Shown one piece after another: positions 1 through 64,000 of a stretch of DNA of 64,000 nt. The stretch is taken from positions 9,339-73,338 of the forward strand of contig JBBDIK010000013.1 of NCBI GenBank assembly GCA_040880465.1, read 5' to 3'. The notes under the pieces were generated by a model that had not been told where the DNA came from, searched no databases, and was given only the letters and a program-made list of their open reading frames with translations. The stretch's first letter is position 1; every line of letters starts with the position of its first letter. The position numbers and the translations under genes were made by a program. This stretch comes from Actinomycetota bacterium. GTDB lineage: Bacteria; Actinomycetota; UBA4738; JBBDHU01.

Positions 1-697
1 CGGGCGCGACGCGGAAGATCGTCTCGTCGAACAGCGCCATGACCGCGCGGACCTCGTCGAGCGGGGTCGGCCGCTGGGGACGGAGCTGGTCGGTCTTCCA
101 GAGCGTCGCGACCTCCTCCAGGAGCCGGCGTTCGATCTCGTCCTCCTCGGGCCGGGAGAGGCGCGGGTCGTCCAGGCGGGCGATAAGGCCGGCGATCCGC
201 TCGACGGCCTCGACCACCGCGCGACGGCGCGCTTCGGTGGGATGGGCGGTCAGTACCGGGGTGATCTCGAGGCGCTCGAGCAGGGCGGTGAGCCCCGCCT
301 CTCCCTCCCATTCGCGCACGGCGGCGACCGCCGATGCGATCGATTCGTGCAGCGGGACCTCGTCGCGACCGGTCTCGCGGAGGTCGTGGATGCGGTGATG
401 CTCCTCGGCGAGGTTGATCAGTTGGAAGTAGAGCGTGAACGCCCGGGCGACCGCTTCCGCATGCTCGAGGTCGAACGAGGCCACGATATCCACGACCTCC
501 GCGCGCCGCTGGGGCGTGGGTTCCTCGCGGAGCGCGATCGTCGCGGCGCGGAGCCGTTCGACGTCGGCGACCAGGCCGGGTTCGGCGTCCTCACGCAGCA
601 CGCGGAACAGGACCGACTCGAGCAGGCGGACCTCACGACGCAGCAGCGTCGGCAGATCGCGTTCGGGCGATGGGGTTGGGGGAGCCTGGGCCTCCAT
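1..697 (-). CDS. ppc: phosphoenolpyruvate carboxylase, N-terminal part (gene continues beyond left edge)
   Basis: My own reverse translation from the ATG at 697-695 gives MEAQAPPTPSPERDLPTLLRREVRLLESVLFRVL...LEITPVLTAHPTEARRRAVVEAV. VLTAHPTE is the classic PEPC motif. It is absent from the ORF track because no stop lies inside the window. Confidence 0.8.
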   Translation of the reverse strand, partial: MEAQAPPTPSPERDLPTLLRREVRLLESVLFRVLREDAEPGLVADVERLRAATIALREEPTPQRRAEVVDIVASFDLEHAEAVARAFTLYFQLINLAEEHHRIHDLRETGRDEVPLHESIASAVAAVREWEGEAGLTALLERLEITPVLTAHPTEARRRAVVEAVERIAGLIARLDDPRLSRPEEDEIERRLLEEVATLWKTDQLRPQRPTPLDEVRAVMALFDETIFRVAP

Positions 698-726
698 CCG
701 CATATCCTATGCGGCGGGGCTCGTCG

Positions 727-2805
727 CTACTTCGCTTCCTTCGCGGCCTTGGCCTCGGCGATGATCTTGTCCGCGAGGTGCGTTGGGACCTCTTCGTAGC
801 GCGCGAACCGCATCGTGAACGCTCCGCGGCCCCCGGTCATGGATCGGAGGTCGATCGAGTACCGTGCGACCTCCGCCTGCGGCACCATCGCCATGATCCG
901 TTGCTTGCCGCCGGCCATCGGCTCCATCCCGCCGATCTTGCCGCGCTTCGAGTTCAGGTCACCCATGATGTCCCCGGTGTAGGCGTCGGGAACGACGACT
1001 TCGAGTTCGACGATGGGTTCCAAGAGGGCGACGCCCGCCTGCTGGGCGGCCTCCCTGAGGGCCATCGACCCGGCGATCTGGAAGGCGATGTCGGACGAGT
1101 CGACGGAGTGGAACTTGCCGTCCACCAGCCGGCACCGCACGTCGACCATGGGGTTGCCGGACAGGGCGCCCTCGGACATCGCCTTGATGACTCCCTTCTC
1201 GACGGACGGGATGAACTGGCTGGGGATGGCACCCCCGAAGATCTTGTTCACGAACTCGAACTGGTCGCCGCGGGGGAGCGGGTCGAGTTCGATCTCGCAC
1301 ACCGCATACTGACCGTGGCCGCCGGACTGCTTGACGTGTCGGCCCTGGGCCTTCCCCGGGCCACGGATCGTCTCGCGGTACGCGATCTTGGCGGGGTGGT
1401 GGGTGACCGCGACGCCGTTGCGCTTCATGCGCTCGATCATGACGTCCAGATGGGCTTCACCCATGCCGTACATCACGGTCTCGTGCGTCTCCTCCGAGCG
1501 TTCGACCCGGAAGGTCGGGTCCTCCTCGCGCAGCTTCGTGAGCGCCGTCGAGAGCTTGTCCTCGTCGCCCTTGGTCTTCGGCTCGATCGCGTACGCGAGG
1601 AGTGGCTCGGGGAGATCTGCCGGGGGCAGCATCACCGGAGCGTCCTTCGGCGAGAACGTGTCGCCGGTGTTGGTGTGCTGCAGCTTGGCCACCGCGCCGA
1701 TGTCGCCCGCGGGGACCGCCGACACGGACTCGTGTTCCTTGCCGACCAGCGTGAAGAGCTGGCCGACGCGTTCGTCCTGATGCTTGGATGCATTGTGGAC
1801 CGAGCCGTCGGGCCGGAGCGTTCCCGAGAACACTCGGAACATCGTGATGTGGCCCACGAACGGGTCCGAGACCGACTTGAACACCAACGCCGTCAGCGGA
1901 CCCGTTGGGTCGCACGCGAGCTCTTGCTCCTCGCCGGCCTTGGTCGTCACGGTCACCGGACCCCGCTCCAGCGGAGACGGGAACTCCTCGACGATGAAAT
2001 CGAGCAACCGGTCGACGCCGATCGGTGCGGCCGCGGCACCGACGAACACCGGAGCGATGGCCCCGGAGGCGAACCCGGCCTTCACGCCGACGGCGATGTC
2101 GTGCTCGGAGAGCTCGCCATCCTCGAGGTAGCGCTCGATCAGTGCGTCGTCCGACTCGGCGACGGCCTCCATGAGGTGCTCGCGAGCCGGGCCGGCCATG
2201 GCGGCGAGATCGTCGGGCCAGTCGCCCTCTTCGGCCTTCGGGCCGCTCGGGTACAGGTCCGCCTTCTTGTGGAGGAGGTCTGCGACTCCCTTGAACCCGG
2301 CTTCCTCGCCGATCGGCAGTTCGACCGGTGCGACCTGCTTGCCGAACGAATCGACGAGCTGTTCGAGCGTGCGCTCGAACGAGGCGCGTTCGCGGTCCAT
2401 CTTGTTCACGAAGATCGCCCGGGGGAGGCCGGCCTCCGCCGCGAGTTCCCACGCGACCTCGGTCTGCACTTCAACCCCGTCGACGGCCGAGACCATGATC
2501 AACACGGCGTCCGCGGCGCGGACCGCCGTTCGCAGGTCGCCGATGAAGTCGGCGTAGCCCGGGGCATCGAGGACGTTGATCTTGGTCCCGTTCCATTCCA
2601 CGGGGGCCATCGCCAGCGAGACGCTGATGCCCTTCTTGGTCTCCTCGGGTTGGAAATCCGAGACGGTGTTGCCGTCCTCCACCCTGCCCATCCGGTTCGT
2701 CGCGCCTGCGGTGAAGAGCATCGCTTCCAGCAGGGTGGTCTTGCCGGACCCGCCGTGGCCGGCGACGAGGACGTTGCGGATCTGGGAGGCCTCGTAGTTG
2801 TTCAT
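727..2805 (-). CDS. elongation factor G-like GTPase (EF-G paralog)
   Basis: 692 aa ORF. Translational GTPase motifs are present: GHGGSGKTT (atypical G1), DAPGYADF and NKMD, followed by EF-G domains II-V. The G1 differs from the canonical AHxDxGKTT, which suggests the EF-G-like paralog rather than fusA. Confidence 0.85.
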   Translation of the reverse strand: MNNYEASQIRNVLVAGHGGSGKTTLLEAMLFTAGATNRMGRVEDGNTVSDFQPEETKKGISVSLAMAPVEWNGTKINVLDAPGYADFIGDLRTAVRAADAVLIMVSAVDGVEVQTEVAWELAAEAGLPRAIFVNKMDRERASFERTLEQLVDSFGKQVAPVELPIGEEAGFKGVADLLHKKADLYPSGPKAEEGDWPDDLAAMAGPAREHLMEAVAESDDALIERYLEDGELSEHDIAVGVKAGFASGAIAPVFVGAAAAPIGVDRLLDFIVEEFPSPLERGPVTVTTKAGEEQELACDPTGPLTALVFKSVSDPFVGHITMFRVFSGTLRPDGSVHNASKHQDERVGQLFTLVGKEHESVSAVPAGDIGAVAKLQHTNTGDTFSPKDAPVMLPPADLPEPLLAYAIEPKTKGDEDKLSTALTKLREEDPTFRVERSEETHETVMYGMGEAHLDVMIERMKRNGVAVTHHPAKIAYRETIRGPGKAQGRHVKQSGGHGQYAVCEIELDPLPRGDQFEFVNKIFGGAIPSQFIPSVEKGVIKAMSEGALSGNPMVDVRCRLVDGKFHSVDSSDIAFQIAGSMALREAAQQAGVALLEPIVELEVVVPDAYTGDIMGDLNSKRGKIGGMEPMAGGKQRIMAMVPQAEVARYSIDLRSMTGGRGAFTMRFARYEEVPTHLADKIIAEAKAAKEAK

Positions 2806-2908
2806 CGCGTGGTCGGTATCCTACCCCGCGTCGCGGACCGGGTTCGAGCCCGTCGGCGACCGCCGACCGCGTTCCTGCGTCCCGCTCGCCGGTGATACCC
2901 TCGGCGAC

Positions 2909-3409
2909 GTGACCCTGCCCCGGTCGTTGCTCGCGGCGGTGATCGCCGGCGCGTTCCTCGCCATCGCCGCGACGACCGCGTTGGTGCTCACGGGCTGGTC
3001 CGTGTGGGCCGGCGTCGCGTCGTCACTGGCCACCGTCCTGCTGGTGGGGTCGGTCTGGGCGGCGGGTGGCCGCAGGGTCGCGGGGTTCCTCAGCGCGGTC
3101 GCCGATCGCGCGTACGACGCAGCGGTCCTCTCCTCGCTCGCGTGGGTCCTCCGTGATGCCGTTCCGCAGGCCTCGCTGGCCGCGCTGCTCACGTTGGCCG
3201 GTGGGTTCCTCGGGGCCTACGTCGTGTCTCGAGGGCGCGCGCTCGGGTTCGCGGCGCCAACGGTTCCATGGGAACGGGGCCTCCGATGCGCGCTCGTGTC
3301 CGTCGCGCTGCTCACGGGATCGATGTTGCCGCTCTGGGCGGCCGCGGCGTTCGCGCTCGCCATCGCGCTGTCGCGCGCGTTCATCGTGCCGAGGGGAGCC
3401 GCGGCGTGA
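2909..3409 (+). CDS. polytopic membrane protein in the pgsA (PI synthase) position; CDP-alcohol phosphatidyltransferase signature not intact
   Basis: Hydrophobic ORF. I chose the GTG at 2909 because the TTG at 2798 would overlap the divergent EF-G-like start. Its stop overlaps the next start (GTGA at 3406). Only the distal ..ADRAYD.. part resembles the Gx3Dx3D motif. Confidence 0.5.
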   Translation: MTLPRSLLAAVIAGAFLAIAATTALVLTGWSVWAGVASSLATVLLVGSVWAAGGRRVAGFLSAVADRAYDAAVLSSLAWVLRDAVPQASLAALLTLAGGFLGAYVVSRGRALGFAAPTVPWERGLRCALVSVALLTGSMLPLWAAAAFALAIALSRAFIVPRGAAA

Positions 3410-4311
3410 GCGACGCGCGGGAGGGGACGTCCGAGACATGGAAGCAGAAGGTCGCGTACTACTCGTACGCGAGCCTGGGGATGCTGGCGCGCGTTCCGCC
3501 CCGCCCGGTGGCCCGATCGTTGTTCCGCAACGGTTCGCGGCTCGCGCATGCGACGCTGCGGGGCTCGCGGCGGATCGTCGCAGAGAACCTGTCCCACGTC
3601 CTCGGCCTGCCCCCGGACTCGGAGCAGGTCCGCGCTGCGGTCGCAGAGGCCTTCCAGCTCTACGGCCGGTATTGGGTGGATGCCTTCCGCGCGGTCGACG
3701 AACCCGTCGACTGGTTCATGCGGCGGTTCCGGCTCGAGGGGAAGGAGCATCTCGACCGTGCTCTGGCAGCGGGAAACGGCCTCGTCGGAGCCGTTCCGCA
3801 CATCGGGAACTGGGACACCACCGGCCGCGGGCTGTTCGAACTCGGCTACAAGATCGTCGCCGTCGCGGAAGCGCTCGAGCCGCCGAGGCTCCTCGACCTG
3901 TTCATCGAACACCGGGCGCGTCTCGGCATGAAGGTGATCCCGCTGGTCAAAGGGTCCGGGGTCGGCCGTCAGCTCGCCGACCACCTGAAGGACAACTACA
4001 TCGTCTGCTTGGTGGCCGATCGTGACCTGTCGGGGAGCGGCATCGAGGTGGAGATGTTCGGCGCGACGCGCCGCATGCCGCCTGGACCCGCGATGCTGGC
4101 ACTGCGGACGGGCGCCCCTCTTCTGATCTGTCCTTTGTACACGACTGAGGACGGGTGGGTGATGCAGGTGAACCCACCGCTGGAGATCGAACGGACCGGC
4201 GACGACCGGGCCGATGTGATCGCCGCCACGAAGGAGGTCGCGAAGGGGTTCGAGCGGGCGATCGCCGCCAAGCCGACGGACTGGCACATGTTCCAGCCGG
4301 CGTGGCCGTGA
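3406..4311 (+). CDS. LpxL/HtrB-family lipid acyltransferase (PIM acyltransferase PatA-like)
   Basis: GTG at 3406 overlaps the upstream stop. Contains the HIGNWD (Hx4D) acyltransferase motif. Sits immediately upstream of the pimA-like gene, as in the mycobacterial pgsA1-patA-pimA operon. Confidence 0.8.
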   Translation: MSDAREGTSETWKQKVAYYSYASLGMLARVPPRPVARSLFRNGSRLAHATLRGSRRIVAENLSHVLGLPPDSEQVRAAVAEAFQLYGRYWVDAFRAVDEPVDWFMRRFRLEGKEHLDRALAAGNGLVGAVPHIGNWDTTGRGLFELGYKIVAVAEALEPPRLLDLFIEHRARLGMKVIPLVKGSGVGRQLADHLKDNYIVCLVADRDLSGSGIEVEMFGATRRMPPGPAMLALRTGAPLLICPLYTTEDGWVMQVNPPLEIERTGDDRADVIAATKEVAKGFERAIAAKPTDWHMFQPAWP

Positions 4312-5432
4312 GGATCCTGCTCGTCTGTCCATACGCGTGGGAGGCGCCGGGTGGGGTCCAGGTGCACGTCCGGGGTCTCGCCGGCCATCTCCGTCGTCGC
4401 GGACATCAGGTCGCGGTCATCACGCCGGGCGCCCGAGCCGCGCACGAGCCCTGGGTCCGGGTCGTCGCGCGGCCGATCCGGGTGCCGTACCGCGGGACCG
4501 TGGCACCGATCGGCCTCTCGCCGGCCTCGTTCGCGCGCGTCAGGACGGCGATCCGCGGGTTCGCGCCCGACGTCGTGCACGTCCATGAGCCCTTTCTGCC
4601 CAGCACCTCGATGTACGCCACCATGGCTTCGCCGGTTCCGGTCGTCGCCACGTTCCACGCGTTCGCGGAGGGATCCCGGCTGCTCGAGGTCGCCGCCCCG
4701 TTCGTTCGACCCGTCTGGCGTCGCATCGCCCGTCCGCTCGCCGTCTCGGAGGCGGCGGCGTCCTACGTTTCGGGTCCGTTCCGGCCCCGTCCCGAGATCG
4801 TGCCCAACGGTGTCGACGTGAACGCGTTCGCTGATGCGGAGCCCGACCCCGGGCTGCCTGCTGGCCCGAAGCTGCTGTGGGTGAACCGGCTCGATCCCCA
4901 GAAGGGGTTCCCGGTCGCCATCCGCGCGTTCGCCGTGATCGCGGAGGAGTTCGACGATCTGCTGTTCGTCGTCGCCGGTGACGGCGCCGACCGAGGCTCG
5001 ATCGACGCGCTGGCCCCGGATGTGCGAGCGAGGGTCATGATGCTCGGCAACGTTCCCCACGAGCGCCTCCCCGGGGTCTTCGCCGCAAGCGACGTATTCG
5101 TGTCGCCGGCGGCGGGGCAGGAGAGCTTCGGAGTCGTGCTGGTCGAGGCGATGGCGGCCGGGCTACCGGTGGTCGCGACCGACATCCCCGGGTACCGCGA
5201 GGTCGTCCGTGACGGCGTCGAGGGTCTGCTGGTCCGGCCCGGGGATGCGGGCGCGCTGGCGGAGGCCGCGGGTGCCCTGCTGCGGAACCCGGGTCGGGCC
5301 GAGAAGCTCCGCAGGGTGGGGCGAGCCACTGCCGGGGCCTTCTCATGGGAGGTCGTCGGGGCGCGGATCGAGGCGATCTATGAGGAGCTGGTGGCTGCGG
5401 CGGGGGACCGTCGGACGGTCCCTGGTCGGTAA
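4308..5432 (+). CDS. pimA: GT4 glycosyltransferase, phosphatidylinositol mannosyltransferase PimA-like
   Basis: Starts VRILLVCPYAWEAPGGVQVHVRGLAGHLRRRGHQV, a typical PimA N-terminus. The C-terminal half carries a GT4 E-x7-E region (ESFGVVLVEAMAAG). GTGA overlap with the upstream gene. Confidence 0.8.
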   Translation: MRILLVCPYAWEAPGGVQVHVRGLAGHLRRRGHQVAVITPGARAAHEPWVRVVARPIRVPYRGTVAPIGLSPASFARVRTAIRGFAPDVVHVHEPFLPSTSMYATMASPVPVVATFHAFAEGSRLLEVAAPFVRPVWRRIARPLAVSEAAASYVSGPFRPRPEIVPNGVDVNAFADAEPDPGLPAGPKLLWVNRLDPQKGFPVAIRAFAVIAEEFDDLLFVVAGDGADRGSIDALAPDVRARVMMLGNVPHERLPGVFAASDVFVSPAAGQESFGVVLVEAMAAGLPVVATDIPGYREVVRDGVEGLLVRPGDAGALAEAAGALLRNPGRAEKLRRVGRATAGAFSWEVVGARIEAIYEELVAAAGDRRTVPGR

Positions 5433-5435
5433 GAT
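5430..5435 (+). promoter_or_regulatory. candidate -10 box (TAAGAT) exactly 6 nt upstream of the lemA ATG; implies a leaderless mRNA
   Basis: Sequence reads TAAGAT-gggccc-ATG with no Shine-Dalgarno. The hexamer overlaps the pimA stop codon. Confidence 0.3.
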
Positions 5436-5441
5436 GGGCCC

Positions 5442-5999
5442 ATGTCGGCCCTGTGGATCGTCGTTGCCCTCGTCGTCATCGCGGTGGCCGCCGCGATCCT
5501 GCTCTTCAACCGCCTGGTGTCCCTGCGCAACCGCGTCGACAACGGCTGGTCGCAGATCGATGTGCAGCTCCGCCGCCGGTACGACCTGATCCCGAATCTC
5601 GTCGAGACGGTGAAGGGCTACGCGTCGCACGAGCGGACCCTCTTCGAGGAGGTCACGAAGGCCCGGGCGGCGGCCGAATCCGCCACCAACGTCGAGGGTC
5701 AGGCACAGGCGGAGAACCAGGTGACCACCGGCCTGCGGCAACTGCTCGCAGTTGCCGAGAACTACCCGGACCTGAAGGCCAACCAGAACTTCCTAGCGCT
5801 CCAGGAGGAACTGACGGCGACCGAATCGAAGATCGCGTACGCGCGCCAGTTCTACAACGACCAGGTGATGCGGCTCAACACCGCCATCCAGTCGTTCCCA
5901 TCGAACGTGATCGCGGGGATCTTCCACTTCACGGCCCGCGAGTTCTTCGAGATCGACGATCCGGCGGCGCGCGGGCCGGTCTCGGTGTCGACAGCGTAG
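5442..5999 (+). CDS. lemA: LemA family membrane protein
   Basis: N-terminal TM helix followed by [42 protein letters not shown], a typical LemA sequence. Paired with htpX downstream. Confidence 0.9.
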
Positions 6000-6045
6000 G
6001 CCGGGATCGAACCAAGGCCGAAGGCCGTGTGAGCGAGGGCTAGCC

Positions 6046-6951
6046 GTGTACGAACAGATCTCGAGCAACAAACGCAAGACGGTCCTGCTCGTGGCGGGCG
6101 CGTTCGTGGTGCTGGGTGCCCTCGGCTTCGCGCTCGGCTACGTGTTCGCCTCGCCGCAGGAAGCCGTCGTGTGGATGGTGATCGGGCTCGCCATCGCCGG
6201 CATCCAGTCATTCTTCTCGCTCCGGTACGGCGACAAGCTGGTCCTCGCGTCGACACGAGCGAGGCCGGTGTCGCACGAGGAGGCCCCACAGCTCCACAAT
6301 GTCGTCGAGGGGATGGCTATCGCCGCCGGGCTGCCGAAGCCCGCCGTCTACATCGTGCCGGAGCAGGCCCCGAACGCGTACGCGACCGGTCGCGATCCGG
6401 AGCATTCGTCGATCGCCGTTACCCAAGGGTTGCTCGAGGTGATGAACCGGGTGGAACTCGAAGGGGTCATCGCCCACGAGATGTCGCACATCCAGGACCG
6501 GGACATGTTGGTGGGGACGGTCGTGGCGACGCTGGTCGGGGCCGTCGTCCTGATCTCCGAGTTCTTCCTCCGGTGGATGTGGATCGGGGGTCGTCGTTCG
6601 AGCAATGACAGCGGCGGGAGCGCCGGCCTGATCTTCGCGGTCATCGGGATCCTGCTCTTGGTGCTGGCTCCGGTCCTGTCGGCGATCGTCCAGGCGGCGG
6701 TCAGCCGCCAGCGGGAGAAGCTCGCGGACGCGAACGGGGCCCTGCTCACGCGCTACCCCCCGGGACTGGTGGCCGCGCTCAAGAAACTGGCCATCAGCTC
6801 CACGGCGATGCGCTCAGCCAACAACGCCACCGCCCACCTCTGGCTGAACCAGCCCTCGCGCTTCCAAGGCGAGAAGACGGGATTCCTGGAGCGCCTGTTC
6901 AACACGCATCCGCCGCTGGAGGAGCGCATCAGACTCTTGGAGGAAATGTAA
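6046..6951 (+). CDS. htpX: M48 family zinc metalloprotease HtpX
   Basis: HEMSHI (HExxH) motif, four TM segments, and a C-terminal THPPLEERI motif. Confidence 0.9.
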   Translation: MYEQISSNKRKTVLLVAGAFVVLGALGFALGYVFASPQEAVVWMVIGLAIAGIQSFFSLRYGDKLVLASTRARPVSHEEAPQLHNVVEGMAIAAGLPKPAVYIVPEQAPNAYATGRDPEHSSIAVTQGLLEVMNRVELEGVIAHEMSHIQDRDMLVGTVVATLVGAVVLISEFFLRWMWIGGRRSSNDSGGSAGLIFAVIGILLLVLAPVLSAIVQAAVSRQREKLADANGALLTRYPPGLVAALKKLAISSTAMRSANNATAHLWLNQPSRFQGEKTGFLERLFNTHPPLEERIRLLEEM

Positions 6952-7054
6952 CGATGGTTGAGGCTCCTTCCCCCTGCCGTTAGCATCGCGTTCGGCTCCG
7001 CCGGAGTCGAACCACCGCCCGGTGCCGGGCGGATCACGCTTGGAGGTAGGTCGC

Positions 7055-8116
7055 GTGGCGCTCACCCGCCGAGGGAAGCTCTTCACGTTCATCGGGATCG
7101 GTGTTGCCCTGGTGGTCGGCGTCCTGGTCGTGATGTCCGCTTTCGGGAAGGGACCCCTGCCCAAGAACCCCCTCACCGGGATCGCAGGAGGATCCCCGCC
7201 ACCGGACCCCGGATGTCCGCTGACGGGAGCCCCACCGCCCGACGGCGAGATCCCAGACCGGCCCGCTCTGGCGATCAAGGTCGAGAACCTTCCCGAGGCC
7301 CGTCCGCAGTACGGACTCGAGACCGCCGACATCATCTTCGAAGAGCCGGTCGAGGGTGGCGTCACCCGGTTCATCGTCGTCTACCAATGCCAGGACTCCG
7401 ACCGCGTTGAGCCGGTCCGAAGTGCCCGCACTACCGACCCCGCGTTCCTTGTGCAGTTCGGGCAGCCGCTGTTCGCCTACGCGAACGCGGCCGCCTACGT
7501 GATGAAGGCGGTCGGGAAGGTGGCCGCGATCACCGACCTGAACTGGCGCAAGTACGGCAGCGCGTACCACGAGGACCCCCAGCGGGAGGCGCCGCATCAC
7601 CTCTACACGAGCACCGAGGAGCTGTACAAGCTCGGCGAACGCAAGAACGATACCGGGGCGCCGGAGCCCGTCTTCCTCTACGAGGAAGCGTTCCCCGATG
7701 TTGCGGCCAAACCTGCGAAACAGATCCACCTCGAGTTCTCGGCCGACTACGCGGACGTGTTCTGGAAATACCGGGGTGGCGAGTACGTTCGCTCCCACGG
7801 TCGCGAGAAGCACACGATCGCCGGCGGCGGCCAGGTCCGGGCGGACAACGTCTTGGTTCAGATCGTGAAACTGGACTACTCAGGCCGGGAAGACTCGACG
7901 GGGGCCAAGGTGCCGGAGGTCGTCGCGACGGGGAAGGGCAAGGCCTACCTGTTCCGGGACGGAAAGGTCATCCAGGGGACGTGGGAGCGCAGGTACGCGA
8001 AGACCGGGATCACCCGGTTCAGGACGAAGACCGGGGAGAAGTTCCAGTTCCGCCTGAAGCCCGGCGTGACGTGGGTCGAGCTGTACCCGTCGAGCGCGCC
8101 GAAGATCGAGTACTAG
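7055..8116 (+). CDS. DUF3048-family secreted or membrane-anchored protein
   Basis: GGAGG at 7042-7046 lies 8 nt before the GTG at 7055. N-terminal TM anchor. IKVENLPEARPQYGLETADIIFEEPVEGGVTRF is characteristic of DUF3048 (YerB-like) proteins. Confidence 0.75.
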   Translation: MALTRRGKLFTFIGIGVALVVGVLVVMSAFGKGPLPKNPLTGIAGGSPPPDPGCPLTGAPPPDGEIPDRPALAIKVENLPEARPQYGLETADIIFEEPVEGGVTRFIVVYQCQDSDRVEPVRSARTTDPAFLVQFGQPLFAYANAAAYVMKAVGKVAAITDLNWRKYGSAYHEDPQREAPHHLYTSTEELYKLGERKNDTGAPEPVFLYEEAFPDVAAKPAKQIHLEFSADYADVFWKYRGGEYVRSHGREKHTIAGGGQVRADNVLVQIVKLDYSGREDSTGAKVPEVVATGKGKAYLFRDGKVIQGTWERRYAKTGITRFRTKTGEKFQFRLKPGVTWVELYPSSAPKIEY

Positions 8117-8193
8117 CCTCCGTGACGCCCGGCCGTGCCGGCCGGACCGCGTGCCCGTCCGGCGCCTCCCCGAACCTGCAGCGGGACCTTGAG

Positions 8194-8199
8194 TAGACT
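8194..8199 (+). promoter_or_regulatory. candidate -10 box (TAGACT) 6 nt upstream of the pdxS ATG; implies a leaderless mRNA
   Basis: Sequence reads TAGACT-gggcgc-ATG with no Shine-Dalgarno. Confidence 0.3.
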
Positions 8200-8205
8200 G
8201 GGCGC

Positions 8206-9117
8206 ATGAGCCTCGAGGAGGGATCCAACGTGGAGCGCGAAACCGGGACGTTCCGGGTGAAATCAGGATTGGCGGAGATGCTCAAGGGCGGCGTCATCAT
8301 GGACGTCACCGACGCCGACCAGGCCAAGATCGCCGAGGACGCCGGTGCGTGCGCCGTCATGGCCCTCGAACGCGTGCCGGCCGACATCCGCCGTGACGGC
8401 GGGGTCGCCCGCATGTCGGACGCCAACAAGATCGATGAGATCATCGCCGCCGTGAGCATCCCGGTGATGGCCAAGGCGCGGATCGGCCACTTCGTGGAGG
8501 CACAGATCCTGCAGGCGCTCGGGGTGGATTACGTGGACGAATCCGAAGTCCTCACCCCGGCGGACGAGGAGTACCACGTCGATAAGTGGGCGTTCACGGT
8601 GCCGTTCGTGTGCGGAGCCCGGAACCTGGGCGAGGCGCTGCGGCGGATCGCCGAAGGCGCCGCGATGATCCGCACCAAGGGGGAGGCGGGGACGGGCAAT
8701 GTCGTGGAGGCAGTGCGGCACCAGCGCACGATGCTCCGCGAGATCAGCGAACTGACTACGCTCCGGCCGGAGCAGTACGTGAGCAAGGCCAAGGAGCATG
8801 GCGCTCCTGTTGAGTTGGTGAGGCTGGTCGCACAGACCGGCTCCCTGCCGCTCGTGAACTTCGCTGCCGGCGGGCTCGCGACACCCGCGGATGCGGCACT
8901 CATGATGCAGCTCGGCGTCGACGGCGTGTTCGTCGGTTCGGGGATCTTCAAGTCCGAAGACCCAGCGCCACGCGCACGCGCGATCGTCGAGGCGACCACC
9001 AACTTCAACGATCCCGACATCCTCGCGAAGATCTCGCACGGGCTCGGCGAGCCGATGCCCGGTCTGGAGATCAGTCAGATCGGCCAAGAGAACCTGCTCC
9101 AGAACCGCGGCTGGTAG
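8206..9117 (+). CDS. pdxS: pyridoxal 5'-phosphate synthase, lyase subunit PdxS
   Basis: [15 protein letters not shown]...[22 protein letters not shown]...[18 protein letters not shown], highly conserved PdxS sequence. Confidence 0.95.
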
Positions 9118-9129
9118 CCGCGGCCGGAC

Positions 9130-9687
9130 ATGAAGGCCGGAGTCCTCGCGCTGCAAGGTGATTTCCGCGAGCATTCGCTGGTCCTGGACGACGCGGGAGC
9201 GACGCCCGTCGAGGTTCGCGCCGTCGAGCACCTCGCCGACGTCGACTGCCTCGTGATCCCCGGCGGAGAGTCGACCACGATCTCCAAGCTCGCCCACATC
9301 GCAGGTCTCGTCGAGCCGATCCGGGAACGAGCGGCCGCGGGCATGCCGATCTTCGGGACGTGCGCGGGGATGATCGTGATGGCCGAGCGGGTCCTCGACG
9401 GCGAGCCGCTGCTCGGACTGGTCGACATCACCGTCCGCCGGAACGCGTACGGCCGCCAGGTGGATTCGTTCGAGGCCGACGTTCCGGTCGACGGGATCGA
9501 GGATCCGATCCGGGCGGTGTTCATCCGCGCGCCCTGGGTCGAGGAGGTCGGCGCCTGCGTCACGGTGCTTGCCGAACTGGAGGGGCGCCCGGTCGCGCTG
9601 GAACAAGGGAACCTGCTCGTGGCATCCTTCCATCCGGAGATCGTGCGCGAACAGCGGCTCCACGAGTACTTCCTGGAGAAGGTGTAG
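9130..9687 (+). CDS. pdxT: pyridoxal 5'-phosphate synthase, glutaminase subunit PdxT
   Basis: GVLALQGDFREH...LVIPGGESTT...FGTCAGMI...SFHPE, a class I glutamine amidotransferase of PdxT type. Confidence 0.95.
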   Translation: MKAGVLALQGDFREHSLVLDDAGATPVEVRAVEHLADVDCLVIPGGESTTISKLAHIAGLVEPIRERAAAGMPIFGTCAGMIVMAERVLDGEPLLGLVDITVRRNAYGRQVDSFEADVPVDGIEDPIRAVFIRAPWVEEVGACVTVLAELEGRPVALEQGNLLVASFHPEIVREQRLHEYFLEKV

Positions 9688-9690
9688 CTG

Positions 9691-10443
9691 ATGTCGGGTC
9701 ATTCCAAGTGGGCGACGATCAAGCGGAAGAAGGCGTCGAAGGACGCCAAGCGTTCGAACATGTACGCGAAGCTCCTCCGGGCGGTCGAGGTCGCGGCGCG
9801 ACAGGGCGGCGGTGACCTCGCGGCCAACATGACGCTCGCGTCGGCGGTCGAGAAGGCGAAGAGCTTCTCGGTCCCGAACGACAACATCGATCGTGCGATC
9901 AAGCGGGGGAGCGGGGCCGACGCGGGCGAAGCCCAGTACGAGGAGCTGACCTACGAGGGCTATGCGGCCGGCGGGATCGCACTGCTCGTAGAGGCGCTCA
10001 CCGACAACCGCAACCGGACGGGGCAGGAGATCCGGCATGCGTTCACGACCAAGGGTGGGAACTTCGGCGAGCAGGGGAGTACCGCCTGGACGTTCACGCG
10101 CAAGGGTCTCATCGTGGTCGAGAAGGCCACGGCACCCGACGAGGACCGACTGCTGGAACTGGCTCTGGAATCTGGCGCCGAGGACCTGAGCGACTCCGAG
10201 AGCTCCTGGGACATCGTGACCCAGCCGCAGGATTTCAAGACGGTCAGCGACGCGCTGGAGGAGGCCGGGATCCCTGTCTTCTCGGCCGAGATCACGATGA
10301 TCCCCCAGTCGACGATCCCGGTCGGGGGGAGCGAGGCCCGCGCGGTCTTGGTCCTCATCGAGGCCCTCGAGGACCTGGACGACGTCCAGAGCGTCTTCGC
10401 CAACTTCGACATCCCCGAAGAGGTCATGGCCCAGCTCGGCTAG
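9691..10443 (+). CDS. YebC/PmpR family DNA-binding transcriptional regulator
   Basis: Starts MSGHSKWATIKRKKASKDAKRS. Full-length YebC family protein in the conserved position upstream of ruvCAB. Confidence 0.95.
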   Translation: MSGHSKWATIKRKKASKDAKRSNMYAKLLRAVEVAARQGGGDLAANMTLASAVEKAKSFSVPNDNIDRAIKRGSGADAGEAQYEELTYEGYAAGGIALLVEALTDNRNRTGQEIRHAFTTKGGNFGEQGSTAWTFTRKGLIVVEKATAPDEDRLLELALESGAEDLSDSESSWDIVTQPQDFKTVSDALEEAGIPVFSAEITMIPQSTIPVGGSEARAVLVLIEALEDLDDVQSVFANFDIPEEVMAQLG

Positions 10444-10545
10444 CGTCGCACGACGGTCGCCGCGGCGTCGGGACGTCGGCTACCCGTCCCCGGCCTCCCG
10501 GGGGTGTTTGCCCGGACGCTCGCCCGGTCCTAGACTGGCAAACAT

Positions 10546-11043
10546 ATGTTCGATAGGCCCGTGCTTGGCGTGGATCCAGGCGTCGCCACCCTGGGCCTGG
10601 CCGTGCTCAGCGGGCGCGACGTGGCCTGGTTCGAGACCCTCCGGACCGCGTCCGGCCTTGAGGAGGCGGCCAGGCTCCGGCAGGTCTATGAGGCCGTGGC
10701 CGCGGCGCTGCGCGCCCACCGGCCGGCTGCGCTGGCGATCGAGCGGCTCATGTGGGGCAAGAACGTGGGGAGCGCCATGGGCGTGGCCCGGGCGAGCGGG
10801 GTGATCCTGCTGGCGGCGGCCGATGCCGGCGTTCCCGTCGCCGAATACGCGCCCTTGGAGGTCAAGATGGCGACGGCGGGCGTCGGGAACGCCGGCAAGG
10901 ATCAGGTCCGCGCCGCACTCGCGCGGTTCCACAAGATCAGCGGCGTTCCCGAGCAACCGGACGCGGCGGATGCCGTCGCGGTCGCGTTCTGTCACCAGAC
11001 CCAGGCCGGCTTGCAGAGCCGGGTTGCGGCGGCTACGCAATGA
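10546..11043 (+). CDS. ruvC: crossover junction endodeoxyribonuclease RuvC
   Basis: [15 protein letters not shown]...[25 protein letters not shown]...[13 protein letters not shown]. Confidence 0.9.
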
Positions 11044-11606
11044 TCTCGGTCCTGCACGGCGTCATCGCCGAACGCGGCACCGACCGTGTGGTCGTCCTGG
11101 CCGCCGGCGTCGGCTACGAGGCGTTGGTCCCTGCGGCGACGCTGGCGAACCTACCGCCGGTCGGGGAAGAGGTTCGGCTCCTGACGCGTCTGCAGGTCCG
11201 CGAGGACTCCATGGTGCTCTACGGGTTCTCGACCGCGGACGAGCGGGCGCTGTTCGATCTGCTCGTTACGGTCAGCGGTGTCGGACCCAAGTTCGCGCTC
11301 GCCGTCCTGTCGACGCTGAAGCCGGATGCCTTCCGCCGCGCGGTCGTGACCGGCGACATCGATGCCCTGACGGTCGTTCCTGGCGTCGGCAAGAAGGTTG
11401 CCTCCCGCATCGTGCTGGATCTGAAGGACAAACTGGGCGGCGACGCAGACCTGCCGACCGGGCCCCTGGCCGAGGTCCGGGAAGCGCTGCTCGCCCTCGG
11501 CCTCTCGCCGGAGGAAGCGCGCGAGGCGGTTGCCGGTCTCCCGTCCGACGGCGACCGGCCGGTCGAGGAGCTGCTCAAGGAGGCGCTGCAGGCGGTGGGC
11601 AGATGA
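11040..11606 (+). CDS. ruvA: Holliday junction DNA helicase subunit RuvA
   Basis: ATGA overlap with ruv[14 protein letters not shown]...[32 protein letters not shown]. Confidence 0.9.
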
Positions 11607-12631
11607 GCGCCGACGCCGATGGCGACGACCGCATCGTGGAGGCCGCGCTGACCGAGGACGAGCGGGAGTTCGACTCGGCGTTGCGACCGAGATCGCTCGA
11701 GGAATTCGTCGGACAGGAGCGGATCAAGGAGCAGCTCTCGCTGCTGATCGAAGGTGCGAACAGCCGCGGCGAACCCGTCGACCATATGCTCTTCTCGGGT
11801 CCGCCGGGGCTTGGGAAAACCACGCTCGCCGGCATCGTCGCGATCGAGATGTCGGCCGGGTTCCGTCCGACCAGTGGCCCGGCCCTGGACCGGCCGGGCG
11901 ACCTGGCGGCGATCCTTTCCAACCTCGAAGAGGGCGACGTGTTGTTCGTCGACGAAGTGCACCGGATGCCCAAGACGGTCGAGGAAGTGCTCTACCCCGC
12001 GCTCGAGGACTACAAGCTCGACGTCGTGATCGGGAAGGGGCCTTCGGCACGCAGCATCCGGCTCGATCTGCCGCGGTTCACGATGGTGGCCGCCACGACC
12101 CGGCCGGGTTTGATCGCTCTGCCGTTGCGTGAACGGTTCGGGTTCTCTCCGCGCCTCGACCACTACTCGACCGAGGAGCTGGCGAGGATCGTCGGACGCT
12201 CGGCGCGGATCCTGGACGTGGGTGTCGACCCCGAGGGCGCCTTGGAGATCGCCGGTCGCTCGCGCGGAACGCCTCGCGTCGCCAACCGGTTGCTGCGGCG
12301 CGTCCGCGACTTCGCGCAGGTGCGCGGCGACGGGACCATCAGGGCGGAGATCGCTCGGGCAGGCATGGAGCTGTTCGAGGTCGACGAGGAGGGGCTCGAC
12401 AAGCTGGACCTGGCGATCCTGACGGCCGTCGTGACCCGGTTCGGCGGCGGTCCCGTCGGTCTGTCGACCTTAGCCGCCGCGGTCGGAGAGGAGTCCGATA
12501 CGATCGAGGACGTGTACGAGCCTTACCTGCTGAAGCTGGGCTTCCTCAAGCGCACGCCGCGCGGCCGGGTGGCGACCGAGCGTGCCTACCGCCACCTGGG
12601 GATCACGGCCGAGGGTTCGCTGCCGCTGTAG
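11603..12631 (+). CDS. ruvB: Holliday junction DNA helicase RuvB
   Basis: ATGA overlap with ruv[20 protein letters not shown]...[14 protein letters not shown]...LFVDEVHR. Confidence 0.95.
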
Positions 12632-12673
12632 GCCTGTATCCTGCCCCGCGGAACCCCTCGAGGAGGCCCCGAT

Positions 12674-13102
12674 ATGCTCATCGCTCTTGCCCAAGCCCAA
12701 TCCGCCTCTCCACAAGGCGGGATCCTGACCCTTGTCCTGCCATTCCTGCTGCTCGGTGGCGTTATGTACTTCCTGATGATCCGCCCGCAGCAGAAGCGGA
12801 TGCGTGCCCAGAAGCAGATGTGGTCGGAGCTGACGGTCGGCGAGGAGGTCCTGACGATCGGCGGGATCTTCGGCACGATCAAGCACGTCGATGACGACGA
12901 GGACGAGATCATCCTCGAGGTCGCCCCGGGCACGACGGTCCGCATCGTCAAGAACGCGATCGCCCGCCGGGTCAGTGCGCAGGATCACGAGGACGATCTC
13001 CCCGAGGCGTGGCTCGAGGACGACGACGACGCCCTCGAGGATGACGCAGCCGGCGACGATGAGGATGAGGACGAGAGCAAGGGAGCAGGAACCGAGTCGT
13101 GA
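12674..13102 (+). CDS. yajC: preprotein translocase subunit YajC with acidic C-terminal tail
   Basis: LPFLLLGGVMYFLMIRPQQKRMRAQKQM...GEEVLTIGGIFGTI, followed by a tail of about 45 aa rich in D and E. Confidence 0.85.
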   Translation: MLIALAQAQSASPQGGILTLVLPFLLLGGVMYFLMIRPQQKRMRAQKQMWSELTVGEEVLTIGGIFGTIKHVDDDEDEIILEVAPGTTVRIVKNAIARRVSAQDHEDDLPEAWLEDDDDALEDDAAGDDEDEDESKGAGTES

Positions 13103-13782
13103 GCCAGGCGCCCGAGCCGGCCGCCGGTGATCCGCTCCTTCGGCTGAAGGAACATCCGGAGATCTCCCTGCTCATCGCGTCCGCCGACCGCGTGGCCGAA
13201 GGCCTCGGCTACACCGAACACGGGTTCCGGCACGCGAACCTCGTCGGGAGCATCGCCTTCAACGTCCTGGACCGTCTCGGGCACGATGAGCACACCGCCG
13301 GACTCGCCGGGGCCTCCGGCTACCTGCACGATGTGGGCAACATGGCGACACGGCACAACCACCCGCAGACCGGCGCGATCCTCGTCTACACGATCCTGCG
13401 CGACGAGATGCAACCGGAGGACCTGGCGACGATCGTCGGCGCCGTCGCCAACCACGAGGAGGAGGATGGCGCGCGCATCTCCCCGGTCTCGGCCGCGGTC
13501 ATCCTGGCCGACAAGGCCGACGTGCATCGCAGCCGGGTCCGGGCGAAGCCCGGCGCGGACGCCGACATCCACGAGCTGGTGAACTACGCGGCGGAATCGT
13601 CGTTCCTGCGGGTAGACTCCGGCGCCGGGACGATCACCCTGGAGCTCACCATCGATACCAAGATCAGTCAGGTCATGGAGTACTTCGAGATCTTCCTGCA
13701 GCGGATGTCCATGTGCCGAACGGCCGCGCGAACGCTCGGCTGCTCGTTCAAGCTCAACATCAACGGGTCGGAGCTGCTGTGA
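13099..13782 (+). CDS. HD-domain phosphohydrolase
   Basis: GFRHANLV...GYLHDVGN...ILADKADV, matching the H..HD..D pattern. Overlaps yajC (GTGA) and secD (GTGA) on either side. Confidence 0.65.
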   Translation: MSQAPEPAAGDPLLRLKEHPEISLLIASADRVAEGLGYTEHGFRHANLVGSIAFNVLDRLGHDEHTAGLAGASGYLHDVGNMATRHNHPQTGAILVYTILRDEMQPEDLATIVGAVANHEEEDGARISPVSAAVILADKADVHRSRVRAKPGADADIHELVNYAAESSFLRVDSGAGTITLELTIDTKISQVMEYFEIFLQRMSMCRTAARTLGCSFKLNINGSELL

Positions 13783-15338
13783 GGGCGGGCGCGCGTGGGC
13801 TGGTCGCGTCGTTGATCTTCATCGGTCTGCTGACGGCCCTGGCGCTCACGGGGCTGCTCACCGGCACGCGTCCCGTCCTCGGTCTGGACCTCGAGGGTGG
13901 GGTGCGAGTCGTTCTGACGGCTCCGGACGGCACGCCGAAGGAGGTCATGGAACGCGCCGCAAACAGCATCCGGCAGCGCGTTGACTCGCTGGGGGTCGCG
14001 GAGCCGGATCTGTTCATCTCGGGTACCAACATCGAGGTTCAGATCCCCGGCATCGCACAGGGCAAGATCGAGGAGCGCGACGGGAAGTTCTGCGTGATCA
14101 GCGGCGACGGGAGGGACCTCGGATGCGTTCCCTCCCGTGACGAGGCGGAGGCGGCGTTGCAGGCTACCGGGCAGGAGCGCCTGATCCAGCTCATCGGCAC
14201 CACCGCGCGTCTCGAGCAGCGGGAGGTCATCAAGACGATCCTTGCCGAGGACCCGGCCTTCGCGGATACCAAGGTCACGTGCCCGACCGAGGTGGCGCGG
14301 CTCACGCCGGAGTGCTCGTTCGAGACGCTCAAGGATCAGACCGTGGTCTTCGCCGACGACGAGGGGACCAAGTACGAACTCGGACCGGTCCGAGTGACCG
14401 GGGACATCATCTCCAAAGCCACGGCGGTGTTCAGCACACCCACCCAGGGCTCGACCACCGTCGGTTGGTCGATCGGCTTCGAGCTCACGGGCGACGGCTC
14501 TGATCAGTTCGCGAAGGTGACGAAGGAACTCCTGGGCAAGCAGCTCGCGATCGTCGTCGACCAGGACGTGCTGTCGGCCCCGACGATCCAGAGCGCTATC
14601 ACGGGCGGTTCGGGCGAGATCACCGGAGGCCCCGAGGGGTTCCCCGAGCGGGAAGCCAAGGATCTCGCGACTGCGCTGAACGCCGGTGCGCTGCCCGTCA
14701 ACCTCACGAAGTCCCAGGTCGAGACCGTGAGCGCCACGCTCGGGAACGAATCGCTTCAGCAGGGGCTCGTCGCAGGATTGGTCGGCCTGGCGCTCCTGGC
14801 TCTGTACCTCGCGTTCTACTACCGGCTCCTCGGCCTCATGACCTGGGTGGGGATGGCGATCTGGGCTGTGCTGGCGCTCGGCATCGTCGCGTTCCTGGGG
14901 AAGGTGGCCGGATACAGCCTGACATTAGCCGGGGTCGCGGGGCTCATCGTCTCCCTCGGGATCACCGCCGACTCCTACATCGTCTTCTACGAACGGCTCA
15001 AGGACGAGGTCCGCCACGGCAAGAGTCCACGGGCGGCCGTACAGCCGGCGTTCCGAAGGGCCTGGAAGACCATCATCGCCGCGGACATCGTGACCCTGCT
15101 TGCGGCGGGCGTCCTCTACCTGGTCGCGATCTCGTCGGTCCGGGGCTTCGCCCTCACCCTGGGGGTCTCTGTGCTGCTGGACATGTTCGTCGTCTACTTC
15201 TACAAGCGCCCGACCATCTTCCTGATGGCCCGGTCACCTCGCCTGCTCACCCGTCGCCGGATGGGCATGTCCGCCGAGCCGCCTCCGGAGGACGAGGACG
15301 TCCCGGCGGTTCCGGTTCCGGCAGGGGGCGGCCGATGA
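13779..15338 (+). CDS. secD: protein translocase subunit SecD
   Basis: GTG at 13779 overlaps the upstream stop. LGLDLEGGVRVVL, a large periplasmic-type loop, and a C-terminal six-TM bundle. Confidence 0.9.
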   Translation: MRAGARGLVASLIFIGLLTALALTGLLTGTRPVLGLDLEGGVRVVLTAPDGTPKEVMERAANSIRQRVDSLGVAEPDLFISGTNIEVQIPGIAQGKIEERDGKFCVISGDGRDLGCVPSRDEAEAALQATGQERLIQLIGTTARLEQREVIKTILAEDPAFADTKVTCPTEVARLTPECSFETLKDQTVVFADDEGTKYELGPVRVTGDIISKATAVFSTPTQGSTTVGWSIGFELTGDGSDQFAKVTKELLGKQLAIVVDQDVLSAPTIQSAITGGSGEITGGPEGFPEREAKDLATALNAGALPVNLTKSQVETVSATLGNESLQQGLVAGLVGLALLALYLAFYYRLLGLMTWVGMAIWAVLALGIVAFLGKVAGYSLTLAGVAGLIVSLGITADSYIVFYERLKDEVRHGKSPRAAVQPAFRRAWKTIIAADIVTLLAAGVLYLVAISSVRGFALTLGVSVLLDMFVVYFYKRPTIFLMARSPRLLTRRRMGMSAEPPPEDEDVPAVPVPAGGGR

Positions 15339-16423
15339 GCCGGGCGCTCGACACGTTCCGGGGCAACCGGGTGCCGCGCCTGCGCATCATCGAGCACCGT
15401 CGGTGGTGGTTCATCCTCTCGGGCATCCTGATCGTCCTGTCCGTCGTCGGGCTGTTCTTCCCCGGATTGAAGCTCTCGATCGACTTCGAGGGCGGCGCGA
15501 TCATGCGCTTCCCGAACCAGACGGGCGTGTCGGTCGCGGATGTCTCCGCGACGATGGCGACGGCCGGACGGCCGGAGGCCGAGGTCCAGATCGTGGCGGG
15601 TGACGAGATCTCGATCAGGACGGAGACGCTCGACACGCTGGGAGACAAGCGTGGGCCCATGCTCGCGGAACTTGCGACCCAGGCCGGCATCACGAGCGAC
15701 GAGATCAACATCGAAGACGTCGGGCCGACGTGGGGGAGTCAGATCTTCAAACGGATGGTGCTGGCGCTCGTCATCTTCGTCGTGTTGGTGACCATCTATA
15801 TCGCGTTCCGGTTCGAGGGGAAGATGGCGCTCGGAGCGCTGGTCGCGCTGTTCCACGACATCATCATCACGGCCGGTGTGTACGTGCTCCTCGGCCGAGA
15901 AGTCACGCCGGAGACGATCATCGCGATCCTGACGATCCTGGGGTTCTCGCTCTATGACACGGTCGTGATCTACGACAAGGTGAAGGAGAACACGGAATCG
16001 CCGGCGCTCATCGGCCGGTACGGGTACTCGGGCGTCGTGAACCTCTCGCTGAACCAGACGATCATGCGGTCGGTCAATACCTCGCTGGTCGTCCTGCTCC
16101 CCATCGCCGCGCTGCTCCTGCTCGGCGGCGACACGTTGAAGGATTTCGCGTTCGCGCTGTTCATCGGGGTGCTCGTGGGTACGTACTCCTCGATCTTCGT
16201 CGCGGCGCCGCTCCTGGCGGCACTCAAGGAGCGGGAGCCGCGCTACCGCCAGCGGGGTGCCGATCCCCGGGCGAAGTTGCCCGCGGGCGGGGTGACCAAA
16301 GGCGCGGCGGTCCCCGCCAGGGCCGGCAGGTCCCAGGGATCCACCGCCGCGGGAGCGGCCCCCGTTGTCGCACCACGACCGCGGAAGAAGAAGTCGACGG
16401 CCGCCAAGAAGAAGAAGCGGTAG
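15335..16423 (+). CDS. secF: protein translocase subunit SecF (with basic C-terminal tail)
   Basis: ATGA overlap with secD. LSIDFEGGAIM...SLYDTVVIYDKVKEN. The tail ends KKKSTAAKKKKR. Confidence 0.9.
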   Translation: MSRALDTFRGNRVPRLRIIEHRRWWFILSGILIVLSVVGLFFPGLKLSIDFEGGAIMRFPNQTGVSVADVSATMATAGRPEAEVQIVAGDEISIRTETLDTLGDKRGPMLAELATQAGITSDEINIEDVGPTWGSQIFKRMVLALVIFVVLVTIYIAFRFEGKMALGALVALFHDIIITAGVYVLLGREVTPETIIAILTILGFSLYDTVVIYDKVKENTESPALIGRYGYSGVVNLSLNQTIMRSVNTSLVVLLPIAALLLLGGDTLKDFAFALFIGVLVGTYSSIFVAAPLLAALKEREPRYRQRGADPRAKLPAGGVTKGAAVPARAGRSQGSTAAGAAPVVAPRPRKKKSTAAKKKKR

Positions 16424-16945
16424 ATGAACGTCGACGCGCTCAAGGCCTTCATCCGGGACGTCCCCGACTTCCCCAAGGAAGGGGTGACCTTCCGTGACAT
16501 CACGCCGCTGCTCGCGGACGAGAGTGCGTTCTCCCAGCTGATCGATCTGATCGTCGTGCACTTCGGCCGCGGGAACGTCGACAAGGTCGTGGGGATCGAA
16601 GCCCGCGGATTCATCCTGGCTGCGCCGGTCGCGTATCACTTCGGTGCGGGGTTCGTTCCCGTGCGCAAGGCGGGGAAGCTGCCGTTGGCCGCCCACGCCG
16701 AGGAGTACACGCTGGAATACGGAACCGCGACCCTGGAGATACCGGCAGGCAGCATCGAGGAAGGGGAGCGGGTCGTGATCGTCGATGACGTCCTGGCGAC
16801 CGGCGGAACCGCCCGCGCGACGGCAACGCTGGTGGAACGCGCGGGTGGCCGCGTGGTCGGGATCGCCTGCCCGCTGGAGCTGACGTTCTTGAACGGACGC
16901 GAGCAGATCCCCGGCTACGATTTCTTCTCGCTGATCACCTACTAG
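16424..16945 (+). CDS. apt: adenine phosphoribosyltransferase
   Basis: FPKEGVTFRDITPLL...VVGIEARGFILAAPVA...VVIVDDVLATGGTA (PRPP-binding motif). Confidence 0.9.
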   Translation: MNVDALKAFIRDVPDFPKEGVTFRDITPLLADESAFSQLIDLIVVHFGRGNVDKVVGIEARGFILAAPVAYHFGAGFVPVRKAGKLPLAAHAEEYTLEYGTATLEIPAGSIEEGERVVIVDDVLATGGTARATATLVERAGGRVVGIACPLELTFLNGREQIPGYDFFSLITY

Positions 16946-17031
16946 CGCGCTCCCAGGTCCGCGAGCGGCCTGTCCTTGTCCTGCCCTCCTCGCTCCTGCC
17001 CCCCGCTACACTCCTTGCAGGGAGGCCCGCC

Positions 17032-19266
17032 ATGGTTGACGAGCAGGTCAAGACCGAGCGACGCGGCGGACTCCTTTCGCGCCTGCGGCCCGGCGAGGGG
17101 CCGCCGCAGGAGGGCCTCGACGCCCTCCTCGTCCAGATCAAGTCCTACAACGCCAAGGCGGACATCAAGCAGGTGCAGCGGGCGTACGCGTTCGCGGAGC
17201 AGTGGCATGAGGGGCAGACGCGGGCCTCCGGCGAGGACTTCGTCGAACACCCGCTGGCGGTGGCGAGGATCCTGGCGGATCTTGGACTCGATACCACGAC
17301 GATCGTTGCGGCCCTCCTCCACGACGTCGTGGAGGACACCGACCTGACCCTGGAACAACTCGAGCACGAGTTCGGGGCCGAGGTGACACAGATCGTGGAC
17401 GGTCTGACCAAGCTCGAGAGGATCGAGTTCCATTCGCGCGAGGAGGCCCAGGCCGAGAACGTCCGGAAGATGATCGTCGCCATGGCGCGCGACATCCGGG
17501 TCCTGCTGATCAAGCTTGCGGACCGGCTCCACAACATGCGGACCCTTTCGAGCATGCCGCGCGAGCACCAGCAGACGAAGGCGACCGAAACGCTCGAGAT
17601 CTACGCGCCGCTCGCTCACCGGCTCGGTGTCGACCGCGTCAAGTGGGAGCTGGAGGACCTGGCGTTCAAGACCCTGCACCCGGGGCCGTACCGCGAGATC
17701 GCCAGCCTGGTCGAGAAGCGGCGTGAGGAACGGCAGGAATATCTCGACGAGGTCAGCGAGCGCGCCAGGAAGAAGCTTCGGGAGGTTGGCATCAAGGCGG
17801 AGATCGAAGGGCGCCCGAAGCATCTCTACTCGATCTACGAGAAGATGGTGCTCCGCGGGAAGGAGTTCGACGAGATCTACGATCTCGCCGCGCTGCGCGT
17901 GGTCGTGGGTTCGATGCGCGACTGCTACGCGGCACTCGGCGCCGTCCACTCCATCTGGAAGCCGATCCCAGGCCGCTTCAAGGACTACATCGCGATGCCC
18001 AAGGAGAACATGTACCAGTCGCTGCACACGACCGTCGTCGGTCCGGAGGGCAGGCCTCTAGAGATCCAGATCCGATCGCGTGATATGCACCGGACCTCGG
18101 AGTTCGGGATCGCCGCGCACTGGCGCTACAAGGAGGGAGGCAAGCGCTCGAAGGACGACGTCGACCTCGCCTGGCTCGCGCAGATGCTCGATTGGCTCAA
18201 GGACATGCAGGACCCCCGCGAGTTCATGGAGGGCCTGAAGATCGATCTGTACGGCGGCCAGGTGTTCGTGTTCACGCCGAAGGGCGATGTGGTGAACCTA
18301 CCTGTCGGTGCGACCCCCGTGGACTTCGCCTACGCGATCCACACGGAGGTCGGGCACCGGTGCATCGGCGCCAAGATCGGCGGGAAACTCGTGCCGCTGG
18401 ACTGTGAGCTGCAGACGGGCGACACGGTCGATGTCCTGACCTCGAAGGCCCAAGATGCCGCGCCGTCGCAGGACTGGCTCCGGTTCGTGGTCACGCCCCG
18501 GGCCCGGAACAAGATCCGTCAGTGGTTCTCGCGCGAGCGGCGCGAGGATGCGATGGAGACCGGCCGTGACCTGCTGCACCGCGCGATGCGAAAGCAGAAC
18601 CTGCCGCTGAAGCGGTTCGCGACCGACGACGCCCTGGCGCAGGTCGCCGCCGAGCTGAAGTATCCGACGATGGAGGCGTTCTACGTCGCGGTGGGGGAGG
18701 GTCACGTCTCTCCACAGTCGGTCCTCGCGCGGTTGGCGCGTTCGGTCGAACCCGCGGGTGAGGATCAGGAGCCCGACGTGCCGCTGGCCCGACCCGTGCG
18801 GTTGGACGGCGACCAGACCAAGGCGATCGTGGTTCAGGGCTCGACCGACGTGTGGGTGCGGCTCGCCCGGTGCTGCACGCCGGTCCCCGGGGACGAGATC
18901 ATGGGGTTCGTCACGCGTGGACAGGGCGTCTCGGTGCACCGGATCGACTGTCCGAACGCCCGAGCCCTCTCCCGGCAATCCGAGCGGTTGATCGCAGTCT
19001 CGTGGGCCCCCGGCAAACCCACCAGCTTCGTGGTGTCGATCCAGATCGAGGCGCTCGACCGGCAACGTCTCCTGGGGGACGTCGCCACCGTCCTTTCCGA
19101 CAACCACGTCAACATCCTGTCGGCGACGACGCAGGTCTCCAAGGATCGCATCTCGACCTTGCGGTTCACGTTCGAGCTGGCGGATATCGCCCACCTGTCG
19201 GGACTCCTCGGCGCCGTGAAGCGGGTCGACGGCGTCTACGACGCCTACCGGGTGGTGCCGGGCTAG
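17032..19266 (+). CDS. relA: bifunctional (p)ppGpp synthetase/hydrolase RelA/SpoT (Rel)
   Basis: 744 aa. HD hydrolase domain (HPLAVARIL..LLHDVVEDT), synthetase domain (RPKHLYSIYEKM..YQSLHTTV), and TGS and ACT C-terminal domains. Confidence 0.95.
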   Translation: MVDEQVKTERRGGLLSRLRPGEGPPQEGLDALLVQIKSYNAKADIKQVQRAYAFAEQWHEGQTRASGEDFVEHPLAVARILADLGLDTTTIVAALLHDVVEDTDLTLEQLEHEFGAEVTQIVDGLTKLERIEFHSREEAQAENVRKMIVAMARDIRVLLIKLADRLHNMRTLSSMPREHQQTKATETLEIYAPLAHRLGVDRVKWELEDLAFKTLHPGPYREIASLVEKRREERQEYLDEVSERARKKLREVGIKAEIEGRPKHLYSIYEKMVLRGKEFDEIYDLAALRVVVGSMRDCYAALGAVHSIWKPIPGRFKDYIAMPKENMYQSLHTTVVGPEGRPLEIQIRSRDMHRTSEFGIAAHWRYKEGGKRSKDDVDLAWLAQMLDWLKDMQDPREFMEGLKIDLYGGQVFVFTPKGDVVNLPVGATPVDFAYAIHTEVGHRCIGAKIGGKLVPLDCELQTGDTVDVLTSKAQDAAPSQDWLRFVVTPRARNKIRQWFSRERREDAMETGRDLLHRAMRKQNLPLKRFATDDALAQVAAELKYPTMEAFYVAVGEGHVSPQSVLARLARSVEPAGEDQEPDVPLARPVRLDGDQTKAIVVQGSTDVWVRLARCCTPVPGDEIMGFVTRGQGVSVHRIDCPNARALSRQSERLIAVSWAPGKPTSFVVSIQIEALDRQRLLGDVATVLSDNHVNILSATTQVSKDRISTLRFTFELADIAHLSGLLGAVKRVDGVYDAYRVVPG

Positions 19267-19722
19267 GTGCGGGTCGTCCTGCAACGCGTCACGCGCGCGT
19301 CGGTGGACGTGCGGGGCGAACGCGTCGCCGAGATCGGGCCCGGCTACCTGCTGCTCGTCGCCTCCGGCAAACAGGACGGCGACGGGGAGACGGAGCGCCT
19401 CGCGGACAAGATCTTCAACCTCCGGATCTTCGAGGACGCGGACGGCAAGATGAACCGGTCGATCGCCGAGGCAGGAGGGGAGATCCTGGTCGTTCCCCAA
19501 TTCACCCTCTACGGCGACCTGCGCAAGGGCCGCCGGCCGTCGTGGGCCGACGCCGCTCCGCCGGAGGAGGCAGCCGGACGGGTGGAAGCGCTCGCCCGCG
19601 CCCTCGAAGGCCTGGGCGCCCGAGTGGCCCGGGGGGCCTTCCGCGAGCACATGCAGGTCGACCTGGTGAACGACGGGCCGGTCACCCTGATCCTTGAGGG
19701 ACCGGCCCTTCTGCCCCACTAA
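19267..19722 (+). CDS. dtd: D-aminoacyl-tRNA deacylase
   Basis: (M)RVVLQRV...LLLVASGKQD...KIFNLRIFED...ILVVPQFTLYGD...NDGPVTL. Confidence 0.9.
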   Translation: MRVVLQRVTRASVDVRGERVAEIGPGYLLLVASGKQDGDGETERLADKIFNLRIFEDADGKMNRSIAEAGGEILVVPQFTLYGDLRKGRRPSWADAAPPEEAAGRVEALARALEGLGARVARGAFREHMQVDLVNDGPVTLILEGPALLPH

Positions 19723-19733
19723 GATGGGCGACG

Positions 19734-20351
19734 ATGTTCCTGGACGCGCTCTCCGATAACCCCTACGGGACGAACTGCTGGATCGTGTCCGCCGACGGCA
19801 CCGACGACGCCGTCGTGGTCGATCCCGGGTTCTTCGCCGACCGCATCTGGGTTTCCCTCCGCGAGGCCGGCAAGACCCCGGTGGCGGCCCTGGCGACGCA
19901 CGGCCATTTCGACCACATCGGAGCCGCGGCGGAGTTCTGCGGCGACGACCTGCCCCTGTACATCCACGAGGCGGACGCGCAGGCGCTGACGGACCCGGCC
20001 GCGTGGGGAGCGGGGTTCGAGACCCCGCCGGTCCCGGTCAAGGATGTGCGCACGATCGTGGACGGTGACGCGTTGCGGTTCGCGGGGTTCTCGTTCGAGG
20101 TCGCTCACACGCCCGGGCACACCCCCGGCAGCGTGTGCTACCGGGCCGACGGGTTCGTGTTCGCGGGCGACCTGGTGTTCGCCGGGTCGATCGGACGCTC
20201 GGACCTGCCGAACTCGGACCCGGCGGCGATGCAGGCGAGCCTGCTGCGGTTCCTCACGTGGCCGGACGAGCAGGATGTCTACCCAGGTCACGGACCCGAC
20301 ACCACCATCGCGCGCGAGCGCGCGACGAACCCGTTCCTGGCGGGAGCCTAG
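19734..20351 (+). CDS. MBL-fold metallo-hydrolase (glyoxalase II-like)
   Basis: ATHGHFDHIGAA metal-binding motif, plus HTPGHTPGS and PGHGP. Confidence 0.8.
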   Translation: MFLDALSDNPYGTNCWIVSADGTDDAVVVDPGFFADRIWVSLREAGKTPVAALATHGHFDHIGAAAEFCGDDLPLYIHEADAQALTDPAAWGAGFETPPVPVKDVRTIVDGDALRFAGFSFEVAHTPGHTPGSVCYRADGFVFAGDLVFAGSIGRSDLPNSDPAAMQASLLRFLTWPDEQDVYPGHGPDTTIARERATNPFLAGA

Positions 20352-21611
20352 ATGGAACTCTCACCGCCCCGGGGGACGGCGGATCTGTTCCCGCCGCGTT
20401 CGGAGCAGATGCTGGCCCTCGAACGCTCGGCCCACGAGCTGGCCCGCGTCCACGGCTACCGGTACGTGCAGACGCCGGCGTTCGAGCACACCGAGCTGTT
20501 CGCGCGGACCTCCGGGGAGTCTTCCGACATCGTAACCAAGGAGATGTACACGTTCGAGGACAAGGGAGGGCGATCGCTTACGTTGCGTCCGGAGGGGACG
20601 GCGCCGGTGATGCGCGCCTACCTGGAGCATCAGCAGGACCTGCCGTTGCCGTTCAAGGCCTATTACGTCGGATCGTTCTGGCGCCACGGCCGGCCCCAAG
20701 CCGGACGGCTGCGGGAATTCCGGCAGCTCGGGATCGAGGTCATCGGCACCGACGCCCCGGGCGCCGATGTCGAGACGATCCTCGTGGCAGACCGCTTCCT
20801 GCGCGGGCACGGCCTGGCAACGACCACGTTGAAGGTGAACTCGATCGGCGATCCCTCCTGCCGTTCCGCCTACCGGGACGTGCTGGTGGCGTATCTGCGC
20901 GACCATGAGGACGCGCTCTGCAAGGACTGCCGGGCTCGGATCGACACGAACCCGCTGCGGACCTTCGACTGCAAGGAGGAAGGGTGTCGCTCGGTCATGG
21001 CCGATGCTCCCGTGATCGCCGACCATCTGTGCGATGCGTGTGCGGAGCACTTCACCGCCGTGCAGGAGGGTCTGGCCATCGAGGAGGTCCCGTTCGAGAT
21101 CGATCGGCGCCTGGTCCGAGGCTTGGACTACTACACGCGGACCGCGTTCGAATTCGTCTCGGAGGCGCTCCCTGCGGCACAGGCGACCCTGTGCGGTGGG
21201 GGGCGCTACGACGGGCTGGCGGAGGAACTCGGCGGCCGGCCGACGCCCGGGATCGGGTTCGGGCTCGGCTTGGAACGCGTGCTGCTCGCCTTGGAGAACG
21301 AACAGCTCGGGATCGCGACGACCGGGTCCCCGGCGTGCTTCGTCGTCGGCATCGGGGACGAAGCGCCGGTGTTGGTCCGGAACCTCGTGCGCACCCTGCG
21401 CCGGATGGGGGTCGCGTCCGAAGCCGCCTTCGAGGAGCGACCGCTCAAGGCACAGCTCAAGATGGCCGACCGGGCGGGCGCCCGTTTCGCGGCGATCATC
21501 GGCGACCGGGAAGCCGAGGAACGCGTGGTCACCATCAAAGACCTGCGGGACGGCTCGCAGTCCGAGGTTCCGCTGGGGGAGGTGGGGCCGTGGATCTCGT
21601 CACGAGCATGA
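20352..21611 (+). CDS. hisS: histidine--tRNA ligase
   Basis: PRGTADLFP..., LRPEGTAPVMR, FRHGRPQAGRLREFRQLGIEV, GGGRYDGL. Confidence 0.95.
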   Translation: MELSPPRGTADLFPPRSEQMLALERSAHELARVHGYRYVQTPAFEHTELFARTSGESSDIVTKEMYTFEDKGGRSLTLRPEGTAPVMRAYLEHQQDLPLPFKAYYVGSFWRHGRPQAGRLREFRQLGIEVIGTDAPGADVETILVADRFLRGHGLATTTLKVNSIGDPSCRSAYRDVLVAYLRDHEDALCKDCRARIDTNPLRTFDCKEEGCRSVMADAPVIADHLCDACAEHFTAVQEGLAIEEVPFEIDRRLVRGLDYYTRTAFEFVSEALPAAQATLCGGGRYDGLAEELGGRPTPGIGFGLGLERVLLALENEQLGIATTGSPACFVVGIGDEAPVLVRNLVRTLRRMGVASEAAFEERPLKAQLKMADRAGARFAAIIGDREAEERVVTIKDLRDGSQSEVPLGEVGPWISSRA

Positions 21612-23380
21612 GGACCCATGCCTGCGGCCAGCTCCGGGCGAGCGATACGGGTTCCGAGGTGGTGTTGTGCGGTTGGGTGGCGCGTGACCGGGACCACGGG
21701 GGCGTGATCTTCGTGGACCTGCGGGACCGAACCGGTGTGACGCAGCTGGTGTTCCACCCGCAGGAACAGCCGGAGGCCCACGCTGCCGCAGCGAAGCTCA
21801 AGGGGGAGTCGGTCGTCCGGGTGACCGGAACGGTCCGTGAGCGGCCCGACGGCACCAGGAACGATGGCTTGCCGACCGGGGACGTCGAGGTCGCCGTGGA
21901 CACCGTCGAGTTGCTGGCGGCGGCAGAGACGCCGCCGTTCCCGATCGAGGATCGTGTGGAGGCGAGCGAGGAACTCCGCCTGAAGTACCGCTACCTTGAT
22001 CTGCGCCGGCCGGAGATGACGCGGGTCCTCGACCTGCGCGCGCGGATCAACCGCGTCTTGCGCGAGCACATGGACGCATGCGGGTTCGTCGAGATCGAGA
22101 CCCCGGCGCTGACGCGGCACACGCCGGGAGGCGCACGACCCCTCCTCGTGCCCTCGCGCTCCTACCCGGGGACCTTCTACGCGCTGGCGGAGTCCCCGCA
22201 GCAACTCAAGCAACTCCTGATGGTCGCCGGCCAGGATCGCTACTACCAGATCGTTCGCTGCTTCCGGGATGAGAAGCCGCGCGCCGACCGGAGCATCGAG
22301 TTCACGCAACTCGACGCGGAGATGTCGTTCGTCAACGAGGAGGACATCTTCCACGTGATCGAACCGATGATGGCAGCCGTGCTCCGGGAGACACAGGGGA
22401 TCGAGGTTCCGACCCCGTTCCGACGGATGAGCTACGACGAGATGATGGCGTCCTACGGTTCGGACAAAGCAGATCTGCGATACGGGATGGAGATGACCGA
22501 CGTGGGCCATGTCTTCTCCGGGACCGGGTTCAACGCGTTCGCGAAGGTCCTGGAGGCGGGCGGGCTGATCAAGGGGTTCTCCGCGCCCGGCGGTGGGGAC
22601 CTCTCCCGCAAGGAACTCGATGAGCTGATCCAGGTCACGAAGTCGAGGGGAGCGACCGGGCTCGTGTGGATGGTCGTCGAGGCGGACGGTGTCCGCTCGC
22701 CGGTGGAGAAGTTCCTCTCGGAGCAAGAGGTGAGCGGTCTCGTCGCGGCCTTCGGCGCCGCGCCGGGTGATCTGATCTTGATCGTGGCCGACGCGCCGAC
22801 TCGGGCCAACGTCGCCCTCGACGGACTGCGGCGGGACATGGCCGTCCGTCTGGAGCTGGTCCCGGAGAACGCGTGGGCGTTCTGCTGGATGACCGAACCC
22901 CCGTTGTTCGAGTGGGGCGAGGAGGACGGGCGCTGGGTCTCGATGCACCACCCGTTCACGGCCCCGGCGAGTGATGACCTGGCGCCGGAGTCGGCGAAGG
23001 CGCGAGCCTATGACCTGGTCCTGAACGGCTTCGAGCTCGGTGGGGGGAGCATCCGCATCCACGACACGGCGCTGCAGCATCGCGTGTTCGAGGCGCTGGG
23101 GCTGACCGACGACGAGATCCGGGAGAAGTTCAGTCACTTGCTGGAGGCCTTCCGCTATGGCGTGCCGCCCCACGGCGGCCTCGCCTTCGGGATCGATCGC
23201 CTCGTGATGTTGATGGCCGGCAAGGACGCGATCCGGGACGTGACGGCCTTCCCGAAGGCCCAGTCCGGGCAGGACCCGCTGACGGGAGCGCCCGACCGGG
23301 CCACGCCCGAGCAACTCGCCGAACTCGGGATCGAGGTCGTGGCCGAGCCCGGCTCGGAGACGGGGTCCGGCGAAGACTGA
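21608..23380 (+). CDS. aspS: aspartate--tRNA ligase
   Basis: ATGA overlap with hisS. MRTHACGQLR..GWVARDRDHGGVIFVDLRDRTG, FRDEKPRADR, GGGSIRIH. The listed 798 aa ORF (from 20984) is an upstream over-extension. Confidence 0.95.
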   Translation: MRTHACGQLRASDTGSEVVLCGWVARDRDHGGVIFVDLRDRTGVTQLVFHPQEQPEAHAAAAKLKGESVVRVTGTVRERPDGTRNDGLPTGDVEVAVDTVELLAAAETPPFPIEDRVEASEELRLKYRYLDLRRPEMTRVLDLRARINRVLREHMDACGFVEIETPALTRHTPGGARPLLVPSRSYPGTFYALAESPQQLKQLLMVAGQDRYYQIVRCFRDEKPRADRSIEFTQLDAEMSFVNEEDIFHVIEPMMAAVLRETQGIEVPTPFRRMSYDEMMASYGSDKADLRYGMEMTDVGHVFSGTGFNAFAKVLEAGGLIKGFSAPGGGDLSRKELDELIQVTKSRGATGLVWMVVEADGVRSPVEKFLSEQEVSGLVAAFGAAPGDLILIVADAPTRANVALDGLRRDMAVRLELVPENAWAFCWMTEPPLFEWGEEDGRWVSMHHPFTAPASDDLAPESAKARAYDLVLNGFELGGGSIRIHDTALQHRVFEALGLTDDEIREKFSHLLEAFRYGVPPHGGLAFGIDRLVMLMAGKDAIRDVTAFPKAQSGQDPLTGAPDRATPEQLAELGIEVVAEPGSETGSGED

Positions 23381-23778
23381 TGGCGGGACTGACCGAGGAC
23401 GACGTCGCGCTCCTGCGCGCGCGGAACCACGTTCACTTCGTCACCCTCCATCCCGACGGGAGTCCCCATGTGACGCCGATGTGGGTGGACGCGGATGAGG
23501 CGGGGCATGTGCTCGTGAACACCTCCGTCGGCCGGGTCAAGGACCGCAACGTTCGCCGCGACCCGCGCGTCGCCTTGTCGGTGATGGATGCGAACGACCC
23601 GTACCGCTGGGTTTCGGTGACCGGCGAGGTGGTCGAGATGATCGAGGGACCGGCCGCGGACGCGCATATCGACGCGCTCTGCCACCGCTACCACGACGAG
23701 CCATGGGAGCCGGTTCCCGGCCAGCGGCGGGTTATCTATCGCGTCCGGCCGGACCGAGTCGCGCGAGGCTTGGGCTGA
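23380..23778 (+). CDS. pyridoxamine 5'-phosphate oxidase (PPOX)-family, probably F420/FMN-binding protein
   Basis: 132 aa. HVHFVTLHPDGSPHVTPMWV...RDPRVALSV fits the split-barrel PPOX pattern. Confidence 0.65.
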   Translation: MAGLTEDDVALLRARNHVHFVTLHPDGSPHVTPMWVDADEAGHVLVNTSVGRVKDRNVRRDPRVALSVMDANDPYRWVSVTGEVVEMIEGPAADAHIDALCHRYHDEPWEPVPGQRRVIYRVRPDRVARGLG

Positions 23779-23833
23779 TGCCCACGCTGATGCCCATGCT
23801 GATGCCCACGCGGAGGCCCGCGCGACGGCCCGG
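23774..23833. repeat. 12-nt tandem repeat: GCTGATGCCCAY x3 followed by two decayed copies
   Basis: Read directly: gctgatgcccac gctgatgcccat gctgatgcccac gcggaggcccgc gcgacggcccgg. It starts on the stop codon of the PPOX-like gene. Confidence 0.85.
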
Positions 23834-23849
23834 GTAGGCTCTGACGACC

Positions 23850-25154
23850 ATGGCCGACCAGCCCCTCGCATCGAGGATGCGCCCAGCGTCGTTCGAGGAG
23901 TTCTACGGGCAGCAGCATCTTCTGGGGGAGGGCAAGGCGCTCACACGCCTGATCGAGCAGGGGCATCTACCGTCCATGGTCCTGTGGGGCCCGGCGGGGA
24001 CCGGCAAGACGACCCTGGCGCACCTCCTGGCGGAGGCGGTCGGCGGTCAGCTCACGCAACTTTCCGCGGTGTCGTCGGGGGTCGCCGACGCACGCAAGGT
24101 CATGGCGAGGGCGGGCGGTGCCAACGCCAGCATGTTCCGGACGGTCCTGTTCGTCGACGAGGTCCATCGCTGGAGCAAGGCGCAGCAGGACGTCCTGCTG
24201 CCGGTGGTCGAGGACGGGACGATCACGCTGATCGGCGCCACGACCGAGAACCCGTACTTCTCGCTGAACACCCCGTTGATCTCGCGTTGCATCCTCCTGC
24301 GGCTCGAGCCGCTGAGTCCTGAAGACCTGAGGGAGATCGTGCGGCGCGCGCTGTCGGACACCGACCGCGGGGTCGGCAAGCTGCATCTGTTCATCGACGA
24401 TGAGGCGCTGGACCATCTGGTCGAGGTCGCCGGGGGCGATGCGCGGATCGCGTTGACGGGTCTTGGCGCCGCGGCACTGGCGACGAGTGCCGGCGGCGAG
24501 AAGATGATCACCCGCGACCGGGTGGCCGACGCGATCCAGAAGAAGGCGATCGTCTACGACCGTCAGGGTGACGCGCACTTCGACGTCGTGTCGGCGTTCA
24601 TCAAGTCGATCCGCGGGTCCGATCCGGACGCGGCGCTGTTCTGGCTCGCGCGGATGATCGAGGGCGGTGAGGATCCGCGCTACATCGCGCGCCGGATGAT
24701 CGTGCACGCGTCGGAGGATATCGGGCTCGCCGATCCGCGCGCGCTGATGATCGCGACGGCAGCGGCCCATGCGGTCGAGTACGTCGGGCTGCCGGAGGCC
24801 CGGCTGAATCTGGCGGAAGCGGTGATCTACCTCGCGCGCGCGCCGAAGTCCAACAGCGTGATCCAGGCCATGAACCGGGCGACCGGTGACGCGGCGTCGA
24901 GCGACAACGTTCCGCTGCACCTGCGCGATGCCCACTACCCGGGCGCCAAGAAGCTCGGTCACGGTCAGGGCTACAAGTACCCTCACGACTTCCCCGGTCA
25001 CCAGGTCGAGCAGGAGTACCGGCCCGAACGGTTCCAGGGCAAGCGCTACTACGAGCCGTCCGGCCAAGGCGAGGAGGGGATGGACGTCGACGTTCGTGCC
25101 CCGGCCGAAGGTGCCGATGAGACGGAGGACACGGCCGGTTCCGATCCGAGCTAG
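23850..25154 (+). CDS. rarA: replication-associated recombination protein A (RarA/MgsA AAA+ ATPase)
   Basis: LASRMRPASFEEFYGQQHLLGEGK..., [50 protein letters not shown]. Confidence 0.9.
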   Translation: MADQPLASRMRPASFEEFYGQQHLLGEGKALTRLIEQGHLPSMVLWGPAGTGKTTLAHLLAEAVGGQLTQLSAVSSGVADARKVMARAGGANASMFRTVLFVDEVHRWSKAQQDVLLPVVEDGTITLIGATTENPYFSLNTPLISRCILLRLEPLSPEDLREIVRRALSDTDRGVGKLHLFIDDEALDHLVEVAGGDARIALTGLGAAALATSAGGEKMITRDRVADAIQKKAIVYDRQGDAHFDVVSAFIKSIRGSDPDAALFWLARMIEGGEDPRYIARRMIVHASEDIGLADPRALMIATAAAHAVEYVGLPEARLNLAEAVIYLARAPKSNSVIQAMNRATGDAASSDNVPLHLRDAHYPGAKKLGHGQGYKYPHDFPGHQVEQEYRPERFQGKRYYEPSGQGEEGMDVDVRAPAEGADETEDTAGSDPS

Positions 25155-25219
25155 CTTCCAGGTTGGCCGGTCCGAGGGCGGTATGATGCCCGGACCGCTG
25201 ACCAGGGGAGTGAAGTGTC

Positions 25220-25585
25220 ATGCTTGCATCGGTGCCCGGAGACATCTTCGCGATCGTCGCTGCCGTCGCCATCGGCCTGATCGGCCTCGCCGGGTCGTAC
25301 GCCCTGTTCAAGGCAGCGATGGTCCTCGATAGCTCGCGCGTGCTGCTGGACGGCGTCACCAAGGAAAGCGTGCCGCTGCTGTCGGAGGTGACGACCACGG
25401 TCAAGAACGTGAACCGTGAGCTGGACCGGACCGACACCATCCTGGAATCGGCCGGCAATATGGCCAAGTCTGCCGAGCGGCTCACCGCCGTCGTCGAGCA
25501 GACCGTGTCCAGCCCCCTCATCAAGATCATCTCGTTCGGCGCCGGCGCCGGGTCGGCGTTCAAGCGCTTCTTCGGCGGCGACTGA
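25220..25585 (+). CDS. DUF948-family membrane-anchored protein
   Basis: N-terminal TM helix followed by a coiled helical region, typical of DUF948. Confidence 0.6.
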   Translation: MLASVPGDIFAIVAAVAIGLIGLAGSYALFKAAMVLDSSRVLLDGVTKESVPLLSEVTTTVKNVNRELDRTDTILESAGNMAKSAERLTAVVEQTVSSPLIKIISFGAGAGSAFKRFFGGD

Positions 25586-25821
25586 TGTTCCGCAGGCTCT
25601 TCTGGCTCTCGCTGGGCCTCGGTGCCGGTGCGACCTCTGCCGTCCTGGCCTCTCGCTGGCTCAAGCGCCAGACCCACAAGATGGCCCCCGCCTACGTGGC
25701 GAAGACGGCCTCGACCAGCCTCCTCGAACTCGGGAAGAAGGTCGCAGAGTCCGTCCAGGAGGGCCGTGCGGCCGCCGAGCAGCGCGAACGCGAGGTCCGG
25801 GAGAAGGCGAAGCTAGACTAG
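25585..25821 (+). CDS. small membrane protein, unknown function
   Basis: 78 aa. TM helix followed by a charged helix. ATGA-type overlap with the upstream gene. Coding status is inferred from position and coupling only. Confidence 0.45.
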   Translation: MFRRLFWLSLGLGAGATSAVLASRWLKRQTHKMAPAYVAKTASTSLLELGKKVAESVQEGRAAAEQREREVREKAKLD

Positions 25822-25826
25822 CCGCC

Positions 25827-28454
25827 GTGGACGGCCGGCAGGTACGCGAACGTTTCCTCGCGTTCTTCGAAGAGCGTGGTCACAAGCGCGTCCCGTCGTC
25901 GTCCCTGATCCCGCCTCCGGAGACCGGTCTCCTGCTGACGAACGCCGGCATGAACCAGTTCATCCCGTACTTCCTCGGGCAGGCACAGGCGCCCTGGCCG
26001 CGCGCGACGAGCGTTCAGAAGTGCTTCCGCACCGGCGATCTGGACAACGTCGGGCACACGGCCCGGCACCTCACCCTGTTCGAGATGCTCGGCAACTTCT
26101 CCTTCGCGGACTACTTCAAGGCGGAATCGCTGACCTGGGGTCTCGAGCTGATCACCGAGGGCTACGGCATCGACATCGATCGCCTGTGGGCCACCTACTA
26201 CGCGGATGATGCCGAGACCGCGGCCATCTGGGTAGATCTCGGCTTCCCCGCGGAACGGATCGTTGCGCGCGGCAAGGCAGACAACTATTGGTCGACGCAC
26301 GCAGCGGGGCCTGCGGGGCCGACCGGTGAGATCTTCGTCGACCGGGGGGCGGCCTACGGGCCCGATGGCGGTCCGGCCGTCGACGAGGAGCGTTTCATGG
26401 AGATCTGGAACCACGTCTTCATGCAGGACCTGGTCGACGACCGCGAGAACAAGATCGGTGACCTGCCGGGCAAGAACGTCGACACTGGTGCGAGCGTCGA
26501 GCGCCTGGCCATGGTCACCCAAGGCGCTGACTCGTTCTACGACACGGACATCATGGCGCCGCTGATAGACATCGTGCAGTCGCTCTCGGGCAAGACCTAC
26601 GGAGGCGACGAACGTGCCGACGTCTCGATGCGGATCGTGGCGGAACATGGCCGCGCGACGACGTTCTTGATCGCCGACGGCGTCCTACCGTCCAATGAGG
26701 GCCGGGGCTACGTCTTGCGCCGGATGCTACGGCGGATGGTGAGCCACGCGCGCCGTCTGGGCATCGAGCAGGACTTCACCGGACGCCTCGTCGACGCCAG
26801 CGTCGACATGCTTGGCGACGCCTACCCCGAGCTGCACGAGAACCACGCGTTCACGCTGCAGGTCGCGGCGTCCGAGGAGGAACGCTTCGCCGGCACGCTC
26901 CGCCAGGGGATGGCCCTGTTCGAGGGGAGCCTCGTGGATGCGAAGGGGTCGGGAACGCTCGCCGGCGACACCGCGTTCACGTTGCACGACACCCACGGGT
27001 TCCCGCTCGAGCTGACGGTGGAGCTGGCGGCGGACGCGGGGCTCGAGGTCGACCGTGACCGGTTCACCGAGCTGATGCAGGAGCAGCGGGGCCGAGCGCA
27101 GAAGGCGGCGAAGAAGGGCCTCGTGTCGGAGGAGGTACTCGCGGAGATCCTCACGCGAGCGGAGCCGACCCGATTCGTCGGGTACGAGACGCTCGAGGCC
27201 GACGCCAACGTCATCGGGCTGCTCGGCGGCGGTGACGGCGTGGCCCAGGAGGGCAACGAGGTCCGCGTGGTCCTGGACACCAGTCCGTTCTACGCGGAGG
27301 GCGGCGGCCAGGTCGGCGATCAGGGCCTGGTCCGGACCGCGACCGGAGTGATCCGCATCACGGACACGCAACGAGCGCCGGGCGATGTGTTCGTCCACGC
27401 CGGCGTCGTCGAGTCCGGCGAGGTGCGCGAGGGCGAGGACGCGCGCGCGGAAGTCGACCCCGGGTTCCGCGAGTCCACGGCGCGTTCGCACACCGCGACC
27501 CACATCGTGCACTGGACGCTTCGCCACTTCCTCGGCGAACACGCCCGCCAAGCCGGATCTCTCGTCGCGCCGGGGCGCCTGCGGTTCGACTTCATGCACC
27601 CGTCGTCGGTCCCTCAGGACGTGCTGGAAGAAGCCGAGATGCGCGCCAATGAGCGTCTCTCGGACGACGACGCGATCAGGACGTACGAGACGACGATGGA
27701 GTTCGCCAAGAGCCAAGGCGCGACGGCGCTGTTCGGCGAGAAGTACGGGGACCTGGTCCGTGTCGTCGAGATCGGTGACTACTCGCGCGAGCTGTGCGGT
27801 GGAACGCATGTGCCGCACACGGGCAACGTGGCCGTCGTCCGTATCCTCGGCGAGGGGAGCATCGGTTCGGGCATCCGCCGGATCGAGGCTGTCGTCGGTC
27901 CCGATGCGATCCGCCAGGTCAACGTCGAGCGGCACCTGCTGCAGCGCGTGGCCGCCGCCCTCGGTGGGGGCGATCCCGAGAGTGTCCCGGAGCGAATCCT
28001 CAAGGTCGTCGAGGAGAACAAGCGCCTCAAGAACGAACTTGGGCGCATGAGCAAAGGCGAGATCGCCGGCAAGGTGGAGCAGATCATCGGCCGGCACAGC
28101 CTCGTCGCGGGCGTAGCGCTCGTCAACTCGCTTGAGGATGCGGACGCGGACGAACTTCGCGAACTTGCCCAGGCCACCGTGAACAGGCTTGAGCGTCCGG
28201 ACGCCCCGGCCGCGACCGTGCTCGGGAACGGGAATGGAGGCAAGGCACTGCTCGTTGCGGCGTGCAGCCCTTCCCTCGTCGATCGGGGCGTCACCGCACC
28301 TGCCTTGCTTGAAGAGGCGGCGAAGATGGTGGGCGGCGGCGCCGGAGGGAAGCCGGGGCTCGCTTTCGCCGGAGGAAAGAAGGCGGACGCCGTGAAGGAT
28401 GCGGTGCGATCGATCCCGAGCCGTCTCGAGGCTCTGCTCGCCGCCGGTGCCTGA
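25827..28454 (+). CDS. alaS: alanine--tRNA ligase
   Basis: GTG at 25827 gives VDGRQVRERFLAFFEERGHKRVPSSSLIP. Also FTNAGMNQF-like NAGMNQFIPYF, and the HTATH editing motif (SHTATHIVH). The listed ORF from 25416 is over-extended. Confidence 0.95.
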   Translation: MDGRQVRERFLAFFEERGHKRVPSSSLIPPPETGLLLTNAGMNQFIPYFLGQAQAPWPRATSVQKCFRTGDLDNVGHTARHLTLFEMLGNFSFADYFKAESLTWGLELITEGYGIDIDRLWATYYADDAETAAIWVDLGFPAERIVARGKADNYWSTHAAGPAGPTGEIFVDRGAAYGPDGGPAVDEERFMEIWNHVFMQDLVDDRENKIGDLPGKNVDTGASVERLAMVTQGADSFYDTDIMAPLIDIVQSLSGKTYGGDERADVSMRIVAEHGRATTFLIADGVLPSNEGRGYVLRRMLRRMVSHARRLGIEQDFTGRLVDASVDMLGDAYPELHENHAFTLQVAASEEERFAGTLRQGMALFEGSLVDAKGSGTLAGDTAFTLHDTHGFPLELTVELAADAGLEVDRDRFTELMQEQRGRAQKAAKKGLVSEEVLAEILTRAEPTRFVGYETLEADANVIGLLGGGDGVAQEGNEVRVVLDTSPFYAEGGGQVGDQGLVRTATGVIRITDTQRAPGDVFVHAGVVESGEVREGEDARAEVDPGFRESTARSHTATHIVHWTLRHFLGEHARQAGSLVAPGRLRFDFMHPSSVPQDVLEEAEMRANERLSDDDAIRTYETTMEFAKSQGATALFGEKYGDLVRVVEIGDYSRELCGGTHVPHTGNVAVVRILGEGSIGSGIRRIEAVVGPDAIRQVNVERHLLQRVAAALGGGDPESVPERILKVVEENKRLKNELGRMSKGEIAGKVEQIIGRHSLVAGVALVNSLEDADADELRELAQATVNRLERPDAPAATVLGNGNGGKALLVAACSPSLVDRGVTAPALLEEAAKMVGGGAGGKPGLAFAGGKKADAVKDAVRSIPSRLEALLAAGA

Positions 28455-28869
28455 CCTCGGGCGCGTCCTCGGTCTCGATCTGGGCGATGCGCGCATCGGG
28501 GTCGCGATCTCCGACGATCAGCAGCGGGTCGCCGTTCCGTTCGGCACGATCCGGACCGGAGCTCCGGAGGACCTGAAGGCGATCGCGCAGCTCGTTGCCG
28601 ACAACGATGTGTCGGAGGTCGTGGTCGGGCATCCGCTCAAGATGTCCGGCGATGCCGGTCCGCGCGCCGACAAGGCGGCCGGGTTCGCGGACGTGCTCCG
28701 CTCGGTCCTGTCCGTTCCCGTGTCGCTCCAGGACGAGCGACTCTCGACGGTCGAAGCCGAGCGAGCGCTCAAGACGGCAGGCGCCACCGGTCGCGATCGC
28801 AAGCGCGTGGTGGACCAGGCGGCGGCGACCGTGATCCTGCAGTCGGCGCTGGATCTGCGCCTCGGGTAA
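28447..28869 (+). CDS. ruvX: Holliday junction resolvase-like nuclease RuvX (YqgF)
   Basis: VLGLDLGDARIGVAISD...VVVGHPLKMSGD. The GTG at 28447 overlaps the alaS end by 8 nt. Confidence 0.85.
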   Translation: MPDLGRVLGLDLGDARIGVAISDDQQRVAVPFGTIRTGAPEDLKAIAQLVADNDVSEVVVGHPLKMSGDAGPRADKAAGFADVLRSVLSVPVSLQDERLSTVEAERALKTAGATGRDRKRVVDQAAATVILQSALDLRLG

Positions 28870-28949
28870 CCCGCGCCCTGATCCGGACTCGGATCTGTGG
28901 CTGCTGCGCCCGGGCGGGTCCGGGGTCCCGCCGCTATCCTTGACCCTCG

Positions 28950-30005
28950 ATGCCGGAGCGTGCCCCGGGCGCAGCTGCGCCCCGCCGCCGCAGAGCGGGA
29001 AAGATCATCGCGATCGTCGCGATCGCGTGCGTCCTCGTCCTGGCCGGTCTCGCCGTCGCGGGCTACTCCTACTTCCGTTGGTGTCAGGGCGCGTCGGGTC
29101 CCCGGGAAGGCGTTCCGTTCGAGATCCCCAAGGGCGTGTCCGGCGCCGAAGTCATCGCCTCGCTCAACGGCGAAGGCGTCCTTCGGTGCAACGCCGTGCC
29201 CCGTTACATCGCCCAAGCGCGCTCGATCGGATTCCAGGCGGGCGCCTACAAGCTCGAGACGAACATGACCGTGGACGAGGCGCTCGCCCGCCTGGATGAA
29301 GGTCCGATCGTGCGAACCGTGTCGATGACGATCCCTGAGGGGTGGCGCCTTACCCAGACGACGGCAGAGGCCGCGAAGCGGTTGCACCTGAACGAGGCGG
29401 AACTCACCCGGCTCGCGGAGAACGGGGGCTTCACCGTCCCGCCGTACCTGCCTGCGGGCAAAGCCACGACCGAAGGGTTCCTGTTCCCGAAGACCTACGA
29501 GTTCCCGCGAGACGGGCTCACGGAGGAAACCGTCATCGAACGCCTGCTCGATCAGTTCGACCAGGAGGCGGGGAAGCTCCCGTGGAAGAACGCGAAGCGG
29601 CTCGGTGTCACGGCGTACGAAGCCGTGATCGTCGCCTCGCTCGTCGAACGCGAAGCACAGGTGCCGTCGGAGCGCGCGCGGGTCGCGGCGGTCATCTACA
29701 ACCGCATCGCCCGGCACGAGATCCTCGGGATCGACGCGAGCAACCAGTACATCGACCCGAACCCCGATGACGGTCTGACGACCAGCGATCTGGCGATCGA
29801 CAGTCCATACAATCTGCGCCTGAAGGAGAACGCAGGCCGGCTGCCGCCCACCCCGATCGCGAGCCCCGGGCTCGCGTCGCTGCGCGCGGCGCTGCAGCCC
29901 GCCGATACGGACGAGTGGCTCTACGTGCTGTGCGGATCCGACGGGCATCACGAGTTCACGGCGAGCTACGCTGAGTTCCGTCGATTGAAGGAGCAGTGTC
30001 TCTGA
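28950..30005 (+). CDS. mltG: endolytic murein transglycosylase MltG (YceG-like)
   Basis: N-terminal TM helix, LysM-like region, ASLVEREA catalytic-region motif, and ...SPYNLR / ..GLPPTPIASPG. Confidence 0.85.
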   Translation: MPERAPGAAAPRRRRAGKIIAIVAIACVLVLAGLAVAGYSYFRWCQGASGPREGVPFEIPKGVSGAEVIASLNGEGVLRCNAVPRYIAQARSIGFQAGAYKLETNMTVDEALARLDEGPIVRTVSMTIPEGWRLTQTTAEAAKRLHLNEAELTRLAENGGFTVPPYLPAGKATTEGFLFPKTYEFPRDGLTEETVIERLLDQFDQEAGKLPWKNAKRLGVTAYEAVIVASLVEREAQVPSERARVAAVIYNRIARHEILGIDASNQYIDPNPDDGLTTSDLAIDSPYNLRLKENAGRLPPTPIASPGLASLRAALQPADTDEWLYVLCGSDGHHEFTASYAEFRRLKEQCL

Positions 30006-30880
30006 TGGGCGCCTCGGCGGCGGATACGCCGGCCCTGGATTGGCCGGAGCCGCAACCAGGGGTCCATCTCCTCGGGGTGATCGGCTGGCCGGTCCTGCAC
30101 AGCCTCTCCCCGGTGATCCAGTCCGCAGCGCTGGCCGCTCTCGGGCTCGGCGACGAGTGGCGATATGTACATCTCCCGGTTCCACCCGGTGCCATGCCAC
30201 AGGCGATGGCGAAGCTCCAGGACGACGGGTACCGCGGTGCCAACGTCACGATGCCCCACAAGGAATCGGCCGCGGAGCTGGCGACCGGATGCTCGTCCGA
30301 CGTCGAGCGGCTCCGGGCGGTCAACACGCTGAACCGTACCGATGGCGGTTTCGAAGGGCACAACACCGACGCTCCGGGGTTCGCGAACTTCCTCGCGGGC
30401 GATGTCGGGTTCGTGCCGGCTGGTGGCCCGACCCTCATCTTCGGGGCGGGCGGCGCGGCCAGGGCCTGCGCGCTGGCGCTCGTGCAGATGGGGGTGACCG
30501 AGATCATCGTCGCGGCTCGGGACGTGAACCGCGGGTGGGCGGCGATGGACGGACTCGTTCCCCAAGGGAACCTCGCGGTGATCGCGTTCGACGATGCGAG
30601 TCGCGTATCGCCGGCCCTGATCGTCAACGCGACCCCCGTGGGTTCGTCCGGCGAGGTCCTCCCGGCCCCGGCACTGTCACCCGAGATCGTGGTGGTGGAT
30701 CTCCTGTATCACCCGGCGGACACCCCGCTCTTGGCCGCCGCCCGGGGGGCCGGCGCACGCGCCGCCGGCGGCCTCGGCCTTCTCGTGCATCAGGGGGCCC
30801 TGTCGCTCGAGATCTGGACGGGGCGGATGCCGGACCTGGCGGTGATGAGGGCGGCAGGTGAGGCGGCCGGAGCTGTCTGA
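30005..30880 (+). CDS. aroE: shikimate dehydrogenase
   Basis: GVIGWPVLHSLSPVIQ..., GANVTMPHK, AVNTL, NTDAPGF, GAGGAARA. The ATG at 30005 overlaps the mltG stop. An in-frame GTG at 29996 is an alternative start. Confidence 0.85.
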   Translation: MGASAADTPALDWPEPQPGVHLLGVIGWPVLHSLSPVIQSAALAALGLGDEWRYVHLPVPPGAMPQAMAKLQDDGYRGANVTMPHKESAAELATGCSSDVERLRAVNTLNRTDGGFEGHNTDAPGFANFLAGDVGFVPAGGPTLIFGAGGAARACALALVQMGVTEIIVAARDVNRGWAAMDGLVPQGNLAVIAFDDASRVSPALIVNATPVGSSGEVLPAPALSPEIVVVDLLYHPADTPLLAAARGAGARAAGGLGLLVHQGALSLEIWTGRMPDLAVMRAAGEAAGAV

Positions 30881-30982
30881 GGGGGCGCCTGACGGAGCTG
30901 CCTGACTCGCCAGTCAGGGCCTTCTGCCTGAGGGGCCGTACGCTCGGGTAAAGGAACTCCTACAGACACCCGATTACGGGTA

Positions 30983-31705
30983 GTGGAAACGGAACCCATG
31001 GATATCGATTTCTCTTCTCTCGCGTCCCGCATCGCGGCGGACGTCGGGGGCTTGCGAGGGTGCATCATCGCCTCGCGTGATGGACTCGTACTCGGCGCGT
31101 ACCCCGCCGACGGCGAGGCCGTCCTGCGCCCGGCCTGGCTGCGCTTCGCCGCGCTGGGTGACGTCGAGAAGGGATTCATCGAATTCGGTGGGGAGACATG
31201 GGTCTACGTTCAGCGCGGACCCTACGCCGCCTTCGCGGTGAGTGAAGTCGCCGCTCGTCCAGGCTTGATCCTCGAGGAGATGGAGCAGATCCTCCGCTCG
31301 GCCGAGGAGGCGCGGAGTCGGCAGCCCAGCGTCCGGATGGAGGGCGGCGATGCAGCCCGGAGTAAGCCGCGCACCACGCTGCATCCGGAAGCGCGGCCGT
31401 CCGCTCCGGCTCCGGCCTCGGGCGTTCCAGCTCAGGCTGCATCCGCCAGCCCCGCCCAGGAGGCAGCAGCCCCCGCGCCGCCGCCTACGGATACCCCGCA
31501 GGTCATCTCGACCGACGAGCCACAACCGGCCTCGGAGGTGCCGGCTCCGTCGAGCGACGCCCCGACGCCGTCGCAGGAGGTTGCTCCGGCCGCCTCGCCG
31601 CCGGCCCCACAACCGCAGGAGGGCGATGTGGACCGGGTCTTGCTCGCTCAGGAGTTCGCACAGTTGCTGGAGGACAGCGGCTACGATGACGAGGAGGACG
31701 AGTGA
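30983..31705 (+). CDS. Roadblock/LC7-like domain protein with Pro/Ala/Ser/Gln-rich linker and acidic C-terminal helix; first gene of the pilus ATPase operon
   Basis: N-terminal ~105 aa: VGGLRGCIIASRDGLVLGAYP...GFIEFGGETWVYVQRGPYAAFAVSEVAARPGLILEEM fits the Roadblock/LC7 (MglB-like) alpha-beta-alpha pattern. About 110 aa of low complexity follow. The protein ends VDRVLLAQEFAQLLEDSGYDDEEDE. The start codon is uncertain (GTG 30983 or ATG 30998). Confidence 0.5.
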   Translation: METEPMDIDFSSLASRIAADVGGLRGCIIASRDGLVLGAYPADGEAVLRPAWLRFAALGDVEKGFIEFGGETWVYVQRGPYAAFAVSEVAARPGLILEEMEQILRSAEEARSRQPSVRMEGGDAARSKPRTTLHPEARPSAPAPASGVPAQAASASPAQEAAAPAPPPTDTPQVISTDEPQPASEVPAPSSDAPTPSQEVAPAASPPAPQPQEGDVDRVLLAQEFAQLLEDSGYDDEEDE

Positions 31706-31715
31706 TCGGACCTAG

Positions 31716-33410
31716 ATGGCGGAGGTAAAGAAGGCCAAACAGCTCGGCGAGATCCTCGTCGACGACGGCTTGGTCACCCAGGAGCAACTCGACCACGCGC
31801 TCGAGGAGCACCGCCGTGTCGGCAAGCTCCTCGGACGGGTGCTGATCGACCTCGGCTACATCAAGGAGACCGACCTCGTTCGGGCGCTCGCCCAGCAAGT
31901 CGGGTTCGAGTTCGTCGATCTCAGCGAGTACCAGATCGAGCCCTGGGCGCCGGTGTTGCTGCCCGAGCAGGTCGCCCGCCGTTATCGCGCTCTCCCGATC
32001 GGCGAGCGCGACGGCAAACTCCTCGTGGCGATGTCCGACCCGGCGAACGTCTACGCCCTCGACGACATCCGCATCATCACGGGCCGCGACGTCCAGCCGG
32101 TCGTCGCGACGGCCGCGGACATCGAGCAAGCGCTCCGCCGATACGCCGGGCTCGACGCTCAGGCTGAGGAGCTGGCCGAAGAGGTCGCGGAAGCCGCGGA
32201 CGAGGGCAAGAAGAAGGGGGACGGCGAGGAGGACGAGGAGGAGGACGACGAGGCTCCGATCGTCAAGCTCGTGAACGCGATCATGACGCAGGCCGTCGGC
32301 GACCGAGCCTCCGACATCCACATCGAACCGACCGAGAAGGACGTGCGGGTCCGCTTCCGCGTCGACGGTGTCCTCCACGAGGTGAGTCGCGCCCAGAAGC
32401 GGATCCAGAACGGGCTGACCAGCCGCTTGAAGGTGATGGCGGAGATGGACATCGCGGAGAAGCGGATCCCCCAAGACGGGCGGATCGCGATGCGCGTCGC
32501 GGGCAAGATGCTCGACCTGCGCGTGGTCACCCTGCCGACCGTCTACGGCGAGAAGGTCGTGATGCGTGTCCTGGACAAGAGTTCGGCGCTCCTTCACCTC
32601 GAGGACCTAGGGTTCCTGGAGCACTCGTACAAGCGGTACGAGGAGGCCTACAGCAAGCCGTACGGTGCCATCCTGGTGACGGGTCCGACCGGCGCCGGCA
32701 AGTCGACCACGCTGTACGCCACGCTGAACGTGTTGAACTCCCCGGAACGCAACATCATCACCGTGGAGGATCCGGTCGAATACCGGCTCAAGGGCATCAA
32801 CCAGTGCCAGGTCCACAACGCAGCGGGGCTCACGTTCGCCCGGGCGCTGCGAGCGATCCTGCGCAACTCGCCCGACATCATCCTCGTAGGAGAGATCCGC
32901 GACCGCGAGACGGCCACGATCGCGACCGAGTCGGCGCTGACCGGCCACCTCGTCCTGTCGACGCTGCACACCAACGATGCCCCTTCGGCGATCCCCCGGC
33001 TCATCGAGATGGGGATCGAGACGTTCATCGTGGCATCGTCCATCGACTGCGTCGTCGCGCAGCGGCTGGCGCGCAAGCTCTGTGAGAAGTGCAAGGAGCC
33101 CTACGCGCCGGAGGCGGCCGAGCTGGTCGCGATCGGGTACAACGAGCAGGAGATCGCCGACATCGAACAGCTCTACCGCCCGGTTGGGTGCCCCGCGTGC
33201 TCCAAGACCGGCTACCGGGGCAGGATCGGTCTCTACGAGGTCATGCTCGTCAACGACGATATCGAGCGGCTCACGATCGAGCGGGCACCGGCCGACGAGA
33301 TCCGCAAGGCCGCGATCGCCGAAGGCATGGCGACCCTGCGTGACGACGGCCTCCAGAAGGTCCGGCTCGGGATGACGTCGATCGCCGACGTCCTCCGGGT
33401 GGTTGCCTGA
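31716..33410 (+). CDS. pilB: type IV pilus extension ATPase PilB, copy 1 (GspE/T2SSE family with T2SSE_N/MshEN-like N-domain)
   Basis: 564 aa. Walker A GPTGAGKST, Walker B DIILVGEIRD, tetracysteine CEKC...CPAC. The N-terminal domain carries two 24-aa LGxxLVxxGLV-type repeats. Confidence 0.9.
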   Translation: MAEVKKAKQLGEILVDDGLVTQEQLDHALEEHRRVGKLLGRVLIDLGYIKETDLVRALAQQVGFEFVDLSEYQIEPWAPVLLPEQVARRYRALPIGERDGKLLVAMSDPANVYALDDIRIITGRDVQPVVATAADIEQALRRYAGLDAQAEELAEEVAEAADEGKKKGDGEEDEEEDDEAPIVKLVNAIMTQAVGDRASDIHIEPTEKDVRVRFRVDGVLHEVSRAQKRIQNGLTSRLKVMAEMDIAEKRIPQDGRIAMRVAGKMLDLRVVTLPTVYGEKVVMRVLDKSSALLHLEDLGFLEHSYKRYEEAYSKPYGAILVTGPTGAGKSTTLYATLNVLNSPERNIITVEDPVEYRLKGINQCQVHNAAGLTFARALRAILRNSPDIILVGEIRDRETATIATESALTGHLVLSTLHTNDAPSAIPRLIEMGIETFIVASSIDCVVAQRLARKLCEKCKEPYAPEAAELVAIGYNEQEIADIEQLYRPVGCPACSKTGYRGRIGLYEVMLVNDDIERLTIERAPADEIRKAAIAEGMATLRDDGLQKVRLGMTSIADVLRVVA

Positions 33411-35098
33411 TGGCCCAGGTGCAGAACCGGTCGCGGCAACTCGGCGAGATCCTCATGGAGCGCGGGCTCCTGTCGCCCGAGCAGCTCCAGGCGGCCCTCG
33501 AGGAGCACCAGAAGGCGGGCAAGCTCCTCGGGCGGGTCCTCATCGACAAGGGGTACGTCAGCGAGGCCGACCTCGTCCGAGCGTTGGCCGAGCAAGTTGG
33601 GCTCGAGTTCGTCGACCTGACCGAGTTCCCCGTCGACGCGTCGTGCACGGCCCTGCTTCCCGAATCCGTCGCTCGCCGCTACCGGGCGATTCCCATCGCC
33701 GAGCGCGACGGCAAACTCCTCGTGGCGATGTCCGACCCGGCGAACGTCTACGCCTTGGACGACATCCGCATCATCACCGACCGCGACGTGCAACCCGTCG
33801 TGGCGACGGCCAGCGATGTCGAGGGGGCGATCCGGAAGTTCGCGGGGCTCGACGCGGCGGTCGAGGAACTGGCCGAGGAGATCGCCGAAGCCAAGGACGA
33901 CGAAGACCTCATGGCGGCGGAGGGCATCGCGGTCGAGGAGGCTCCGATCGTCAAGTTGGTCACGGCGATCATCAAGCAGGCGGTGTCGGAACGCGCATCG
34001 GACATCCATATCGAACCCACGGAGCGCGACGTACGCGTGCGATTCCGCGTGGACGGCGTCCTGCACGACGCGATGAAGTCGCCGAAGAGCATCCAGACGG
34101 GGCTCATCTCACGGCTGAAGGTCATGGCGGACCTGAACATCGCCGAGAATCGGCTGCCACAGGACGGGCGGATCAGCGTCAAGGTGAGCGGCAGGCAGTT
34201 CGACCTGCGGCTCGCGACCCTGCCGACCGTCTACGGCGAACGCATGATGATCCGGGTGCTCGACAAGAGCTCGGCACTGATGGAGCTGTCGGACCTGGGC
34301 CTGCTGGAGGACCCCTTCAAGCAGTTCGAGGTGTCCTTCCGTAAGCCGTACGGGGCGGTCCTGGTCACCGGGCCGACGGGCTCGGGGAAGACGACGACGA
34401 TGTACGCCACCCTGTCCTTGATCAACTCGCCCGAGAAGAACGTCATCACGGTCGAGGATCCCGTCGAGTACAAGCTCAAGGGGGTCAATCAGATCCAGGT
34501 GATGCCGAAGCAGGGGCTGACGTTCGCCGGGTCCCTGCGCGCCATCCTGCGTGCCGACCCGGACATCGTGCTGATCGGGGAGATCCGCGACCGCGAGACC
34601 GCCATCATCGGTATCGAGGCCGCACTCACCGGCCACCTCGTGCTGTCGTCCCTGCACACGAACGATGCCGCCTCCGCCGTCACCCGTCTGACCGAGATGG
34701 AGGTCGAAACGTTCCTGGTGGCTTCCGCGATCGAGTGCGTGGTGGCCCAGCGCCTCGCGCGCATCCTGTGCGATAAGTGCAAGGAGGCTTACCAGCCCGA
34801 TACCCCCGAATTGGCGGCTGCAGGCTATCCTGAGAGTGCGTGGTCCGAGATCGGGCAGCTCTTCCGCCCAACCGGCTGCAAGGCGTGTTCAAATACCGGG
34901 TACCGCGGACGGATCGGCCTCTACGAGGTCCTGACCGTCACGGAGGAGATCGAGCATCTGACGGTGGAACGGGTGCCGTCCGCGAGGATCGCCGACGTGG
35001 CGATCGAGCAAGGGATGATGACGTTGCGTGAGGACGGACTGGAGAAGGCTCGGCGGGGGATCACCTCCGTCCAGGAAGTGCTGAGGGTGGTGGTGTAG
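33410..35098 (+). CDS. pilB: type IV pilus extension ATPase PilB, copy 2 (tandem paralog)
   Basis: 562 aa, collinear with copy 1. Walker A GPTGSGKTT, DIVLIGEIRD, CDKC...CKAC. Its start ATG overlaps the copy 1 stop (TGATG). Confidence 0.9.
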   Translation: MAQVQNRSRQLGEILMERGLLSPEQLQAALEEHQKAGKLLGRVLIDKGYVSEADLVRALAEQVGLEFVDLTEFPVDASCTALLPESVARRYRAIPIAERDGKLLVAMSDPANVYALDDIRIITDRDVQPVVATASDVEGAIRKFAGLDAAVEELAEEIAEAKDDEDLMAAEGIAVEEAPIVKLVTAIIKQAVSERASDIHIEPTERDVRVRFRVDGVLHDAMKSPKSIQTGLISRLKVMADLNIAENRLPQDGRISVKVSGRQFDLRLATLPTVYGERMMIRVLDKSSALMELSDLGLLEDPFKQFEVSFRKPYGAVLVTGPTGSGKTTTMYATLSLINSPEKNVITVEDPVEYKLKGVNQIQVMPKQGLTFAGSLRAILRADPDIVLIGEIRDRETAIIGIEAALTGHLVLSSLHTNDAASAVTRLTEMEVETFLVASAIECVVAQRLARILCDKCKEAYQPDTPELAAAGYPESAWSEIGQLFRPTGCKACSNTGYRGRIGLYEVLTVTEEIEHLTVERVPSARIADVAIEQGMMTLREDGLEKARRGITSVQEVLRVVV

Positions 35099-36301
35099 GT
35101 GGCGACGACCGCTGCTGCGGACGAAGACGTACAGATCCCGATCCCCGAACTGCTCGAGGTGATGCTCTCGCGCGGAGCCTCGGATCTGCATATCACGGCC
35201 GGTGCGCCACCGACGATCCGGATGCACGGTGAGCTGGTCCGCCTGGAGGAATACCCGCTGCTCACCCCGCGGGGGTTGCAGGGCATGATCTACGCGATCC
35301 TGCCGCAACGGCACCGCGAACACCTCGAGCAGGACCTCGAGTTGGACATGTCCTACGCGCTGCCCGGGAAGGCCCGGTTCAGGGTCAACGTGTACTGGCA
35401 GCGTGACTCGCTCGGGTCGGCGTTCCGCCTCATCCCCTACGAGATCAAGTCGACGGACGAGTTGCGGCTCCCCGAGGTCGTCAAGGAGCTGGCCCGGTAC
35501 CCGCGTGGGTTCATCGTCGTGACGGGCCCGACAGGCTCAGGCAAGTCCACGTCCCTGGCGGCGATGATCGACCAGATCAACAACGAACTGCCCGTCCACA
35601 TCATGACCGTCGAGGATCCCATCGAGTTCCTGCACAAGCACAAGACCGCGATGATCAATCAGCGCGAGGTGGGGGCGGACACCCACGGGTTCGGTCCCGC
35701 CCTCAAGCACGTGCTCCGTCAGGACCCCGACGTCATCCTGGTCGGGGAGATGCGAGACCTCGAGACCGTCCAGACGGCGATCACCGCCGCCGAGACCGGT
35801 CACCTCGTCTTCGCCACCCTGCACACCCAGGACGCGCCGCAGACCATCGACCGGATCATCGACGTTTTCCCATCGCACTCGCAGCAGCAGATCCGGGTGC
35901 AGCTCTCGACCACCCTGCAGGGCGTCATGACCCAGCAGCTCCTTCAGACGCCGGACGGGCAAGGCCGGGTCGTCGCCTGTGAGGTCTTGATCGCGACGTC
36001 GGCGGTGCGCAACCTGATCCGGGAGGGGAAGGTGCACCAGATCTACTCGGTGATGCAGTCGGGTGGTCGGTTCGGGATGCAGACGATGGACCAGGCGTTG
36101 GCGGACCTGGTCAAGACGGGACAGATCACGCAACAGCTTGCCCTGGAACGCTGTCACGACCCCGAGGAGTTGACCCGCCTGATGAGCGGCGGTGTCTCTG
36201 CCGGGGCGGCGACCGGATTCGCACCGGGCGGGGAGTACGCGCAACAGGGTGCTCCCCAGCAGGCATACCCGCCCATGGGCGGCGGGATACCGCAGGGCTG
36301 A
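35099..36301 (+). CDS. pilT: twitching-motility retraction ATPase PilT (with Gly/Gln/Pro-rich C-terminal tail)
   Basis: ASDLHITAGAPPTIRMHG, GPTGSGKSTS, ILVGEMRDLETV, AETGHLVFATLHT (PilT AIRNLIRE-like SAVRNLIREGK). 400 aa, about 35 aa longer than usual at the C-terminus. Confidence 0.9.
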   Translation: MATTAAADEDVQIPIPELLEVMLSRGASDLHITAGAPPTIRMHGELVRLEEYPLLTPRGLQGMIYAILPQRHREHLEQDLELDMSYALPGKARFRVNVYWQRDSLGSAFRLIPYEIKSTDELRLPEVVKELARYPRGFIVVTGPTGSGKSTSLAAMIDQINNELPVHIMTVEDPIEFLHKHKTAMINQREVGADTHGFGPALKHVLRQDPDVILVGEMRDLETVQTAITAAETGHLVFATLHTQDAPQTIDRIIDVFPSHSQQQIRVQLSTTLQGVMTQQLLQTPDGQGRVVACEVLIATSAVRNLIREGKVHQIYSVMQSGGRFGMQTMDQALADLVKTGQITQQLALERCHDPEELTRLMSGGVSAGAATGFAPGGEYAQQGAPQQAYPPMGGGIPQG

Positions 36302-36316
36302 TGAGAGGAGGAGCCC

Positions 36317-37531
36317 GTGGCTGAGACATTCTTGTACAAGGCACGGGACCGCACGGGCAAGGTCGTCAGCGGCGAACTGATCGGCGACAGCGAGCAGCTC
36401 GTCATCGCCAAGCTGCGCGAACAGGCCCTCGTCCCCATCGAGGTATCGAAGAAGTCCGCCGGCATGAAGCGCGAACTCACGTTCCGGCCGGGGCGGGTCA
36501 AGCTCAAGCTGATGTCGGTGTTCTCGCGTCAGTTCGCCACCATGGTGAACTCCGGTCTCCCCATCCTGCGTGCGCTGGCGATCCTGGCGGAGCAGACCGA
36601 ATCGCAGGAACTCGCCAAGATCCTCACCCGCGTCCGGATGGACGTCGAGCAGGGAGCATCCCTGTCCGGCGCCATGGCCAAGCATCCCAAGGTCTTCGAC
36701 GACCTCTACGTGTCGATGGTCAAGGCCGGTGAGACCGGCGGTGTGCTCGACTCGGTCCTGCTGCGACTCGCCGACCAGATCGAGAAGGAGGTCTCGCTCC
36801 GGAACCGTATCAAGTCGGCGATGACCTACCCGGTCGTGGTGCTGCTGATGGTGCTGTTCATCCTTGCGGCGATGCTCCTCTTCATCGTCCCGCAGTTCGA
36901 GAAGATCTACGCGGACCTGGGCAGCCAGCTCCCGCTTCCGACGCGCGTCCTCCTGGGCGCTTCGAAGGCGCTCCGGGACTACTGGTACCTGTTCATCGGT
37001 GGATCGATCGGCGGCTGGTTCGCGCTCAAGCAGTGGAAGAAGACGGACTCCGGGCGCGAAGCGGTCGACCGATTCAAGCTTCGCGTGCCGGTCTTCGGCC
37101 CACTCTTCCGCAAGACGGCCCTGTCGCGGTTCTCCAGCACGCTGGGCGTGCTCCTGCGGTCCGGCGTACCGATCCTGCAGGCCCTGGATATCGTCGCCGA
37201 CACGGTCGGGAACCGGGTCGTGAGCAAGGCCGTTTCGGACGTACAGGTCAGTGTGCGCGAGGGCGAGAGCATCGCCAAACCGTTGTCCCAGCACGCGGTG
37301 TTCCCACCGATGGTCGTGCAGATGCTCGCGGTGGGCGAGGAGACGGGTGCGGTCGATACCATGCTCGAGAAGGTTGCGCAGTTCTACGATGAGGAGGTCA
37401 CCGCCGCGGTCGACTCCCTCACATCCCTGATCGAGCCGCTGATGATCGCCGTGATCGGCGGGGCCGTCGGCATGTCCGTCATCGCCCTCTACTTGCCGAT
37501 GTTCAACATCATCAACCTGATCAACGAGTAG
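36317..37531 (+). CDS. pilC: type IV pilus platform protein PilC (GspF family)
   Basis: 404 aa. Two T2SSF repeats and three TM segments. GGAGGAG SD upstream of the GTG at 36317. Confidence 0.9.
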   Translation: MAETFLYKARDRTGKVVSGELIGDSEQLVIAKLREQALVPIEVSKKSAGMKRELTFRPGRVKLKLMSVFSRQFATMVNSGLPILRALAILAEQTESQELAKILTRVRMDVEQGASLSGAMAKHPKVFDDLYVSMVKAGETGGVLDSVLLRLADQIEKEVSLRNRIKSAMTYPVVVLLMVLFILAAMLLFIVPQFEKIYADLGSQLPLPTRVLLGASKALRDYWYLFIGGSIGGWFALKQWKKTDSGREAVDRFKLRVPVFGPLFRKTALSRFSSTLGVLLRSGVPILQALDIVADTVGNRVVSKAVSDVQVSVREGESIAKPLSQHAVFPPMVVQMLAVGEETGAVDTMLEKVAQFYDEEVTAAVDSLTSLIEPLMIAVIGGAVGMSVIALYLPMFNIINLINE

Positions 37532-37646
37532 CCGGCCCGGGCCGCCTCGAGCCCCGGATCCGGCTCACGGTCGCGCCCGACACGCCGGACTGAGCGCGGG
37601 TGCTAGGCTGGACTCCATCGTATGCCCTAGGGCTGATGGCCTAGTC

Positions 37647-37668
37647 AAGACCCCCCGGTCGGGGTCTT
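37647..37668 (+). terminator. GC-rich hairpin downstream of pilC (AAGACCCC-ccggtc-GGGGTCTT), no U-tract
   Basis: Read directly. The 8-bp stem lies in the pilC-pilA intergenic region. Function (terminator or processing site) is not established. Confidence 0.3.
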
Positions 37669-37751
37669 CAGCTATCGATCCGAGCGGCCGATGAAAGAAA
37701 CATGGGTTGGCTCCAGCGGGGAGCCGACATTGCAGCGAAAGGAGGCTCCTC

Positions 37752-38237
37752 ATGCTGGAGCGCCTTAAGGGGCGGCGCGCTGAGGAAGAGGGGTTCACCC
37801 TCATCGAGTTGATGGTGGTCGTTCTGATCATCGGTATCTTGATCGCCATCGCTCTCCCGACCTTCCTCGGTGCCCGCGAGCGGGCCAACGACAAGGCCGC
37901 GCAGTCCTCGGTCCGGAACGCCTTGGTAGCAGCCAAGACGATCTTCACCGACACCGACGACTACTCGCTGGTCACGGTGGCGACTTTGGATGCTACTGAG
38001 CCATCGTTGGACTATCTGGCGGTGTCGACCGACGACACGGAGATCAGTTTCGACGTTCGTGACACGGCGAGCCTGATCCCGGACGGCGCGATCGCGTTGG
38101 TCGCGTACTCGGCGTCAGGCCGCTGCTTCGGTCTGCTCAACGAGAGTGATACCGGTGACGTGTTCTCCAATGACCCGGCGGCTGCGGACTGCGATGCAGC
38201 GGACGTGAGCTACGGCGACTTGGACTGGATCGTCTAG
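37752..38237 (+). CDS. pilA: major type IV pilin (prepilin) PilA
   Basis: AAAGGAGG SD precedes the ATG at 37752. MLERLKGRRAEEEG|FTLIELMVVVLIIGILIAIALPTF has class III signal features: G-1, F+1, E+5. A C-terminal Cys pair (C..21 aa..C) gives a D-region-like loop. Confidence 0.85.
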   Translation: MLERLKGRRAEEEGFTLIELMVVVLIIGILIAIALPTFLGARERANDKAAQSSVRNALVAAKTIFTDTDDYSLVTVATLDATEPSLDYLAVSTDDTEISFDVRDTASLIPDGAIALVAYSASGRCFGLLNESDTGDVFSNDPAAADCDAADVSYGDLDWIV

Positions 38238-38272
38238 AGCACGACGCGAACGACGGTTCATTCGAACCCCAC

Positions 38273-38300
38273 AGAAGGGCGGCCTTCGGGCCGCCCTTCT
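38273..38300 (+). terminator. intrinsic-terminator-like hairpin after pilA
   Basis: AGAAGGGCGGCC-TTCG-GGCCGCCCTTCT, a perfect 12-bp stem with a TTCG tetraloop, 36 nt after the pilA stop. No U-tract follows, which is common in high-GC actinobacteria. Confidence 0.7.
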
Positions 38301-38395
38301 GCGTGACTATCGGTGGGCTGTCGGTCAGATATCCGACAGGCGCACGGCTCAAGCGAATCAGAGCCTCGGCCGATACCTAGAGATAACGGGGTGCT

Positions 38396-40360
38396 GTGCG
38401 TAGAATGGGGTTCGAGATGGATCGCGATCTGAACGTGCTCGTGCGTGTCGTCCGTCGCCTCCGCAGCGAGGACGACGGGTTCACGATCGTGGAGGTCATG
38501 GTGGCGTCCCTCATCCTGCTGATCGCCATCCTGTCGACCGCCTACACGGCGACCATCGGGTTCACGTACTCGGCCCGCGCGCGACAGAAGCAAGACGCGA
38601 CCGGCGTCGCCAACTCCGTGTTCGAGGATGTCCAAGGCTTCTCCGAAACCATCCTGATGGAGGGCCTCGATTCTGCCGACCTGGACGCCAACAACGCCGG
38701 GCTCGTGCCCTGCGCGGGTGATTCCACGACCTGGTGCCTGGGGACGTCGAGCGGCGAGCAGGTGCTCGAGTCGACGGCCACCGAAGCTTCCGTCCTGAAT
38801 CCGCATGAGAGCACCGTCGAAGTGGGTCCGACAACGTTCTACCGGACGGTCTTCATCACGAAGGTGGATGGTGGAACGGATCAGCTTCGGGTTACGATCG
38901 AGATCACTTGGGGCACTCTCGATCCGGACACCGGTGAGTGGGAGAACACCCTCGTCTTGGACAAGGTCCTCGAGACCACGACGAGCTGTCCGATCGAGAC
39001 GTTGCATCCGTTCGGGGGTCCGTGCGGAACCGTCGTCACGGGCGAGGCCAACATATCGGACGGGTCGATCACGGTCTCGCCGTACGGGTCGACGCTTACT
39101 CCACCTTCTACGGCGACTGCGGATATCGCGCCGTTCACGAACGTTGCCAATCTGCTGGTCGTCACCCCGCCGTCCGTGGGAATGGACCTGGCCGCCGAGC
39201 AGGCGGGATCGGTGAGTGGAAGCGTCGTCACGTCCGGGGGCTACAGGAGCTTGACGACGGTCTCAGGGCAGACGACGACGGTGACGGAGGACGTGTGCGG
39301 GACGATCAGCGCGGCCTCCGCCGCGAACGACACCGAGCAGGGAAGCGACCCCTTCTCGCAGGTGTCGCCGACCGACCAGACGGGGTGCATCGCTCCCGGC
39401 TACCTGACCACCTTCCTGACGTCACCGCCCTCAACGACCGTGTCGAGGCTGGTGCTGGAGAAGCGGACGGCGGACGCATCGGCGACGACCGTGAGTTCGG
39501 TCACGGCCGCCGGGTCGGAGCAGTGCCCCAGCGGTAGCAACTCGAGTGCGGCATGCGGGTACGGGACCGTCCGGCAGGCCGGTACCACATGGATCAACTC
39601 CCTGGCCTACGCCGGGTCTCTGTCTGCGGGCAACTGCGGCCTGGTCCAATCCGATGCACGGACCTCCGCGAGTTCGGTCCAGAGCCAGAAGGTCGGCGGC
39701 AAGGTGGTCACGACCATCACGCGCAATCTGCCGAACGTCACGATCGGGTGCCTTCCCCCGAACCTCACGTCGTTGGCAAACGGAACCGCCACGGTGCCGC
39801 CCGCCTGGAACGCCCCGAGCCCCGCCTTCACCTCAACGACCGGGCGCACGGTCCCCGGGGCGACCGCCGGGACGTACCAGGGCTACATGCTGCGGATGTA
39901 CGGCATGACCGAGACGACCATCATCGAAGCTGGTACGGGCGCGGCGAATCCCGTCTACTCCCGGTCCGGGTCCATCCGGCACTGGAACGGATCCGGCTAC
40001 ACGACGACGACGATCACCAACAACACGTGCAGCCCCTCGTGCACGATCAGCCCGGCGACGCTGACCCTGGGCTTCACCGGCTCGGCGGCTCAATCGAAAG
40101 CCACCATCACGGGCGGTACGGGATACCTGTGCGCGCGACTGACCCCGACGTCGTTCACGGTTCCGTCCCTGTCGACCTCGGCAAGCACCACGTCGTTCCC
40201 GGACCCGCTCACGGGCTTCAGCCTGACGGAGCGCATCTTGACCCGGACGAGCACCCAGACCTGTGACTCGAACGCTGGGGGGGGCTTTACGACCGCGCTG
40301 AACGTGACGGTGAGTCCGAGCCTCGGGACGGCGACGGCATCCGTGACCGCTGATGGATGA
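38396..40360 (+). CDS. very large minor pilin (PilV-like prepilin N-terminus plus a Ser/Thr/Cys-rich domain of about 600 aa)
   Basis: ...RRLRSEDDG|FTIVEVMVASLILLIAIL prepilin signal (G-1, F+1, E+5). 654 aa. The remainder is Thr/Ser-rich with many Cys. Exact start is uncertain (38396 or 38405). Confidence 0.7.
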   Translation: MRRMGFEMDRDLNVLVRVVRRLRSEDDGFTIVEVMVASLILLIAILSTAYTATIGFTYSARARQKQDATGVANSVFEDVQGFSETILMEGLDSADLDANNAGLVPCAGDSTTWCLGTSSGEQVLESTATEASVLNPHESTVEVGPTTFYRTVFITKVDGGTDQLRVTIEITWGTLDPDTGEWENTLVLDKVLETTTSCPIETLHPFGGPCGTVVTGEANISDGSITVSPYGSTLTPPSTATADIAPFTNVANLLVVTPPSVGMDLAAEQAGSVSGSVVTSGGYRSLTTVSGQTTTVTEDVCGTISAASAANDTEQGSDPFSQVSPTDQTGCIAPGYLTTFLTSPPSTTVSRLVLEKRTADASATTVSSVTAAGSEQCPSGSNSSAACGYGTVRQAGTTWINSLAYAGSLSAGNCGLVQSDARTSASSVQSQKVGGKVVTTITRNLPNVTIGCLPPNLTSLANGTATVPPAWNAPSPAFTSTTGRTVPGATAGTYQGYMLRMYGMTETTIIEAGTGAANPVYSRSGSIRHWNGSGYTTTTITNNTCSPSCTISPATLTLGFTGSAAQSKATITGGTGYLCARLTPTSFTVPSLSTSASTTSFPDPLTGFSLTERILTRTSTQTCDSNAGGGFTTALNVTVSPSLGTATASVTADG

Positions 40361-40973
40361 GCCGGCAGCCGTGAGGACCTCTTCCGCTCCGAACGGGAGA
40401 ACGGCCGAGGATGGTTTCACGCTGGTTGAGGTGATGGTCGCGTCGGCGGTCATGATGGTCGTGATCGGAATGGCCGTCACGCTGCTGTTCAGCATCCAGC
40501 GAGGGGTTGAGCGGCAGGTGGACCGGCAGCAATCCGTGGATCAGGCCCGCCTCGCCGTGGAGCAGATCGACCGTGAGTTGCGCTCGGCGTCATCGATGAG
40601 CGAACTGAACGGCGGCGAAGGCCTGGTCGCCTTCACACTGAGCAACCAGGACACCCGGGAGGTCTCGACGGGAACCTGCGTCGAGTGGCGGGTCAGCGGA
40701 GGTAACCTCGAGACCAGGATCTGGCCGTCCGACTTCGCGGTGGGGAGTTCGTATCCATGGAGGATCGTGGCGACGGACATCGTCAATCCGGCCGGTGACC
40801 CGATCTTCGACGTCGATACAGGAGCGCTCTACGAGGGCCGTCTCGTGCACGTGCATGTATTGGTCAACGCGAACAACGCCTCGGGAAGAGATGTGGAGCT
40901 GAACACCGATCTCGCGGGGCGCAATATCGTGGTCGGCGAGGTGGATCCATGTGCGGCCTCACAGCCGGCGTAG
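40353..40973 (+). CDS. minor pilin (PilW-like prepilin)
   Basis: ...GRTAEDG|FTLVEVMVASAVMMVVIGMAV prepilin signal. 206 aa. Overlaps the upstream gene by 8 nt. Confidence 0.75.
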   Translation: MDEPAAVRTSSAPNGRTAEDGFTLVEVMVASAVMMVVIGMAVTLLFSIQRGVERQVDRQQSVDQARLAVEQIDRELRSASSMSELNGGEGLVAFTLSNQDTREVSTGTCVEWRVSGGNLETRIWPSDFAVGSSYPWRIVATDIVNPAGDPIFDVDTGALYEGRLVHVHVLVNANNASGRDVELNTDLAGRNIVVGEVDPCAASQPA

Positions 40974-40993
40974 GGAGCCGAAGGAGTAGAGGG

Positions 40994-42727
40994 ATGATGA
41001 TGCGAGTGCGGCGCGATGAATCCGGCCTGGCGATGGTCGTGGTCCTGCTGGTGACGCTCGTGCTGGTTTCGCTCTCGCTGGTCGTCGTTCAACTCGCTTC
41101 GCATAGCACGACGTCGAGCAGTTACGACCAGCGTCGTCTCCAGGCCGTTCACGCGGCAGAGACCGGCATCAACGAATATCTGACGGTCCTGCCGACCACG
41201 TACGGTCCCGGGCTCTGCGCTGACGGCCTCTTGGATCCAGGACCCATCTCCACGTCGCCTCTCCTCGAATACACGTTGGACGTCGAGTTGCGCGACGGCG
41301 GCACGACCGTGGGTTGCGCCGGCTACGACGGCAGGACCGTCGACACGGCGATCATCACCTCCACGGCAACGGCCGGGACCGCGACGGCGAACTCGACCGC
41401 GGTCACCCGGGTGCTGCGGGAAGAGGTTACGCTCACGCCCATCGACGGCGACGAAATGAACCAGGTCATCTACGCGACTAACAGCGTCGACATCAGCGGC
41501 AACGTGGACATCAACGGGTCTGCGACGGAGAACGATGCGGATATCTACGTCGCCGGCGACTTCGCCGTCAACAACTACGCGAATGTCGAAGGGTCCGTGT
41601 ACGCGAAGGGAAACGTCTCGCTCGGCCCGGCGTGTTACGCCGGGAGCATCTACGCGGACGGCAACGTAGAGAGCAACGGTGGCTCCTACGTCAACTACAT
41701 CTGCAACGGGAATACGCAGAAGCCGGGCGCCGTGGTGTGGGATAACGGCTACACGTATACGGTGCCCGCCGACGAGGGTGGGATCTGGGCCCGGGGGAAC
41801 ATCACGCTGGGCAACAACGCGTACTCCTACGGGTGGTGCACGAGTCCAGGGGCGATCAGCGTCAACCACTGCTCGGGGTTCAACCCGACCAACACGAACG
41901 GGTTCCCCGCGAACTGCCCCAACCACCTGGCGCCCGGGCCGAACCAGGATCTCAACGCCTGCGGGATCAACCGGACGCCGCCACTGGTGGAGACGCTCCC
42001 CTTCCCGTCGCTTACGTACTCGGCCGCCGACTGGACGGCCGATGGCTACGCGGTCCACAACTACACCACCTGTGCTGCGGGGCAGTCGGCCCTCGTGGCC
42101 TACCTTACCGGCGTCAACCCCGTGCCCGCGTACGGCGGTACGCCTGCATGGACCGCCGCGGAGATGACCGGCAAGAACGTCCTCAGGATCACGAGTACGC
42201 CGACGACCCCGGTCTGTGCGGTGACATTGAGCGGCATCTCCGGCACACTGCCGAACGATCTCGCCGTGATCGTCGACGGGTCCTTCGAGACGGGGGACAG
42301 CGGGGGCGGCGTGCAGATCACCAACTCGGGGGCCGAGACGCACACGTTCTACGTGATCCGGCCGCCGAACGGAACGCCTGCGATAAACCCGACCCCTGGG
42401 TGGAACCCGCGCACGGGTGATGCCTCCACGGCGAACTGCGATGTGACGGCTTCGAGTGCCACGCAGAACGGATCCCTGGCTAAGAAGGACCAGAAATATA
42501 CGAGCAAGACCGACATGTCGACGATCAACTTCTTCTCGTACACCCCGTGCGCCATCTACGCGTTCAACCAGAACAAGTCCGGGAGCGGCCAGTACATCGC
42601 GGGCGACACGGTCTTCATCAAGAACTCGTTCACCCTCAACTTCAACAAGAGCGACGTGCCGGGGGTCGTGCCCATCGGCTACGAGGCCGCGCCCGTGTAC
42701 GTCCAGGAACTGCGGGCAACGCCTTAG
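40994..42727 (+). CDS. large PilX-like minor pilin / putative tip protein
   Basis: AAGGAG lies 7 nt before the ATG at 40994. MMMRVRRDESG|LAMVVVLLVTLVLVSLSL is PilX_N-like (no E+5). 577 aa, with a repeat-containing Asn/Gly/Tyr-rich domain. Confidence 0.6.
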   Translation: MMMRVRRDESGLAMVVVLLVTLVLVSLSLVVVQLASHSTTSSSYDQRRLQAVHAAETGINEYLTVLPTTYGPGLCADGLLDPGPISTSPLLEYTLDVELRDGGTTVGCAGYDGRTVDTAIITSTATAGTATANSTAVTRVLREEVTLTPIDGDEMNQVIYATNSVDISGNVDINGSATENDADIYVAGDFAVNNYANVEGSVYAKGNVSLGPACYAGSIYADGNVESNGGSYVNYICNGNTQKPGAVVWDNGYTYTVPADEGGIWARGNITLGNNAYSYGWCTSPGAISVNHCSGFNPTNTNGFPANCPNHLAPGPNQDLNACGINRTPPLVETLPFPSLTYSAADWTADGYAVHNYTTCAAGQSALVAYLTGVNPVPAYGGTPAWTAAEMTGKNVLRITSTPTTPVCAVTLSGISGTLPNDLAVIVDGSFETGDSGGGVQITNSGAETHTFYVIRPPNGTPAINPTPGWNPRTGDASTANCDVTASSATQNGSLAKKDQKYTSKTDMSTINFFSYTPCAIYAFNQNKSGSGQYIAGDTVFIKNSFTLNFNKSDVPGVVPIGYEAAPVYVQELRATP

Positions 42728-42769
42728 GGGACCTCGCGGCTCGCTTGCATATCGCGGTAGGGTTCGCGA

Positions 42770-43549
42770 GTGCCCCTTGCCGTCGCGGTGGTGATCTGGT
42801 TCCTCTTCGGGCTCGTGTTCGGCTCCTTCGTCACGGTGCTCGTCTACCGGGTGCCACGGCACGAGTCCATCGCCAAGCCGGGTTCGCGGTGCCCAAGGTG
42901 TGGAACGCCGCTTCGGGTTATCGATAACGTCCCGGTCGTCTCGTACCTGATCCGCCGCGGCAGGTGCCATGCCTGTGGCGAGCGCATCTCCGCCCGGTAC
43001 CCCCTCACCGAGCTGGCAACCTCCGCCCTGTTCGTCCTGGCTGCCCTCGCGTTCCCCGAGGAGCCGTTCGTGGCCGGGGTCATCGCGATCTTCTTCGGCG
43101 TACTCCTGGCCCTGTCGCTGATCGACTTCGAACACCGGATCCTTCCGAACGCGATCACCTACCCGTCCCTGGTCATCTTCGCCATCGCCGTCGTCGCGGG
43201 GCAGCTCCTCGGGACGGGGATGTCCATCCTGGGGGCCGGCCTCGGCCTCCTTGGATACGCGGGGGCGCTGTTCCTCATCGCGTTCCTGTACCCCAAGGGG
43301 ATGGGGATGGGCGACGTGAAGCTCGTTGCCCTGATCGGGCTGGTTGCCGGGTCCCTGGGGGCCGCCGAGGTGGTCGTGGCCGCGGCAGCGGGCTTCTTCA
43401 GCGGGGGCATCGTGGGGCTTGGCGTGCTCCTGGTGCGGCGCCGGCGAGGCCAGACGATGCCGTTCGGGCCCTTCCTGGCCTTCGGGGCGGTCGTAGGGAT
43501 CCTCGTGGGGCCTCAGATCGCCTCCTGGTACCTGGGTCTGCTCGGGTAG
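42770..43549 (+). CDS. pilD: prepilin peptidase / N-methyltransferase PilD (A24 family)
   Basis: CPRCGTPL...RGRCHACGERI (DiS-P-DiS domain). Catalytic Asp contexts are LIDFEHRILPN and GMGDVKL. Eight predicted TM helices. Confidence 0.9.
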   Translation: MPLAVAVVIWFLFGLVFGSFVTVLVYRVPRHESIAKPGSRCPRCGTPLRVIDNVPVVSYLIRRGRCHACGERISARYPLTELATSALFVLAALAFPEEPFVAGVIAIFFGVLLALSLIDFEHRILPNAITYPSLVIFAIAVVAGQLLGTGMSILGAGLGLLGYAGALFLIAFLYPKGMGMGDVKLVALIGLVAGSLGAAEVVVAAAAGFFSGGIVGLGVLLVRRRRGQTMPFGPFLAFGAVVGILVGPQIASWYLGLLG

Positions 43550-43601
43550 CCCCTCAGCCGGACCTTGCAGCCCACATCCGCAGAAAGTCCTCAGGCACGC
43601 C

Positions 43602-43628
43602 GAAAACCCCTCCTGAGCGGGGGTTTTG
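43602..43628 (+). terminator. intrinsic terminator after pilD
   Basis: GAAAACCCC-tcctgagc-GGGGGTTTTGG. The stem is followed by, and partly includes, a T-run. Confidence 0.6.
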
Positions 43629-43656
43629 GCGCTCCCGGGTTTTGTAGCGGATGTGT

Positions 43657-43685
43657 TTGAAAACTCTTGTTGCTACTGTTACTTT
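43657..43685 (+). promoter_or_regulatory. candidate sigma-70-type promoter for the HTH-pilMNO operon
   Basis: TTGAAA, a 17-nt spacer, then TACTTT. It lies in the most AT-rich stretch of the window, about 100 nt upstream of the HTH gene. Confidence 0.35.
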
Positions 43686-43739
43686 CCGTGGCGCCTGACC
43701 TTCCTGATGCGGGATGAGGTTTTTGGTGTGAACAGTTGT

Positions 43740-43784
43740 CTCAGGTGCCACATGTTACGTGTAGACGCACGTATGGCACCTGAG
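43740..43784 (+). promoter_or_regulatory. 45-nt extended inverted repeat / hairpin abutting the SD of the HTH gene
   Basis: CTCAGGTGCCA-catgt-TACGTG-tagacg-CACGTA-TGGCACCTGAG. The outer arm is 11 bp and the inner arm 6 bp. The 3' arm runs into the GAGGAGG SD (43782-43788). Confidence 0.6.
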
Positions 43785-43789
43785 GAGGT

Positions 43790-44005
43790 GTGCGGCCCTT
43801 GAGCAAGAAGCGTGGTTTTTCGAGTGACCGGCTGCTGACGGTCGGGGAGGTCGCGAACGCGATGCGGGTCTCCAACATGACCGTGTACCGCCTGATCAAG
43901 GCGGGGCAGCTGGCCGCCATCCGGGTCGGCAAGAACTATCGGATCCGGGAGTCGGATGTGGACCGGTACCTATCGTCCCGGTCGGTCAAGGTGGAGGGGA
44001 CCTGA
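43790..44005 (+). CDS. excisionase-family (MerR-like, HTH_17-type) small DNA-binding protein, first gene of the pilMNO operon
   Basis: LLTVGEVANAMRVSNMTVYRLIKAGQLAAIRVGKNYRIRESDVDRYL is the canonical Xis-type wing-helix pattern. Its stop overlaps the pilM ATG (TGATG). The start may be GTG 43790 or TTG 43799. Confidence 0.75.
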   Translation: MRPLSKKRGFSSDRLLTVGEVANAMRVSNMTVYRLIKAGQLAAIRVGKNYRIRESDVDRYLSSRSVKVEGT

Positions 44006-45060
44006 TGGCGGGACCGCGGATCGGTCTGGACGTCGGCTCCACCGCCGTGCGCGCTGCCGAGCTGCGCTTCGGCGGCGATGTGCCGACGCTGGTGCGCGCG
44101 GCGCAGGTTCCGTTGCCGGCCGGTGCCGTCGAGGGCGGCGAGATCCGTGACTCCAACGTGGTGGGGGAGGCGCTCCGCGAACTTTGGGGCCGCGGCGGGT
44201 TCCGGTCCAAGCAGGTCATCATGGGCGTCGGCAACCAGCGCGTCGTCGTCCGCGAGGTCGCTCTGCCGTTCCTCCCGGAGAAGGAACTCCGGCAGTCGCT
44301 CGCCTACCAGGTGCAGGAGTTCATCCCGATCTCGGTGGAAGAAGCCGTCCTGGACTACGACACGCTCGGCGAGTTCGAGCACGAAGGACGCAAGATGCTC
44401 CGGCTGCTGCTCGTTGCGGCGCACCGACAGATGGTGAACATGGTCGTCGACGCGACCGAGCACGCGAAGCTGCAGCTCATCGGTCTGGATCTGAACCCCT
44501 TCGCCTTGGTGCGCGCGGTCGGCGCGATCGATGCCTCGCTGGACGAGGAGAGCGAGGGGGAAGAAGCCCTCGTGGACATCGGCGCCCACGTCACCAACAT
44601 CTGTGCGCACGACCGCGGCGTGACGCGGTTCGTCCGTATCCTGCCCTCCGGGGGACGCGACATCACGGTCGCGATCGCTCGTTCGCTCGGGATCAGCGAG
44701 GAGGACGCGGAGCGGCTCAAGCGCGGCGAGCCCGTCGAAGGTGGCCCGAGCGTGGAGGAGGCGCGCGCACTGGCGATGACGCGCGCATCCGGGTTCGTCG
44801 ACGAGATCCGGAGCTCGCTGCAGTTCTACACGGCGCAGTCGCCGGGGACCCGGATCGGACGCATCCTGCTGAGTGGCGGGGGGTCCAAGCTCGACGGACT
44901 GCTGGAGCTGTTCCAGGAACGGCTGCCGGCGCCCGTCGACCGGGGCCACGCCCTGCAGCGCGTCAAGTCCGAGTTGACCCTGACCGAAGAGGCGCTGGCG
45001 GAGGCTGAGCCGGTGCTGACCGTGGCGATCGGGCTGGGGATCCAGGGGAGGCGTGCGTGA
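44005..45060 (+). CDS. pilM: type IV pilus assembly protein PilM (actin-like ATPase fold)
   Basis: IGLDVGSTAVRAAEL..., GVGNQRVVVREVALP, LIGLDLNPFALVRAV, LLSGGGSKLDGL. Confidence 0.9.
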   Translation: MAGPRIGLDVGSTAVRAAELRFGGDVPTLVRAAQVPLPAGAVEGGEIRDSNVVGEALRELWGRGGFRSKQVIMGVGNQRVVVREVALPFLPEKELRQSLAYQVQEFIPISVEEAVLDYDTLGEFEHEGRKMLRLLLVAAHRQMVNMVVDATEHAKLQLIGLDLNPFALVRAVGAIDASLDEESEGEEALVDIGAHVTNICAHDRGVTRFVRILPSGGRDITVAIARSLGISEEDAERLKRGEPVEGGPSVEEARALAMTRASGFVDEIRSSLQFYTAQSPGTRIGRILLSGGGSKLDGLLELFQERLPAPVDRGHALQRVKSELTLTEEALAEAEPVLTVAIGLGIQGRRA

Positions 45061-45686
45061 GCCAGGTCAACCTCCTCCCCCCCGAAGTACGCCAGAAGAT
45101 CAAGCTCCGGCGTCTGACGATCGGGATCGGGCTCGCGGGATCCGGTGTGATCGCGCTGCTCATCCTGTTCTGGGTCGCACAGGGTGTGACGCTGCAGCGG
45201 GTCGAGCGGGAGACCACCGCGCAGGAGGCGACGAACGCAGAGCTGACGACCCAGGTGAATGACCTCCAGGTGTATCAGGATCTCGAGGACCAGCTGACAT
45301 CGCGGGACACCTTGGTGGCGTCAGCCCTGGAGAACGAGGTGTCGTGGTCCAGCGTCCTGCGTGACGTGCAGTTGATCATCCCGGACCGCATCGGGCTCTC
45401 GAGCTTCACGGGCTCGATCAATGAGGCTGGCAATGCTGGCGAGGAGGAGGAAGTCGGCATCATCGGCGAGATGGAGTTCGGAGGCCAGTCGGAAGGCACC
45501 CTGCGCCTCGCGCGATGGATCGCACGTCAGACGGAGGTCAACGGGTGGGCGAACCCGTGGCTCAGCAGCGCCACCGAGACGGAGGAATTCTCGAACCAGT
45601 ACGAGTTCAGCTCGACGGTTGACCTGTTGACCGGCGCCACGACTCCGCGGGGCAAGGGTCCGACGGGGACGGAGGCGGGGGCATGA
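45057..45686 (+). CDS. pilN: type IV pilus assembly protein PilN
   Basis: (V)SQVNLLPPEVRQK, the conserved PilM-binding N-terminus, followed by a TM helix. GTGA overlap with pilM. Confidence 0.8.
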   Translation: MSQVNLLPPEVRQKIKLRRLTIGIGLAGSGVIALLILFWVAQGVTLQRVERETTAQEATNAELTTQVNDLQVYQDLEDQLTSRDTLVASALENEVSWSSVLRDVQLIIPDRIGLSSFTGSINEAGNAGEEEEVGIIGEMEFGGQSEGTLRLARWIARQTEVNGWANPWLSSATETEEFSNQYEFSSTVDLLTGATTPRGKGPTGTEAGA

Positions 45687-46258
45687 ATCGGCGAGCTCCC
45701 ATCTTCGTCGGTATCGGCGTCGTGGTGGCGATCGTCCTCGTCTTGCTCGTGCTCGTGATGCCGCAGCGTGGCAAGGTGAGTGACGCGCAGGCGGCGCTCG
45801 AAACGGCCCAGGCCGCGGAGCTCACCTTGCGTACGGAGCTCGAAGGTCTGCTGGAGCTGAAGAAGAGCGCGCCCGAGTTCCAGCGCCAGCTGGACCAGGC
45901 GAAGACGCTGATCCCCGAGCAGGCGGACATCCCGGGCCTGATCCGCAACCTGCAGCTCGTCGCCAACAAGACCGGGGTGGATTTCGCCGTTCTCGGCGTA
46001 TCGAACCCCCAGCTGAGCGAGCAAGGGGATTTCTCAGCTATCGCTCTTACGATCACGATCAGCGGGACATTCATCCAGGTATCGCAGTACCTCTTCGAGA
46101 TCGAGCATCTCCCGCGAGCCCTGAAGATCCTCAACGTAACGGTCAGCCCAACCGAATATCCGACGCTGAGCTCGAACCTGTCCGTGGAGACGTATACGAC
46201 CGACATAGCTTCCGGTCCGGGGACACAGCCAGGCTCCCAAGCGGCTGAGGGAGGGTAG
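45683..46258 (+). CDS. pilO: type IV pilus assembly protein PilO
   Basis: TM helix, coiled coil, then IPGLIRNLQLVANKTGVDF...ITISGTFIQVSQYLFEIEHLPR, a typical PilO core. ATGA overlap with pilN. Confidence 0.8.
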   Translation: MNRRAPIFVGIGVVVAIVLVLLVLVMPQRGKVSDAQAALETAQAAELTLRTELEGLLELKKSAPEFQRQLDQAKTLIPEQADIPGLIRNLQLVANKTGVDFAVLGVSNPQLSEQGDFSAIALTITISGTFIQVSQYLFEIEHLPRALKILNVTVSPTEYPTLSSNLSVETYTTDIASGPGTQPGSQAAEGG

Positions 46259-46270
46259 GCTGAGGTAACC

Positions 46271-46834
46271 ATGGCACTCTCACCATCGGACAAGCGAGCA
46301 CTGATCATCCTCGGGGCGGTGGCGGGGATCGCCATCGTCGTGTTCCTCGGGATGAAACTCTTGGGCGGCGGGGGTGGGGACGAGGCTGCATCTCCGGTCG
46401 CCGATGGCACCTCCCCGGGTGCGACCACCTCCGACGTGTCTCCGGCGCCATCGACGGGCGACGGGACCACCGGGGTGAGTCCGGCTCCGCCGGGAACGGA
46501 CTCGTTCGTGATCAGCGGGAAGGACCCCTTCAGCCCGCTACCCTTGGTGACTCCGTCGGTGAGCGTGAGCCCGGTGCCCGGCGAGTCGCCGAGCACCGGC
46601 ACCTGCGAGCAGACCGCGACGATCGACGGGAACGAGGTCACCCTCAATAAGGTGATCGACAAGGCCGATGCCGACATCGTGAAGGTCACGGTCAACGACT
46701 CCCCCTACAGCGCAGCGCAAGGCGATACGTTCGCCCGCTACTACACGGCCGTCGTGGTCGATCCGACGGCTGCCCAGGCGGAGTTCAACTACAGCAAGGG
46801 CTCGGTGAACGAGTCCTTCACCCTCTGCATCTAG
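46271..46834 (+). CDS. membrane-anchored PilP-like protein (TM helix, Pro/Ser/Thr linker, GKDPF motif, small beta domain)
   Basis: KRALIILGAVAGIAIVVFLG TM helix, then a PST-rich linker, then SGKDPFSPL (compare the R/K-DPF motif of PilP/GspC-type proteins). A C-terminal domain of about 75 aa is bracketed by two Cys. Its position directly after pilO supports the call. Confidence 0.4.
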   Translation: MALSPSDKRALIILGAVAGIAIVVFLGMKLLGGGGGDEAASPVADGTSPGATTSDVSPAPSTGDGTTGVSPAPPGTDSFVISGKDPFSPLPLVTPSVSVSPVPGESPSTGTCEQTATIDGNEVTLNKVIDKADADIVKVTVNDSPYSAAQGDTFARYYTAVVVDPTAAQAEFNYSKGSVNESFTLCI

Positions 46835-46871
46835 GCGCCGCAGGCGAGGTCGGCCCTATGCGCCGCGTGTG

Positions 46872-46877
46872 TAGGTT
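46872..46877 (+). promoter_or_regulatory. candidate -10 box (TAGGTT) 6 nt upstream of the aroC ATG; implies a leaderless mRNA
   Basis: Sequence reads TAGGTT-ggagac-ATG. Confidence 0.3.
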
Positions 46878-46883
46878 GGAGAC

Positions 46884-48032
46884 ATGCTGAGACAGCTCAC
46901 CGCTGGTGAATCCCATGGCAAGGGGCTCGTTGCCGTGCTCGAGGGACTGCCTGCCGCCGTCCCGGTTTCCAAGGACGGTCTCGCGGGAGAACTCGCGCGG
47001 CGGCGGCTCGGCCACGGGCGTAGCGGGCGTCAGTCGTTCGAGGCCGACCGGTTCGAGATCCTGTCCGGTGTCCGTCACGGCGTGACCCTGGGATCCCCGA
47101 TCTCCGTCACGATCGAGAACAAGGAATGGGCGAAGAAGTGGCGCCGCACCATGGCGGTCGAGGGGCGTGCGGACCCGAAGGAACGGCTCACGCGCCCGCG
47201 GCCCGGTCATGCGGATCTGGCAGGCGTGCAGAAGTACGGGTTCGACGACGTTCGCAACGTGCTGGAGCGCGCCAGTGCCCGGGAAACGGCAGCTCGCGTC
47301 GCCCTCGGGTACTTCTGCAAGGCGTTCCTGTCGGAGCTCGGCATCGCGGTCGTCTCGCACGTGGTGAGGATCGGCAAGGTCGCCTCCCGCGGGAAGGCGC
47401 CGTTGCCGGAGGATCTGGTACGCGTGGACCGGTCGCCGGTGCGGTGCTTGGATGCGGAGGCCTCGAAGCGGATGGTGGCCCAGATCAACGCCGTCCGGAA
47501 GTCGCGCGACACGGTCGGTGGCACGATCGAGGTCCTCGGATACGGAGTGCCGCCCGGGGTCGGGTCCTATGTCCAGTACGACCGGAAGCTGGACGCCCGC
47601 CTCGCACTCGGCTTCATGAGCATCCAGTCCGTCAAGGGTGTCGAGGTGGGGGATGGGTTCGCCACCGCCGCGCGGTGGGGGTCCAAGGCGCACGATGCGA
47701 TCTTCCCGGGCGAAGGGAGTCCATCCCGCCGGACCGCCCGTGCCGGCGGGATCGAGGGCGGGATGAGCACCGGGCAGCCGATCCGGGTGCGCGCGGCGAT
47801 GAAACCGTTCTCGAGCCTTCCCAAGGCCCTGGCGACGGTCGATCTCGCGACCGGGAAAGCCGCCGAGGCGATCCGACAACGCACCGACGTGTGTGCGGTC
47901 CCCGCCGGCGCGGTCGTCGGTGAAGCGGCCATGGCGTTCGCCCTGGCCGAGGCGGTCCTGGAGAAGTTCGGTGGGGATTCGCTTGCGGAGACCCGTCGGA
48001 ACCTCGAGTCCTATCTCGACACCCTGTCGTGA
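46884..48032 (+). CDS. aroC: chorismate synthase
   Basis: [24 protein letters not shown]..., [13 protein letters not shown]-like [13 protein letters not shown]. Confidence 0.95.
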
Positions 48033-48532
48033 GGGGGAACGTGTACCTGATCGGCATGCCGGGGTCGGGGAAGTCGGAGGTCGGCCGGATCGTCGCGGAC
48101 GCGTTGCAGATGCCGTTCGCCGACCTGGACGAGGAGATCGAGCGCGAGGCAGGCATGTCGATCGCGGAGATCTTCGCCGCGGAAGGGGAGTCGGGGTTCC
48201 GCCGGCGTGAGACCTCGGTGCTCTCGCGCGTATCTTCCCGCAACCGGATGGTGGTCGCGTGCGGAGGCGGGACGGTGCTGGACCCGGACAACCGGACGCT
48301 GCTGCGCGCCGGTGGGACCGTCGTCTGGCTGAACGTGCCGGCAGAGGTGATCGTCGAGCGGCTGGACTTCGACGGTGGTCGGCCGCTGCTGCGCGCGCCG
48401 GAGGACGTCGACGCGCTGTTGAAGGAGCGAGAGCCGTTGTACCGGGAGTCGGCGAACGTCGTGGTCGACGCGGACGGCGAGCTCGAGGCGGTCGCGGCCG
48501 AAGTCCTCCGCCGTCTGGAGGCGCGGGGATGA
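48029..48532 (+). CDS. aroK: shikimate kinase
   Basis: [32 protein letters not shown] overlap with aroC. Confidence 0.9.
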
Positions 48533-49614
48533 TCACGGTCCGCGTGGAGATGCCCGTTGCCCCGTATGACGTCGTCGTGGGTGAGGGACTGGCCGCCGAG
48601 GCGGGCGCGTACGTCCCGCGGTCCGAGCGGGCGGAGAAGGTCTTCATCGTGAGCGACAGGACCGTGGCGGATCTGTATCTGCCCGCGTTGTCCGAGGGGC
48701 TGGGCGGGCTGGGGCTCGCATCGCTGCATCTGAGCGTTCCCGAGGGTGAGGAGGCGAAGACGCTGTCGGTCACCGATGCCTTGTACCGGCAGCTCGCCGT
48801 CCAGGAAGCACATCGGGACGACCTGGTCGTTGCGCTTGGCGGGGGCGCCGTCGGGGACGTCGCGGGATTCGTCGCCGCCACCTACATGCGCGGCCTCTCG
48901 GTCGTGCAGGTTCCGACCACGCTGACAGCGCAGGTCGACGCCGCCATCGGGGGCAAGACGGCCGTGAACCTACCGGAGGGCAAGAACCTGGTGGGGGCCT
49001 TCCATCAGCCCTCGGTCGTCCTCGCGGATGTCGGGACGTTGGCCACGCTCCCGGATCGGGACTACCGCTCGGGTCTGGCCGAGGTGGCCAAGTACGCGCT
49101 GACGCTTGACCTGGAGCTGCTCGACATCCTGGAGACCGACCTGGACGGCGTTCTGGAGCGGCGGGCCGCCACCCTGGAGCCGTTGGTGGCCCGATGCGCG
49201 GCGGCGAAGGCCCGCGCGGTGGCTGCCGACGAGCGGGATCGGGGGGAGCGTTTGCTCCTGAACTACGGGCACACGCTGGCGCACGCCCTGGAGCGCCTCG
49301 AGTCCTACGGTGGCCGGTCGCACGGGGAAGCGGTCGCGGTCGGTATGGTGTTCGCAGCACGGCTCGCCGAGTCGACGGGTCCGGCTGCCGACGGCCTGGC
49401 GGCCCGGCACATCCGGTTGCTCTCGTCGCTGGGTCTGGAGACGGGGGGACCCTTGCCGGCGGCGGCGGACGTGCTCGCCGCGATGCGGCTGGACAAGAAG
49501 TACCACGGCGGGACCCGGTTCGTGCTCCTGGACGACATCGGGCGGCCGCGGGTGGTTGAAGGGGTGCCGGAGGACGCCATCCGGTCGACCCTCGAGGAGA
49601 TGGGAGCGGCATGA
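48529..49614 (+). CDS. aroB: 3-dehydroquinate synthase
   Basis: ATGA overlap with aroK. LGGGAVGDVAGFVAATYMRG, VPTTLTAQVDAAIGGKTAVN, NYGHTLAHALE. Confidence 0.9.
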   Translation: MITVRVEMPVAPYDVVVGEGLAAEAGAYVPRSERAEKVFIVSDRTVADLYLPALSEGLGGLGLASLHLSVPEGEEAKTLSVTDALYRQLAVQEAHRDDLVVALGGGAVGDVAGFVAATYMRGLSVVQVPTTLTAQVDAAIGGKTAVNLPEGKNLVGAFHQPSVVLADVGTLATLPDRDYRSGLAEVAKYALTLDLELLDILETDLDGVLERRAATLEPLVARCAAAKARAVAADERDRGERLLLNYGHTLAHALERLESYGGRSHGEAVAVGMVFAARLAESTGPAADGLAARHIRLLSSLGLETGGPLPAAADVLAAMRLDKKYHGGTRFVLLDDIGRPRVVEGVPEDAIRSTLEEMGAA

Positions 49615-50045
49615 ACGTGCTCTACCTGTTCGGACCGAGCCTCGGGGCGCTGGGGACGCGGGAGCCGGAGACGTATGGCTCCGAGACGCTGGCCGATATC
49701 ATGACCGGCGTCACGATGGCGGCCGAGGGCATGAGCCATGCCGTCGAATGGCGTCAGTCCGACCACGAAGGCGACCTGGTCGGCTGGCTCCTCGGTGCGG
49801 CGGACGAAGGATTCGAGGCGATCGTGGTCAATCCCGGCGCACTGACCCACTACTCGTACGCGTTGCGCGATGCCGTCGAAGCGTGCCCGCTCCCAGCGAT
49901 CGAGGTCCACATGACGAATATCTTCGCGCGCGAGGAGTTCCGGCGGCACTCGGTCGTCTCCCCGGTGTGCCGGGTCGTGATCGCGGGCGCCGGCGCCGGC
50001 GGGTATCGGCTCGCGCTGGAAGCCTTCGCGTGGATCGCGGACTGA
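49611..50045 (+). CDS. aroQ: type II 3-dehydroquinate dehydratase
   Basis: LGTREPETYG, QSDHEGDL, NPGALTHYS, EVHMTNIFAREEFR. Confidence 0.9.
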   Translation: MNVLYLFGPSLGALGTREPETYGSETLADIMTGVTMAAEGMSHAVEWRQSDHEGDLVGWLLGAADEGFEAIVVNPGALTHYSYALRDAVEACPLPAIEVHMTNIFAREEFRRHSVVSPVCRVVIAGAGAGGYRLALEAFAWIAD

Positions 50046-51100
50046 GGCGCGACCGCCTCGCGGCCCGGCTTGAGGAGCTCGGGGCGGATGCGTTCCTGGT
50101 CACTCACCTGCCGAACGTGCGCTACCTCTGCGGCTACACGGGGTCCAACGGACAGGCGCTGATCGCGCGCGAAGGCGCCCGATTCTTCACCGATGGGCGG
50201 TACACGGAGCAGTCGCGGCGTGAGGTTCCCGACATGGAGCGGCTCTCGTACGGCGGAGACGGGTTCCCGGCGATGCTCCAGGAGGCTTGCTCGCAGCTCG
50301 GGGTGTCGCGTGTCGCCTTCGAGGCGTCCTTCCTCACCTACAAACAGTTCCAAGACTTCTCCGACCGGGTCGGGGAACTGATCCCCGCCCGTGACGAGGT
50401 CGGCCGGCTCCGTTGGGTCAAGGATGCTGAGGAACTCGCGCTGATCGAGGAAGCCCAGGCCATCACGGACACGGGGTTCAAGGCGATCCTGCCGGAGCTG
50501 CGTGAGGGTGTGACGGAACGCGAGCTGGCCCGGGATCTTGAGCGACGGCTGGAGGAGCACGGGGCAGAAGGTCCTGCCTTCGACACGATCGCCGCCTTCG
50601 GTGAGGATGCGGCCGAACCCCACCATCAGCCGACCGACCGCGCGCTCCGCCACGGGGACATCGTGAAGCTGGACTTCGGCGCTCGGTACGATGGGTACCA
50701 CTCGGACATGACGCGGACCGTCGCGTTCGGGGAGCCGAGCCACGAGTTGCGCACCGTGTACGCGCTCGTCCGGGAAGCTCAGCAGGTCGGCATCGATGCC
50801 GTCCGGGCCGGGGTCCGGGGCAAGGACGTCGACCGGGCGGCACGCGCGGTCATCGAGGCTGCCGGGTACGGGGAAGCGTTCGGCCACGGCCTCGGACACG
50901 GCGTGGGCCTCGAGATCCACGAAGGGCCTACGCTTTCCTCGACCTTCGAGGGAGAACTTCCCGCGGGGGCGGTCGTGACCGTCGAGCCGGGTATCTATCT
51001 CCCGGGTATCGGAGGGGTACGCATCGAGGACATGGTCGAGGTGACCGACGAAGGATGCCGGGTTCTGCCGGCGACACAGAAGGAGCTCGTGATCGTGTGA
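50030..51100 (+). CDS. pepP: M24 family Xaa-Pro aminopeptidase/dipeptidase
   Basis: Creatinase-like N-domain, then the pita-bread catalytic motifs DFGARYDGYHSDMTRT, HGLGHGVGLEIHE and VTVEPGIY. The start is approximate: GTG 50030, with in-frame alternatives nearby. Confidence 0.8.
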   Translation: MDRGLRRDRLAARLEELGADAFLVTHLPNVRYLCGYTGSNGQALIAREGARFFTDGRYTEQSRREVPDMERLSYGGDGFPAMLQEACSQLGVSRVAFEASFLTYKQFQDFSDRVGELIPARDEVGRLRWVKDAEELALIEEAQAITDTGFKAILPELREGVTERELARDLERRLEEHGAEGPAFDTIAAFGEDAAEPHHQPTDRALRHGDIVKLDFGARYDGYHSDMTRTVAFGEPSHELRTVYALVREAQQVGIDAVRAGVRGKDVDRAARAVIEAAGYGEAFGHGLGHGVGLEIHEGPTLSSTFEGELPAGAVVTVEPGIYLPGIGGVRIEDMVEVTDEGCRVLPATQKELVIV

Positions 51101-51663
51101 GCAGCGTTTCGACGAACGACCTGAAGAACGGCATGACGCTCGACCTTGACGGGACCCTCTACACGATCGTCGAGTTCCAGCACGTGAAGCCCGGCAAGGG
51201 CGGTGCCTTCGTCCGCACCAAACTGCGGAACGCACGGACCGGCGCGGTGGTGGAACGAACCTTCAACGCGGGCGTCAAGGTCGGGTTGGCGATCGTGGAC
51301 AAGCGCGAGATGCAGTACCTGTACCGGGACGGCGAGGACCTCGTCTTCATGGACACGGGTTCCTATGACCAGCACCACGTCCCCGCGGTGGCTGCCGGCG
51401 ACATGATCGGGTACCTCGCGGACGGGCAGACGGCGACCATCGCCATGTTCGAGAGCGAAGTCATCTCGATCGAGCTTCCCGCGGCGGTCGTCCTGGACGT
51501 CGTCAAGGCCGATCCGGGCGTCAAAGGTGACCGCGTCAGCGGCGCGCTCAAGCCGATCACGCTCTCCACGGGGATCGTCGTGCAGGCGCCGTTGTTCGTC
51601 GAGGCAGGCGAACGCGTCAAGGTCGATACCCGTTCCGGGGAATACCTGGAACGCCTGAAGTGA
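51097..51663 (+). CDS. efp: translation elongation factor P
   Basis: The GTG at 51097 overlaps the upstream stop. STNDLKNGMTLDLDGTLYTIVEFQHVKPGKGGAFVRTKLRN. Confidence 0.9.
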   Translation: MSSVSTNDLKNGMTLDLDGTLYTIVEFQHVKPGKGGAFVRTKLRNARTGAVVERTFNAGVKVGLAIVDKREMQYLYRDGEDLVFMDTGSYDQHHVPAVAAGDMIGYLADGQTATIAMFESEVISIELPAAVVLDVVKADPGVKGDRVSGALKPITLSTGIVVQAPLFVEAGERVKVDTRSGEYLERLK

Positions 51664-52070
51664 GTTCCCGGACCAAGGAGCGGCGTGCGGCGCTGGAGCT
51701 GCTCTACGAGGCAGACATCAAGGGCTTGGATCCCACGGCGGTGGCGCAGCACGCCCCCGAAGGCAGTTTCACGCGGGAGCTGGTCGAAGGGGTCGCGGCG
51801 CATCTGAGCGACATCGACGAGACGATCGGTGCGGCGGCGCAGGACTGGACGGTCGAGCGGATGCCGGCCGTCGATCGGGCTGCGCTGCGGCTCGCGTGCT
51901 ACGAGCTCCGGCCCGACAGCGGAACACCTCCGGCGGTGGCCATCGATGAAGCGGTTGACTCGGTCAAGGCGCTGTCCACTGAGGAGTCGGGCCGATTCGT
52001 GAACGGCGTGCTCGGCCGCATCGCCCGGGAGGCGGCGGCGGGAGCGGGCGAGCCTGAGGGCTCCGGCTAG
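51660..52070 (+). CDS. nusB: transcription antitermination factor NusB
   Basis: [15 protein letters not shown]...[18 protein letters not shown]...AIDEAV...FVNGVLG. Confidence 0.9.
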
Positions 52071-52279
52071 TCCTTGGTCTCGGTCGTGGCTTCCGGCTTC
52101 TCGGCGCTGTCCGCCTCGTGGGGTTCGATCGTGTCCTCGAGGCCCTTCTTGAACTCCTTGGAGGACTTCCCGAGTGACCGCGCGAGTTCCGGCAGCTTCT
52201 TGGCCCCGAAGAGCAGCAAGATCACGACCAAGATGAGGATGATCTCAGTGGGCCCGAGGCCCTGGAAGATCGCAAGCAT
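52067..52279 (-). CDS. tatA: twin-arginine translocase subunit TatA/E
   Basis: Internal Met of the listed 145 aa ORF, preceded by [52 protein letters not shown]. Its stop overlaps the nusB stop within CTAG. Confidence 0.85.
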
Positions 52280-52437
52280 CCTGTGGTGCTCCTTTCGACG
52301 TCCGTAGTCTAGCGGCCCTGCGGTCACCAGGGTGGAGGCCGTGTGCGGGTGTCGCCCCCCTCGCCGGCGGTACCGCGGCATGGCAGGGTTGAAGCGGGAG
52401 GCTTCGACGGCTACTATCTGAGTCGGCACTTCCTCTT

Positions 52438-53970
<1,533 letters not shown>

Positions 53971-53978
<8 letters not shown>

Positions 53979-55271
53979 GCGCACGATCTTCCGGGGGGTC
54001 CGGCTGGTCGATCCTGCGGCGGGCCGCGACGAACACGCCGACGTGGTGGTCGTCGACGGCGTGATCGAGTCGGTGGATCCGGCCGGCAAGGGGAGCGGTA
54101 CCGGCGAGATCGTGGAGGGCGACGGACTCGTCCTCGCACCGGGGTTCGTCGATCTGCATTGTCACCTGCGCGAGCCGGGCTGGGAGGATCGCGAGACGGT
54201 CGAGACGGGGTCGCGCGCGGCCGCCGCAGGTGGGTTCACGGCCGTTGCCGCGATGGCCAACACCGACCCGGTCGCCGACAACGCCGCGGTGATCCAGGAG
54301 GTCCTGACGCTCGCTGAGAAGGCGGGGCTGTGCGACGTATCCCCGGTCGGCGCGATCACCATCGGGCTGGCGGGCGAGGTCCTGACCGAGATGGGCGAGA
54401 TGGCTTCCCTGGGCGTGCGGATGTTCAGCGACGACGGCCACTGCGTCCCCCGGTCGCGTGTGCTGCGCATGGCGCTCGAGTACGCGCGGGCATTCGATGT
54501 GATCATCGCCGAGCACTGCGAGGACACCTCGCTCAGCGAGGGAACGCACGTCCACGAGGGGCCGACATCGGAGGCCCGCCGCCTGGGGGACACCCCGCCG
54601 AGGCCGAGGAGGTCATCGTCGCGCGCGACCTCTCTCTGGCGGGCCTCACCGGAGGCCGCCTGCACCTGTGCCACCTCTCGGCCGCGGGGTCCGTTGAGCT
54701 GGTTCGCCGGGCCAAGGGCCAGGGCGTGCGGGTGAGTGCGGAGGTCACGCCGCACCACCTCGTCATGACCGATGAGGACCTCACGACCTACGACACGCGG
54801 CTGAAGGTGAACCCGCCGGTGCGATCGGGTGAGGACCGGGACGCGCTCGTCGCCGGCCTCGCGGACGGGACGATCGATGCGGTCGCCACCGATCACGCGC
54901 CCCACGCGGTCCAGGACAAGGAGGTGGAGTTCGACCTCGCCCGGCACGGGACGATCGGTCTGGAGACGGCGCTGGCCGTCATCCTCACCCATCTGGTCGA
55001 GCCCGGTCACCTCTCGCTGGGACGGGCGCTCGACGCACTGACGACGTCACCCGCTCGTATCCTGGGGGCGTCGGAGCACGGCGGGCCCATCGAACCGGGT
55101 CGCCCGGCGAACCTGGTGGTGTTCGATCCGGCCGCCGAGTGGACCGTCGAGCCACCGTTCGTGTCCAAGAGCCGGAACTCGGCCTTCATAGGGCGGACGC
55201 TCCGGGGGCGCGTGATGCACACGATGTACCGAGGAGAACTCGTGTTCCGGGAAGGGGAAGCGACCAGGTGA
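53971..55271 (+). pseudogene. pyrC: dihydroorotase with one reading-frame break (frame 1 to frame 3) at a G5 run around 54585-54589; either a true pseudogene or a homopolymer assembly error
   Basis: The N-terminal half (ORF 53962-54735) carries DLHCHLREPG and ...HEGPTSEARRLG. The C-terminal half (ORF 54330-55271) resumes with GHPAEAEEVIVARDL...HLCHLS...ATDHAPH. The two halves are collinear with a single dihydroorotase. Confidence 0.85.
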
Positions 55272-56470
55272 GCAGCGCGACCATCGAGGGGGGGCCGGAA
55301 GCCCTGCTCGCGCTCGAGGACGGAACCGTGTTCCGAGGACGGGGCTTCGGCGCCGAGGGAGAGACGTTCGGCGAGGCGGTGTTCAACACGGCCATGTCCG
55401 GCTACCAGGAGGTGCTGACCGATCCTTCCTACACCGGCCAGGTCGTCGTGATGACCTACCCGCATCAGGGGAACTACGGCACCAACATGGAGGACCCTGA
55501 GTCCGCGGCCGTGCATGTGGCCGGTTTCGCGGTCCGGGAGGCCTCCCGGCGGTTCTCCAACTGGCGGGCCGCGGGCGGGATGAGCGAGGAGCTGGCCGCC
55601 GCCGAGGTGGTCGGTATCCAGGGGATCGATACGCGCCGGTTGACCTTGCTGCTGCGCAACCAGGGCGCGATGCGCTGCGGCGTGTCGACGGTCGACACGG
55701 ACCCCGCATCCCTCGTGGAACGCGTTCGCCAGACGTCCGGGATGCAGGGAGCCGACCTCGCGACGTCGGTGACGACGGCAGGCCCGTACGAAGCGGCCGG
55801 GGTGGTCGGGCCGGTTGCGACCGATGCCGGGCGCGTGCTCCGGGTCGCGGCGGTCGACTTCGGCATCAAGACCAACATCCTTCGCCGGCTGCATGCGTCG
55901 GGGTGTGAAACGACCGTCGTTCCCGCAGACACGCCGGCCGACGAGATCCGCGACGGCGGATACGACGGCGTCTTCCTGTCGAACGGCCCCGGTGATCCGG
56001 CGGCGACACGCTACGGGATCGAGGCCACCCGGGAGCTCCTGGGCGCCGTGCCGCTGTTCGGGATCTGCCTCGGCCATCAGCTCCTGGGACTGGCGCTGGG
56101 TGGGCGAACCTACAAGATGAAGTTCGGGCATCGGGGCGCCAACCAGCCGGTCAAGGACGTGACGACGGGGCGCGTCGAGGTGACCTCGCACAACCACGGC
56201 TTCGCGGTGGACCCGGCGGGATGGGGGGTCGCGGTGGACGTCCCCGAGAACGGGACGGGCTGGTCTCCCGAGGAGCCACCGCAGGTGCAGACCTCGGACG
56301 GCAGGGTCGCCCTCACGCACTGGAACCTGAACGACGGCACGCTCGAGGGACTGCGGTGTCTCGATGTCCCTGCATACTCGGTGCAGTACCACCCGGAGGC
56401 GGCGCCGGGCCCACACGACTCGCGCCATCTGTTCCAGGGATTCCGCGACCTCATGGAAGGGGCCTCCTAG
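55268..56470 (+). CDS. carA: carbamoyl-phosphate synthase small (glutaminase) subunit
   Basis: The GTG at 55268 overlaps the pyrC stop. [50 protein letters not shown]. Confidence 0.95.
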
Positions 56471-59400
56471 TGCCGAGGCGTACGGATATCCACCGCATCC
56501 TGGTGGTCGGGTCTGGTCCGATCGTGATCGGTCAGGCGTGCGAGTTCGATTACTCCGGGACGCAGGCATGTCGCGTGCTCCGCGCCGAGGGCTTCCACGT
56601 TGCCCTCGTGAACTCGAACCCGGCGACCATCATGACGGACCCGGAGTTCGCGGATGCGACCTATGTGGAACCGCTGACGCCGGAGTCGGTCCTGGCGGTC
56701 ATCGAGCGGGAACGGCCGGATGCGCTCCTGCCGACCCTCGGGGGCCAGACCGGTCTGAACGTGGCGGTGGCGCTGGCGGAATCGGGCGCGTTGGAGCGCT
56801 TCGGCGTAGAGCTGATCGGCGCGAGCCTGGAAGCGATCCATCGGGCCGAAGATCGCAGCGGCTTCCATGCGGCGATGACCGAGGCGGGGCTGCCGGTCCC
56901 GCGCTCGGGGACGGCCTCGGCGCTCGACGATGCCTTGGAACTCGGCGAGCAGATCGGATACCCGGTGATCGTGCGGGCCTCGTTCACGCTCGGTGGTGGC
57001 GGCAGCGGATTCGCCACCAACCGCGACGAGCTGAAGCTCATCGCGGCGAAGGGCCTCAAGCTCAGCCCCGTGTCCGAGGTCCTGATCGAGCAGTCCGTCC
57101 GCGGATGGAAGGAGTTCGAACTCGAGGTCATGCGCGACGGCGCCGATAACGCCGTGATCGTGTGTTCGATCGAGAACGTCGATCCGATGGGGGTTCACAC
57201 GGGCGACTCGATCACGGTTGCCCCGCAGCAGACCCTGACCGACCGCGAGTACCAGGACATGCGCGACGCCGCGCTCGCCTGCATCCGGGCGATCGGTGTC
57301 GAGACCGGCGGGTCCAACATCCAGTTCGCGGTCGACCCGGCGAACGGCGACATGGTCCTGATCGAGATGAACCCGCGGGTCTCGCGCTCGTCGGCGCTCG
57401 CGTCCAAGGCCACCGGGTTCCCCATCGCGAAGATCGCCGCCCTCCTGGCGGTCGGCTACCGCCTCGACGAGATCGTGAACGACATCACCGGGGAGACGCC
57501 GGCGGCGTTCGAGCCGACGCTGGACTACGTGGTCGTCAAGATCCCGCGCTTCGCGTTCGAGAAGTTCAGCGATACGGATCCGACCCTGACCACCACGATG
57601 AAGTCCGTCGGGGAAGTCATGGCCATCGGGCGGACCTTCAAGGAGGCCTACGGGAAGGCATGGCGGTCTCTGGAGAAGACGCGTTCGGACTTCGGCGCGG
57701 ACACGGTGGCGCCGGGTGGCTCGCTCGAAGCCCTGCACGACGGCACCGACTACCGCATGCATCTGATCGAACGTGCGCTGGCCGAAGGACATCCGGTGGA
57801 GGAGATCGCGGAGGCCTCGGCCATCGACCCGTGGTTCATCGACCAAGTCGCCGAGGTCGTGTCCGCGGTGGAGGCGATCAGAGGGAGGAAGCTCGCGATG
57901 CTGGGCATCGAGGATCTGCGGGAAGCCAAGCGATTCGGGGTCTCCGATGCGTACCTGGGGTACCTCACGGGTTCGTCCGAGCCGCGGGTTCGCCACCGGC
58001 GGGAGGAACTTGGGCTGACATCGGTCTTCAAGACCGTCGATACCTGCGCGGGAGAGTTCCCGGCGCGGACCCCGTACCACTACTCGGCGTACGAGGACGA
58101 GGGTGAGGTGCGTCGGGGAGACCGCCGGAGCGTCGTCATCGTCGGGGCCGGACCGAACCGGATCGGCCAGGGCATCGAGTTCGACTATGCCTGCGTCCAC
58201 GCGGCGTTCGCGCTGCGCGAGGCGGGGTACGACGCCGTGATGGTCAACTGCAACCCGGAGACCGTCTCGACCGACTACGACACGAGTGACCGGTTGTACT
58301 TCGAGCCACTGACGGCCGAGGATGTGCTGCGCGTGTGCCGGGAGGAGCAGCCGATGGGCGTCATCGTGCAGCTGGGCGGACAGACGCCGTTGAAGCTGTC
58401 GCACATCCTCGAGGACGAGGGGTTCGCCGTGCTCGGGACGCCGCCTGAGGCGATCGACCTCGCCGAGGATCGGGGCAAGTTCGCGACGCTGCTCGCGGAG
58501 TTGGGGATCCCCGCACCGCCGCACGGGGAGGCGCACGATCTGGCGGAGGCGGAGGTCATCGCGGAGCGGATCGGGTATCCGGTGCTCGTTCGTCCCTCCT
58601 ACGTACTCGGTGGGCGGGCGATGGAGATCGTCTACGGCAAGGACGAGCTGGATCACTTCGTGCGCATGGCGGCGGAAGCCTCGCCGGACCATCCCGTGCT
58701 GATCGACCGGTTCCTGGAAGGTGCGATCGAGGTCGATGTCGACGCGGTCTGCGACGGAGAAGAGGTGTTCGTCGGGGCGGTGATGGAGCACATCGAGGAG
58801 GTGGGAGTGCACTCGGGCGACTCGTCCTGCGTGATCCCTCCCCCGACGCTCTCTGACGAGGAACTCGACACCGTGGAGGAGATCACCCGGACACTGGCGA
58901 TGCGCCTGGGGGTCCGGGGCCTGATGAACCTGCAACTCGCGATCAAGGACGAACGGGTGTGGGTCCTTGAGGCGAACCCGCGTGCTTCGCGGACGGTGCC
59001 GTTCGTGTCCAAGGCCGTTGGGGTCCCGCTGGCCAAGGTCGCCACGATGATCCTGGTCGGTCGCTCCCTGGCGGACCTGAGGGCCGAGGGCATGGTCCCC
59101 GAGGATCCGCAGCACTACCGACGCCTCGCGCACACGGCGGTCAAGGCAGCGGTGCTCCCGTTCGATCGATTCGTGGGAGCGGACACGGTACTGGGACCCG
59201 AGATGAAGTCGACCGGCGAGGTGATCGGGATCGACGAGGACTCCGGGCTGGCTCTCGCGAAGGCGCTGGTGGCCAGCGGGATCCCGCTCCCGCAGAAGGG
59301 AACCGTGTTCGTCTCCGTCTCGAACCGCGACAAGCGAGCCATCCTGCTGCCGGCGAAGCAACTCGCGGACCTGGGGTTCCGACTCGTCGCGACCGGCGGA

Positions 59401-59739
59401 ACGGCGGCCGTCCTGTCGCGTGCGGGGATCCCGGTCGAGCGCGCGGCGAAGGTCTCGGAGGGGTCGCCCAACGTGGTCGAGCTGATCCGATCCGGCGAGG
59501 TGGACCTGGTCATCAACACGCCGTACGGGCGGGGAGCGCGCAGCGACGGATACCACATCCGGACGGCGTCGGTATCGGCCGGTATCCCTTGCATCACAAC
59601 GCTTCCCGGGGTCATGGCCGCCATCCGGGGGATCGAGGCGATGCGGACGACCAGTTCGGAACCGCGGAGCCTGCAGGAGTACCATGCGGACGTTCGCGCA
59701 GCGCGCCTGCCGGGCGAGGCGGCCGGGGCCGACGCGTGA
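56470..59739 (+). CDS. carB: carbamoyl-phosphate synthase large subunit
   Basis: The GTG at 56470 overlaps the carA stop. [24 protein letters not shown]. Duplicated ATP-grasp halves and an MGS-like C-terminal domain. About 1089 aa. Confidence 0.95.
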
Positions 59740-60605
59740 GACGGATCCGCGCGGAAGTCCTGTCCAGCCGCAACCAGGGGCAGCACCATACGATGACGAT
59801 CGTCGCTCCGGAGATCGCCGAACGCGCGCGGCCCGGACAGTTCCTCCAGGTCGGGATGCCGGCCGATCGTTCCTTCTTGTTGCGGCGGCCGTTCGCCATC
59901 TACAAGGCCTCCCGGCAAGGCGGGTGGGCGGGGACGCTGGAGTTCGCGTTCGGGCCGGGTGGCGCGGGTACCGACTGGCTGCGGACCGTGCGGGCCCACC
60001 AGTTCCTCGACATCATCGGTCCCCTCGGCCGGGGGTTCGCCACGCCGAAGAACCGTAACGTCTGCCTGCTGATCGGAGAGGGGTACGCCTCGGGCCAGAT
60101 GTACTTCCTCGCCGAGGAACTGCGGGCGAAGGGCAAGAAGGTGGACATGATCATCGGCGGACCGACGCAGGAGGCGATCTTCAAGCCGATCGAAGGCAAG
60201 CGCCTGGCCGCCTCCGTCACCGTGGTGACCGAGGATGGGAGCCTGGGATCGCGCGGGACCATCGTGGACGTTCTGGCCGCCATGGCGGGTCAGACGGGAG
60301 CGGAGGTCATCTATGCGGCCGGGACCACGCCGATGCTTCGCGCGGTCGCCGAGTACTGCGGTCAGCAGCGGATCCCTGCGCAGGTGGCGATCGAGGAGGC
60401 GATGGCCTGTGGGTGGGGTCAGTGCTTCACCTGCGTCGTTCCGGTCCTTCGCAAGGACGGATCGGGGATCGACCACCAGCGTTCGTGCACCGACGGGCCC
60501 GTGTTCAACTCGTCGCGGATCGCGTGGGATGCCCTGGTTCCATCCGCGACGGCGACTTCGACTGGGTCGGGGTCGGGGTCCGGGTCGGAGGGCGCGGGCG
60601 CGTGA
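59736..60605 (+). CDS. pyrK: dihydroorotate dehydrogenase (class 1B) electron-transfer subunit PyrK
   Basis: RRPFAI FAD motif. C-x-x-x-x-C-x-x-C region [15 protein letters not shown] (2Fe-2S). GTGA overlap with carB. Gly/Ser-rich C-terminal tail. Confidence 0.8.
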
Positions 60606-61549
60606 AGCCGGTTCTCGACGTCGACCTCGGGGGCATCCCCTTGCGCTCACCCGTCATGGCGGCGTCCGGCTGCTTGCGATCGATCCGCGACGTCCACGGC
60701 CTGGTGGATGTCCGCCGGTTGGGGGCGATCGCATCGGTCAGTGTGACGGCCCAGCCCGTTGCCGGTTCTGCGGGCCCGCGCGTCGCGGAAACCCCCTCGG
60801 GGTTGCTGCACGACACGGGGCATCAGAACCCGGGTCTGGATGTGTTCCTCGCCCAGGAGCTTCCGGTTCTCGCGCGAACCCGCGTTCCGGTGTTCGCGTC
60901 GGTAGGTGGCGCGACCCTCGAGGAGTACCTGCGTGTCGGGACGGCCTTGGCGGAGGCGCCGGGTGTCGTGGCGCTCGAAGTCAACCTGGCGTGTCCGAGC
61001 GCGGAGCGCGGGGGGGCGCTGTTCGCGCATCGATCCGATCATGCGGCGGAGGTGGTGGGCGCGGTCGCGCGATCCACGCGGCTGCCCGTGTTCGCGAAAC
61101 TCACGGGCGACGTCGCGGACATCGTCGACATCGCGGGCGCCTGCATCCAGGCGGGAGCGCACGGGCTCACGCTGATCGGTTCGATACCGGGGATGGGCAT
61201 CGCGCCGGCGTCACGATCTCCGAGGTTGGGAGCGGTGACCGGTTGGGTGTCGGGTCCGGCGATCCGGCCGGTGGCCGTTCGCGCGGTGTTCCTCGTGTCG
61301 CGGGCCTTCCCCGACGTACCCATCATCGGGGTCGGTGGAGTGGCGGACGCATCGAGCGCGGTCGAGTTCCTGCTGGCGGGCGCTTGGGCCGTGCAGGTCG
61401 GTACGGCGATGCTGGTCGATCCGGATGCCCCGCTCGAGATCACGAAGGGCATCATCGGGTATCTGCGGCGGCACAAGATCGCCGATCCATCCCAGCTTCG
61501 GCTGGCGCTTCGGCCGGCGCGGCCCGCTGCGGACGGGGGCTCCTCGTGA
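60602..61549 (+). CDS. pyrD: dihydroorotate dehydrogenase catalytic subunit (class 1B PyrD)
   Basis: GIPLRSPVMAASGC..., NLACPS, IIGVGGV. GTGA overlap with pyrK. Confidence 0.9.
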   Translation: MKPVLDVDLGGIPLRSPVMAASGCLRSIRDVHGLVDVRRLGAIASVSVTAQPVAGSAGPRVAETPSGLLHDTGHQNPGLDVFLAQELPVLARTRVPVFASVGGATLEEYLRVGTALAEAPGVVALEVNLACPSAERGGALFAHRSDHAAEVVGAVARSTRLPVFAKLTGDVADIVDIAGACIQAGAHGLTLIGSIPGMGIAPASRSPRLGAVTGWVSGPAIRPVAVRAVFLVSRAFPDVPIIGVGGVADASSAVEFLLAGAWAVQVGTAMLVDPDAPLEITKGIIGYLRRHKIADPSQLRLALRPARPAADGGSS

Positions 61550-62235
61550 ACCCCCGACCCCCCAACCCGATCATCGCGGCGATCGATCGGAGCTCGATGG
61601 AGGATGCGGAGGAACTCGCGAGATCCCTCGTGGGCGAGGTCGGCTTGCTCAAGGTCGGCCTCGAACTGCTCTGGGCGCACGGTCCCGAGGCGGTCGCCCG
61701 GGTCGGACGGCTGGGCCCGGTCTTCGTGGACGGGAAGCTGCACGATATCCCCACGACGGTCGAGCGGGCCGCCGCGAACATCGCGTCCCTCGGCGTCGGG
61801 ATGTTGAACGTCCACGCGCTCGGTGGAGAAGCGATGATGCGCGCCGCGCTCGCCGGAGCCCGCGCGGGGGCCGATGGTGCCGGTGTTCCGATACCGATGG
61901 TGATCGCCGTCACCGTCCTGTCCAGCCAGTCGGGCGAGGAGCTCGCGAGTCCCGCATCCCTGGCATACGAGGCCAAGGCCGCGGGACTCGATGGCGTCGT
62001 CGTGTCGGGGGAGGACGTTCGGGACGTTCGCGGCGCGTGCGGCGAGGACTTCTGCCTGGTGGTGCCGGGGATCCGCCCGGCGGGAACCAACGGCGACGAT
62101 CAGCTACGTATCCTGACGCCGGACGAGGCACTCGAACGCGGTGCGGACTACCTGGTCATCGGCAGGCCGATCACCGGCGCGGACGATCCCGCCGCCGCGG
62201 CGCGCGCGATCCGAACCTCCCTCGCCTCCCGCTGA
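61546..62235 (+). CDS. pyrF: orotidine 5'-phosphate decarboxylase
   Basis: PIIAAIDRSS...LKVGLELL...VFVDGKLHDIPTTV...VHALGG...LVIGRPIT. The GTG at 61546 overlaps the pyrD stop. The listed 666 aa ORF is over-extended upstream. Confidence 0.9.
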   Translation: MNPRPPNPIIAAIDRSSMEDAEELARSLVGEVGLLKVGLELLWAHGPEAVARVGRLGPVFVDGKLHDIPTTVERAAANIASLGVGMLNVHALGGEAMMRAALAGARAGADGAGVPIPMVIAVTVLSSQSGEELASPASLAYEAKAAGLDGVVVSGEDVRDVRGACGEDFCLVVPGIRPAGTNGDDQLRILTPDEALERGADYLVIGRPITGADDPAAAARAIRTSLASR

Positions 62236-62251
62236 CCGCGGCGGGCCTGCT

Positions 62252-62281
62252 TTGCCCCAGCTCAGACGCCCTGCGTATAAT
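62252..62281 (+). promoter_or_regulatory. candidate promoter of mihF (TTGCCC, 18-nt spacer, perfect TATAAT)
   Basis: Read directly. TATAAT lies at 62276-62281, about 40 nt upstream of a GAAGGAGG SD and the ATG. Confidence 0.45.
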
Positions 62282-62317
62282 CGCCGCCTCTAGCCGCGCA
62301 CTCGAATCGAAGGAGGC

Positions 62318-62635
62318 ATGATGCCCCTACCACAGCTTTCCGACGAACAACGCAAGGCGGCGCTCGTCAAGGCCGCGGAAGCGCGTCGCAAGCGAGCGGT
62401 GTTGAAAGGCGAACTGAAGTCGGGGAAGCGCAACCTCGGGGACGTGCTCGCGCGGCAGAGCGACGACACCGTGGGGAAGATGAAGGTGACGACGGTGCTT
62501 GAGTCACTTCCCGGCGTCGGGAAGGTGCGGGCCCGCAAGATCATGGAGCGATTGGAGATCTCCGCGTCGCGCCGCATCCGAGGACTCGGAGCGAAGCAGA
62601 AGGAAGCCCTGCTCTCCGAGTTCGCGAAACGATAG
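62318..62635 (+). CDS. mihF: actinobacterial integration host factor mIHF
   Basis: PQLSDEQRKAALVKAAEARRKRAVLKGELKSG...LPGVGKVRARKIMERLEISASRRIRGLG, a hallmark Actinomycetota protein in the conserved position before gmk. Confidence 0.9.
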   Translation: MMPLPQLSDEQRKAALVKAAEARRKRAVLKGELKSGKRNLGDVLARQSDDTVGKMKVTTVLESLPGVGKVRARKIMERLEISASRRIRGLGAKQKEALLSEFAKR

Positions 62636-62640
62636 GAGCG

Positions 62641-63204
62641 CCCGGTCGCCGCGGGCGGCTCTTCGTCATCTCCGGTCCGTCGGGGGTCGGCAAGGGGAGC
62701 GTCGTCGCCTCGCTGCTGGAGCGGGATCCCGCGCTCGTCCTGTCCGTCTCGTGTACGACCCGCGAGCCGCGCGCCGGCGAGGCCGACGGCGTCGACTACC
62801 GGTTCCTGACCGACGAGGAGTTCGATGCGTCGATCGCCGCCGACGGGTTCCTGGAGTGGGCGGAGGTGTTCGGACGCCGGTACGGGACCCCCCGCGGGCC
62901 CGTCGATGAGGCGATCGAGGCCGGCCGTCACGTGGTGCTCGAGATCGACGTGCAAGGGGCCCGAAGCGTTCGCCGGCGATCGCCGGAGGCGGTCCTGATC
63001 TTCCTGGTTCCGCCATCCCGCGAGGAGTTGATCCGCCGGCTCCGCGAGCGGGGGACCGAAGACGAAGCCGCCCTGCAGTCGCGCCTCGCCCGGGCCGACG
63101 CCGAGATGGAGGAGCGGAGCTGGTTCGACCACATCGTGGTCAACGACGACCTCGGGCGCGCGACGAGCGAGGTCGCTGTTATCATCGAAGGACCGCATAC
63201 CTGA
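62641..63204 (+). CDS. gmk: guanylate kinase (minimum extent; start codon unresolved)
   Basis: Frame 1 reads [30 protein letters not shown]...[19 protein letters not shown]...EIDVQGA.... The first ATG/GTG/TTG in this frame is at 62866, downstream of the P-loop. Confidence 0.8.
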
Positions 63205-63235
63205 CGCGGTCGACGCACGCACGGAAAGGGCTCCC

Positions 63236-63487
63236 GTGATCGACGAACCGAAGCTTGACGACCTCCTGAAGTCGGTCGACTCGAAGTACACGCTGGTGGT
63301 GGTCGCCGCCAAGCGAGCGCGGGAGATCAACTCGTATTACAGCCAGCTCGGGGAGGGTCGCGGCGAATTCGTCCCGCCGCTCGTCGAGACCGGTGGTCTG
63401 CGGAGCAAGCCGCTGTCGATCTCGCTCCAAGAGATCGCCGAGGAGAAGGTCGCGTATGAGCGTCCTGAGGCAGTCGCCACCGACTAG
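63236..63487 (+). CDS. rpoZ: DNA-directed RNA polymerase subunit omega
   Basis: [26 protein letters not shown]. Confidence 0.9.
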
Positions 63488-64000
63488 CCCGCTGGCCGGG
63501 CGCCACGTGCTGCTCGGGGTCACCGGCGGGATCGCCGCCTACAAAGCCTGCGCCCTCGTTCGCCTTCTCGTCGAACGCGACGCGAGTGTCCAAGTGGTGA
63601 TGACCGAGGCCGCGACGCGCTTCGTCGGATCGGACACCTTCGCCGCTCTGTCGTCGCGCCCCGTCCACACGGACCTGTTCGGGCAACCGGAACGCGTGCT
63701 CCATGTCGCGCTGGCGCACGAGGCCGACGTCGCCGCGATCGTCCCGGCCACCGCGAACACGCTCGCGAAGGTCGCCCTCGGCTTCGCCGACGACCTGCTG
63801 ACGTCAACGTTCCTCGAGGTGACGGCGCCGCTGATCGTTGCACCCGCGATGCACACGGGGATGTATGAGAACGCAACGACCCAGGAGAACCTACGTTTGT
63901 TGGCCGAGCGCGGTGTGAGGATCGTGGGTCCGGTGACCGGCAAGCTGGCGGCGGGCGATGAGGGGATCGGCCGCATGGTCGAACCTGAGCGCATCCTCGA
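63456..64000 (+). CDS. coaBC: bifunctional phosphopantothenoylcysteine decarboxylase / phosphopantothenate-cysteine ligase, N-terminal part (runs off right edge)
   Basis: My own translation from the ATG at 63456: [57 protein letters not shown]...[19 protein letters not shown]...APAMHTGMY. This is the flavoprotein domain. Confidence 0.85.

Follow-up and report, generated by a model that had tools for sequence, protein, structure and literature searches.

A predicted type IVa pilus system of monoderm form between aroE and aroC of an Actinomycetota genome

Introduction

What kind of surface machine is encoded by the pilus-like genes lying between the shikimate genes aroE and aroC of an actinobacterium, and were these genes inserted there or inherited with the chromosome around them? 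These questions were addressed in a stretch of 64,000 nucleotides from an Actinomycetota bacterium, hereafter the window, to which all coordinates refer. An earlier first-pass annotation had described the genes as an inserted type IV pilus locus in four units.

The locus and its flanks

Fifteen intact genes, all on the plus strand, fill the aroE–aroC interval (30983–46834). Reading of the ORFs across the locus showed the pil genes to be free of frameshifts and internal stops, and several neighbouring genes have overlapping or directly adjoining start and stop codons. Every gene on the earlier list was recovered, and gene order, including a hairpin 3' of pilA, agreed with the proposed four units. 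Genes ruvX, mltG (YceG) and aroE upstream, and aroC and aroK downstream, were recognized by Pfam profiles, and aroB, aroQ, pepP, efp and nusB were named through their 82–93% tblastn identity to Pfam-annotated L001 genes. The immediate flanks are:

29996–30880, +, aroE, upstream flank (Shikimate_dh_N and SDH_C)
46884–48032, +, aroC, downstream flank (Chorismate_synt, 375.6 bits)

Motors, platform and pilins

The first unit carries, after a gene considered below (ORF1), the motors and the platform:

31716–33410, +, pilB1, extension ATPase with an MshEN N-domain (TIGR02538, 677 bits)
33410–35098, +, pilB2, tandem paralogue of pilB1 with 67% identity (TIGR02538, 630.8 bits)
35099–36301, +, pilT, retraction ATPase (TIGR01420, 480.8 bits)
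36317–37531, +, pilC, platform protein (two T2SSF domains and PilC NCBIfam models)

PilB1 lies above the TIGR02538 cut-off of 675.65 and PilB2 below it; alignment showed all ATPase motifs to be intact in both. MshEN was matched by PilB1 with 82.6 bits, and the c-di-GMP motif model NF053729 scored 68.4 and 72 bits for the two PilBs against a cut-off of 38, although binding of c-di-GMP by both is uncertain because the leading Arg of MshEN motif 1 is replaced by Gln in each, as read from the alignment. The presence of these N-domains suggests that c-di-GMP would act post-translationally through the two PilBs. Clostridium is known to have duplicate PilBs whose MshEN domains bind c-di-GMP. PilT, well above its cut-off of 319.1, carries the sequence AVRNLIREGK, which on reading resembles the AIRNLIRE motif, and PilC contains two T2SSF (PF00482) stretches (232 bits).

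The second and third units encode pilins and their peptidase:

37752–38237, +, pilA, major pilin (N_methyl, 30.9 bits)
38396–40360, +, large minor pilin of 654 aa, G/FTIVE (N_methyl, 19.2 bits)
40353–40973, +, minor pilin of 206 aa, G/FTLVE (N_methyl, 28.6 bits)
40949–42727, +, PilX-like large minor pilin without Glu5 (PilX_N, 24.2 bits)
42770–43549, +, pilD, prepilin peptidase with a 4-Cys N-domain (A24_N_bact, 113 bits; Peptidase_A24, 48.9 bits)

PilA has a 14-aa class III leader, reading ...EEEG/FTLIELM, and two C-terminal Cys residues. The N_methyl score of the 654-aa protein is under the gathering threshold and its PilV match is weak, and the PilX-like protein is marginally under the PilX_N threshold of 25.5. 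By its two domains PilD is predicted to have the bifunctional-type architecture.

The HTH protein, PilMNO and ORF187

The fourth unit comprises:

43799–44005, +, small excisionase-family/BldC-like HTH protein (HTH_17, 58 bits)
44005–45060, +, pilM (PilM_2, 163 bits; TIGR01175, 213.5 bits)
45057–45686, +, pilN (N-terminal VNLLP motif and counterpart match)
45683–46258, +, pilO (PilO, 50.9 bits)
46271–46834, +, ORF187, 187-aa bitopic membrane protein of no assigned family (sequence features)

The stop codon of the HTH gene is overlapped by the start codon of pilM. The HTH protein had been called Xis-type, and its HTH_17 score together with 66 bits for the excisionase domain TIGR01764 (cut-off 28.8) confirms this. 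Its nearest PDB entry is BldC (6ama, E 7e-5); membership of the BldC family proper was rejected, model NF033787 giving 31.4 bits against a cut-off of 77. PilN itself had no Pfam match, but its positional counterpart in L004 (34% identity, tblastn) matches PF05137, and PilN aligns to the PilN part of Amuc_1101 (E 3.7e-4). PilO also matches GspM, with 32 bits.

ORF187 consists of a TM helix, an S/P/T-rich linker and a beta-rich C-domain. The earlier label "PilP-like" did not hold for it: none of 46 family members matched PilP (PF04351), no lipobox was found in ORF187 on reading, and the locus has no secretin. T2SSM was weakly matched by seven of the 46, and the AF2 single-sequence model of ORF187 (pLDDT 45.7) was unusable.

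A Roadblock protein in a variable slot upstream of pilB

The locus opens with a gene whose protein is recognizable by its fold:

30983/30998–31705, +, ORF1, divergent Roadblock/LC7 protein (predicted fold)

The domain spans about residues 1–110, counted from the ATG at 30998, and beyond it come a disordered stretch rich in P/A/S and an acidic tail that is conserved. No Pfam family matched ORF1 at threshold, Robl_LC7 scoring 12.9–14.1 bits against a gathering score of 23, and 34 of 48 homologues matched this family weakly (best E 3.6e-4). In the AF2 model (pLDDT 87.3) the fold is alpha-beta-beta-alpha-beta-beta-beta(-alpha), and the top 50 Foldseek matches were Roadblock, MglB, MglC or LAMTOR proteins throughout (best E 5e-7; TM 0.6–0.65 among the best matches). 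The designation "Roadblock-like" is thus upheld by fold, below the Pfam threshold. GAP activity cannot be inferred, and no MglA-like GTPase partner was found within the window.

In related loci the occupants of the slot upstream of pilB vary by lineage, being Roadblock, PATAN or GTPase genes: many MAGs labelled Acidimicrobiia have PATAN alone, and other lineages have a trio of Roadblock, PATAN and small Ras-like GTPase genes. ORF1 would be the local version of this regulator slot.

Promoter motifs and candidate regulatory elements

Pattern search and RNA folding revealed the following elements:

30949–30976, +, sigma-28/WhiG-like promoter motif P1, TAAA-N16-CCCGATTA (pattern search)
37668–37694, +, sigma-28/WhiG-like promoter motif P2, TCAG-N15-GCCGATGA (pattern search)
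38349–38376, +, sigma-28/WhiG-like promoter motif P3, TCAA-N16-GCCGATAC (pattern search)
38272–38301, +, terminator hairpin after pilA, without a T-run (RNA folding)
43598–43647, +, terminator-like hairpin with a T-run after pilD (fold z-score -0.8, weak)
43739–43790, +, inverted repeat/hairpin with a ATGTGGCAC element, overlapping the RBS of the HTH gene (dG -30.4, z -4.55)

The three motifs are near the consensus TAAA-N15/16-GCCGATAA and precede three of the four units, namely ORF1-pilB1B2TC, pilA, and minor pilins-pilD. The pattern had four matches in the window, all on the plus strand and within the locus, against 1.15 expected, a statistic that is post hoc because the pattern was written after the sites had been seen. 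A P1-equivalent motif lies about 25–35 nt upstream of ORF1 homologues in seven related loci, and of 55 regions preceding pilA, 25 contain CCGAT[AG] (6.7 in shuffles). No whiG/fliA or rsiG gene was seen on reading the window. The hairpin after pilA is held in a 59-nt fold with dG -32.3 and z -3.91.

In 12 loci the stretch ahead of the HTH gene is enriched about 100-fold in the ATGTGGCAC motif, and the BldC-like HTH protein probably binds this element. Transcription would proceed in four units, three of them behind sigma-28/WhiG/FliA-type promoter motifs, and the unit HTH-pilMNO-ORF187 would have its own control region with the conserved ATGTGGCAC element.

Class of the system and predicted function

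The region probably encodes a type IVa pilus (T4aP) system of monoderm type in working order. PilB, PilT, a two-domain PilC, a prepilin peptidase, a class III major pilin and PilM-PilN-PilO, which define T4aP, are all present. The diderm-form components PilP and PilQ are absent, which fits the monoderm form; in agreement with the first-pass annotation, Pfam profile searches found no secretin gene within the locus.

Two other classes were rejected on profile scores, again as annotated at first. For a Tad/Flp (type IVc) pilus, the TadA model TIGR03819 gave 49 bits against a cut-off of 373, PilC is a single two-domain protein and not a TadB/TadC pair, and the mature PilA measures about 148 aa. 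For a Com pseudopilus, ComGA scored 252–253 bits against 300 and ComGB 145 against 240, and PilT and PilMNO are present.

As a T4aP, the machine would have a membrane platform of PilC, PilM, PilN and PilO; PilD would cleave the leaders from all four pilins, PilA and the three minor ones; extension would be powered by one PilB hexamer or by both, and retraction by PilT; and a monoderm envelope would not require a secretin. Judging from family functions, surface adhesion and twitching are likely outputs and DNA uptake a possible one. That the pilus serves mainly for DNA uptake (competence), and not for motility or adhesion, is unlikely. Many bacteria take up DNA by means of T4aP with PilT, and the gene set is compatible with this role; however, comEA, comEC and dprA are absent in and beside the locus, the ComGA and ComGB models stay under their cut-offs, and adhesion is the role reported for Actinoplanes T4aP in published work cited by PMC8325347. 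The two functions, DNA uptake and motility or adhesion, are not mutually exclusive for a pilus.

A probably old chromosomal site

Among the 53 related loci whose flank was long enough, 47 have aroE/mltG on the upstream side of the pil genes, and these loci span Acidimicrobiia, Actinomycetes-order and Coriobacteriia labels, which are taken from record titles and in many cases generic. Downstream, aroC lies within 10 kb of the pil genes in 21 of 41 loci. Kineosporia babensis has the same locus between aroE and aroC, and so do MAGs labelled Acidimicrobiia, Frankiales, Mycobacteriales, Nanopelagicales and Coriobacteriia. Identities of PilC, PilT, PilD and PilM correlate with that of AlaS (Spearman rho 0.70–0.73), which is what vertical inheritance predicts. 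From this correlation and from synteny we infer that the pil genes have long held the aroE-[pil]-aroC position in Actinomycetota and have been passed on vertically.

The first-pass annotation had also proposed an orphan peptidase beside aroC/aroE in mycobacteria, and it proved real: in three mycobacterial contigs the aroE–aroC interval holds a short Peptidase_A24 gene or what is left of one, the contigs being L087 from Mycolicibacterium, L090, and L088 from M. ulcerans, where the remnant is frameshifted. Comparison with the pil loci showed it to be a homologue of their PilD C-domains (E down to 3e-8). This short peptidase, of the Rv2551c type, shares with the pil locus its chromosomal position and with PilD C-domains both catalytic Asp motifs, whereas it has 130 aa, lacks A24_N_bact and is unaccompanied by other pil genes. 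Lineages such as mycobacteria would have lost the machine and retained the truncated peptidase, which may serve Tad/Flp pilins.

These observations contradict the description of the pil genes as "inserted" and "lineage-specific content". A horizontally acquired, lineage-specific island between aroE and aroC would account for the dip in GC content to 0.635–0.66 at about 34–43 kb, against 0.68–0.70 in the flanks, and for the near adjacency of aroE and aroC in mycobacteria, but it is quite improbable given the recurrence of the position across several classes, the parallel with AlaS identity and the peptidase remnant still held at the mycobacterial site; moreover, the GC minimum (37–39 kb) coincides with the hypervariable pilin cassette.

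Selection on machinery and pilins

Relative to the nearest relative, dN/dS was 0.022–0.038 for PilB2, PilT, PilC, PilM and the HTH protein and 0.07–0.16 for PilD, PilN, PilO and ORF187, compared with 0.06 for aroC and efp, which served as housekeeping controls. Pilin cassette proteins were 41–60% identical between relatives whose machinery was 96–97% identical. The machinery is thus under strong purifying selection and the pilins are hypervariable. The machinery values (0.02–0.16) argue for a functional locus, as had been claimed.

Two further readings deserve very little credence. A type II secretion-like pseudopilus system would agree with PilB1 narrowly passing the GspE equivalog cut-off (630.6 against 630.25) and with the resemblance of PilO to GspM, but PilB1 passes the PilB model too, PilC is a better match to PilC models than to GspF, PilT, PilM, PilN and PilO are present, GspC, GspD and GspL are absent and the envelope is monoderm. 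Decay or silence of the locus could be entertained for an uncultured organism known from its genes alone, against which stand the undisrupted reading frames, the overlapping or abutting junctions and, for PilB2, PilT, PilC, PilM and the HTH protein, dN/dS values below those of aroC and efp.

Comparison with known systems

Read as a T4aP system, the locus resembles those of monoderm Firmicutes (Clostridium, Streptococcus sanguinis; PMC6916266) in its clustered genes, in PilB, PilT, PilC, PilD and PilMNO without a secretin, and in a long-leader class III major pilin. It differs in phylum, in the sigma-28-type promoter layout, in the Roadblock protein and BldC-like HTH protein embedded in the locus and in the conserved aroE–aroC chromosomal site.

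MglAB govern T4P polarity in Myxococcus and Thermus (PMC3199381, PMC4316618). Superposition of the ORF1 fold on MglB gives a TM of about 0.63, and the Roadblock, PATAN and Ras-like GTPase genes in the slot of other actinobacterial pil loci extend the likeness. Unlike MglA/MglB, ORF1 is an orphan lacking a GTPase in the window, is below the Robl_LC7 threshold and has a long disordered tail.

Within Actinomycetota, such machines had been considered barely characterised, which is overstated in view of the Actinoplanes zoospore pili and the WhiG-controlled Rubrobacter pil cluster described in PMC8325347 and PMC12871210. As cited there (Kimura 2019), the zoospore T4P of Actinoplanes missouriensis, T4aP as here, are transcribed by FliA/WhiG-family sigma factors and serve in adhesion; unlike the present case, they belong to a filamentous organism that forms sporangia and flagellated spores. 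Rubrobacter radiotolerans likewise has an actinobacterial T4aP cluster, placed by PMC8325347 under a (RsiG)2-(c-di-GMP)2-WhiG switch, whose genes whiG and rsiG were not found in the window analysed here. In the same source, three sigma-28-type promoters (TAAA / GCCGATAA) with mapped starts drive three transcription units of that cluster, and the three near-consensus motifs of the present locus, predicted from sequence, occupy equivalent positions.

Gene content of the pilus locus

The locus between aroE and aroC (30983–46834) is a genuine, selectively maintained type IVa pilus (T4aP) system of a monoderm. ORF listing and translation revealed an unbroken chain of genes on the + strand, in which every gene named by the first-pass annotation was present. 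Stop codons overlap with or adjoin the next start codon at pilB1/pilB2 (33410), pilB2/pilT (35098/35099), HTH/pilM (44005) and along pilM/pilN/pilO. Identities were assigned by Pfam and NCBIfam scans.

Genes of the pilus locus in order (all on the + strand)
ORF1, 30998–31705: divergent Roadblock protein
PilB1: extension ATPase, TIGR02538, 677 bits (cut-off 675.65)
PilB2: extension ATPase, TIGR02538, 630.8 bits
PilT: TIGR01420, 480.8 bits versus 319.1
PilC: two T2SSF stretches
PilA: N_methyl, leader EEEG↓FTLIELM
Three minor pilins: two with G↓FT(I/L)VE leaders, one of PilX_N type without Glu5
PilD: A24_N_bact plus Peptidase_A24
HTH, 43799–44005: 68 aa, HTH_17
PilM: TIGR01175, 213 bits
PilN: see text
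PilO: 50.9 bits
ORF187, 46271–46834: 187-aa membrane protein

PilN had no Pfam match. Its N-terminus reads MSQVNLLPPE, a type of motif that binds PilM in Thermus; it aligned to the part of a PilM-PilN fusion family that corresponds to PilN (E 3.7e-4), and its positional counterpart in the related locus L004, 34% identical by tblastn, matches PF05137. The C-terminal tail of PilT (40 residues, about 360–400; 36176–36298) is of low complexity, rich in G, A, P and Q, and lies outside the PilT family model.

Profile searches also bore on the class of the machinery; the first-pass annotation had named an assignment to Tad or Com systems as a result that would refute it. The models for TadA (49 bits versus 373), ComGA (252 versus 300) and ComGB (145 versus 240) all stayed below their cut-offs, ruling out both readings. 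The same annotation had called ORF187 PilP-like; this assignment was dropped, as profile searches gave no PilP signal and a single-sequence AF2 model failed (pLDDT 45.7). ORF187 is a bitopic protein of a small family of about 100 representatives, for which searches of Pfam, NCBIfam and PDB profiles returned nothing meaningful.

The flanking genes were as previously described: ruvX, mltG (YceG), aroE, aroC and aroK were confirmed by Pfam, and aroB, aroQ, pepP, efp and nusB were assigned from 82–93% tblastn identity to Pfam-annotated genes of the nearest relative (L001, GCA_040960375.1). Reading of translations in the remaining window (1–25400 and 52000–64000) showed the usual actinobacterial housekeeping block, with pdxS/T, yebC, ruvC, yajC, secD/F, apt, relA, dtd, rarA and alaS, then pyrR, pyrB and carA/B; no gene for a sigma factor, a GTPase or a PATAN protein turned up in this reading.

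An old chromosomal address

The first-pass annotation had regarded the pilus genes as inserted between aroE and aroC. A genome collection was scanned with a PilC alignment, which yielded 80 loci onto which the window proteins were mapped by tblastn. In 53 loci the sequence upstream of pilC was at least 6.5 kb long, and 47 of these carried aroE/mltG upstream of the pil genes; aroC lay within the 10-kb flank in 21 of the 41 with at least 9.5 kb downstream. Record titles of these loci included MAGs of Acidimicrobiia, Actinomycetes, Frankiales, Mycobacteriales, Nanopelagicales and Coriobacteriia, as well as Kineosporia babensis. In L001, whose PilC is about 96–97% identical to that of the window, gene order in the recovered part (pilB1 to past nusB) was the same, including both PilBs, HTH and an ORF187 homologue. 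Moreover, the identity of PilC, PilT, PilD and PilM to the window proteins correlated with that of AlaS (rho 0.70–0.73). Insertion is thus the wrong description: the recurrent aroE-pil-aroC position, combined with the correlation with AlaS, indicates that the arrangement is old and was, most simply, vertically inherited. A literature search returned nothing useful on this synteny.

A peptidase relic in mycobacteria

The first-pass annotation had placed an orphan prepilin-peptidase-like gene next to aroC/aroE in corynebacteria and mycobacteria, of which the pilus locus would be the intact form. Mycobacterial contigs were reached using as query the M. tuberculosis chorismate synthase, rebuilt from a PDB alignment, and in three of them an A24 gene or remnant was found at aroE-aroC, which upholds the mycobacterial part of that statement. 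In a Mycolicibacterium genome the order is alaS-ruvX-YceG-aroE-[130-aa Peptidase_A24]-MFS-aroC-aroK-aroB-...-pepP-efp-nusB. In a second contig, from an error-rich assembly, SDH_C, Peptidase_A24 and chorismate synthase are fused in one gene call, which indicates the same aroE-A24-aroC adjacency. In M. ulcerans, the gap between aroE and aroC, where no gene was called, holds A24-homologous sequence split between two frames (L088:9540–9882), probably a pseudogenised form of the relic peptidase.

The 130-aa Mycolicibacterium protein retains both catalytic Asp motifs and is homologous to the C-terminal domains of PilD from pil loci (31–50% identity, E down to 3e-8). The view of the pilus locus as the intact form of this relic was judged right, and the locus explains why mycobacteria have an orphan prepilin-peptidase gene next to their shikimate genes. 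Literature searches by locus tag for the peptidase of mycobacteria or corynebacteria gave nothing useful; in C. glutamicum, gene numbering places five genes between aroC and aroE (PMC9705862).

The slot upstream of pilB

ORF1 belongs to a small family (about 92 clusters), entirely metagenomic or MAG-derived, whose few named members are Actinomycetota. It falls under the Robl_LC7 threshold, and 34 of 48 family members gave weak matches. Its AF2 model (pLDDT 87.3) has Roadblock topology, and the best 50 Foldseek matches were all Roadblock, MglB, MglC or LAMTOR proteins. The C-terminal half, rich in P, A and S, terminates with an acidic motif that is conserved.

The content of the aroE-pilB slot varies among loci (examples include L051:3759–6191, L070:4585–6682 and L025:5789–6553). 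An ORF1-type Roadblock occupies it in 16 loci of the clade of the window, DUF4388 (PATAN) alone in 14 loci, many labelled Acidimicrobiia, and Robl_LC7 with DUF4388 plus a small GTPase of Ras-like type in no fewer than 10 loci, whose labels are Actinomycetes orders, Coriobacteriia or generic. In the related locus L083, this trio lies between two pilB genes. In Myxococcus and Thermus, pilus polarity is under the control of MglA/MglB. No literature was found tying MglB or PATAN to actinobacterial pil loci; earlier work had remarked on a linkage of PATAN to MglB and on orphan MglB homologues in actinobacteria (PMC4316618).

Taken together, a wider scheme is conceivable, and we put it forward tentatively, as somewhat short of probable: Actinomycetota would ancestrally have had the aroE-[T4aP]-aroC arrangement, whose last remnant would be the short orphan A24 peptidase that mycobacteria keep for processing of Tad/Flp pilins, and the slot before pilB would hold a spatial pilus regulator of the MglA/MglB/PATAN type, which in this lineage would have shrunk to a lone Roadblock protein whose disordered tail is acidic at its tip. 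If true, G-protein/Roadblock control of pili would reach monoderm actinobacteria.

Duplicated ATPases and variable pilins

PilB1 and PilB2 are 67% identical, have all catalytic and Zn-Cys motifs intact, and are about equally distant (67–73%) from the one PilB that the sister clade has. Both match the MshE c-di-GMP motif model (68 and 72 bits, cut-off 38), and in both Gln replaces the first Arg of motif 1. This tandem pair was found only in the window and L001; the related loci L082 and L083 also have two PilB genes each, which apparently arose independently, and in two others (L006 and L069) it is PilT that occurs twice. In cultured Kineosporia babensis (L084:7820–9976), the aroE-pilC interval contains only one long ATPase ORF (544 aa), PilT-like by tblastn and preceded by a 158-aa ORF; no PilB-like tblastn match was recorded.

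Between the window (37752–42727) and L001 (5016–9936), the cassette of pilA and three minor pilins is hypervariable, with 41–60% amino acid identity and a dN/dS of 0.38–0.49 where estimable; the machinery proteins are 96–97% identical, with a dN/dS of 0.02–0.04. The lowest GC of the locus (37–39 kb) coincides with the cassette.

Predicted promoters and terminators

A strong hairpin lies 3' of pilA (38272–38301; dG −32.3 and z −3.9 for the 59-nt fold around it) and a T-run hairpin 3' of pilD. Rfam scanning of 30000–47500 identified no riboswitch or other RNA family, and matches to sigma-70 promoters were no commoner than chance. Three near-consensus sigma-28/WhiG/FliA motifs were spotted by reading the intergenic regions.

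Sigma-28-like motifs
P1, 30949, +: TAAA-N16-CCCGATTA, ending 21 nt ahead of the ORF1 ATG (30998)
P2, 37668, +: TCAG-N15-GCCGATGA, ahead of pilA
P3, 38349, +: TCAA-N16-GCCGATAC, ahead of the minor-pilin operon

A pattern covering P1–P3 matched four times in 64 kb (both strands), always on the + strand and within the locus, versus 1.15 ± 1.0 in shuffles, a statistic that is weak by itself because the pattern was drawn up post hoc. A fourth motif, TCAA-N16-GCCGATGC (46644–46671), lies within ORF187, about 240 nt 5' of the aroC start, and may be a chance occurrence or an internal promoter.

The regions upstream of pilA were compared in the window and 54 related loci. At 45–75 nt, CCGAT[AG] with a correctly spaced CTCAA/CTAAA-type −35 was present in 25 of the 55, compared with 6.7 ± 2.3 in shuffles and 7 on the opposite strand. 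The same motif also occurs about 25–35 nt 5' of the ORF1 homologue in seven loci. Such conservation provides independent support for the motif as a predicted promoter.

The HTH gene and its upstream element

The domain of HTH is of the excisionase family (TIGR01764, 66 bits). Among solved structures Streptomyces BldC comes closest (E 7e-5), with HTH scoring under the cut-off of the BldC family. Across loci HTH is better conserved than PilD (61–80% identity, versus 34–55% outside the nearest relative), and its dN/dS is 0.03. An inverted repeat 5' of the gene (43739–43790; dG −30.4, z −4.55) folds into a strong hairpin that overlaps the RBS and holds an ATGTG[GA]C element, for which the 160 nt 5' of HTH show an enrichment of about 100-fold across 12 loci. 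The element, conserved at this position in L001 and the related loci L011–L023 and L040, often as palindromic or direct repeats, may be an operator or RNA switch. The ATGTGGCAC motif was enriched across loci only 5' of the HTH gene; the window as a whole showed no enrichment.

Comparison with known systems

The machine itself is not new, since T4aP have been documented in Actinomycetota by surveys and in two experimental systems (PMC8325347, PMC12871210); pili of this kind have already been described in the phylum, and so, probably, has their sigma-28-type control. What the window adds is the context: a pilus locus that keeps one chromosomal position across the phylum, within a housekeeping block, which makes its gains and losses traceable by synteny. 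Beyond this address and the mycobacterial remnant, interest lies in two conserved candidate regulators embedded in the locus, the Roadblock/PATAN/GTPase slot and the BldC-like HTH coupled to pilM, which could be tested in relatives available in culture, for example Kineosporia, Actinoplanes or Rubrobacter.

WhiG control of pil genes has been predicted for several actinobacterial families (2026 preprint, PMC12871210). In Rubrobacter radiotolerans, three units of the pil cluster are driven by WhiG promoters inside it, three in number, whose start sites have been mapped (PMC8325347). The three near-consensus sigma-28-type motifs within the present locus, as predicted promoters, are in keeping with that layout.

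Follow-up and report, generated by a model that had tools for sequence, protein, structure and literature searches.

What does a protein of the Roadblock/LC7 fold do at the head of a type IV pilus operon that has no small-GTPase gene nearby? The question is raised by a gene in the 64-kb stretch of actinobacterial DNA analysed in this work (hereafter "the window"). Most MglBs are coupled to a GTPase gene, and the characterised prokaryotic Roadblock proteins are described as acting within a small-GTPase module (PMC4316618). In the literature we found no description of the family delineated below, nor of a Roadblock gene heading a bacterial pil operon.

Gene, family and predicted fold

The open reading frame occupies positions 30983-31705 of the forward strand, encodes 240 aa when read from GTG 30983, and ends with a TGA stop codon at 31703-31705. 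The NCBI product MEX0992067.1, annotated as "hypothetical protein WD004_07330" of an Actinomycetota MAG, comprises 235 aa and starts at ATG 30998. Translation almost certainly begins at ATG 30998, 15 nt downstream of the GTG: NCBI places the start there, and relatives without the upstream GTG keep the opening codons ATGGATATCGAT. The frame and the stop codon given in an earlier note on this DNA are thus real, while its GTG start has to be replaced. The gene, an orphan Roadblock-fold gene of 235 codons at 30998-31705 (+ strand), is defined by the NCBI start, the conserved opening codons and the homologues; residue numbers in this work follow the 240-aa version.

This is a genuine gene and not a chance ORF, since it has 82 homologues in protein clusters at 90% identity (word-indexed search) and matches 332 clusters at 50% identity. 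The latter were obtained in an exhaustive HMMER profile search of 1.84 billion representatives, with E-value ≤1e-3 for all 332 clusters and below 1e-10 for 304 of them. Relatives were present in 113 species when GTDB species genomes were scanned. The labelled family members all originate from MAGs of uncultured Actinomycetota/Actinomycetes, apart from one record labelled only "bacterium". Nearly all of the proteins are annotated as "hypothetical protein"; a single one was assigned by JGI to the COG2018/MglB family.

The Pfam Robl_LC7 HMM (PF03259) matched the protein only below threshold (12.9 bits vs. a cut-off of 23, E-value 0.093, residues 19-39 only). Robl_LC7 was nonetheless the sole recurrent Pfam match within the family, reported for 30 of 41 members at E-value ≤1, in all cases sub-threshold and with a best E-value of 3.9e-4. 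The NCBIfam search with the Roadblock-fold protein returned low-complexity noise only, and sequence searches of the PDB, carried out with the single protein and with the 41-sequence family profile, retrieved no Roadblock protein.

AlphaFold2, with a 41-sequence alignment as input, modeled residues 11-110 with pLDDT 90-96, and a domain-only model reached a mean pLDDT of 88.7 and a pTM of 0.82. The topology of the models, alpha-beta-beta-alpha-beta-beta-beta-alpha, corresponds to the order expected for Roadblock/LC7 (DSSP: H10-20, E24-31, E36-40, H44-56, E63-68, E71-78, E81-88, H93-113). In the Foldseek search against the PDB all 50 of the 50 matches listed were Roadblock proteins (best E-value 3.4e-7, probability 1.00), with TM-scores normalised by query length of 0.55-0.68 among the matches listed, above the 0.5 criterion. 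They include the Streptomyces avermitilis Roadblock/LC7 proteins 3kye (the best structural match) and 3leq, as well as MP1/p14, LAMTOR, MglB from M. xanthus and T. thermophilus, MglC, and Asgard Roadblock proteins. On the basis of the models and the fold search we place the predicted Roadblock/LC7 domain at residues 9-113 (31007-31321, + strand). Within it, the family alignments reveal near-invariant stretches SRDGLxLG (β2) and AWLRF (α2), F65 and F68 (β3), and further W73, G79 and YAAFA (β4-β5).

Despite the weak HMM match we accept the fold, as structure prediction and fold search are decisive here; the assignment is sound, and the family lies outside the current Pfam model. The earlier note took the first ~105 aa for a Roadblock/LC7-like domain and named HMM comparison and structure prediction as ways of checking this: the predicted structure bears the assignment out, and the Pfam HMM alone does not. 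The sub-threshold Robl_LC7 scores, together with the confinement of the profile search to 332 clusters, argue that the family is narrow, sharply bounded and well separated from both MglB and CvnB, as far as sequence comparison can tell.

A tethered C-terminal helix

The region that follows the domain contains two conserved linear motifs, with a disordered stretch of variable length between them. The first motif, SKPRTTLHP (residues 127-135; 31361-31387, + strand), was found in the family alignment just past the domain. Its family consensus is P-S-G-K-P-R-T-S-L-H-P, and of the 288 family sequences that reach 140 aa, 167 match the strict pattern, P, R and H being nearly invariant in these. It is followed by a Pro/Ala/Ser/Glu-rich tether (31388-31621, + strand) predicted to be disordered (pLDDT 52-63). 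The 98 residues from 116 to 213, all in the same pLDDT range, include 23 P, 22 A, 12 S, 7 E and 7 Q. Across the family the tether ranges from 28 to 323 aa (median 90), is composed of P (20%), A (19%) and E (12%) to a large part, and carries a net negative charge. Domain fusions were ruled out as the cause of the length of the largest members (up to 480 aa), which simply possess longer low-complexity linkers.

The second motif, DVDRVLLAQEFAQLLE (31625-31672, + strand), was identified from the helix in the AlphaFold2 model and from the family pattern E-[VI]-D-R-[VF]-x-L-A-[QRK]-E-F-[SAG]-x-L-L-Q. In the single-chain model the helix itself covers residues 218-230, at a pLDDT of 86. Among the 268 family sequences of 170 aa or longer, 213 carry the motif, and the sequences that lack it are mostly fragments or come from frameshifted long-read assemblies. 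The search pattern fixes the D and E residues but permitted substitutes at the three Leu positions, which are nonetheless occupied by Leu in 202/202, 202/202 and 200/202 sequences; Ala is found in 195/202. On a helical wheel the conserved residues D217, R218, L221, A222, E224, F225, L228 and L229 fall in one half and the variable residues opposite. Conservation on one side only would be expected if the helix docks on a partner. A mean-field DCA of helix versus domain had an effective depth of only 109 sequences; its highest-ranking pairs were artefacts of gaps, and helix-domain pairs came no higher than rank 150.

The protein ends with an acidic tail, DSGYDDEEDE (31673-31702, + strand), recognised by its composition. 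In the family the tails are 1-21 aa long (median 9) and rich in D (23%), E (20%) and G (14%). The final 27 residues have a net charge of -10; the hydrophobic moment is 0.15. Both of the features that had been read from the sequence, a disordered linker of ~110 aa and an acidic C-terminal helix, are thus recovered in the model, and the helix is strongly conserved. The layout resembles that of FtsZ, whose folded domain is joined through a disordered linker, likewise variable in length, to a short conserved peptide at the terminus that binds partner proteins; this is an architectural analogy only, the fold and the process being unrelated.

A terminal helix on a long flexible tether is also the layout of amphipathic membrane anchors such as those of FtsA or MinD, and the helix could in principle hold the protein at the membrane close to the base of the pilus. 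The membrane-targeting helices known are, however, cationic, while this helix and its tail are strongly acidic (-10) and the hydrophobic moment is low. We therefore rejected the idea on the grounds of charge and consider it highly improbable.

The helix might instead fold back on its own Roadblock dimer, in cis or in trans, to give an auto-inhibited or self-associating regulator, perhaps switched via the KPRTSLHP motif. Roadblock dimers commonly bind amphipathic helices, as does LC7 the dynein intermediate chain and Ragulator LAMTOR1, and the fairly confident prediction of the helix in the single-chain model would agree with docking within the protein, as would a second conserved motif with Thr and Ser beside the domain. 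The switch by Ser/Thr phosphorylation of this motif is, however, pure conjecture, and we regard self-docking as unlikely, though with a better chance than the membrane anchor.

The pilus operon and the missing GTPase

The gene ends 10 nt before the ATG (31716) of the first pilB copy (31716-33410, + strand), a T2SSE ATPase with an MshEN N-terminal domain that is annotated by NCBI as "type IV-A pilus assembly ATPase PilB". Domain searches identified a second pilB copy, 67% identical to the first (33410-35098), pilT (35099-36301, also annotated by NCBI) and pilC (36317-37531). These genes, all on the + strand, are followed on the same strand by a major pilin, three minor/PilX-like pilins, pilD, a small HTH gene, pilM, a pilN-like gene and pilO (37707-46258). 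The pilus cluster is inserted between aroE and aroC, the order in the window being EF-G paralogue, pdxS, ruvB, secDF, relA, alaS, ruvX, mltG, aroE, pilus cluster, aroC, aroK. These surroundings are a typical actinobacterial housekeeping stretch.

Nearly all of the species loci, about 80 in number, preserve the order aroE - Roadblock gene - pilB - pilT - pilC, followed by pilins, and the stop-to-start gap between the Roadblock gene and pilB is mostly 6-60 nt in the loci recovered. Two pilB genes were found only in the window and in L002/L003, L007 and L008, the other relatives having one; since the Roadblock gene occurs with either number, it is not tied to the duplication. Even the divergent members P0214 and P0197 are located directly 5' of a gene for PilB with an MshEN domain, and in locus L088 the two genes abut. 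In L029 and L055 the Roadblock gene is separated from pilB by a gene for a PilT paralogue and/or one for an AAA_16-TPR STAND protein; a GTPase as the inserted gene was ruled out in both. The position at the head of a pilB-pilB-pilT-pilC operon, the 10-nt spacing and the conservation of the gene beside pilB in related genomes, all of which the earlier note had claimed or made a point to be checked, agree with these data. By its co-localisation the gene counts as a type IVa pilus accessory component, and its short gaps to pilB together with a conserved promoter-like motif upstream make co-transcription with the core pil genes likely. Adjacency of this kind shows functional coupling to the pilus and is not proof of direct binding to PilB.

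The upstream motif emerged from k-mer enrichment in the 130 nt preceding the gene (CTCAAG and CCGATA/CGATGC). The pattern T[CAT]AAG-N13-18-CGA[TC][AGT] is present within these 130 nt in 79 of 81 non-redundant loci, against a background of 0.011 per 130 nt, and 75 of those loci have the canonical spacing, that of T(A/C)AA-N16-xxCGA. Between the end of the motif and the start codon lie 9-23 nt, except in one locus (82 nt). In the window, the motif scan located the site TAAA-N16-CCCGATTA at 30949-30976 (+ strand), ending 21 nt 5' of the ATG. It fits the WhiG/FliA consensus as published, T(A/C)AA-N16-GCCGATAA; in Rubrobacter and Actinoplanes this consensus has been tied to clusters for type IV pili (PMC12871210). 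A scan with the sigma-70 consensus found no promoter near the Roadblock gene, and an Rfam search of the whole 64-kb window found no riboswitch or leader RNA. The conserved site suggests sigma-28/WhiG-type control and would support the Roadblock gene as the leader of the operon; by extension, the entire operon may belong to a WhiG-type regulon, which is controlled by c-di-GMP in some Actinomycetota.

We searched for the G1, G3 and G4 motifs of small GTPases in all ORFs of at least 100 aa, covering the 64 kb of this genome and 10 kb on either side of the gene in relatives. No small-GTPase signature was detected in the window or within 10 kb in any of 86 loci (~80 species), the sole G1-G3-G4 match being the 692-aa EF-G paralogue (727-2805, - strand). 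That no GTPase gene is visible nearby, as observed previously for this stretch, therefore extends to about 80 related genomes, and the absence of a linked small GTPase is a property of the whole family.

An unlinked GTPase has to be considered in this context. The protein could be a classical MglB-type regulator, i.e. a GAP, whose helix might give GEF-like assistance; its target would be an MglA- or CvnD-like GTPase encoded elsewhere that controls the localisation or activity of the pilus, as in Myxococcus. Of 749 MglB homologues 328 are orphans, which makes unlinked partners plausible; none of the orphans had been characterised as of 2014 (PMC4316618). MglB and MglC are among the Roadblock-fold Foldseek matches, and the COG2018/MglB label given by JGI to one homologue points in the same direction. 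The strongest parallel is the C-terminus: in M. xanthus MglB a disordered segment (residues 131-146) precedes a D/E-rich helix (147-157) that binds a basic allosteric pocket of MglA, formed at α5 (PMC6785124). On the other hand, a GTPase signature was found in 0 of 86 loci, although most MglBs are GTPase-coupled; the family is sub-threshold for Robl_LC7 and confined to 332 clusters; and the linkage is always to pilB. We consider such a regulator possible, but on the whole somewhat doubtful. Because the D/E-rich helix of MglB binds MglA, the tail of the present protein would fit an unlinked GTPase and a motor equally well as the partner.

Candidate partners and relation to known Roadblock proteins

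Our tentative preference, for a proposal that we hold to be nearly evenly balanced, is that the protein is a pilus-dedicated Roadblock adaptor or regulator that contacts the cytoplasmic motor directly. We base this on the unvarying position of the gene beside pilB and on the lack of any linked GTPase; judged from gene order, PilB would be the most likely partner. What we infer for this protein, namely dimerisation, docking of the helix, the identity of the partner and independence of a GTPase, can be put as follows. The Roadblock domain would dimerise, as Roadblock domains generally do, with the conserved α2 (AWLRF) and β3 serving as the dimer interface or as a binding platform. The flexible, acidic, Pro/Ala-rich tether of variable length would present the 16-residue helix and the acidic tail, which together could serve as a short linear element for docking into a basic pocket of the partner. 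Such a two-part contact might recruit, position or gate the cytoplasmic pilus motor. Roadblock adaptors that do not themselves touch a GTPase are known, namely MglC, LAMTOR subunits and dynein LC7. The more specific proposal, that the direct target of a Roadblock platform is a hexameric ATPase of the PilB/PilT type, or else the PilM/PilC base, no small GTPase being involved, is less probable than the general one, and we put it forward as a possible mechanism.

PilM had also been suggested as the target of the acidic tail. The PilN-like protein encoded in the cluster starts with VSQVNLLPPEV, which we take to be the INLLP-type peptide that fills the PilM groove; the groove is thus probably not free, and docking of the tail in it is unlikely. 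PilM may still be the target of the tail.

Roadblock proteins form dimeric platforms and MglB binds MglA via its α2 helices; D/E-rich C-terminal helices are found across the MglB groups, and the C-terminus is extended in some of the orphan MglBs (PMC6785124). The present family has the same fold as MglB (TM-score normalised by query length 0.56-0.68), a disordered extension that ends in a D/E-rich helix, and a tie to type IV pilus motility. It differs from MglB in the lack of an adjacent mglA in all of about 80 genomes, in the low identity in the Foldseek alignments (10-19%) with Pfam scores below threshold, in a linker up to 20 times longer (28-323 aa vs. about 16 in MglB), in the extra KPRTSLHP motif, and in the location of the gene inside the pilB-pilT-pilC operon of monoderm Actinomycetota. 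By this comparison the protein may be described as a stretched MglB-like design with a platform, a long tether and an acidic docking helix.

MglC, the M. xanthus Roadblock paralogue without GAP activity, shares the fold (7ct3 is fifth among the Foldseek matches of the domain model) and acts, as proposed for the present protein, as an adaptor rather than an enzyme partner; it is also orphan-like. It works, however, inside the MglA/MglB/RomR module, has no tether-plus-helix arrangement and is not encoded in a pil operon. The CvnB-type conservon proteins are Roadblock proteins of the same phylum with the same fold (3kye), but the genes of the present family have no cvnA, cvnC or cvnD neighbours and their products form a separate sequence cluster.

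Already known are the fold, the acidic helix at the C-terminus and, in general terms, the connection of Roadblock proteins with pilus motility. What is new is the family-wide embedding in the pilB-pilT-pilC operon of monoderm Actinomycetota, and further the long variable tether, the two conserved linear motifs and the consistent absence of a linked GTPase. The family is an uncharacterised variant of MglB-type regulators and not a new kind of system. It ties an orphan Roadblock/MglB protein to one constant functional setting, the motor operon of the type IVa pilus, and its 16-residue conserved helix, proposed to dock and carried on a disordered tether, provides an experimental handle. Should PilB or PilT prove to be the partner, Roadblock biology would reach beyond small GTPases, and the family would represent a new class of pilus motor regulators in monoderm Actinomycetota, where pilus regulation is barely studied. 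If the protein indeed acts on a PilB/PilT-type ATPase without a GTPase, this would be, as far as we know, the first pairing of a Roadblock protein with a non-GTPase motor NTPase.

Roadblock genes are also frequent in archaeal type IV pilus loci (arCOG02603), and there, as in the family described here, a Roadblock gene repeatedly accompanies type IV pilus genes (PMC4858521). The archaeal proteins belong to another domain of life and a tether-plus-helix arrangement has not been reported for them. A GTPase-free mode of action, if true, might go back to an ancient coupling of Roadblock proteins with type IV filaments, of which the archaeal pilus loci would be another trace.

Genomic position and gene order of the pilus cluster

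The entire 16-kb pilus cluster splits a shikimate gene group, with aroE on one side and aroC-aroK on the other (29996-30880 and 46884-48532, respectively), and this location is kept in about 80 related species. Downstream of the Roadblock gene lie two tandem pilB paralogues (31716-35098, plus strand) with 67% mutual identity, a duplication found only in the window and its closest relatives. The N-terminus of each paralogue contains two MshEN-like 24-residue motifs (e.g. QLGEILVDDGLVTQEQLDHALEEH, LLGRVLIDLGYIKETDLVRALAQQ), which resemble the c-di-GMP-binding motif of MshE/PilB. In one sub-lineage the Roadblock gene is separated from pilB by an inserted gene for a PilT paralogue, one for a large STAND/MalT-like protein of AAA_16-TPR architecture, or both (positions 11399-15849 of locus L055 and 11275-13788 of locus L029, each from a related genome). 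The only GTPase-signature gene within the window encodes a 692-aa EF-G paralogue (727-2805, minus strand).

Putative promoters and an intergenic inverted repeat

At least two promoters of the WhiG/sigma-28 type may be present in the pilus cluster, as judged from the sequence, because a second motif of this type, the near-perfect match TCAA-N16-GCCGATA (38349-38375, plus strand), directly precedes a 654-aa minor-pilin ORF (38396-40360). The aroE-Roadblock intergenic region also contains a perfect 7-bp inverted repeat, CCTGACT-N4-AGTCAGG (30901-30918, plus strand), located upstream of the promoter-like motif of the Roadblock gene and kept in part in the related locus L007. This repeat could be what is left of a terminator, or it could act as an operator.

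Small ORFs and a motif following the Roadblock domain

A small plus-strand ORF between pilD and pilM (about 43810-44000; sequence including LTVGEVANAMRVSNMTVYRLIKAGQLAAIRVGKNYRIRESDVDRYL) encodes an excisionase/MerR-like helix-turn-helix protein, and relatives (loci L004-L006) carry an HTH_17 gene in the same slot; the protein could be a cluster-specific regulator. On the 3' side of pilO, a 187-aa ORF (46271-46834, plus strand) has a membrane helix at its N-terminus as well as a region rich in Pro, Ser and Thr; no Pfam match was found for it, and it may be an additional pilus component. Directly C-terminal to the Roadblock domain, the conserved motif P-S-G-K-P-R-T-S-L-H-P (31361-31387, plus strand) could serve as a second docking site or as a modification site.

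What the first reader, a model, noticed from the sequence alone, without database searches (positions are those of the whole stretch)
31716..35098. Two full-length PilB extension ATPases in tandem, both apparently catalytically intact
Seen: ORFs of 564 and 562 aa are collinear over their whole length. Each has the N-terminal T2SSE_N-type domain, Walker A (GPTGAGKST / GPTGSGKTT), a Walker B/Asp box (GEIRD) and the tetracysteine zinc motif. The second starts on the stop of the first (TGATG). A single PilT follows.

Established: T4aP systems normally encode one PilB per locus. Extra PilB paralogs are usually at separate loci serving separate pili.

Inference: there are three possibilities. The two may form a heteromeric motor. 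They may serve different pilin substrates, for example the major pilin versus the giant minor pilins. Or one may be a specialised sensor subunit.
Basis: partly seen in the sequence, partly recalled or inferred. Interest (0 to 1): 0.6.

Follow-up and report, generated by a model that had tools for sequence, protein, structure and literature searches.

The report
Conserved tandem pair of pilus-extension ATPases
An uncultured sediment actinobacterium carries two intact, adjacent copies of the motor protein that pushes out type IV pili, and a whole clade keeps this pair next to a single pilus machine, making it a natural case for asking whether such motors share the work or mix in one ring.

Summary
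pilB1 (31716-33410) and pilB2 (33410-35098) are full-length and 67% identical, and they overlap by TGATG. Both keep every catalytic motif, the zinc tetracysteine and both MshEN-type c-di-GMP motifs.

It is not an assembly artefact. An independent assembly of a sediment metagenome crosses the junction at flat depth. Seven other loci, from seven different assemblies or samples, have the same pilB1-pilB2 arrangement.

B1 and B2 form separate, well-supported clades. Both are under strong purifying selection (dN/dS 0.06-0.17). The much more abundant sister lineage, and Acidimicrobiia/Cellulomonas, have one pilB in the same synteny. So this is an old duplication, probably specific to one clade, and both copies have been kept.

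The cluster has only one PilT, PilC, PilM, PilO and PilD, and one PilN candidate. The number of small pilin genes does not follow the number of PilBs.

I read it as a two-extension-motor type IV pilus. Its origin is independent of Acinetobacter PilB/TfpB, and it resembles PilT/PilU on the retraction side. The tools here cannot say whether the two form mixed hexamers or alternate as homohexamers. The "degenerate sensor" reading is disfavoured. PVC-phyla loci also carry two PilBs with one PilC, which lowers the novelty. Interest is moderate.

The parts
30983..31705 (+). Conserved gene 10 nt upstream of pilB1. It has an N-terminal Roadblock/LC7 (MglB-like) fold, a Pro/Ala-rich tail and an acidic C-terminus. 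It is probably the first gene of the same operon.
   Evidence: AF2 model has pLDDT 80 with an a-b-b-a-b-b-b-a topology. Foldseek top hits are Roadblock/MglB/LAMTOR, E 1e-5, TM 0.6-0.7. Pfam Robl_LC7 scores below threshold in 3 orthologs. An ortholog lies upstream of pilB in every related locus.
31716..33410 (+). pilB1, 564 aa. Type IVa pilus extension ATPase, the slower-evolving paralog with more fixed derived changes.
   Evidence: TIGR02538 PilB scores 677.0 bits against a cut-off of 675.65. Best PDB matches are T. thermophilus PilF, M. xanthus PilB and Geobacter PilB. The B1 clade has 100% bootstrap.
31740..31898 (+). PilB1 N-terminal pair of 24-residue MshEN-type c-di-GMP motifs (residues 9-32 and 38-61).
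   Evidence: NF053729 c-di-GMP_motif scores 68.4 bits against a cut-off of 38. The motifs are conserved in all B1, B2 and single-copy relatives.
32003..32057 (+). 55-nt stretch identical to 33700-33754 in pilB2. It encodes part of the invariant ERDGKLLVAMSDPANVYALDDIRIIT segment and is probably a short gene-conversion tract.
   Evidence: It is the longest exact match between the copies. Synonymous variants are shared by the two paralogs within a genome but differ between the window and its 95-96% relative L067.
32457..32489 (+). PilB1 N2D motif EKRIPQDGRIA. R256 corresponds to Geobacter PilB R257. R269 and R284 correspond to the arginine fingers R271 and R286.
   Evidence: Residue roles are taken from PMC5424180.
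32682..32708 (+). PilB1 Walker A, GPTGAGKST. Ala327 is a change derived in the B1 clade.
32760..32783 (+). PilB1 Asp box, TVEDPVEY. E355 corresponds to the Mg-coordinating E357 of Geobacter PilB.
32862..32903 (+). PilB1 RNSPD followed by the atypical Walker B and catalytic Glu (DIILVGEIRD, E393). The Ser replaces a nearly universal Asp and is the signature of the B1 clade.
32934..32981 (+). PilB1 His box, ALTGHLVLSTLHTNDA (T409, H411, H418).
33081..33224 (+). PilB1 tetracysteine zinc motif, CEKC ... GCPAC.
33408..33412 (+). TGATG, where the pilB1 stop overlaps the pilB2 start. This suggests translational coupling.
   Evidence: The same overlap occurs in 6 of 8 genomes; L068 has TAGTG and L070 has a 3-nt spacer.
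33410..35098 (+). pilB2, 562 aa. Second full-length extension ATPase, closer to the ancestral state at diagnostic sites and faster evolving among orthologs.
   Evidence: TIGR02538 is the best family at 630.8 bits, below its cut-off of 675.65. PDB best match is PilF at 611 bits. The B2 clade has 99.7% bootstrap.
33437..33595 (+). PilB2 N-terminal pair of MshEN-type c-di-GMP motifs (residues 10-33 and 39-62).
   Evidence: NF053729 scores 72.2 bits against a cut-off of 38.
34370..34396 (+). PilB2 Walker A, GPTGSGKTT. Thr328 is a change derived in the B2 clade.
34448..34471 (+). PilB2 Asp box, TVEDPVEY.
34550..34591 (+). PilB2 RADPD followed by Walker B and catalytic Glu (DIVLIGEIRD, E391).
34622..34669 (+). 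PilB2 His box, ALTGHLVLSSLHTNDA.
34769..34912 (+). PilB2 tetracysteine zinc motif, CDKC ... GCKAC.
35099..36301 (+). pilT, the retraction ATPase. It is the only one in the window and its GTG start directly follows the pilB2 stop.
   Evidence: TIGR01420 scores 480.8 bits against a cut-off of 319.1.
36317..37531 (+). pilC, the platform protein. It is the only one in the window.
   Evidence: Pfam T2SSF x2. NCBIfam PilC and GspF models score below their cut-offs.
37707..38237 (+). Small pilin of 176 aa, the major-pilin candidate.
   Evidence: N_methyl, E 1.8e-7.
38396..40360 (+). Pilin-like protein of 654 aa with an N-terminal methylation motif.
   Evidence: N_methyl scores 19.2 bits, below its cut-off of 21.2.
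40353..42727 (+). Minor pilin of 206 aa and a 592-aa protein with a sub-threshold PilX_N match.
   Evidence: PilX_N scores 24.2 bits, below its cut-off of 25.5.
42770..46258 (+). pilD prepilin peptidase, a small HTH_17 gene, pilM, a pilN candidate and pilO. Each is single copy.

Best explanation
pilB1 and pilB2 are the two products of an old tandem duplication, most likely specific to this clade, of the single PilB extension ATPase of a monoderm-type type IVa pilus cluster. Both proteins are working ATPases and both carry the c-di-GMP-binding N-terminus. They are made from one tightly packed operon: Roadblock-like gene, pilB1, pilB2, pilT, pilC. The stop/start overlap should couple their synthesis. 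Both serve the one PilC/PilM/(PilN)/PilO platform encoded downstream. The pair has been kept because the ancestral job was split between the copies. B1 fixed more changes early, around the nucleotide pocket (GPTGAGKS, RNSPD), and then evolved slowly. B2 stayed closer to the ancestor but has its own fixed changes (GKT, K280R, A377S). The mechanism I favour is two motors that take turns on the same platform, for example pilus initiation versus processive elongation, or different kinetic set-points. That is what was found for PilB/TfpB in Acinetobacter baylyi and for PilT/PilU in retraction. Shown here: the duplication is real, conserved and under purifying selection; all catalytic and ligand motifs are intact; the platform is single-copy. 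Inferred: co-expression, action on one machine, and the split of roles. Not resolved: whether the rings are pure or mixed.
For: The pair is real and conserved. The same pilB1-pilB2 order was found for 7 of 7 B2-type homologs looked up, in seven different assemblies or samples and in identical synteny. A Logan contig spans the junction with 0 mismatches at flat depth. B1 and B2 are separate clades with 100% and 99.7% bootstrap, and B1+B2+single-copy sisters have 100%. There is no concerted evolution overall: within-genome B1-B2 identity is 66-71%, orthologs are 77-95% (B1) and 71-96% (B2). Selection is purifying on both: dN/dS is 0.061 and 0.055 for window versus L067, and 0.09-0.17 for other ortholog pairs. 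Walker A, Asp box, Walker B with catalytic Glu, His box, three N2D arginines, R453/R451 and both CxxC pairs are intact in all 16 proteins. They map onto the functional residues of Geobacter PilB. The c-di-GMP motif model is passed by both. There is one each of PilT, PilC, PilM, PilO and PilD, plus one PilN candidate. The TGATG overlap is conserved in 6 of 8 genomes. Each copy has fixed derived sites: 11 in B1, 6 in B2, 1 ambiguous, polarised with 111 single-copy sisters and 8 outgroups. The precedent for two non-redundant extension motors on one pilus is PMC8213720 and PMC11656802.
Against: There are no expression, interaction or activity data. No RNA run holds the stretch. The fixed differences are few (18-27 of 557 columns) and mostly conservative. 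None lies in a residue with an assigned role. The c-di-GMP motifs do not differ between the copies. So nothing in the sequence says what the split of labour is. High identity, a shared operon and coupled translation fit co-assembly into mixed rings at least as well as alternating homohexamers. A second pilC elsewhere in the genome cannot be excluded, because only 64 kb was seen. The B1+B2 sister relation has only 67% NJ bootstrap, so an older duplication with loss in the sister lineage is not excluded.
Confidence: 0.45

Rival explanations
1. Heterohexameric motor. B1 and B2 co-assemble into one mixed ring, for example B1(3)B2(3), and this ring is the functional extension ATPase. Each copy is retained because the ring needs both.
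For: The copies are 67% identical over the whole length, and all inter-subunit nucleotide-sensing residues are identical. The stop/start overlap is conserved in 6 of 8 genomes, so both chains are made together from one mRNA. Both copies were retained and intact in all 8 loci analysed in full. A short gene-conversion tract shows the copies still exchange sequence. In theory, duplicates of a homohexamer form heterohexamers by default until their interfaces diverge (PMC6711533). The 2024 review lists PilB hetero-oligomers as an open possibility.
Against: No heteromeric PilT/PilB-family ring has been demonstrated. The adjacent paralogs PilT and PilU were shown to be homohexamers (PMC6821130, title). 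Neither copy has lost any catalytic element, whereas many heteromeric ring ATPases have a degenerate partner. pilB2 and pilT are packed just as tightly, so the overlap is not specific evidence.
Confidence: 0.28
2. Two cargoes or two filaments through one platform. Each PilB drives assembly of a different pilin set (small major pilin versus the large pilin-like proteins) or a different output such as adhesion pilus, DNA uptake or secretion.
For: The cluster encodes several pilin-like proteins of very different size: 176, 654, 206 and 592 aa. One machinery can make two filament types in Thermus (PMC7203116, listed). PilB paralogs elsewhere serve different filaments (Saccharibacteria; V. cholerae MshE/PilB).
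Against: In the known cases each PilB comes with its own PilC/PilM set, or sits at its own locus. Here there is one platform. The number of small pilin genes does not track the number of PilBs: tandem lineage 1-2, single-copy lineage 1-2. Large pilin-like genes also occur in single-copy clusters.
Confidence: 0.15
3. Redundant duplicate kept for dosage, or one copy is a degenerate regulator or sensor.
For: The copies differ little at functional sites. Both have the c-di-GMP sensor motifs.
Against: Redundant copies are not expected to persist over the divergence seen here, where orthologs are down to 71-77% identical, with dN/dS of 0.06-0.17 in both and clade-specific fixed residues in both. No catalytic residue is lost in any of 16 sequences. 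The only possibly broken copy seen is B2 of L082, a short metagenome contig, which may be an assembly error.
Confidence: 0.07
4. Assembly artefact: a falsely expanded repeat.
For: None was found.
Against: The copies are only 71% identical in DNA, and the longest exact match is 55 nt. Independent Logan contigs of a sediment metagenome tile 31000-36500 without mismatch. One contig (32755-33729) crosses the junction, and depth is flat at about 13-16. Seven other loci from different assemblies or samples have the same arrangement.
Confidence: 0.01

Closest known systems
Type IVa pilus extension ATPase PilB/PilF (Thermus thermophilus PilF, Myxococcus xanthus PilB, Geobacter metallireducens PilB)
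   Same: Same domain order: MshEN-type N-terminus, GSPII domain, N2D, CTD. All catalytic residues and the zinc tetracysteine are the same. These are the best PDB matches, at 520-613 bits. The neighbouring genes pilT, pilC, pilins, pilD and pilMNO are the same.
   Different: These organisms have one PilB per machine. Here there are two paralogs in tandem. B1 carries RNSPD where almost all relatives have RxDPD.
Acinetobacter baylyi PilB + TfpB (two extension motors for one pilus; PMC8213720)
   Same: Two catalytically competent PilB-family ATPases and one T4P machine. In A. baylyi the two roles are non-redundant and neither motor complements the other. This is the functional model adopted here.
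   Different: TfpB is as far from PilB as GspE or MshE is. Here the copies are 67% identical, adjacent and overlapping, and come from a recent duplication in one clade. Neither reaches the TfpB model cut-off: 472 and 462 bits against 850. No CpiA-like inhibitor was looked for.
PilT/PilU retraction ATPase pairs
   Same: Paralogous hexameric motors that serve one machine. One of them depends on the other.
   Different: These act on retraction, not extension. From my own knowledge, PilT and PilU are more diverged, at about 40% identity. They were shown to be homohexamers (PMC6821130).
PilB1/PilB2 of Saccharibacteria (and V. cholerae MshE/PilB); Haloferax PilB-PilC paralog pairs
   Same: More than one PilB-family extension ATPase in one genome.
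   Different: In Saccharibacteria each PilB sits at its own locus with its own PilC/PilM/PilN/PilO and makes its own filament. In Haloferax the paralogs are named as PilB-PilC pairs. Here there is one locus and one platform.
pilB-pilT-pilB-pilC loci of Kiritimatiellia, Verrucomicrobiota and Planctomycetota, and pilB-pilB loci L010 and L021
   Same: Two full-length PilBs. One PilC was detected in most of these loci (none in L026). In the PVC phyla the a and b copies are each orthologous across phyla, so that pair is also old and conserved.
   Different: These are independent, much older duplications, with copies 42-49% identical. In the PVC loci pilT separates the copies. They belong to diderm lineages.

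Membership tests
Type IVa pilus extension ATPase PilB (PilT/VirB11-like secretion ATPase, PilB/GspE clade) | ATPase core with Walker A, Asp box, atypical Walker B followed by the catalytic Glu, His box, and arginine fingers in N2D | tested here: met
   All are present in B1 and B2 and in all 16 paralogs of 8 genomes. They were mapped residue by residue onto Geobacter PilB T327, E357, E395, E400, T411, H413, H420, R257, R271, R286 and R455.
Type IVa pilus extension ATPase PilB (PilT/VirB11-like secretion ATPase, PilB/GspE clade) | [quoted passage not shown] | tested here: met
   B1 has CEKC...GCPAC and B2 has CDKC...GCKAC. The motif is conserved in all relatives.
Type IVa pilus extension ATPase PilB (PilT/VirB11-like secretion ATPase, PilB/GspE clade) | Curated equivalog score, NCBIfam TIGR02538, cut-off 675.65 bits | tested here: inconclusive
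   B1 scores 677.0 and just passes. B2 scores 630.8 and is below the cut-off, although this is its best-scoring family. B1 also just passes the GspE model (630.6 against 630.25), so scores alone do not separate PilB from GspE.
Type IVa pilus extension ATPase PilB (PilT/VirB11-like secretion ATPase, PilB/GspE clade) | Encoded with the T4P platform and filament genes (pilC, pilM/N/O, pilD, pilins, pilT) rather than T2SS genes | tested here: met
   No secretin or GspC/L/M-type gene was identified among the cluster genes scanned.
Type IVa pilus extension ATPase PilB (PilT/VirB11-like secretion ATPase, PilB/GspE clade) | ATP hydrolysis and requirement for pilus extension | not testable with these tools
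   This needs purified protein and genetics. The organism is uncultured (sediment metagenome).
MshEN-type c-di-GMP receptors | Two 24-residue motifs joined by a 5-residue spacer at the N-terminus | tested here: met
NF053729 scores 68.4 (B1) and 72.2 (B2) bits against a cut-off of 38. Position 1 of motif I is Q rather than R in all members of this lineage.
MshEN-type c-di-GMP receptors | Measured c-di-GMP binding | not testable with these tools
   Needs ITC or DRaCALA on the two N-terminal domains.
TfpB (second extension motor of Acinetobacter) | Membership of the TfpB clade, NCBIfam NF053534, cut-off 850 bits | tested here: not met
   Scores are 471.8 (B1) and 461.6 (B2) bits. Both group with actinobacterial PilBs.
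GspE (type II secretion ATPase) | Equivalog score TIGR02533 (cut-off 630.25) together with a T2SS gene context | tested here: not met
   B1 scores 630.6, which is marginal. B2 scores 594.8, below the cut-off. The context is a pilus cluster with PilT and PilM/O, and the nearest relatives are Actinomycetota.
Heteromeric ring ATPase | Physical co-assembly of the two paralogs in one ring | not testable with these tools
   No multimer prediction or biochemistry is available. There are only indirect hints: the overlap, the high identity and the joint retention.

The most novel reading that the evidence does not exclude
PilB1 and PilB2 form an obligate mixed hexamer. This would be the first heteromeric motor in the PilT/VirB11-like secretion ATPase family, and the duplication was fixed because the two subunit types take different positions or states in the C2-symmetric catalytic cycle.
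Probability: 0.25. Interest if true: 0.75.

Novelty: new variant of a known kind. Interest (0 to 1): 0.42.

Why it matters
Pilus extension was long thought to need a single PilB. Acinetobacter PilB/TfpB showed that two motors can share the job. The 2024 review asks whether such motors act as separate hexamers or as hetero-oligomers (PMC11656802).

This pair is a cleaner natural experiment than PilB/TfpB for three reasons:
- The duplication is young enough (67% identity) that only about 20 fixed differences separate the copies.
- It is conserved across a clade, and a sister clade has the unduplicated state in the same synteny.
- The genes are coupled in one operon with a single platform.

Co-expression in E. 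coli could answer the hetero- versus homohexamer question directly. Swapping the few diagnostic residues could show what was partitioned. The finding also shows that loci with two PilBs have arisen several times (Actinomycetota, PVC phyla and others). The "one extension motor" picture may therefore be incomplete.

Tried and rejected
- An exact look-up of the window's PilB1 found nothing.
- The genome-contig scan with a single protein used window-specific peptides such as EEDEEEDD. It returned only relatives at 60% identity or less, so the source genus was not identified.
- The listing of cluster members gave no taxonomy finer than "Actinomycetota bacterium".
- dN/dS between the paralogs themselves (0.15-0.31) is not interpretable, because dS of 0.8-1.6 is saturated or biased in this 68% GC genome. 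I used ortholog pairs instead.
- The first bootstrap run gave meaningless supports because the replicates were not rooted alike. I redid it with split counting.
- Motif regexes were too strict, so I replaced them with alignment columns.
- Rfam found nothing in the window.
- The promoter and terminator scan was at chance level.
- No RNA runs hold the stretch.
- A concatenated or multimer model of B1+B2 is not possible with the tool's input rule.
- I considered a mirror-tree or rate-covariation test for B1-B2 co-evolution and dropped it. Eight genomes that share one species tree give no power.
- Literature searches for tandem, adjacent or duplicated pilB found no description of this actinobacterial pair or of the PVC arrangement.
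- The Geobacter PilB structure paper does not mention the residue equivalent to B1 Ser385, which is Geobacter D387.

Full report
**1. The observation**

- They align over their whole length with 377/565 identities (67%), 82% positives and 6 gap positions.
- The TGA stop of the first (33408-33410) and the ATG of the second (33410-33412) share one base, giving TGATG.
- Both match Pfam T2SSE over the full model, plus the MshEN/T2SSE_N domain.
- NCBIfam ranks the PilB equivalog TIGR02538 first for both. B1 scores 677.0 bits and just passes the cut-off of 675.65. B2 scores 630.8 and falls below it.
- Both pass the MshE-related c-di-GMP motif model: 68.4 and 72.2 bits against a cut-off of 38.
- The best solved relatives are Thermus PilF, Myxococcus PilB and Geobacter PilB.
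- A PilT (35099-36301) starts on the base after the pilB2 stop, and a PilC (36317-37531) follows.
- tblastn finds no other PilB, PilT or PilC in the 64 kb.

**2. Catalytic integrity**

I mapped the functional residues defined for Geobacter metallireducens PilB (PMC5424180) through the printed alignment, in which the chain index equals the residue number plus 20.

| Geobacter PilB residue | Role | B1 | B2 |
|---|---|---|---|
| T327 | Walker A Thr | T325 | T323 |
| E357 | Asp box, binds Mg | E355 | E353 |
| E395 | catalytic Glu | E393 | E391 |
| E400 | pore residue | E398 | E396 |
| T411/H413/H420 | His box | T409/H411/H418 | equivalents present |
| R455 | inter-unit contact | R453 | R451 |
| R257/R271/R286 | N2D arginines | R256/R269/R284 | R254/R267/R282 |

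- Both CxxC pairs of the zinc motif are present.
- The same holds for all 16 B1/B2 proteins of eight genomes.
- The refutation route "one copy lost key residues" therefore fails.

**3. Not an artefact**

- The two genes are only 71% identical in DNA, and the longest exact match is 55 nt.
- A sediment-metagenome run holds 96% of the sampled words of the junction region.
- Its Logan contigs tile 31000-36500 with no mismatch. One contig (32755-33729) crosses the junction, and depth is flat at about 13-16 over both genes.
- The arrangement recurs in independent assemblies, as described in section 4.

**4. Distribution and age**

The genome-collection scan found only relatives at 60% identity or less. 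Acidimicrobiia and Cellulomonas are the nearest named taxa, and each has a single pilB-pilT-pilC.

The protein search with PilB2 found closer, unnamed Actinomycetota.
- Seven B2-type proteins were traced to contigs: P0001, P0003, P0009, P0013, P0022, P0007 and P0004.
- All seven have a B1-type gene immediately upstream.
- The synteny is the same throughout: aspS ... alaS-ruvX-mltG-aroE-(Roadblock-like gene)-pilB1-pilB2-pilT-pilC-pilins.
- Three proteins about equally distant from B1 and B2 (P0021, P0012, P0047) come from loci with the same synteny and a single pilB.
- In a metagenome scan seeded with a B1 alignment, 78 of the 80 best loci had one pilB. The two tandem loci were L081, which is the same contig as L078, and L082.
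- The tandem state therefore marks a minority clade. Its sister clade is very abundant in the metagenome contigs sampled and has the single-copy state.

Phylogeny and rates:
- In a neighbour-joining tree with 300 bootstraps, B1 (100%), B2 (99.7%) and the single-copy sisters (99%) are each monophyletic.
- The three together have 100% support. B1+B2 as sisters has 67%.
- Within-genome B1-B2 identity is 66-71% in every genome. Orthologs are 77-95% (B1) and 71-96% (B2) identical.
- So the copies have evolved independently since a duplication at or near the base of the clade.
- dN/dS between the window and its 95-96% relative is 0.061 for B1 and 0.055 for B2. Other ortholog pairs give 0.09-0.17.

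**5. How the copies differ**

- Of 557 ungapped columns, 343 are invariant among the eight B1 and 305 among the eight B2.
- With a larger sample (9 B1, 12 B2, 111 single-copy sisters, 8 outgroups), 18 columns are fixed differently in the two clades.
  - In 11 columns B1 is derived: E75, L140, D245, V271, A327, L333, N368, N384, S385, V391, D558.
  - In 6 columns B2 is derived: V50, I188, R278, T328, V345, S375.
  - One column is ambiguous.
- Each copy has one conservative derived change in Walker A. The ancestor had GPTGSGKST, B1 has GPTGAGKST and B2 has GPTGSGKTT.
- The most unusual change is B1's RNSPD just before the Walker B strand.
  - 105 of 118 PilB/PilT-type ATPases in the fetched loci have Asp at that position.
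  - NS occurs only in the B1 clade.
  - The Geobacter PilB structure paper assigns no role to this residue.
- The c-di-GMP motifs do not differ systematically between the copies.
- Identity by domain, within the same genome:

| Domain | B1-B2 identity |
|---|---|
| c-di-GMP motif region | 70% |
| GSPII domain | 76% |
| linker | 36% |
| N2D | 73% |
| CTD | 68% |

- One local exception to independent evolution is a 55-nt identical tract (32003-32057 and 33700-33754) in the invariant ERDGKLLVAMSDPANVYALDDIRIIT segment.
  - It carries synonymous variants shared by both paralogs within a genome (window AAA CTC CTC; L067 AAG CTG CTG).
  - This points to short gene-conversion events.

**6. Context**

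- The pilus cluster runs from 30983 to about 46258 and sits inside the aro operon: aroE upstream; aroC, aroB and aroQ, then efp, downstream.
- It has one PilT, one PilC, one small pilin, a 654-aa pilin-like protein and a 206-aa pilin. A 592-aa protein gives a sub-threshold PilX_N match (24.2 bits against a cut-off of 25.5).
- It also has PilD, a small HTH gene, PilM, a PilN candidate and PilO. No secretin was identified among the cluster genes scanned.
- Small pilin genes number one or two in both the tandem and the single-copy lineages. Pilin count therefore does not follow PilB count.
- Gene spacing is tight: 10 nt, a 1-nt overlap, 0 nt, then 15 nt. No terminator-like site lies on the + strand between the genes. 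This fits one operon.

**7. Interpretation**

- Both copies are very probably active extension ATPase subunits. They are made together and act on one platform.
- Joint retention under purifying selection, with fixed derived residues in both, argues for a split of the ancestral role. It argues against redundancy or decay.
- The best experimental precedent is Acinetobacter baylyi (PMC8213720; review).
  - PilB and TfpB are both needed for normal piliation.
  - Neither complements the other.
  - The authors proposed initiation versus processive extension.
- On that precedent, and on the demonstration that the PilT and PilU paralogs are homohexamers (PMC6821130), I favour two motors alternating on one platform (0.45).
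- The main rival is a mixed hexamer (0.28).
  - Duplicates of a homohexamer co-assemble by default until their interfaces diverge (PMC6711533).
  - These copies are 67% identical and translationally coupled.
  - The available tools cannot model or test ring composition.
- Separate cargoes through one platform (0.15) and redundancy or a degenerate regulator (0.07) are less likely.
- An assembly artefact is excluded.

**8. Comparison and novelty**

- Both proteins meet the structural definition of PilB.
- Neither is a TfpB: 472 and 462 bits against a cut-off of 850.
- Loci with two PilBs are not unique to this clade.
  - Kiritimatiellia, Verrucomicrobiota and Planctomycetota loci have pilB-pilT-pilB-pilC. 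The copies are 42-45% identical, and each copy is orthologous across those phyla.
  - L010 and L021 have pilB-pilB.
  - I found no paper describing any of these arrangements.
- This is therefore a new, independently evolved variant of a known kind, the type IV pilus with two extension motors.
- It is of moderate interest, mainly as a tractable system for the open question of hetero- versus homohexamers.

Noticed in passing
window 30983-31705 (+): The gene 10 nt upstream of pilB1 has no Pfam hit above threshold, but its first ~115 aa fold as a Roadblock/LC7 (MglB-like) domain. A Pro/Ala/Ser-rich tail and an acidic end (DDEEDE) follow. An ortholog precedes pilB in every tandem and single-copy relative. 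No MglA-like GTPase lies beside it. It may regulate or localise the PilB motor(s).
   Followed up: partly
window 32003-32057 and 33700-33754: A 55-nt exact repeat between pilB1 and pilB2 lies in an invariant peptide segment. Synonymous variants are shared by both paralogs within a genome but differ between the window and its 95-96% relative L067. L077 shows the same pattern. This suggests short gene-conversion tracts in otherwise independently evolving copies.
   Followed up: partly
L068 11708-14056; L077 11720-14107: Two members of the tandem-pilB clade also carry two tandem pilT genes, about 76% identical to each other, after pilB1-pilB2. Motor duplication is therefore recurrent in this lineage. 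The window has one pilT.
   Followed up: partly
L011, L015, L016, L018, L023, L026, L028: Kiritimatiellia, Verrucomicrobiota and Planctomycetota loci share the order pilB-pilT-pilB-pilC. The two PilBs are 42-45% identical. Copy a is closer to copy a, and b to b, across phyla (about 50% against 43%). This indicates an old, conserved pair of PilBs that I could not find described in the literature.
   Followed up: partly
L021 about 11135 (second PilB of a pilB-pilB-pilC locus): The downstream PilB of this unrelated tandem locus has RQSPD. This is the same Asp-to-Ser change, at the same position, as the B1-clade signature RNSPD. It may be convergent.
   Followed up: no
window 29996-50045: The whole pilus cluster is inserted inside the conserved aromatic amino-acid operon: aroE upstream; aroC, aroB and aroQ, then efp, downstream. 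The same placement is seen in all related Actinomycetota loci.
   Followed up: partly
L073 13453-15129 (-); L074 13440-14762 (-): Two of the three single-copy-lineage pilus clusters examined (L073, L074) contain a PMT-family (protein O-mannosyltransferase-like) gene on the opposite strand between the pilin genes. None was seen in the tandem-lineage clusters or in the window. This may reflect a difference in pilin glycosylation between the lineages.
   Followed up: no
window 38396-40360 and 40949-42727: There are very large pilin-like proteins: 654 aa with a borderline N-terminal methylation motif, and 592 aa with a sub-threshold PilX_N match. Relatives have 620-1151 aa versions (L078: 1151 aa). 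Their globular parts have no Pfam match.
   Followed up: no
L082 1602-3249: In this 3.5-kb metagenome contig the B2 copy is split between two reading frames. This is either a frameshift pseudogene or an assembly error. It is the only possibly broken copy seen.
   Followed up: no
window 25416-28454: The mechanical alaS ORF (1012 aa, GTG start) is about 135 residues longer than in relatives (868-880 aa), and the synthetase domain starts at residue 142. The true start is probably near 25820. The 5' part then overlaps the two small genes seen upstream of alaS in relatives (a DUF948 gene and a ~78-aa ORF).
   Followed up: no
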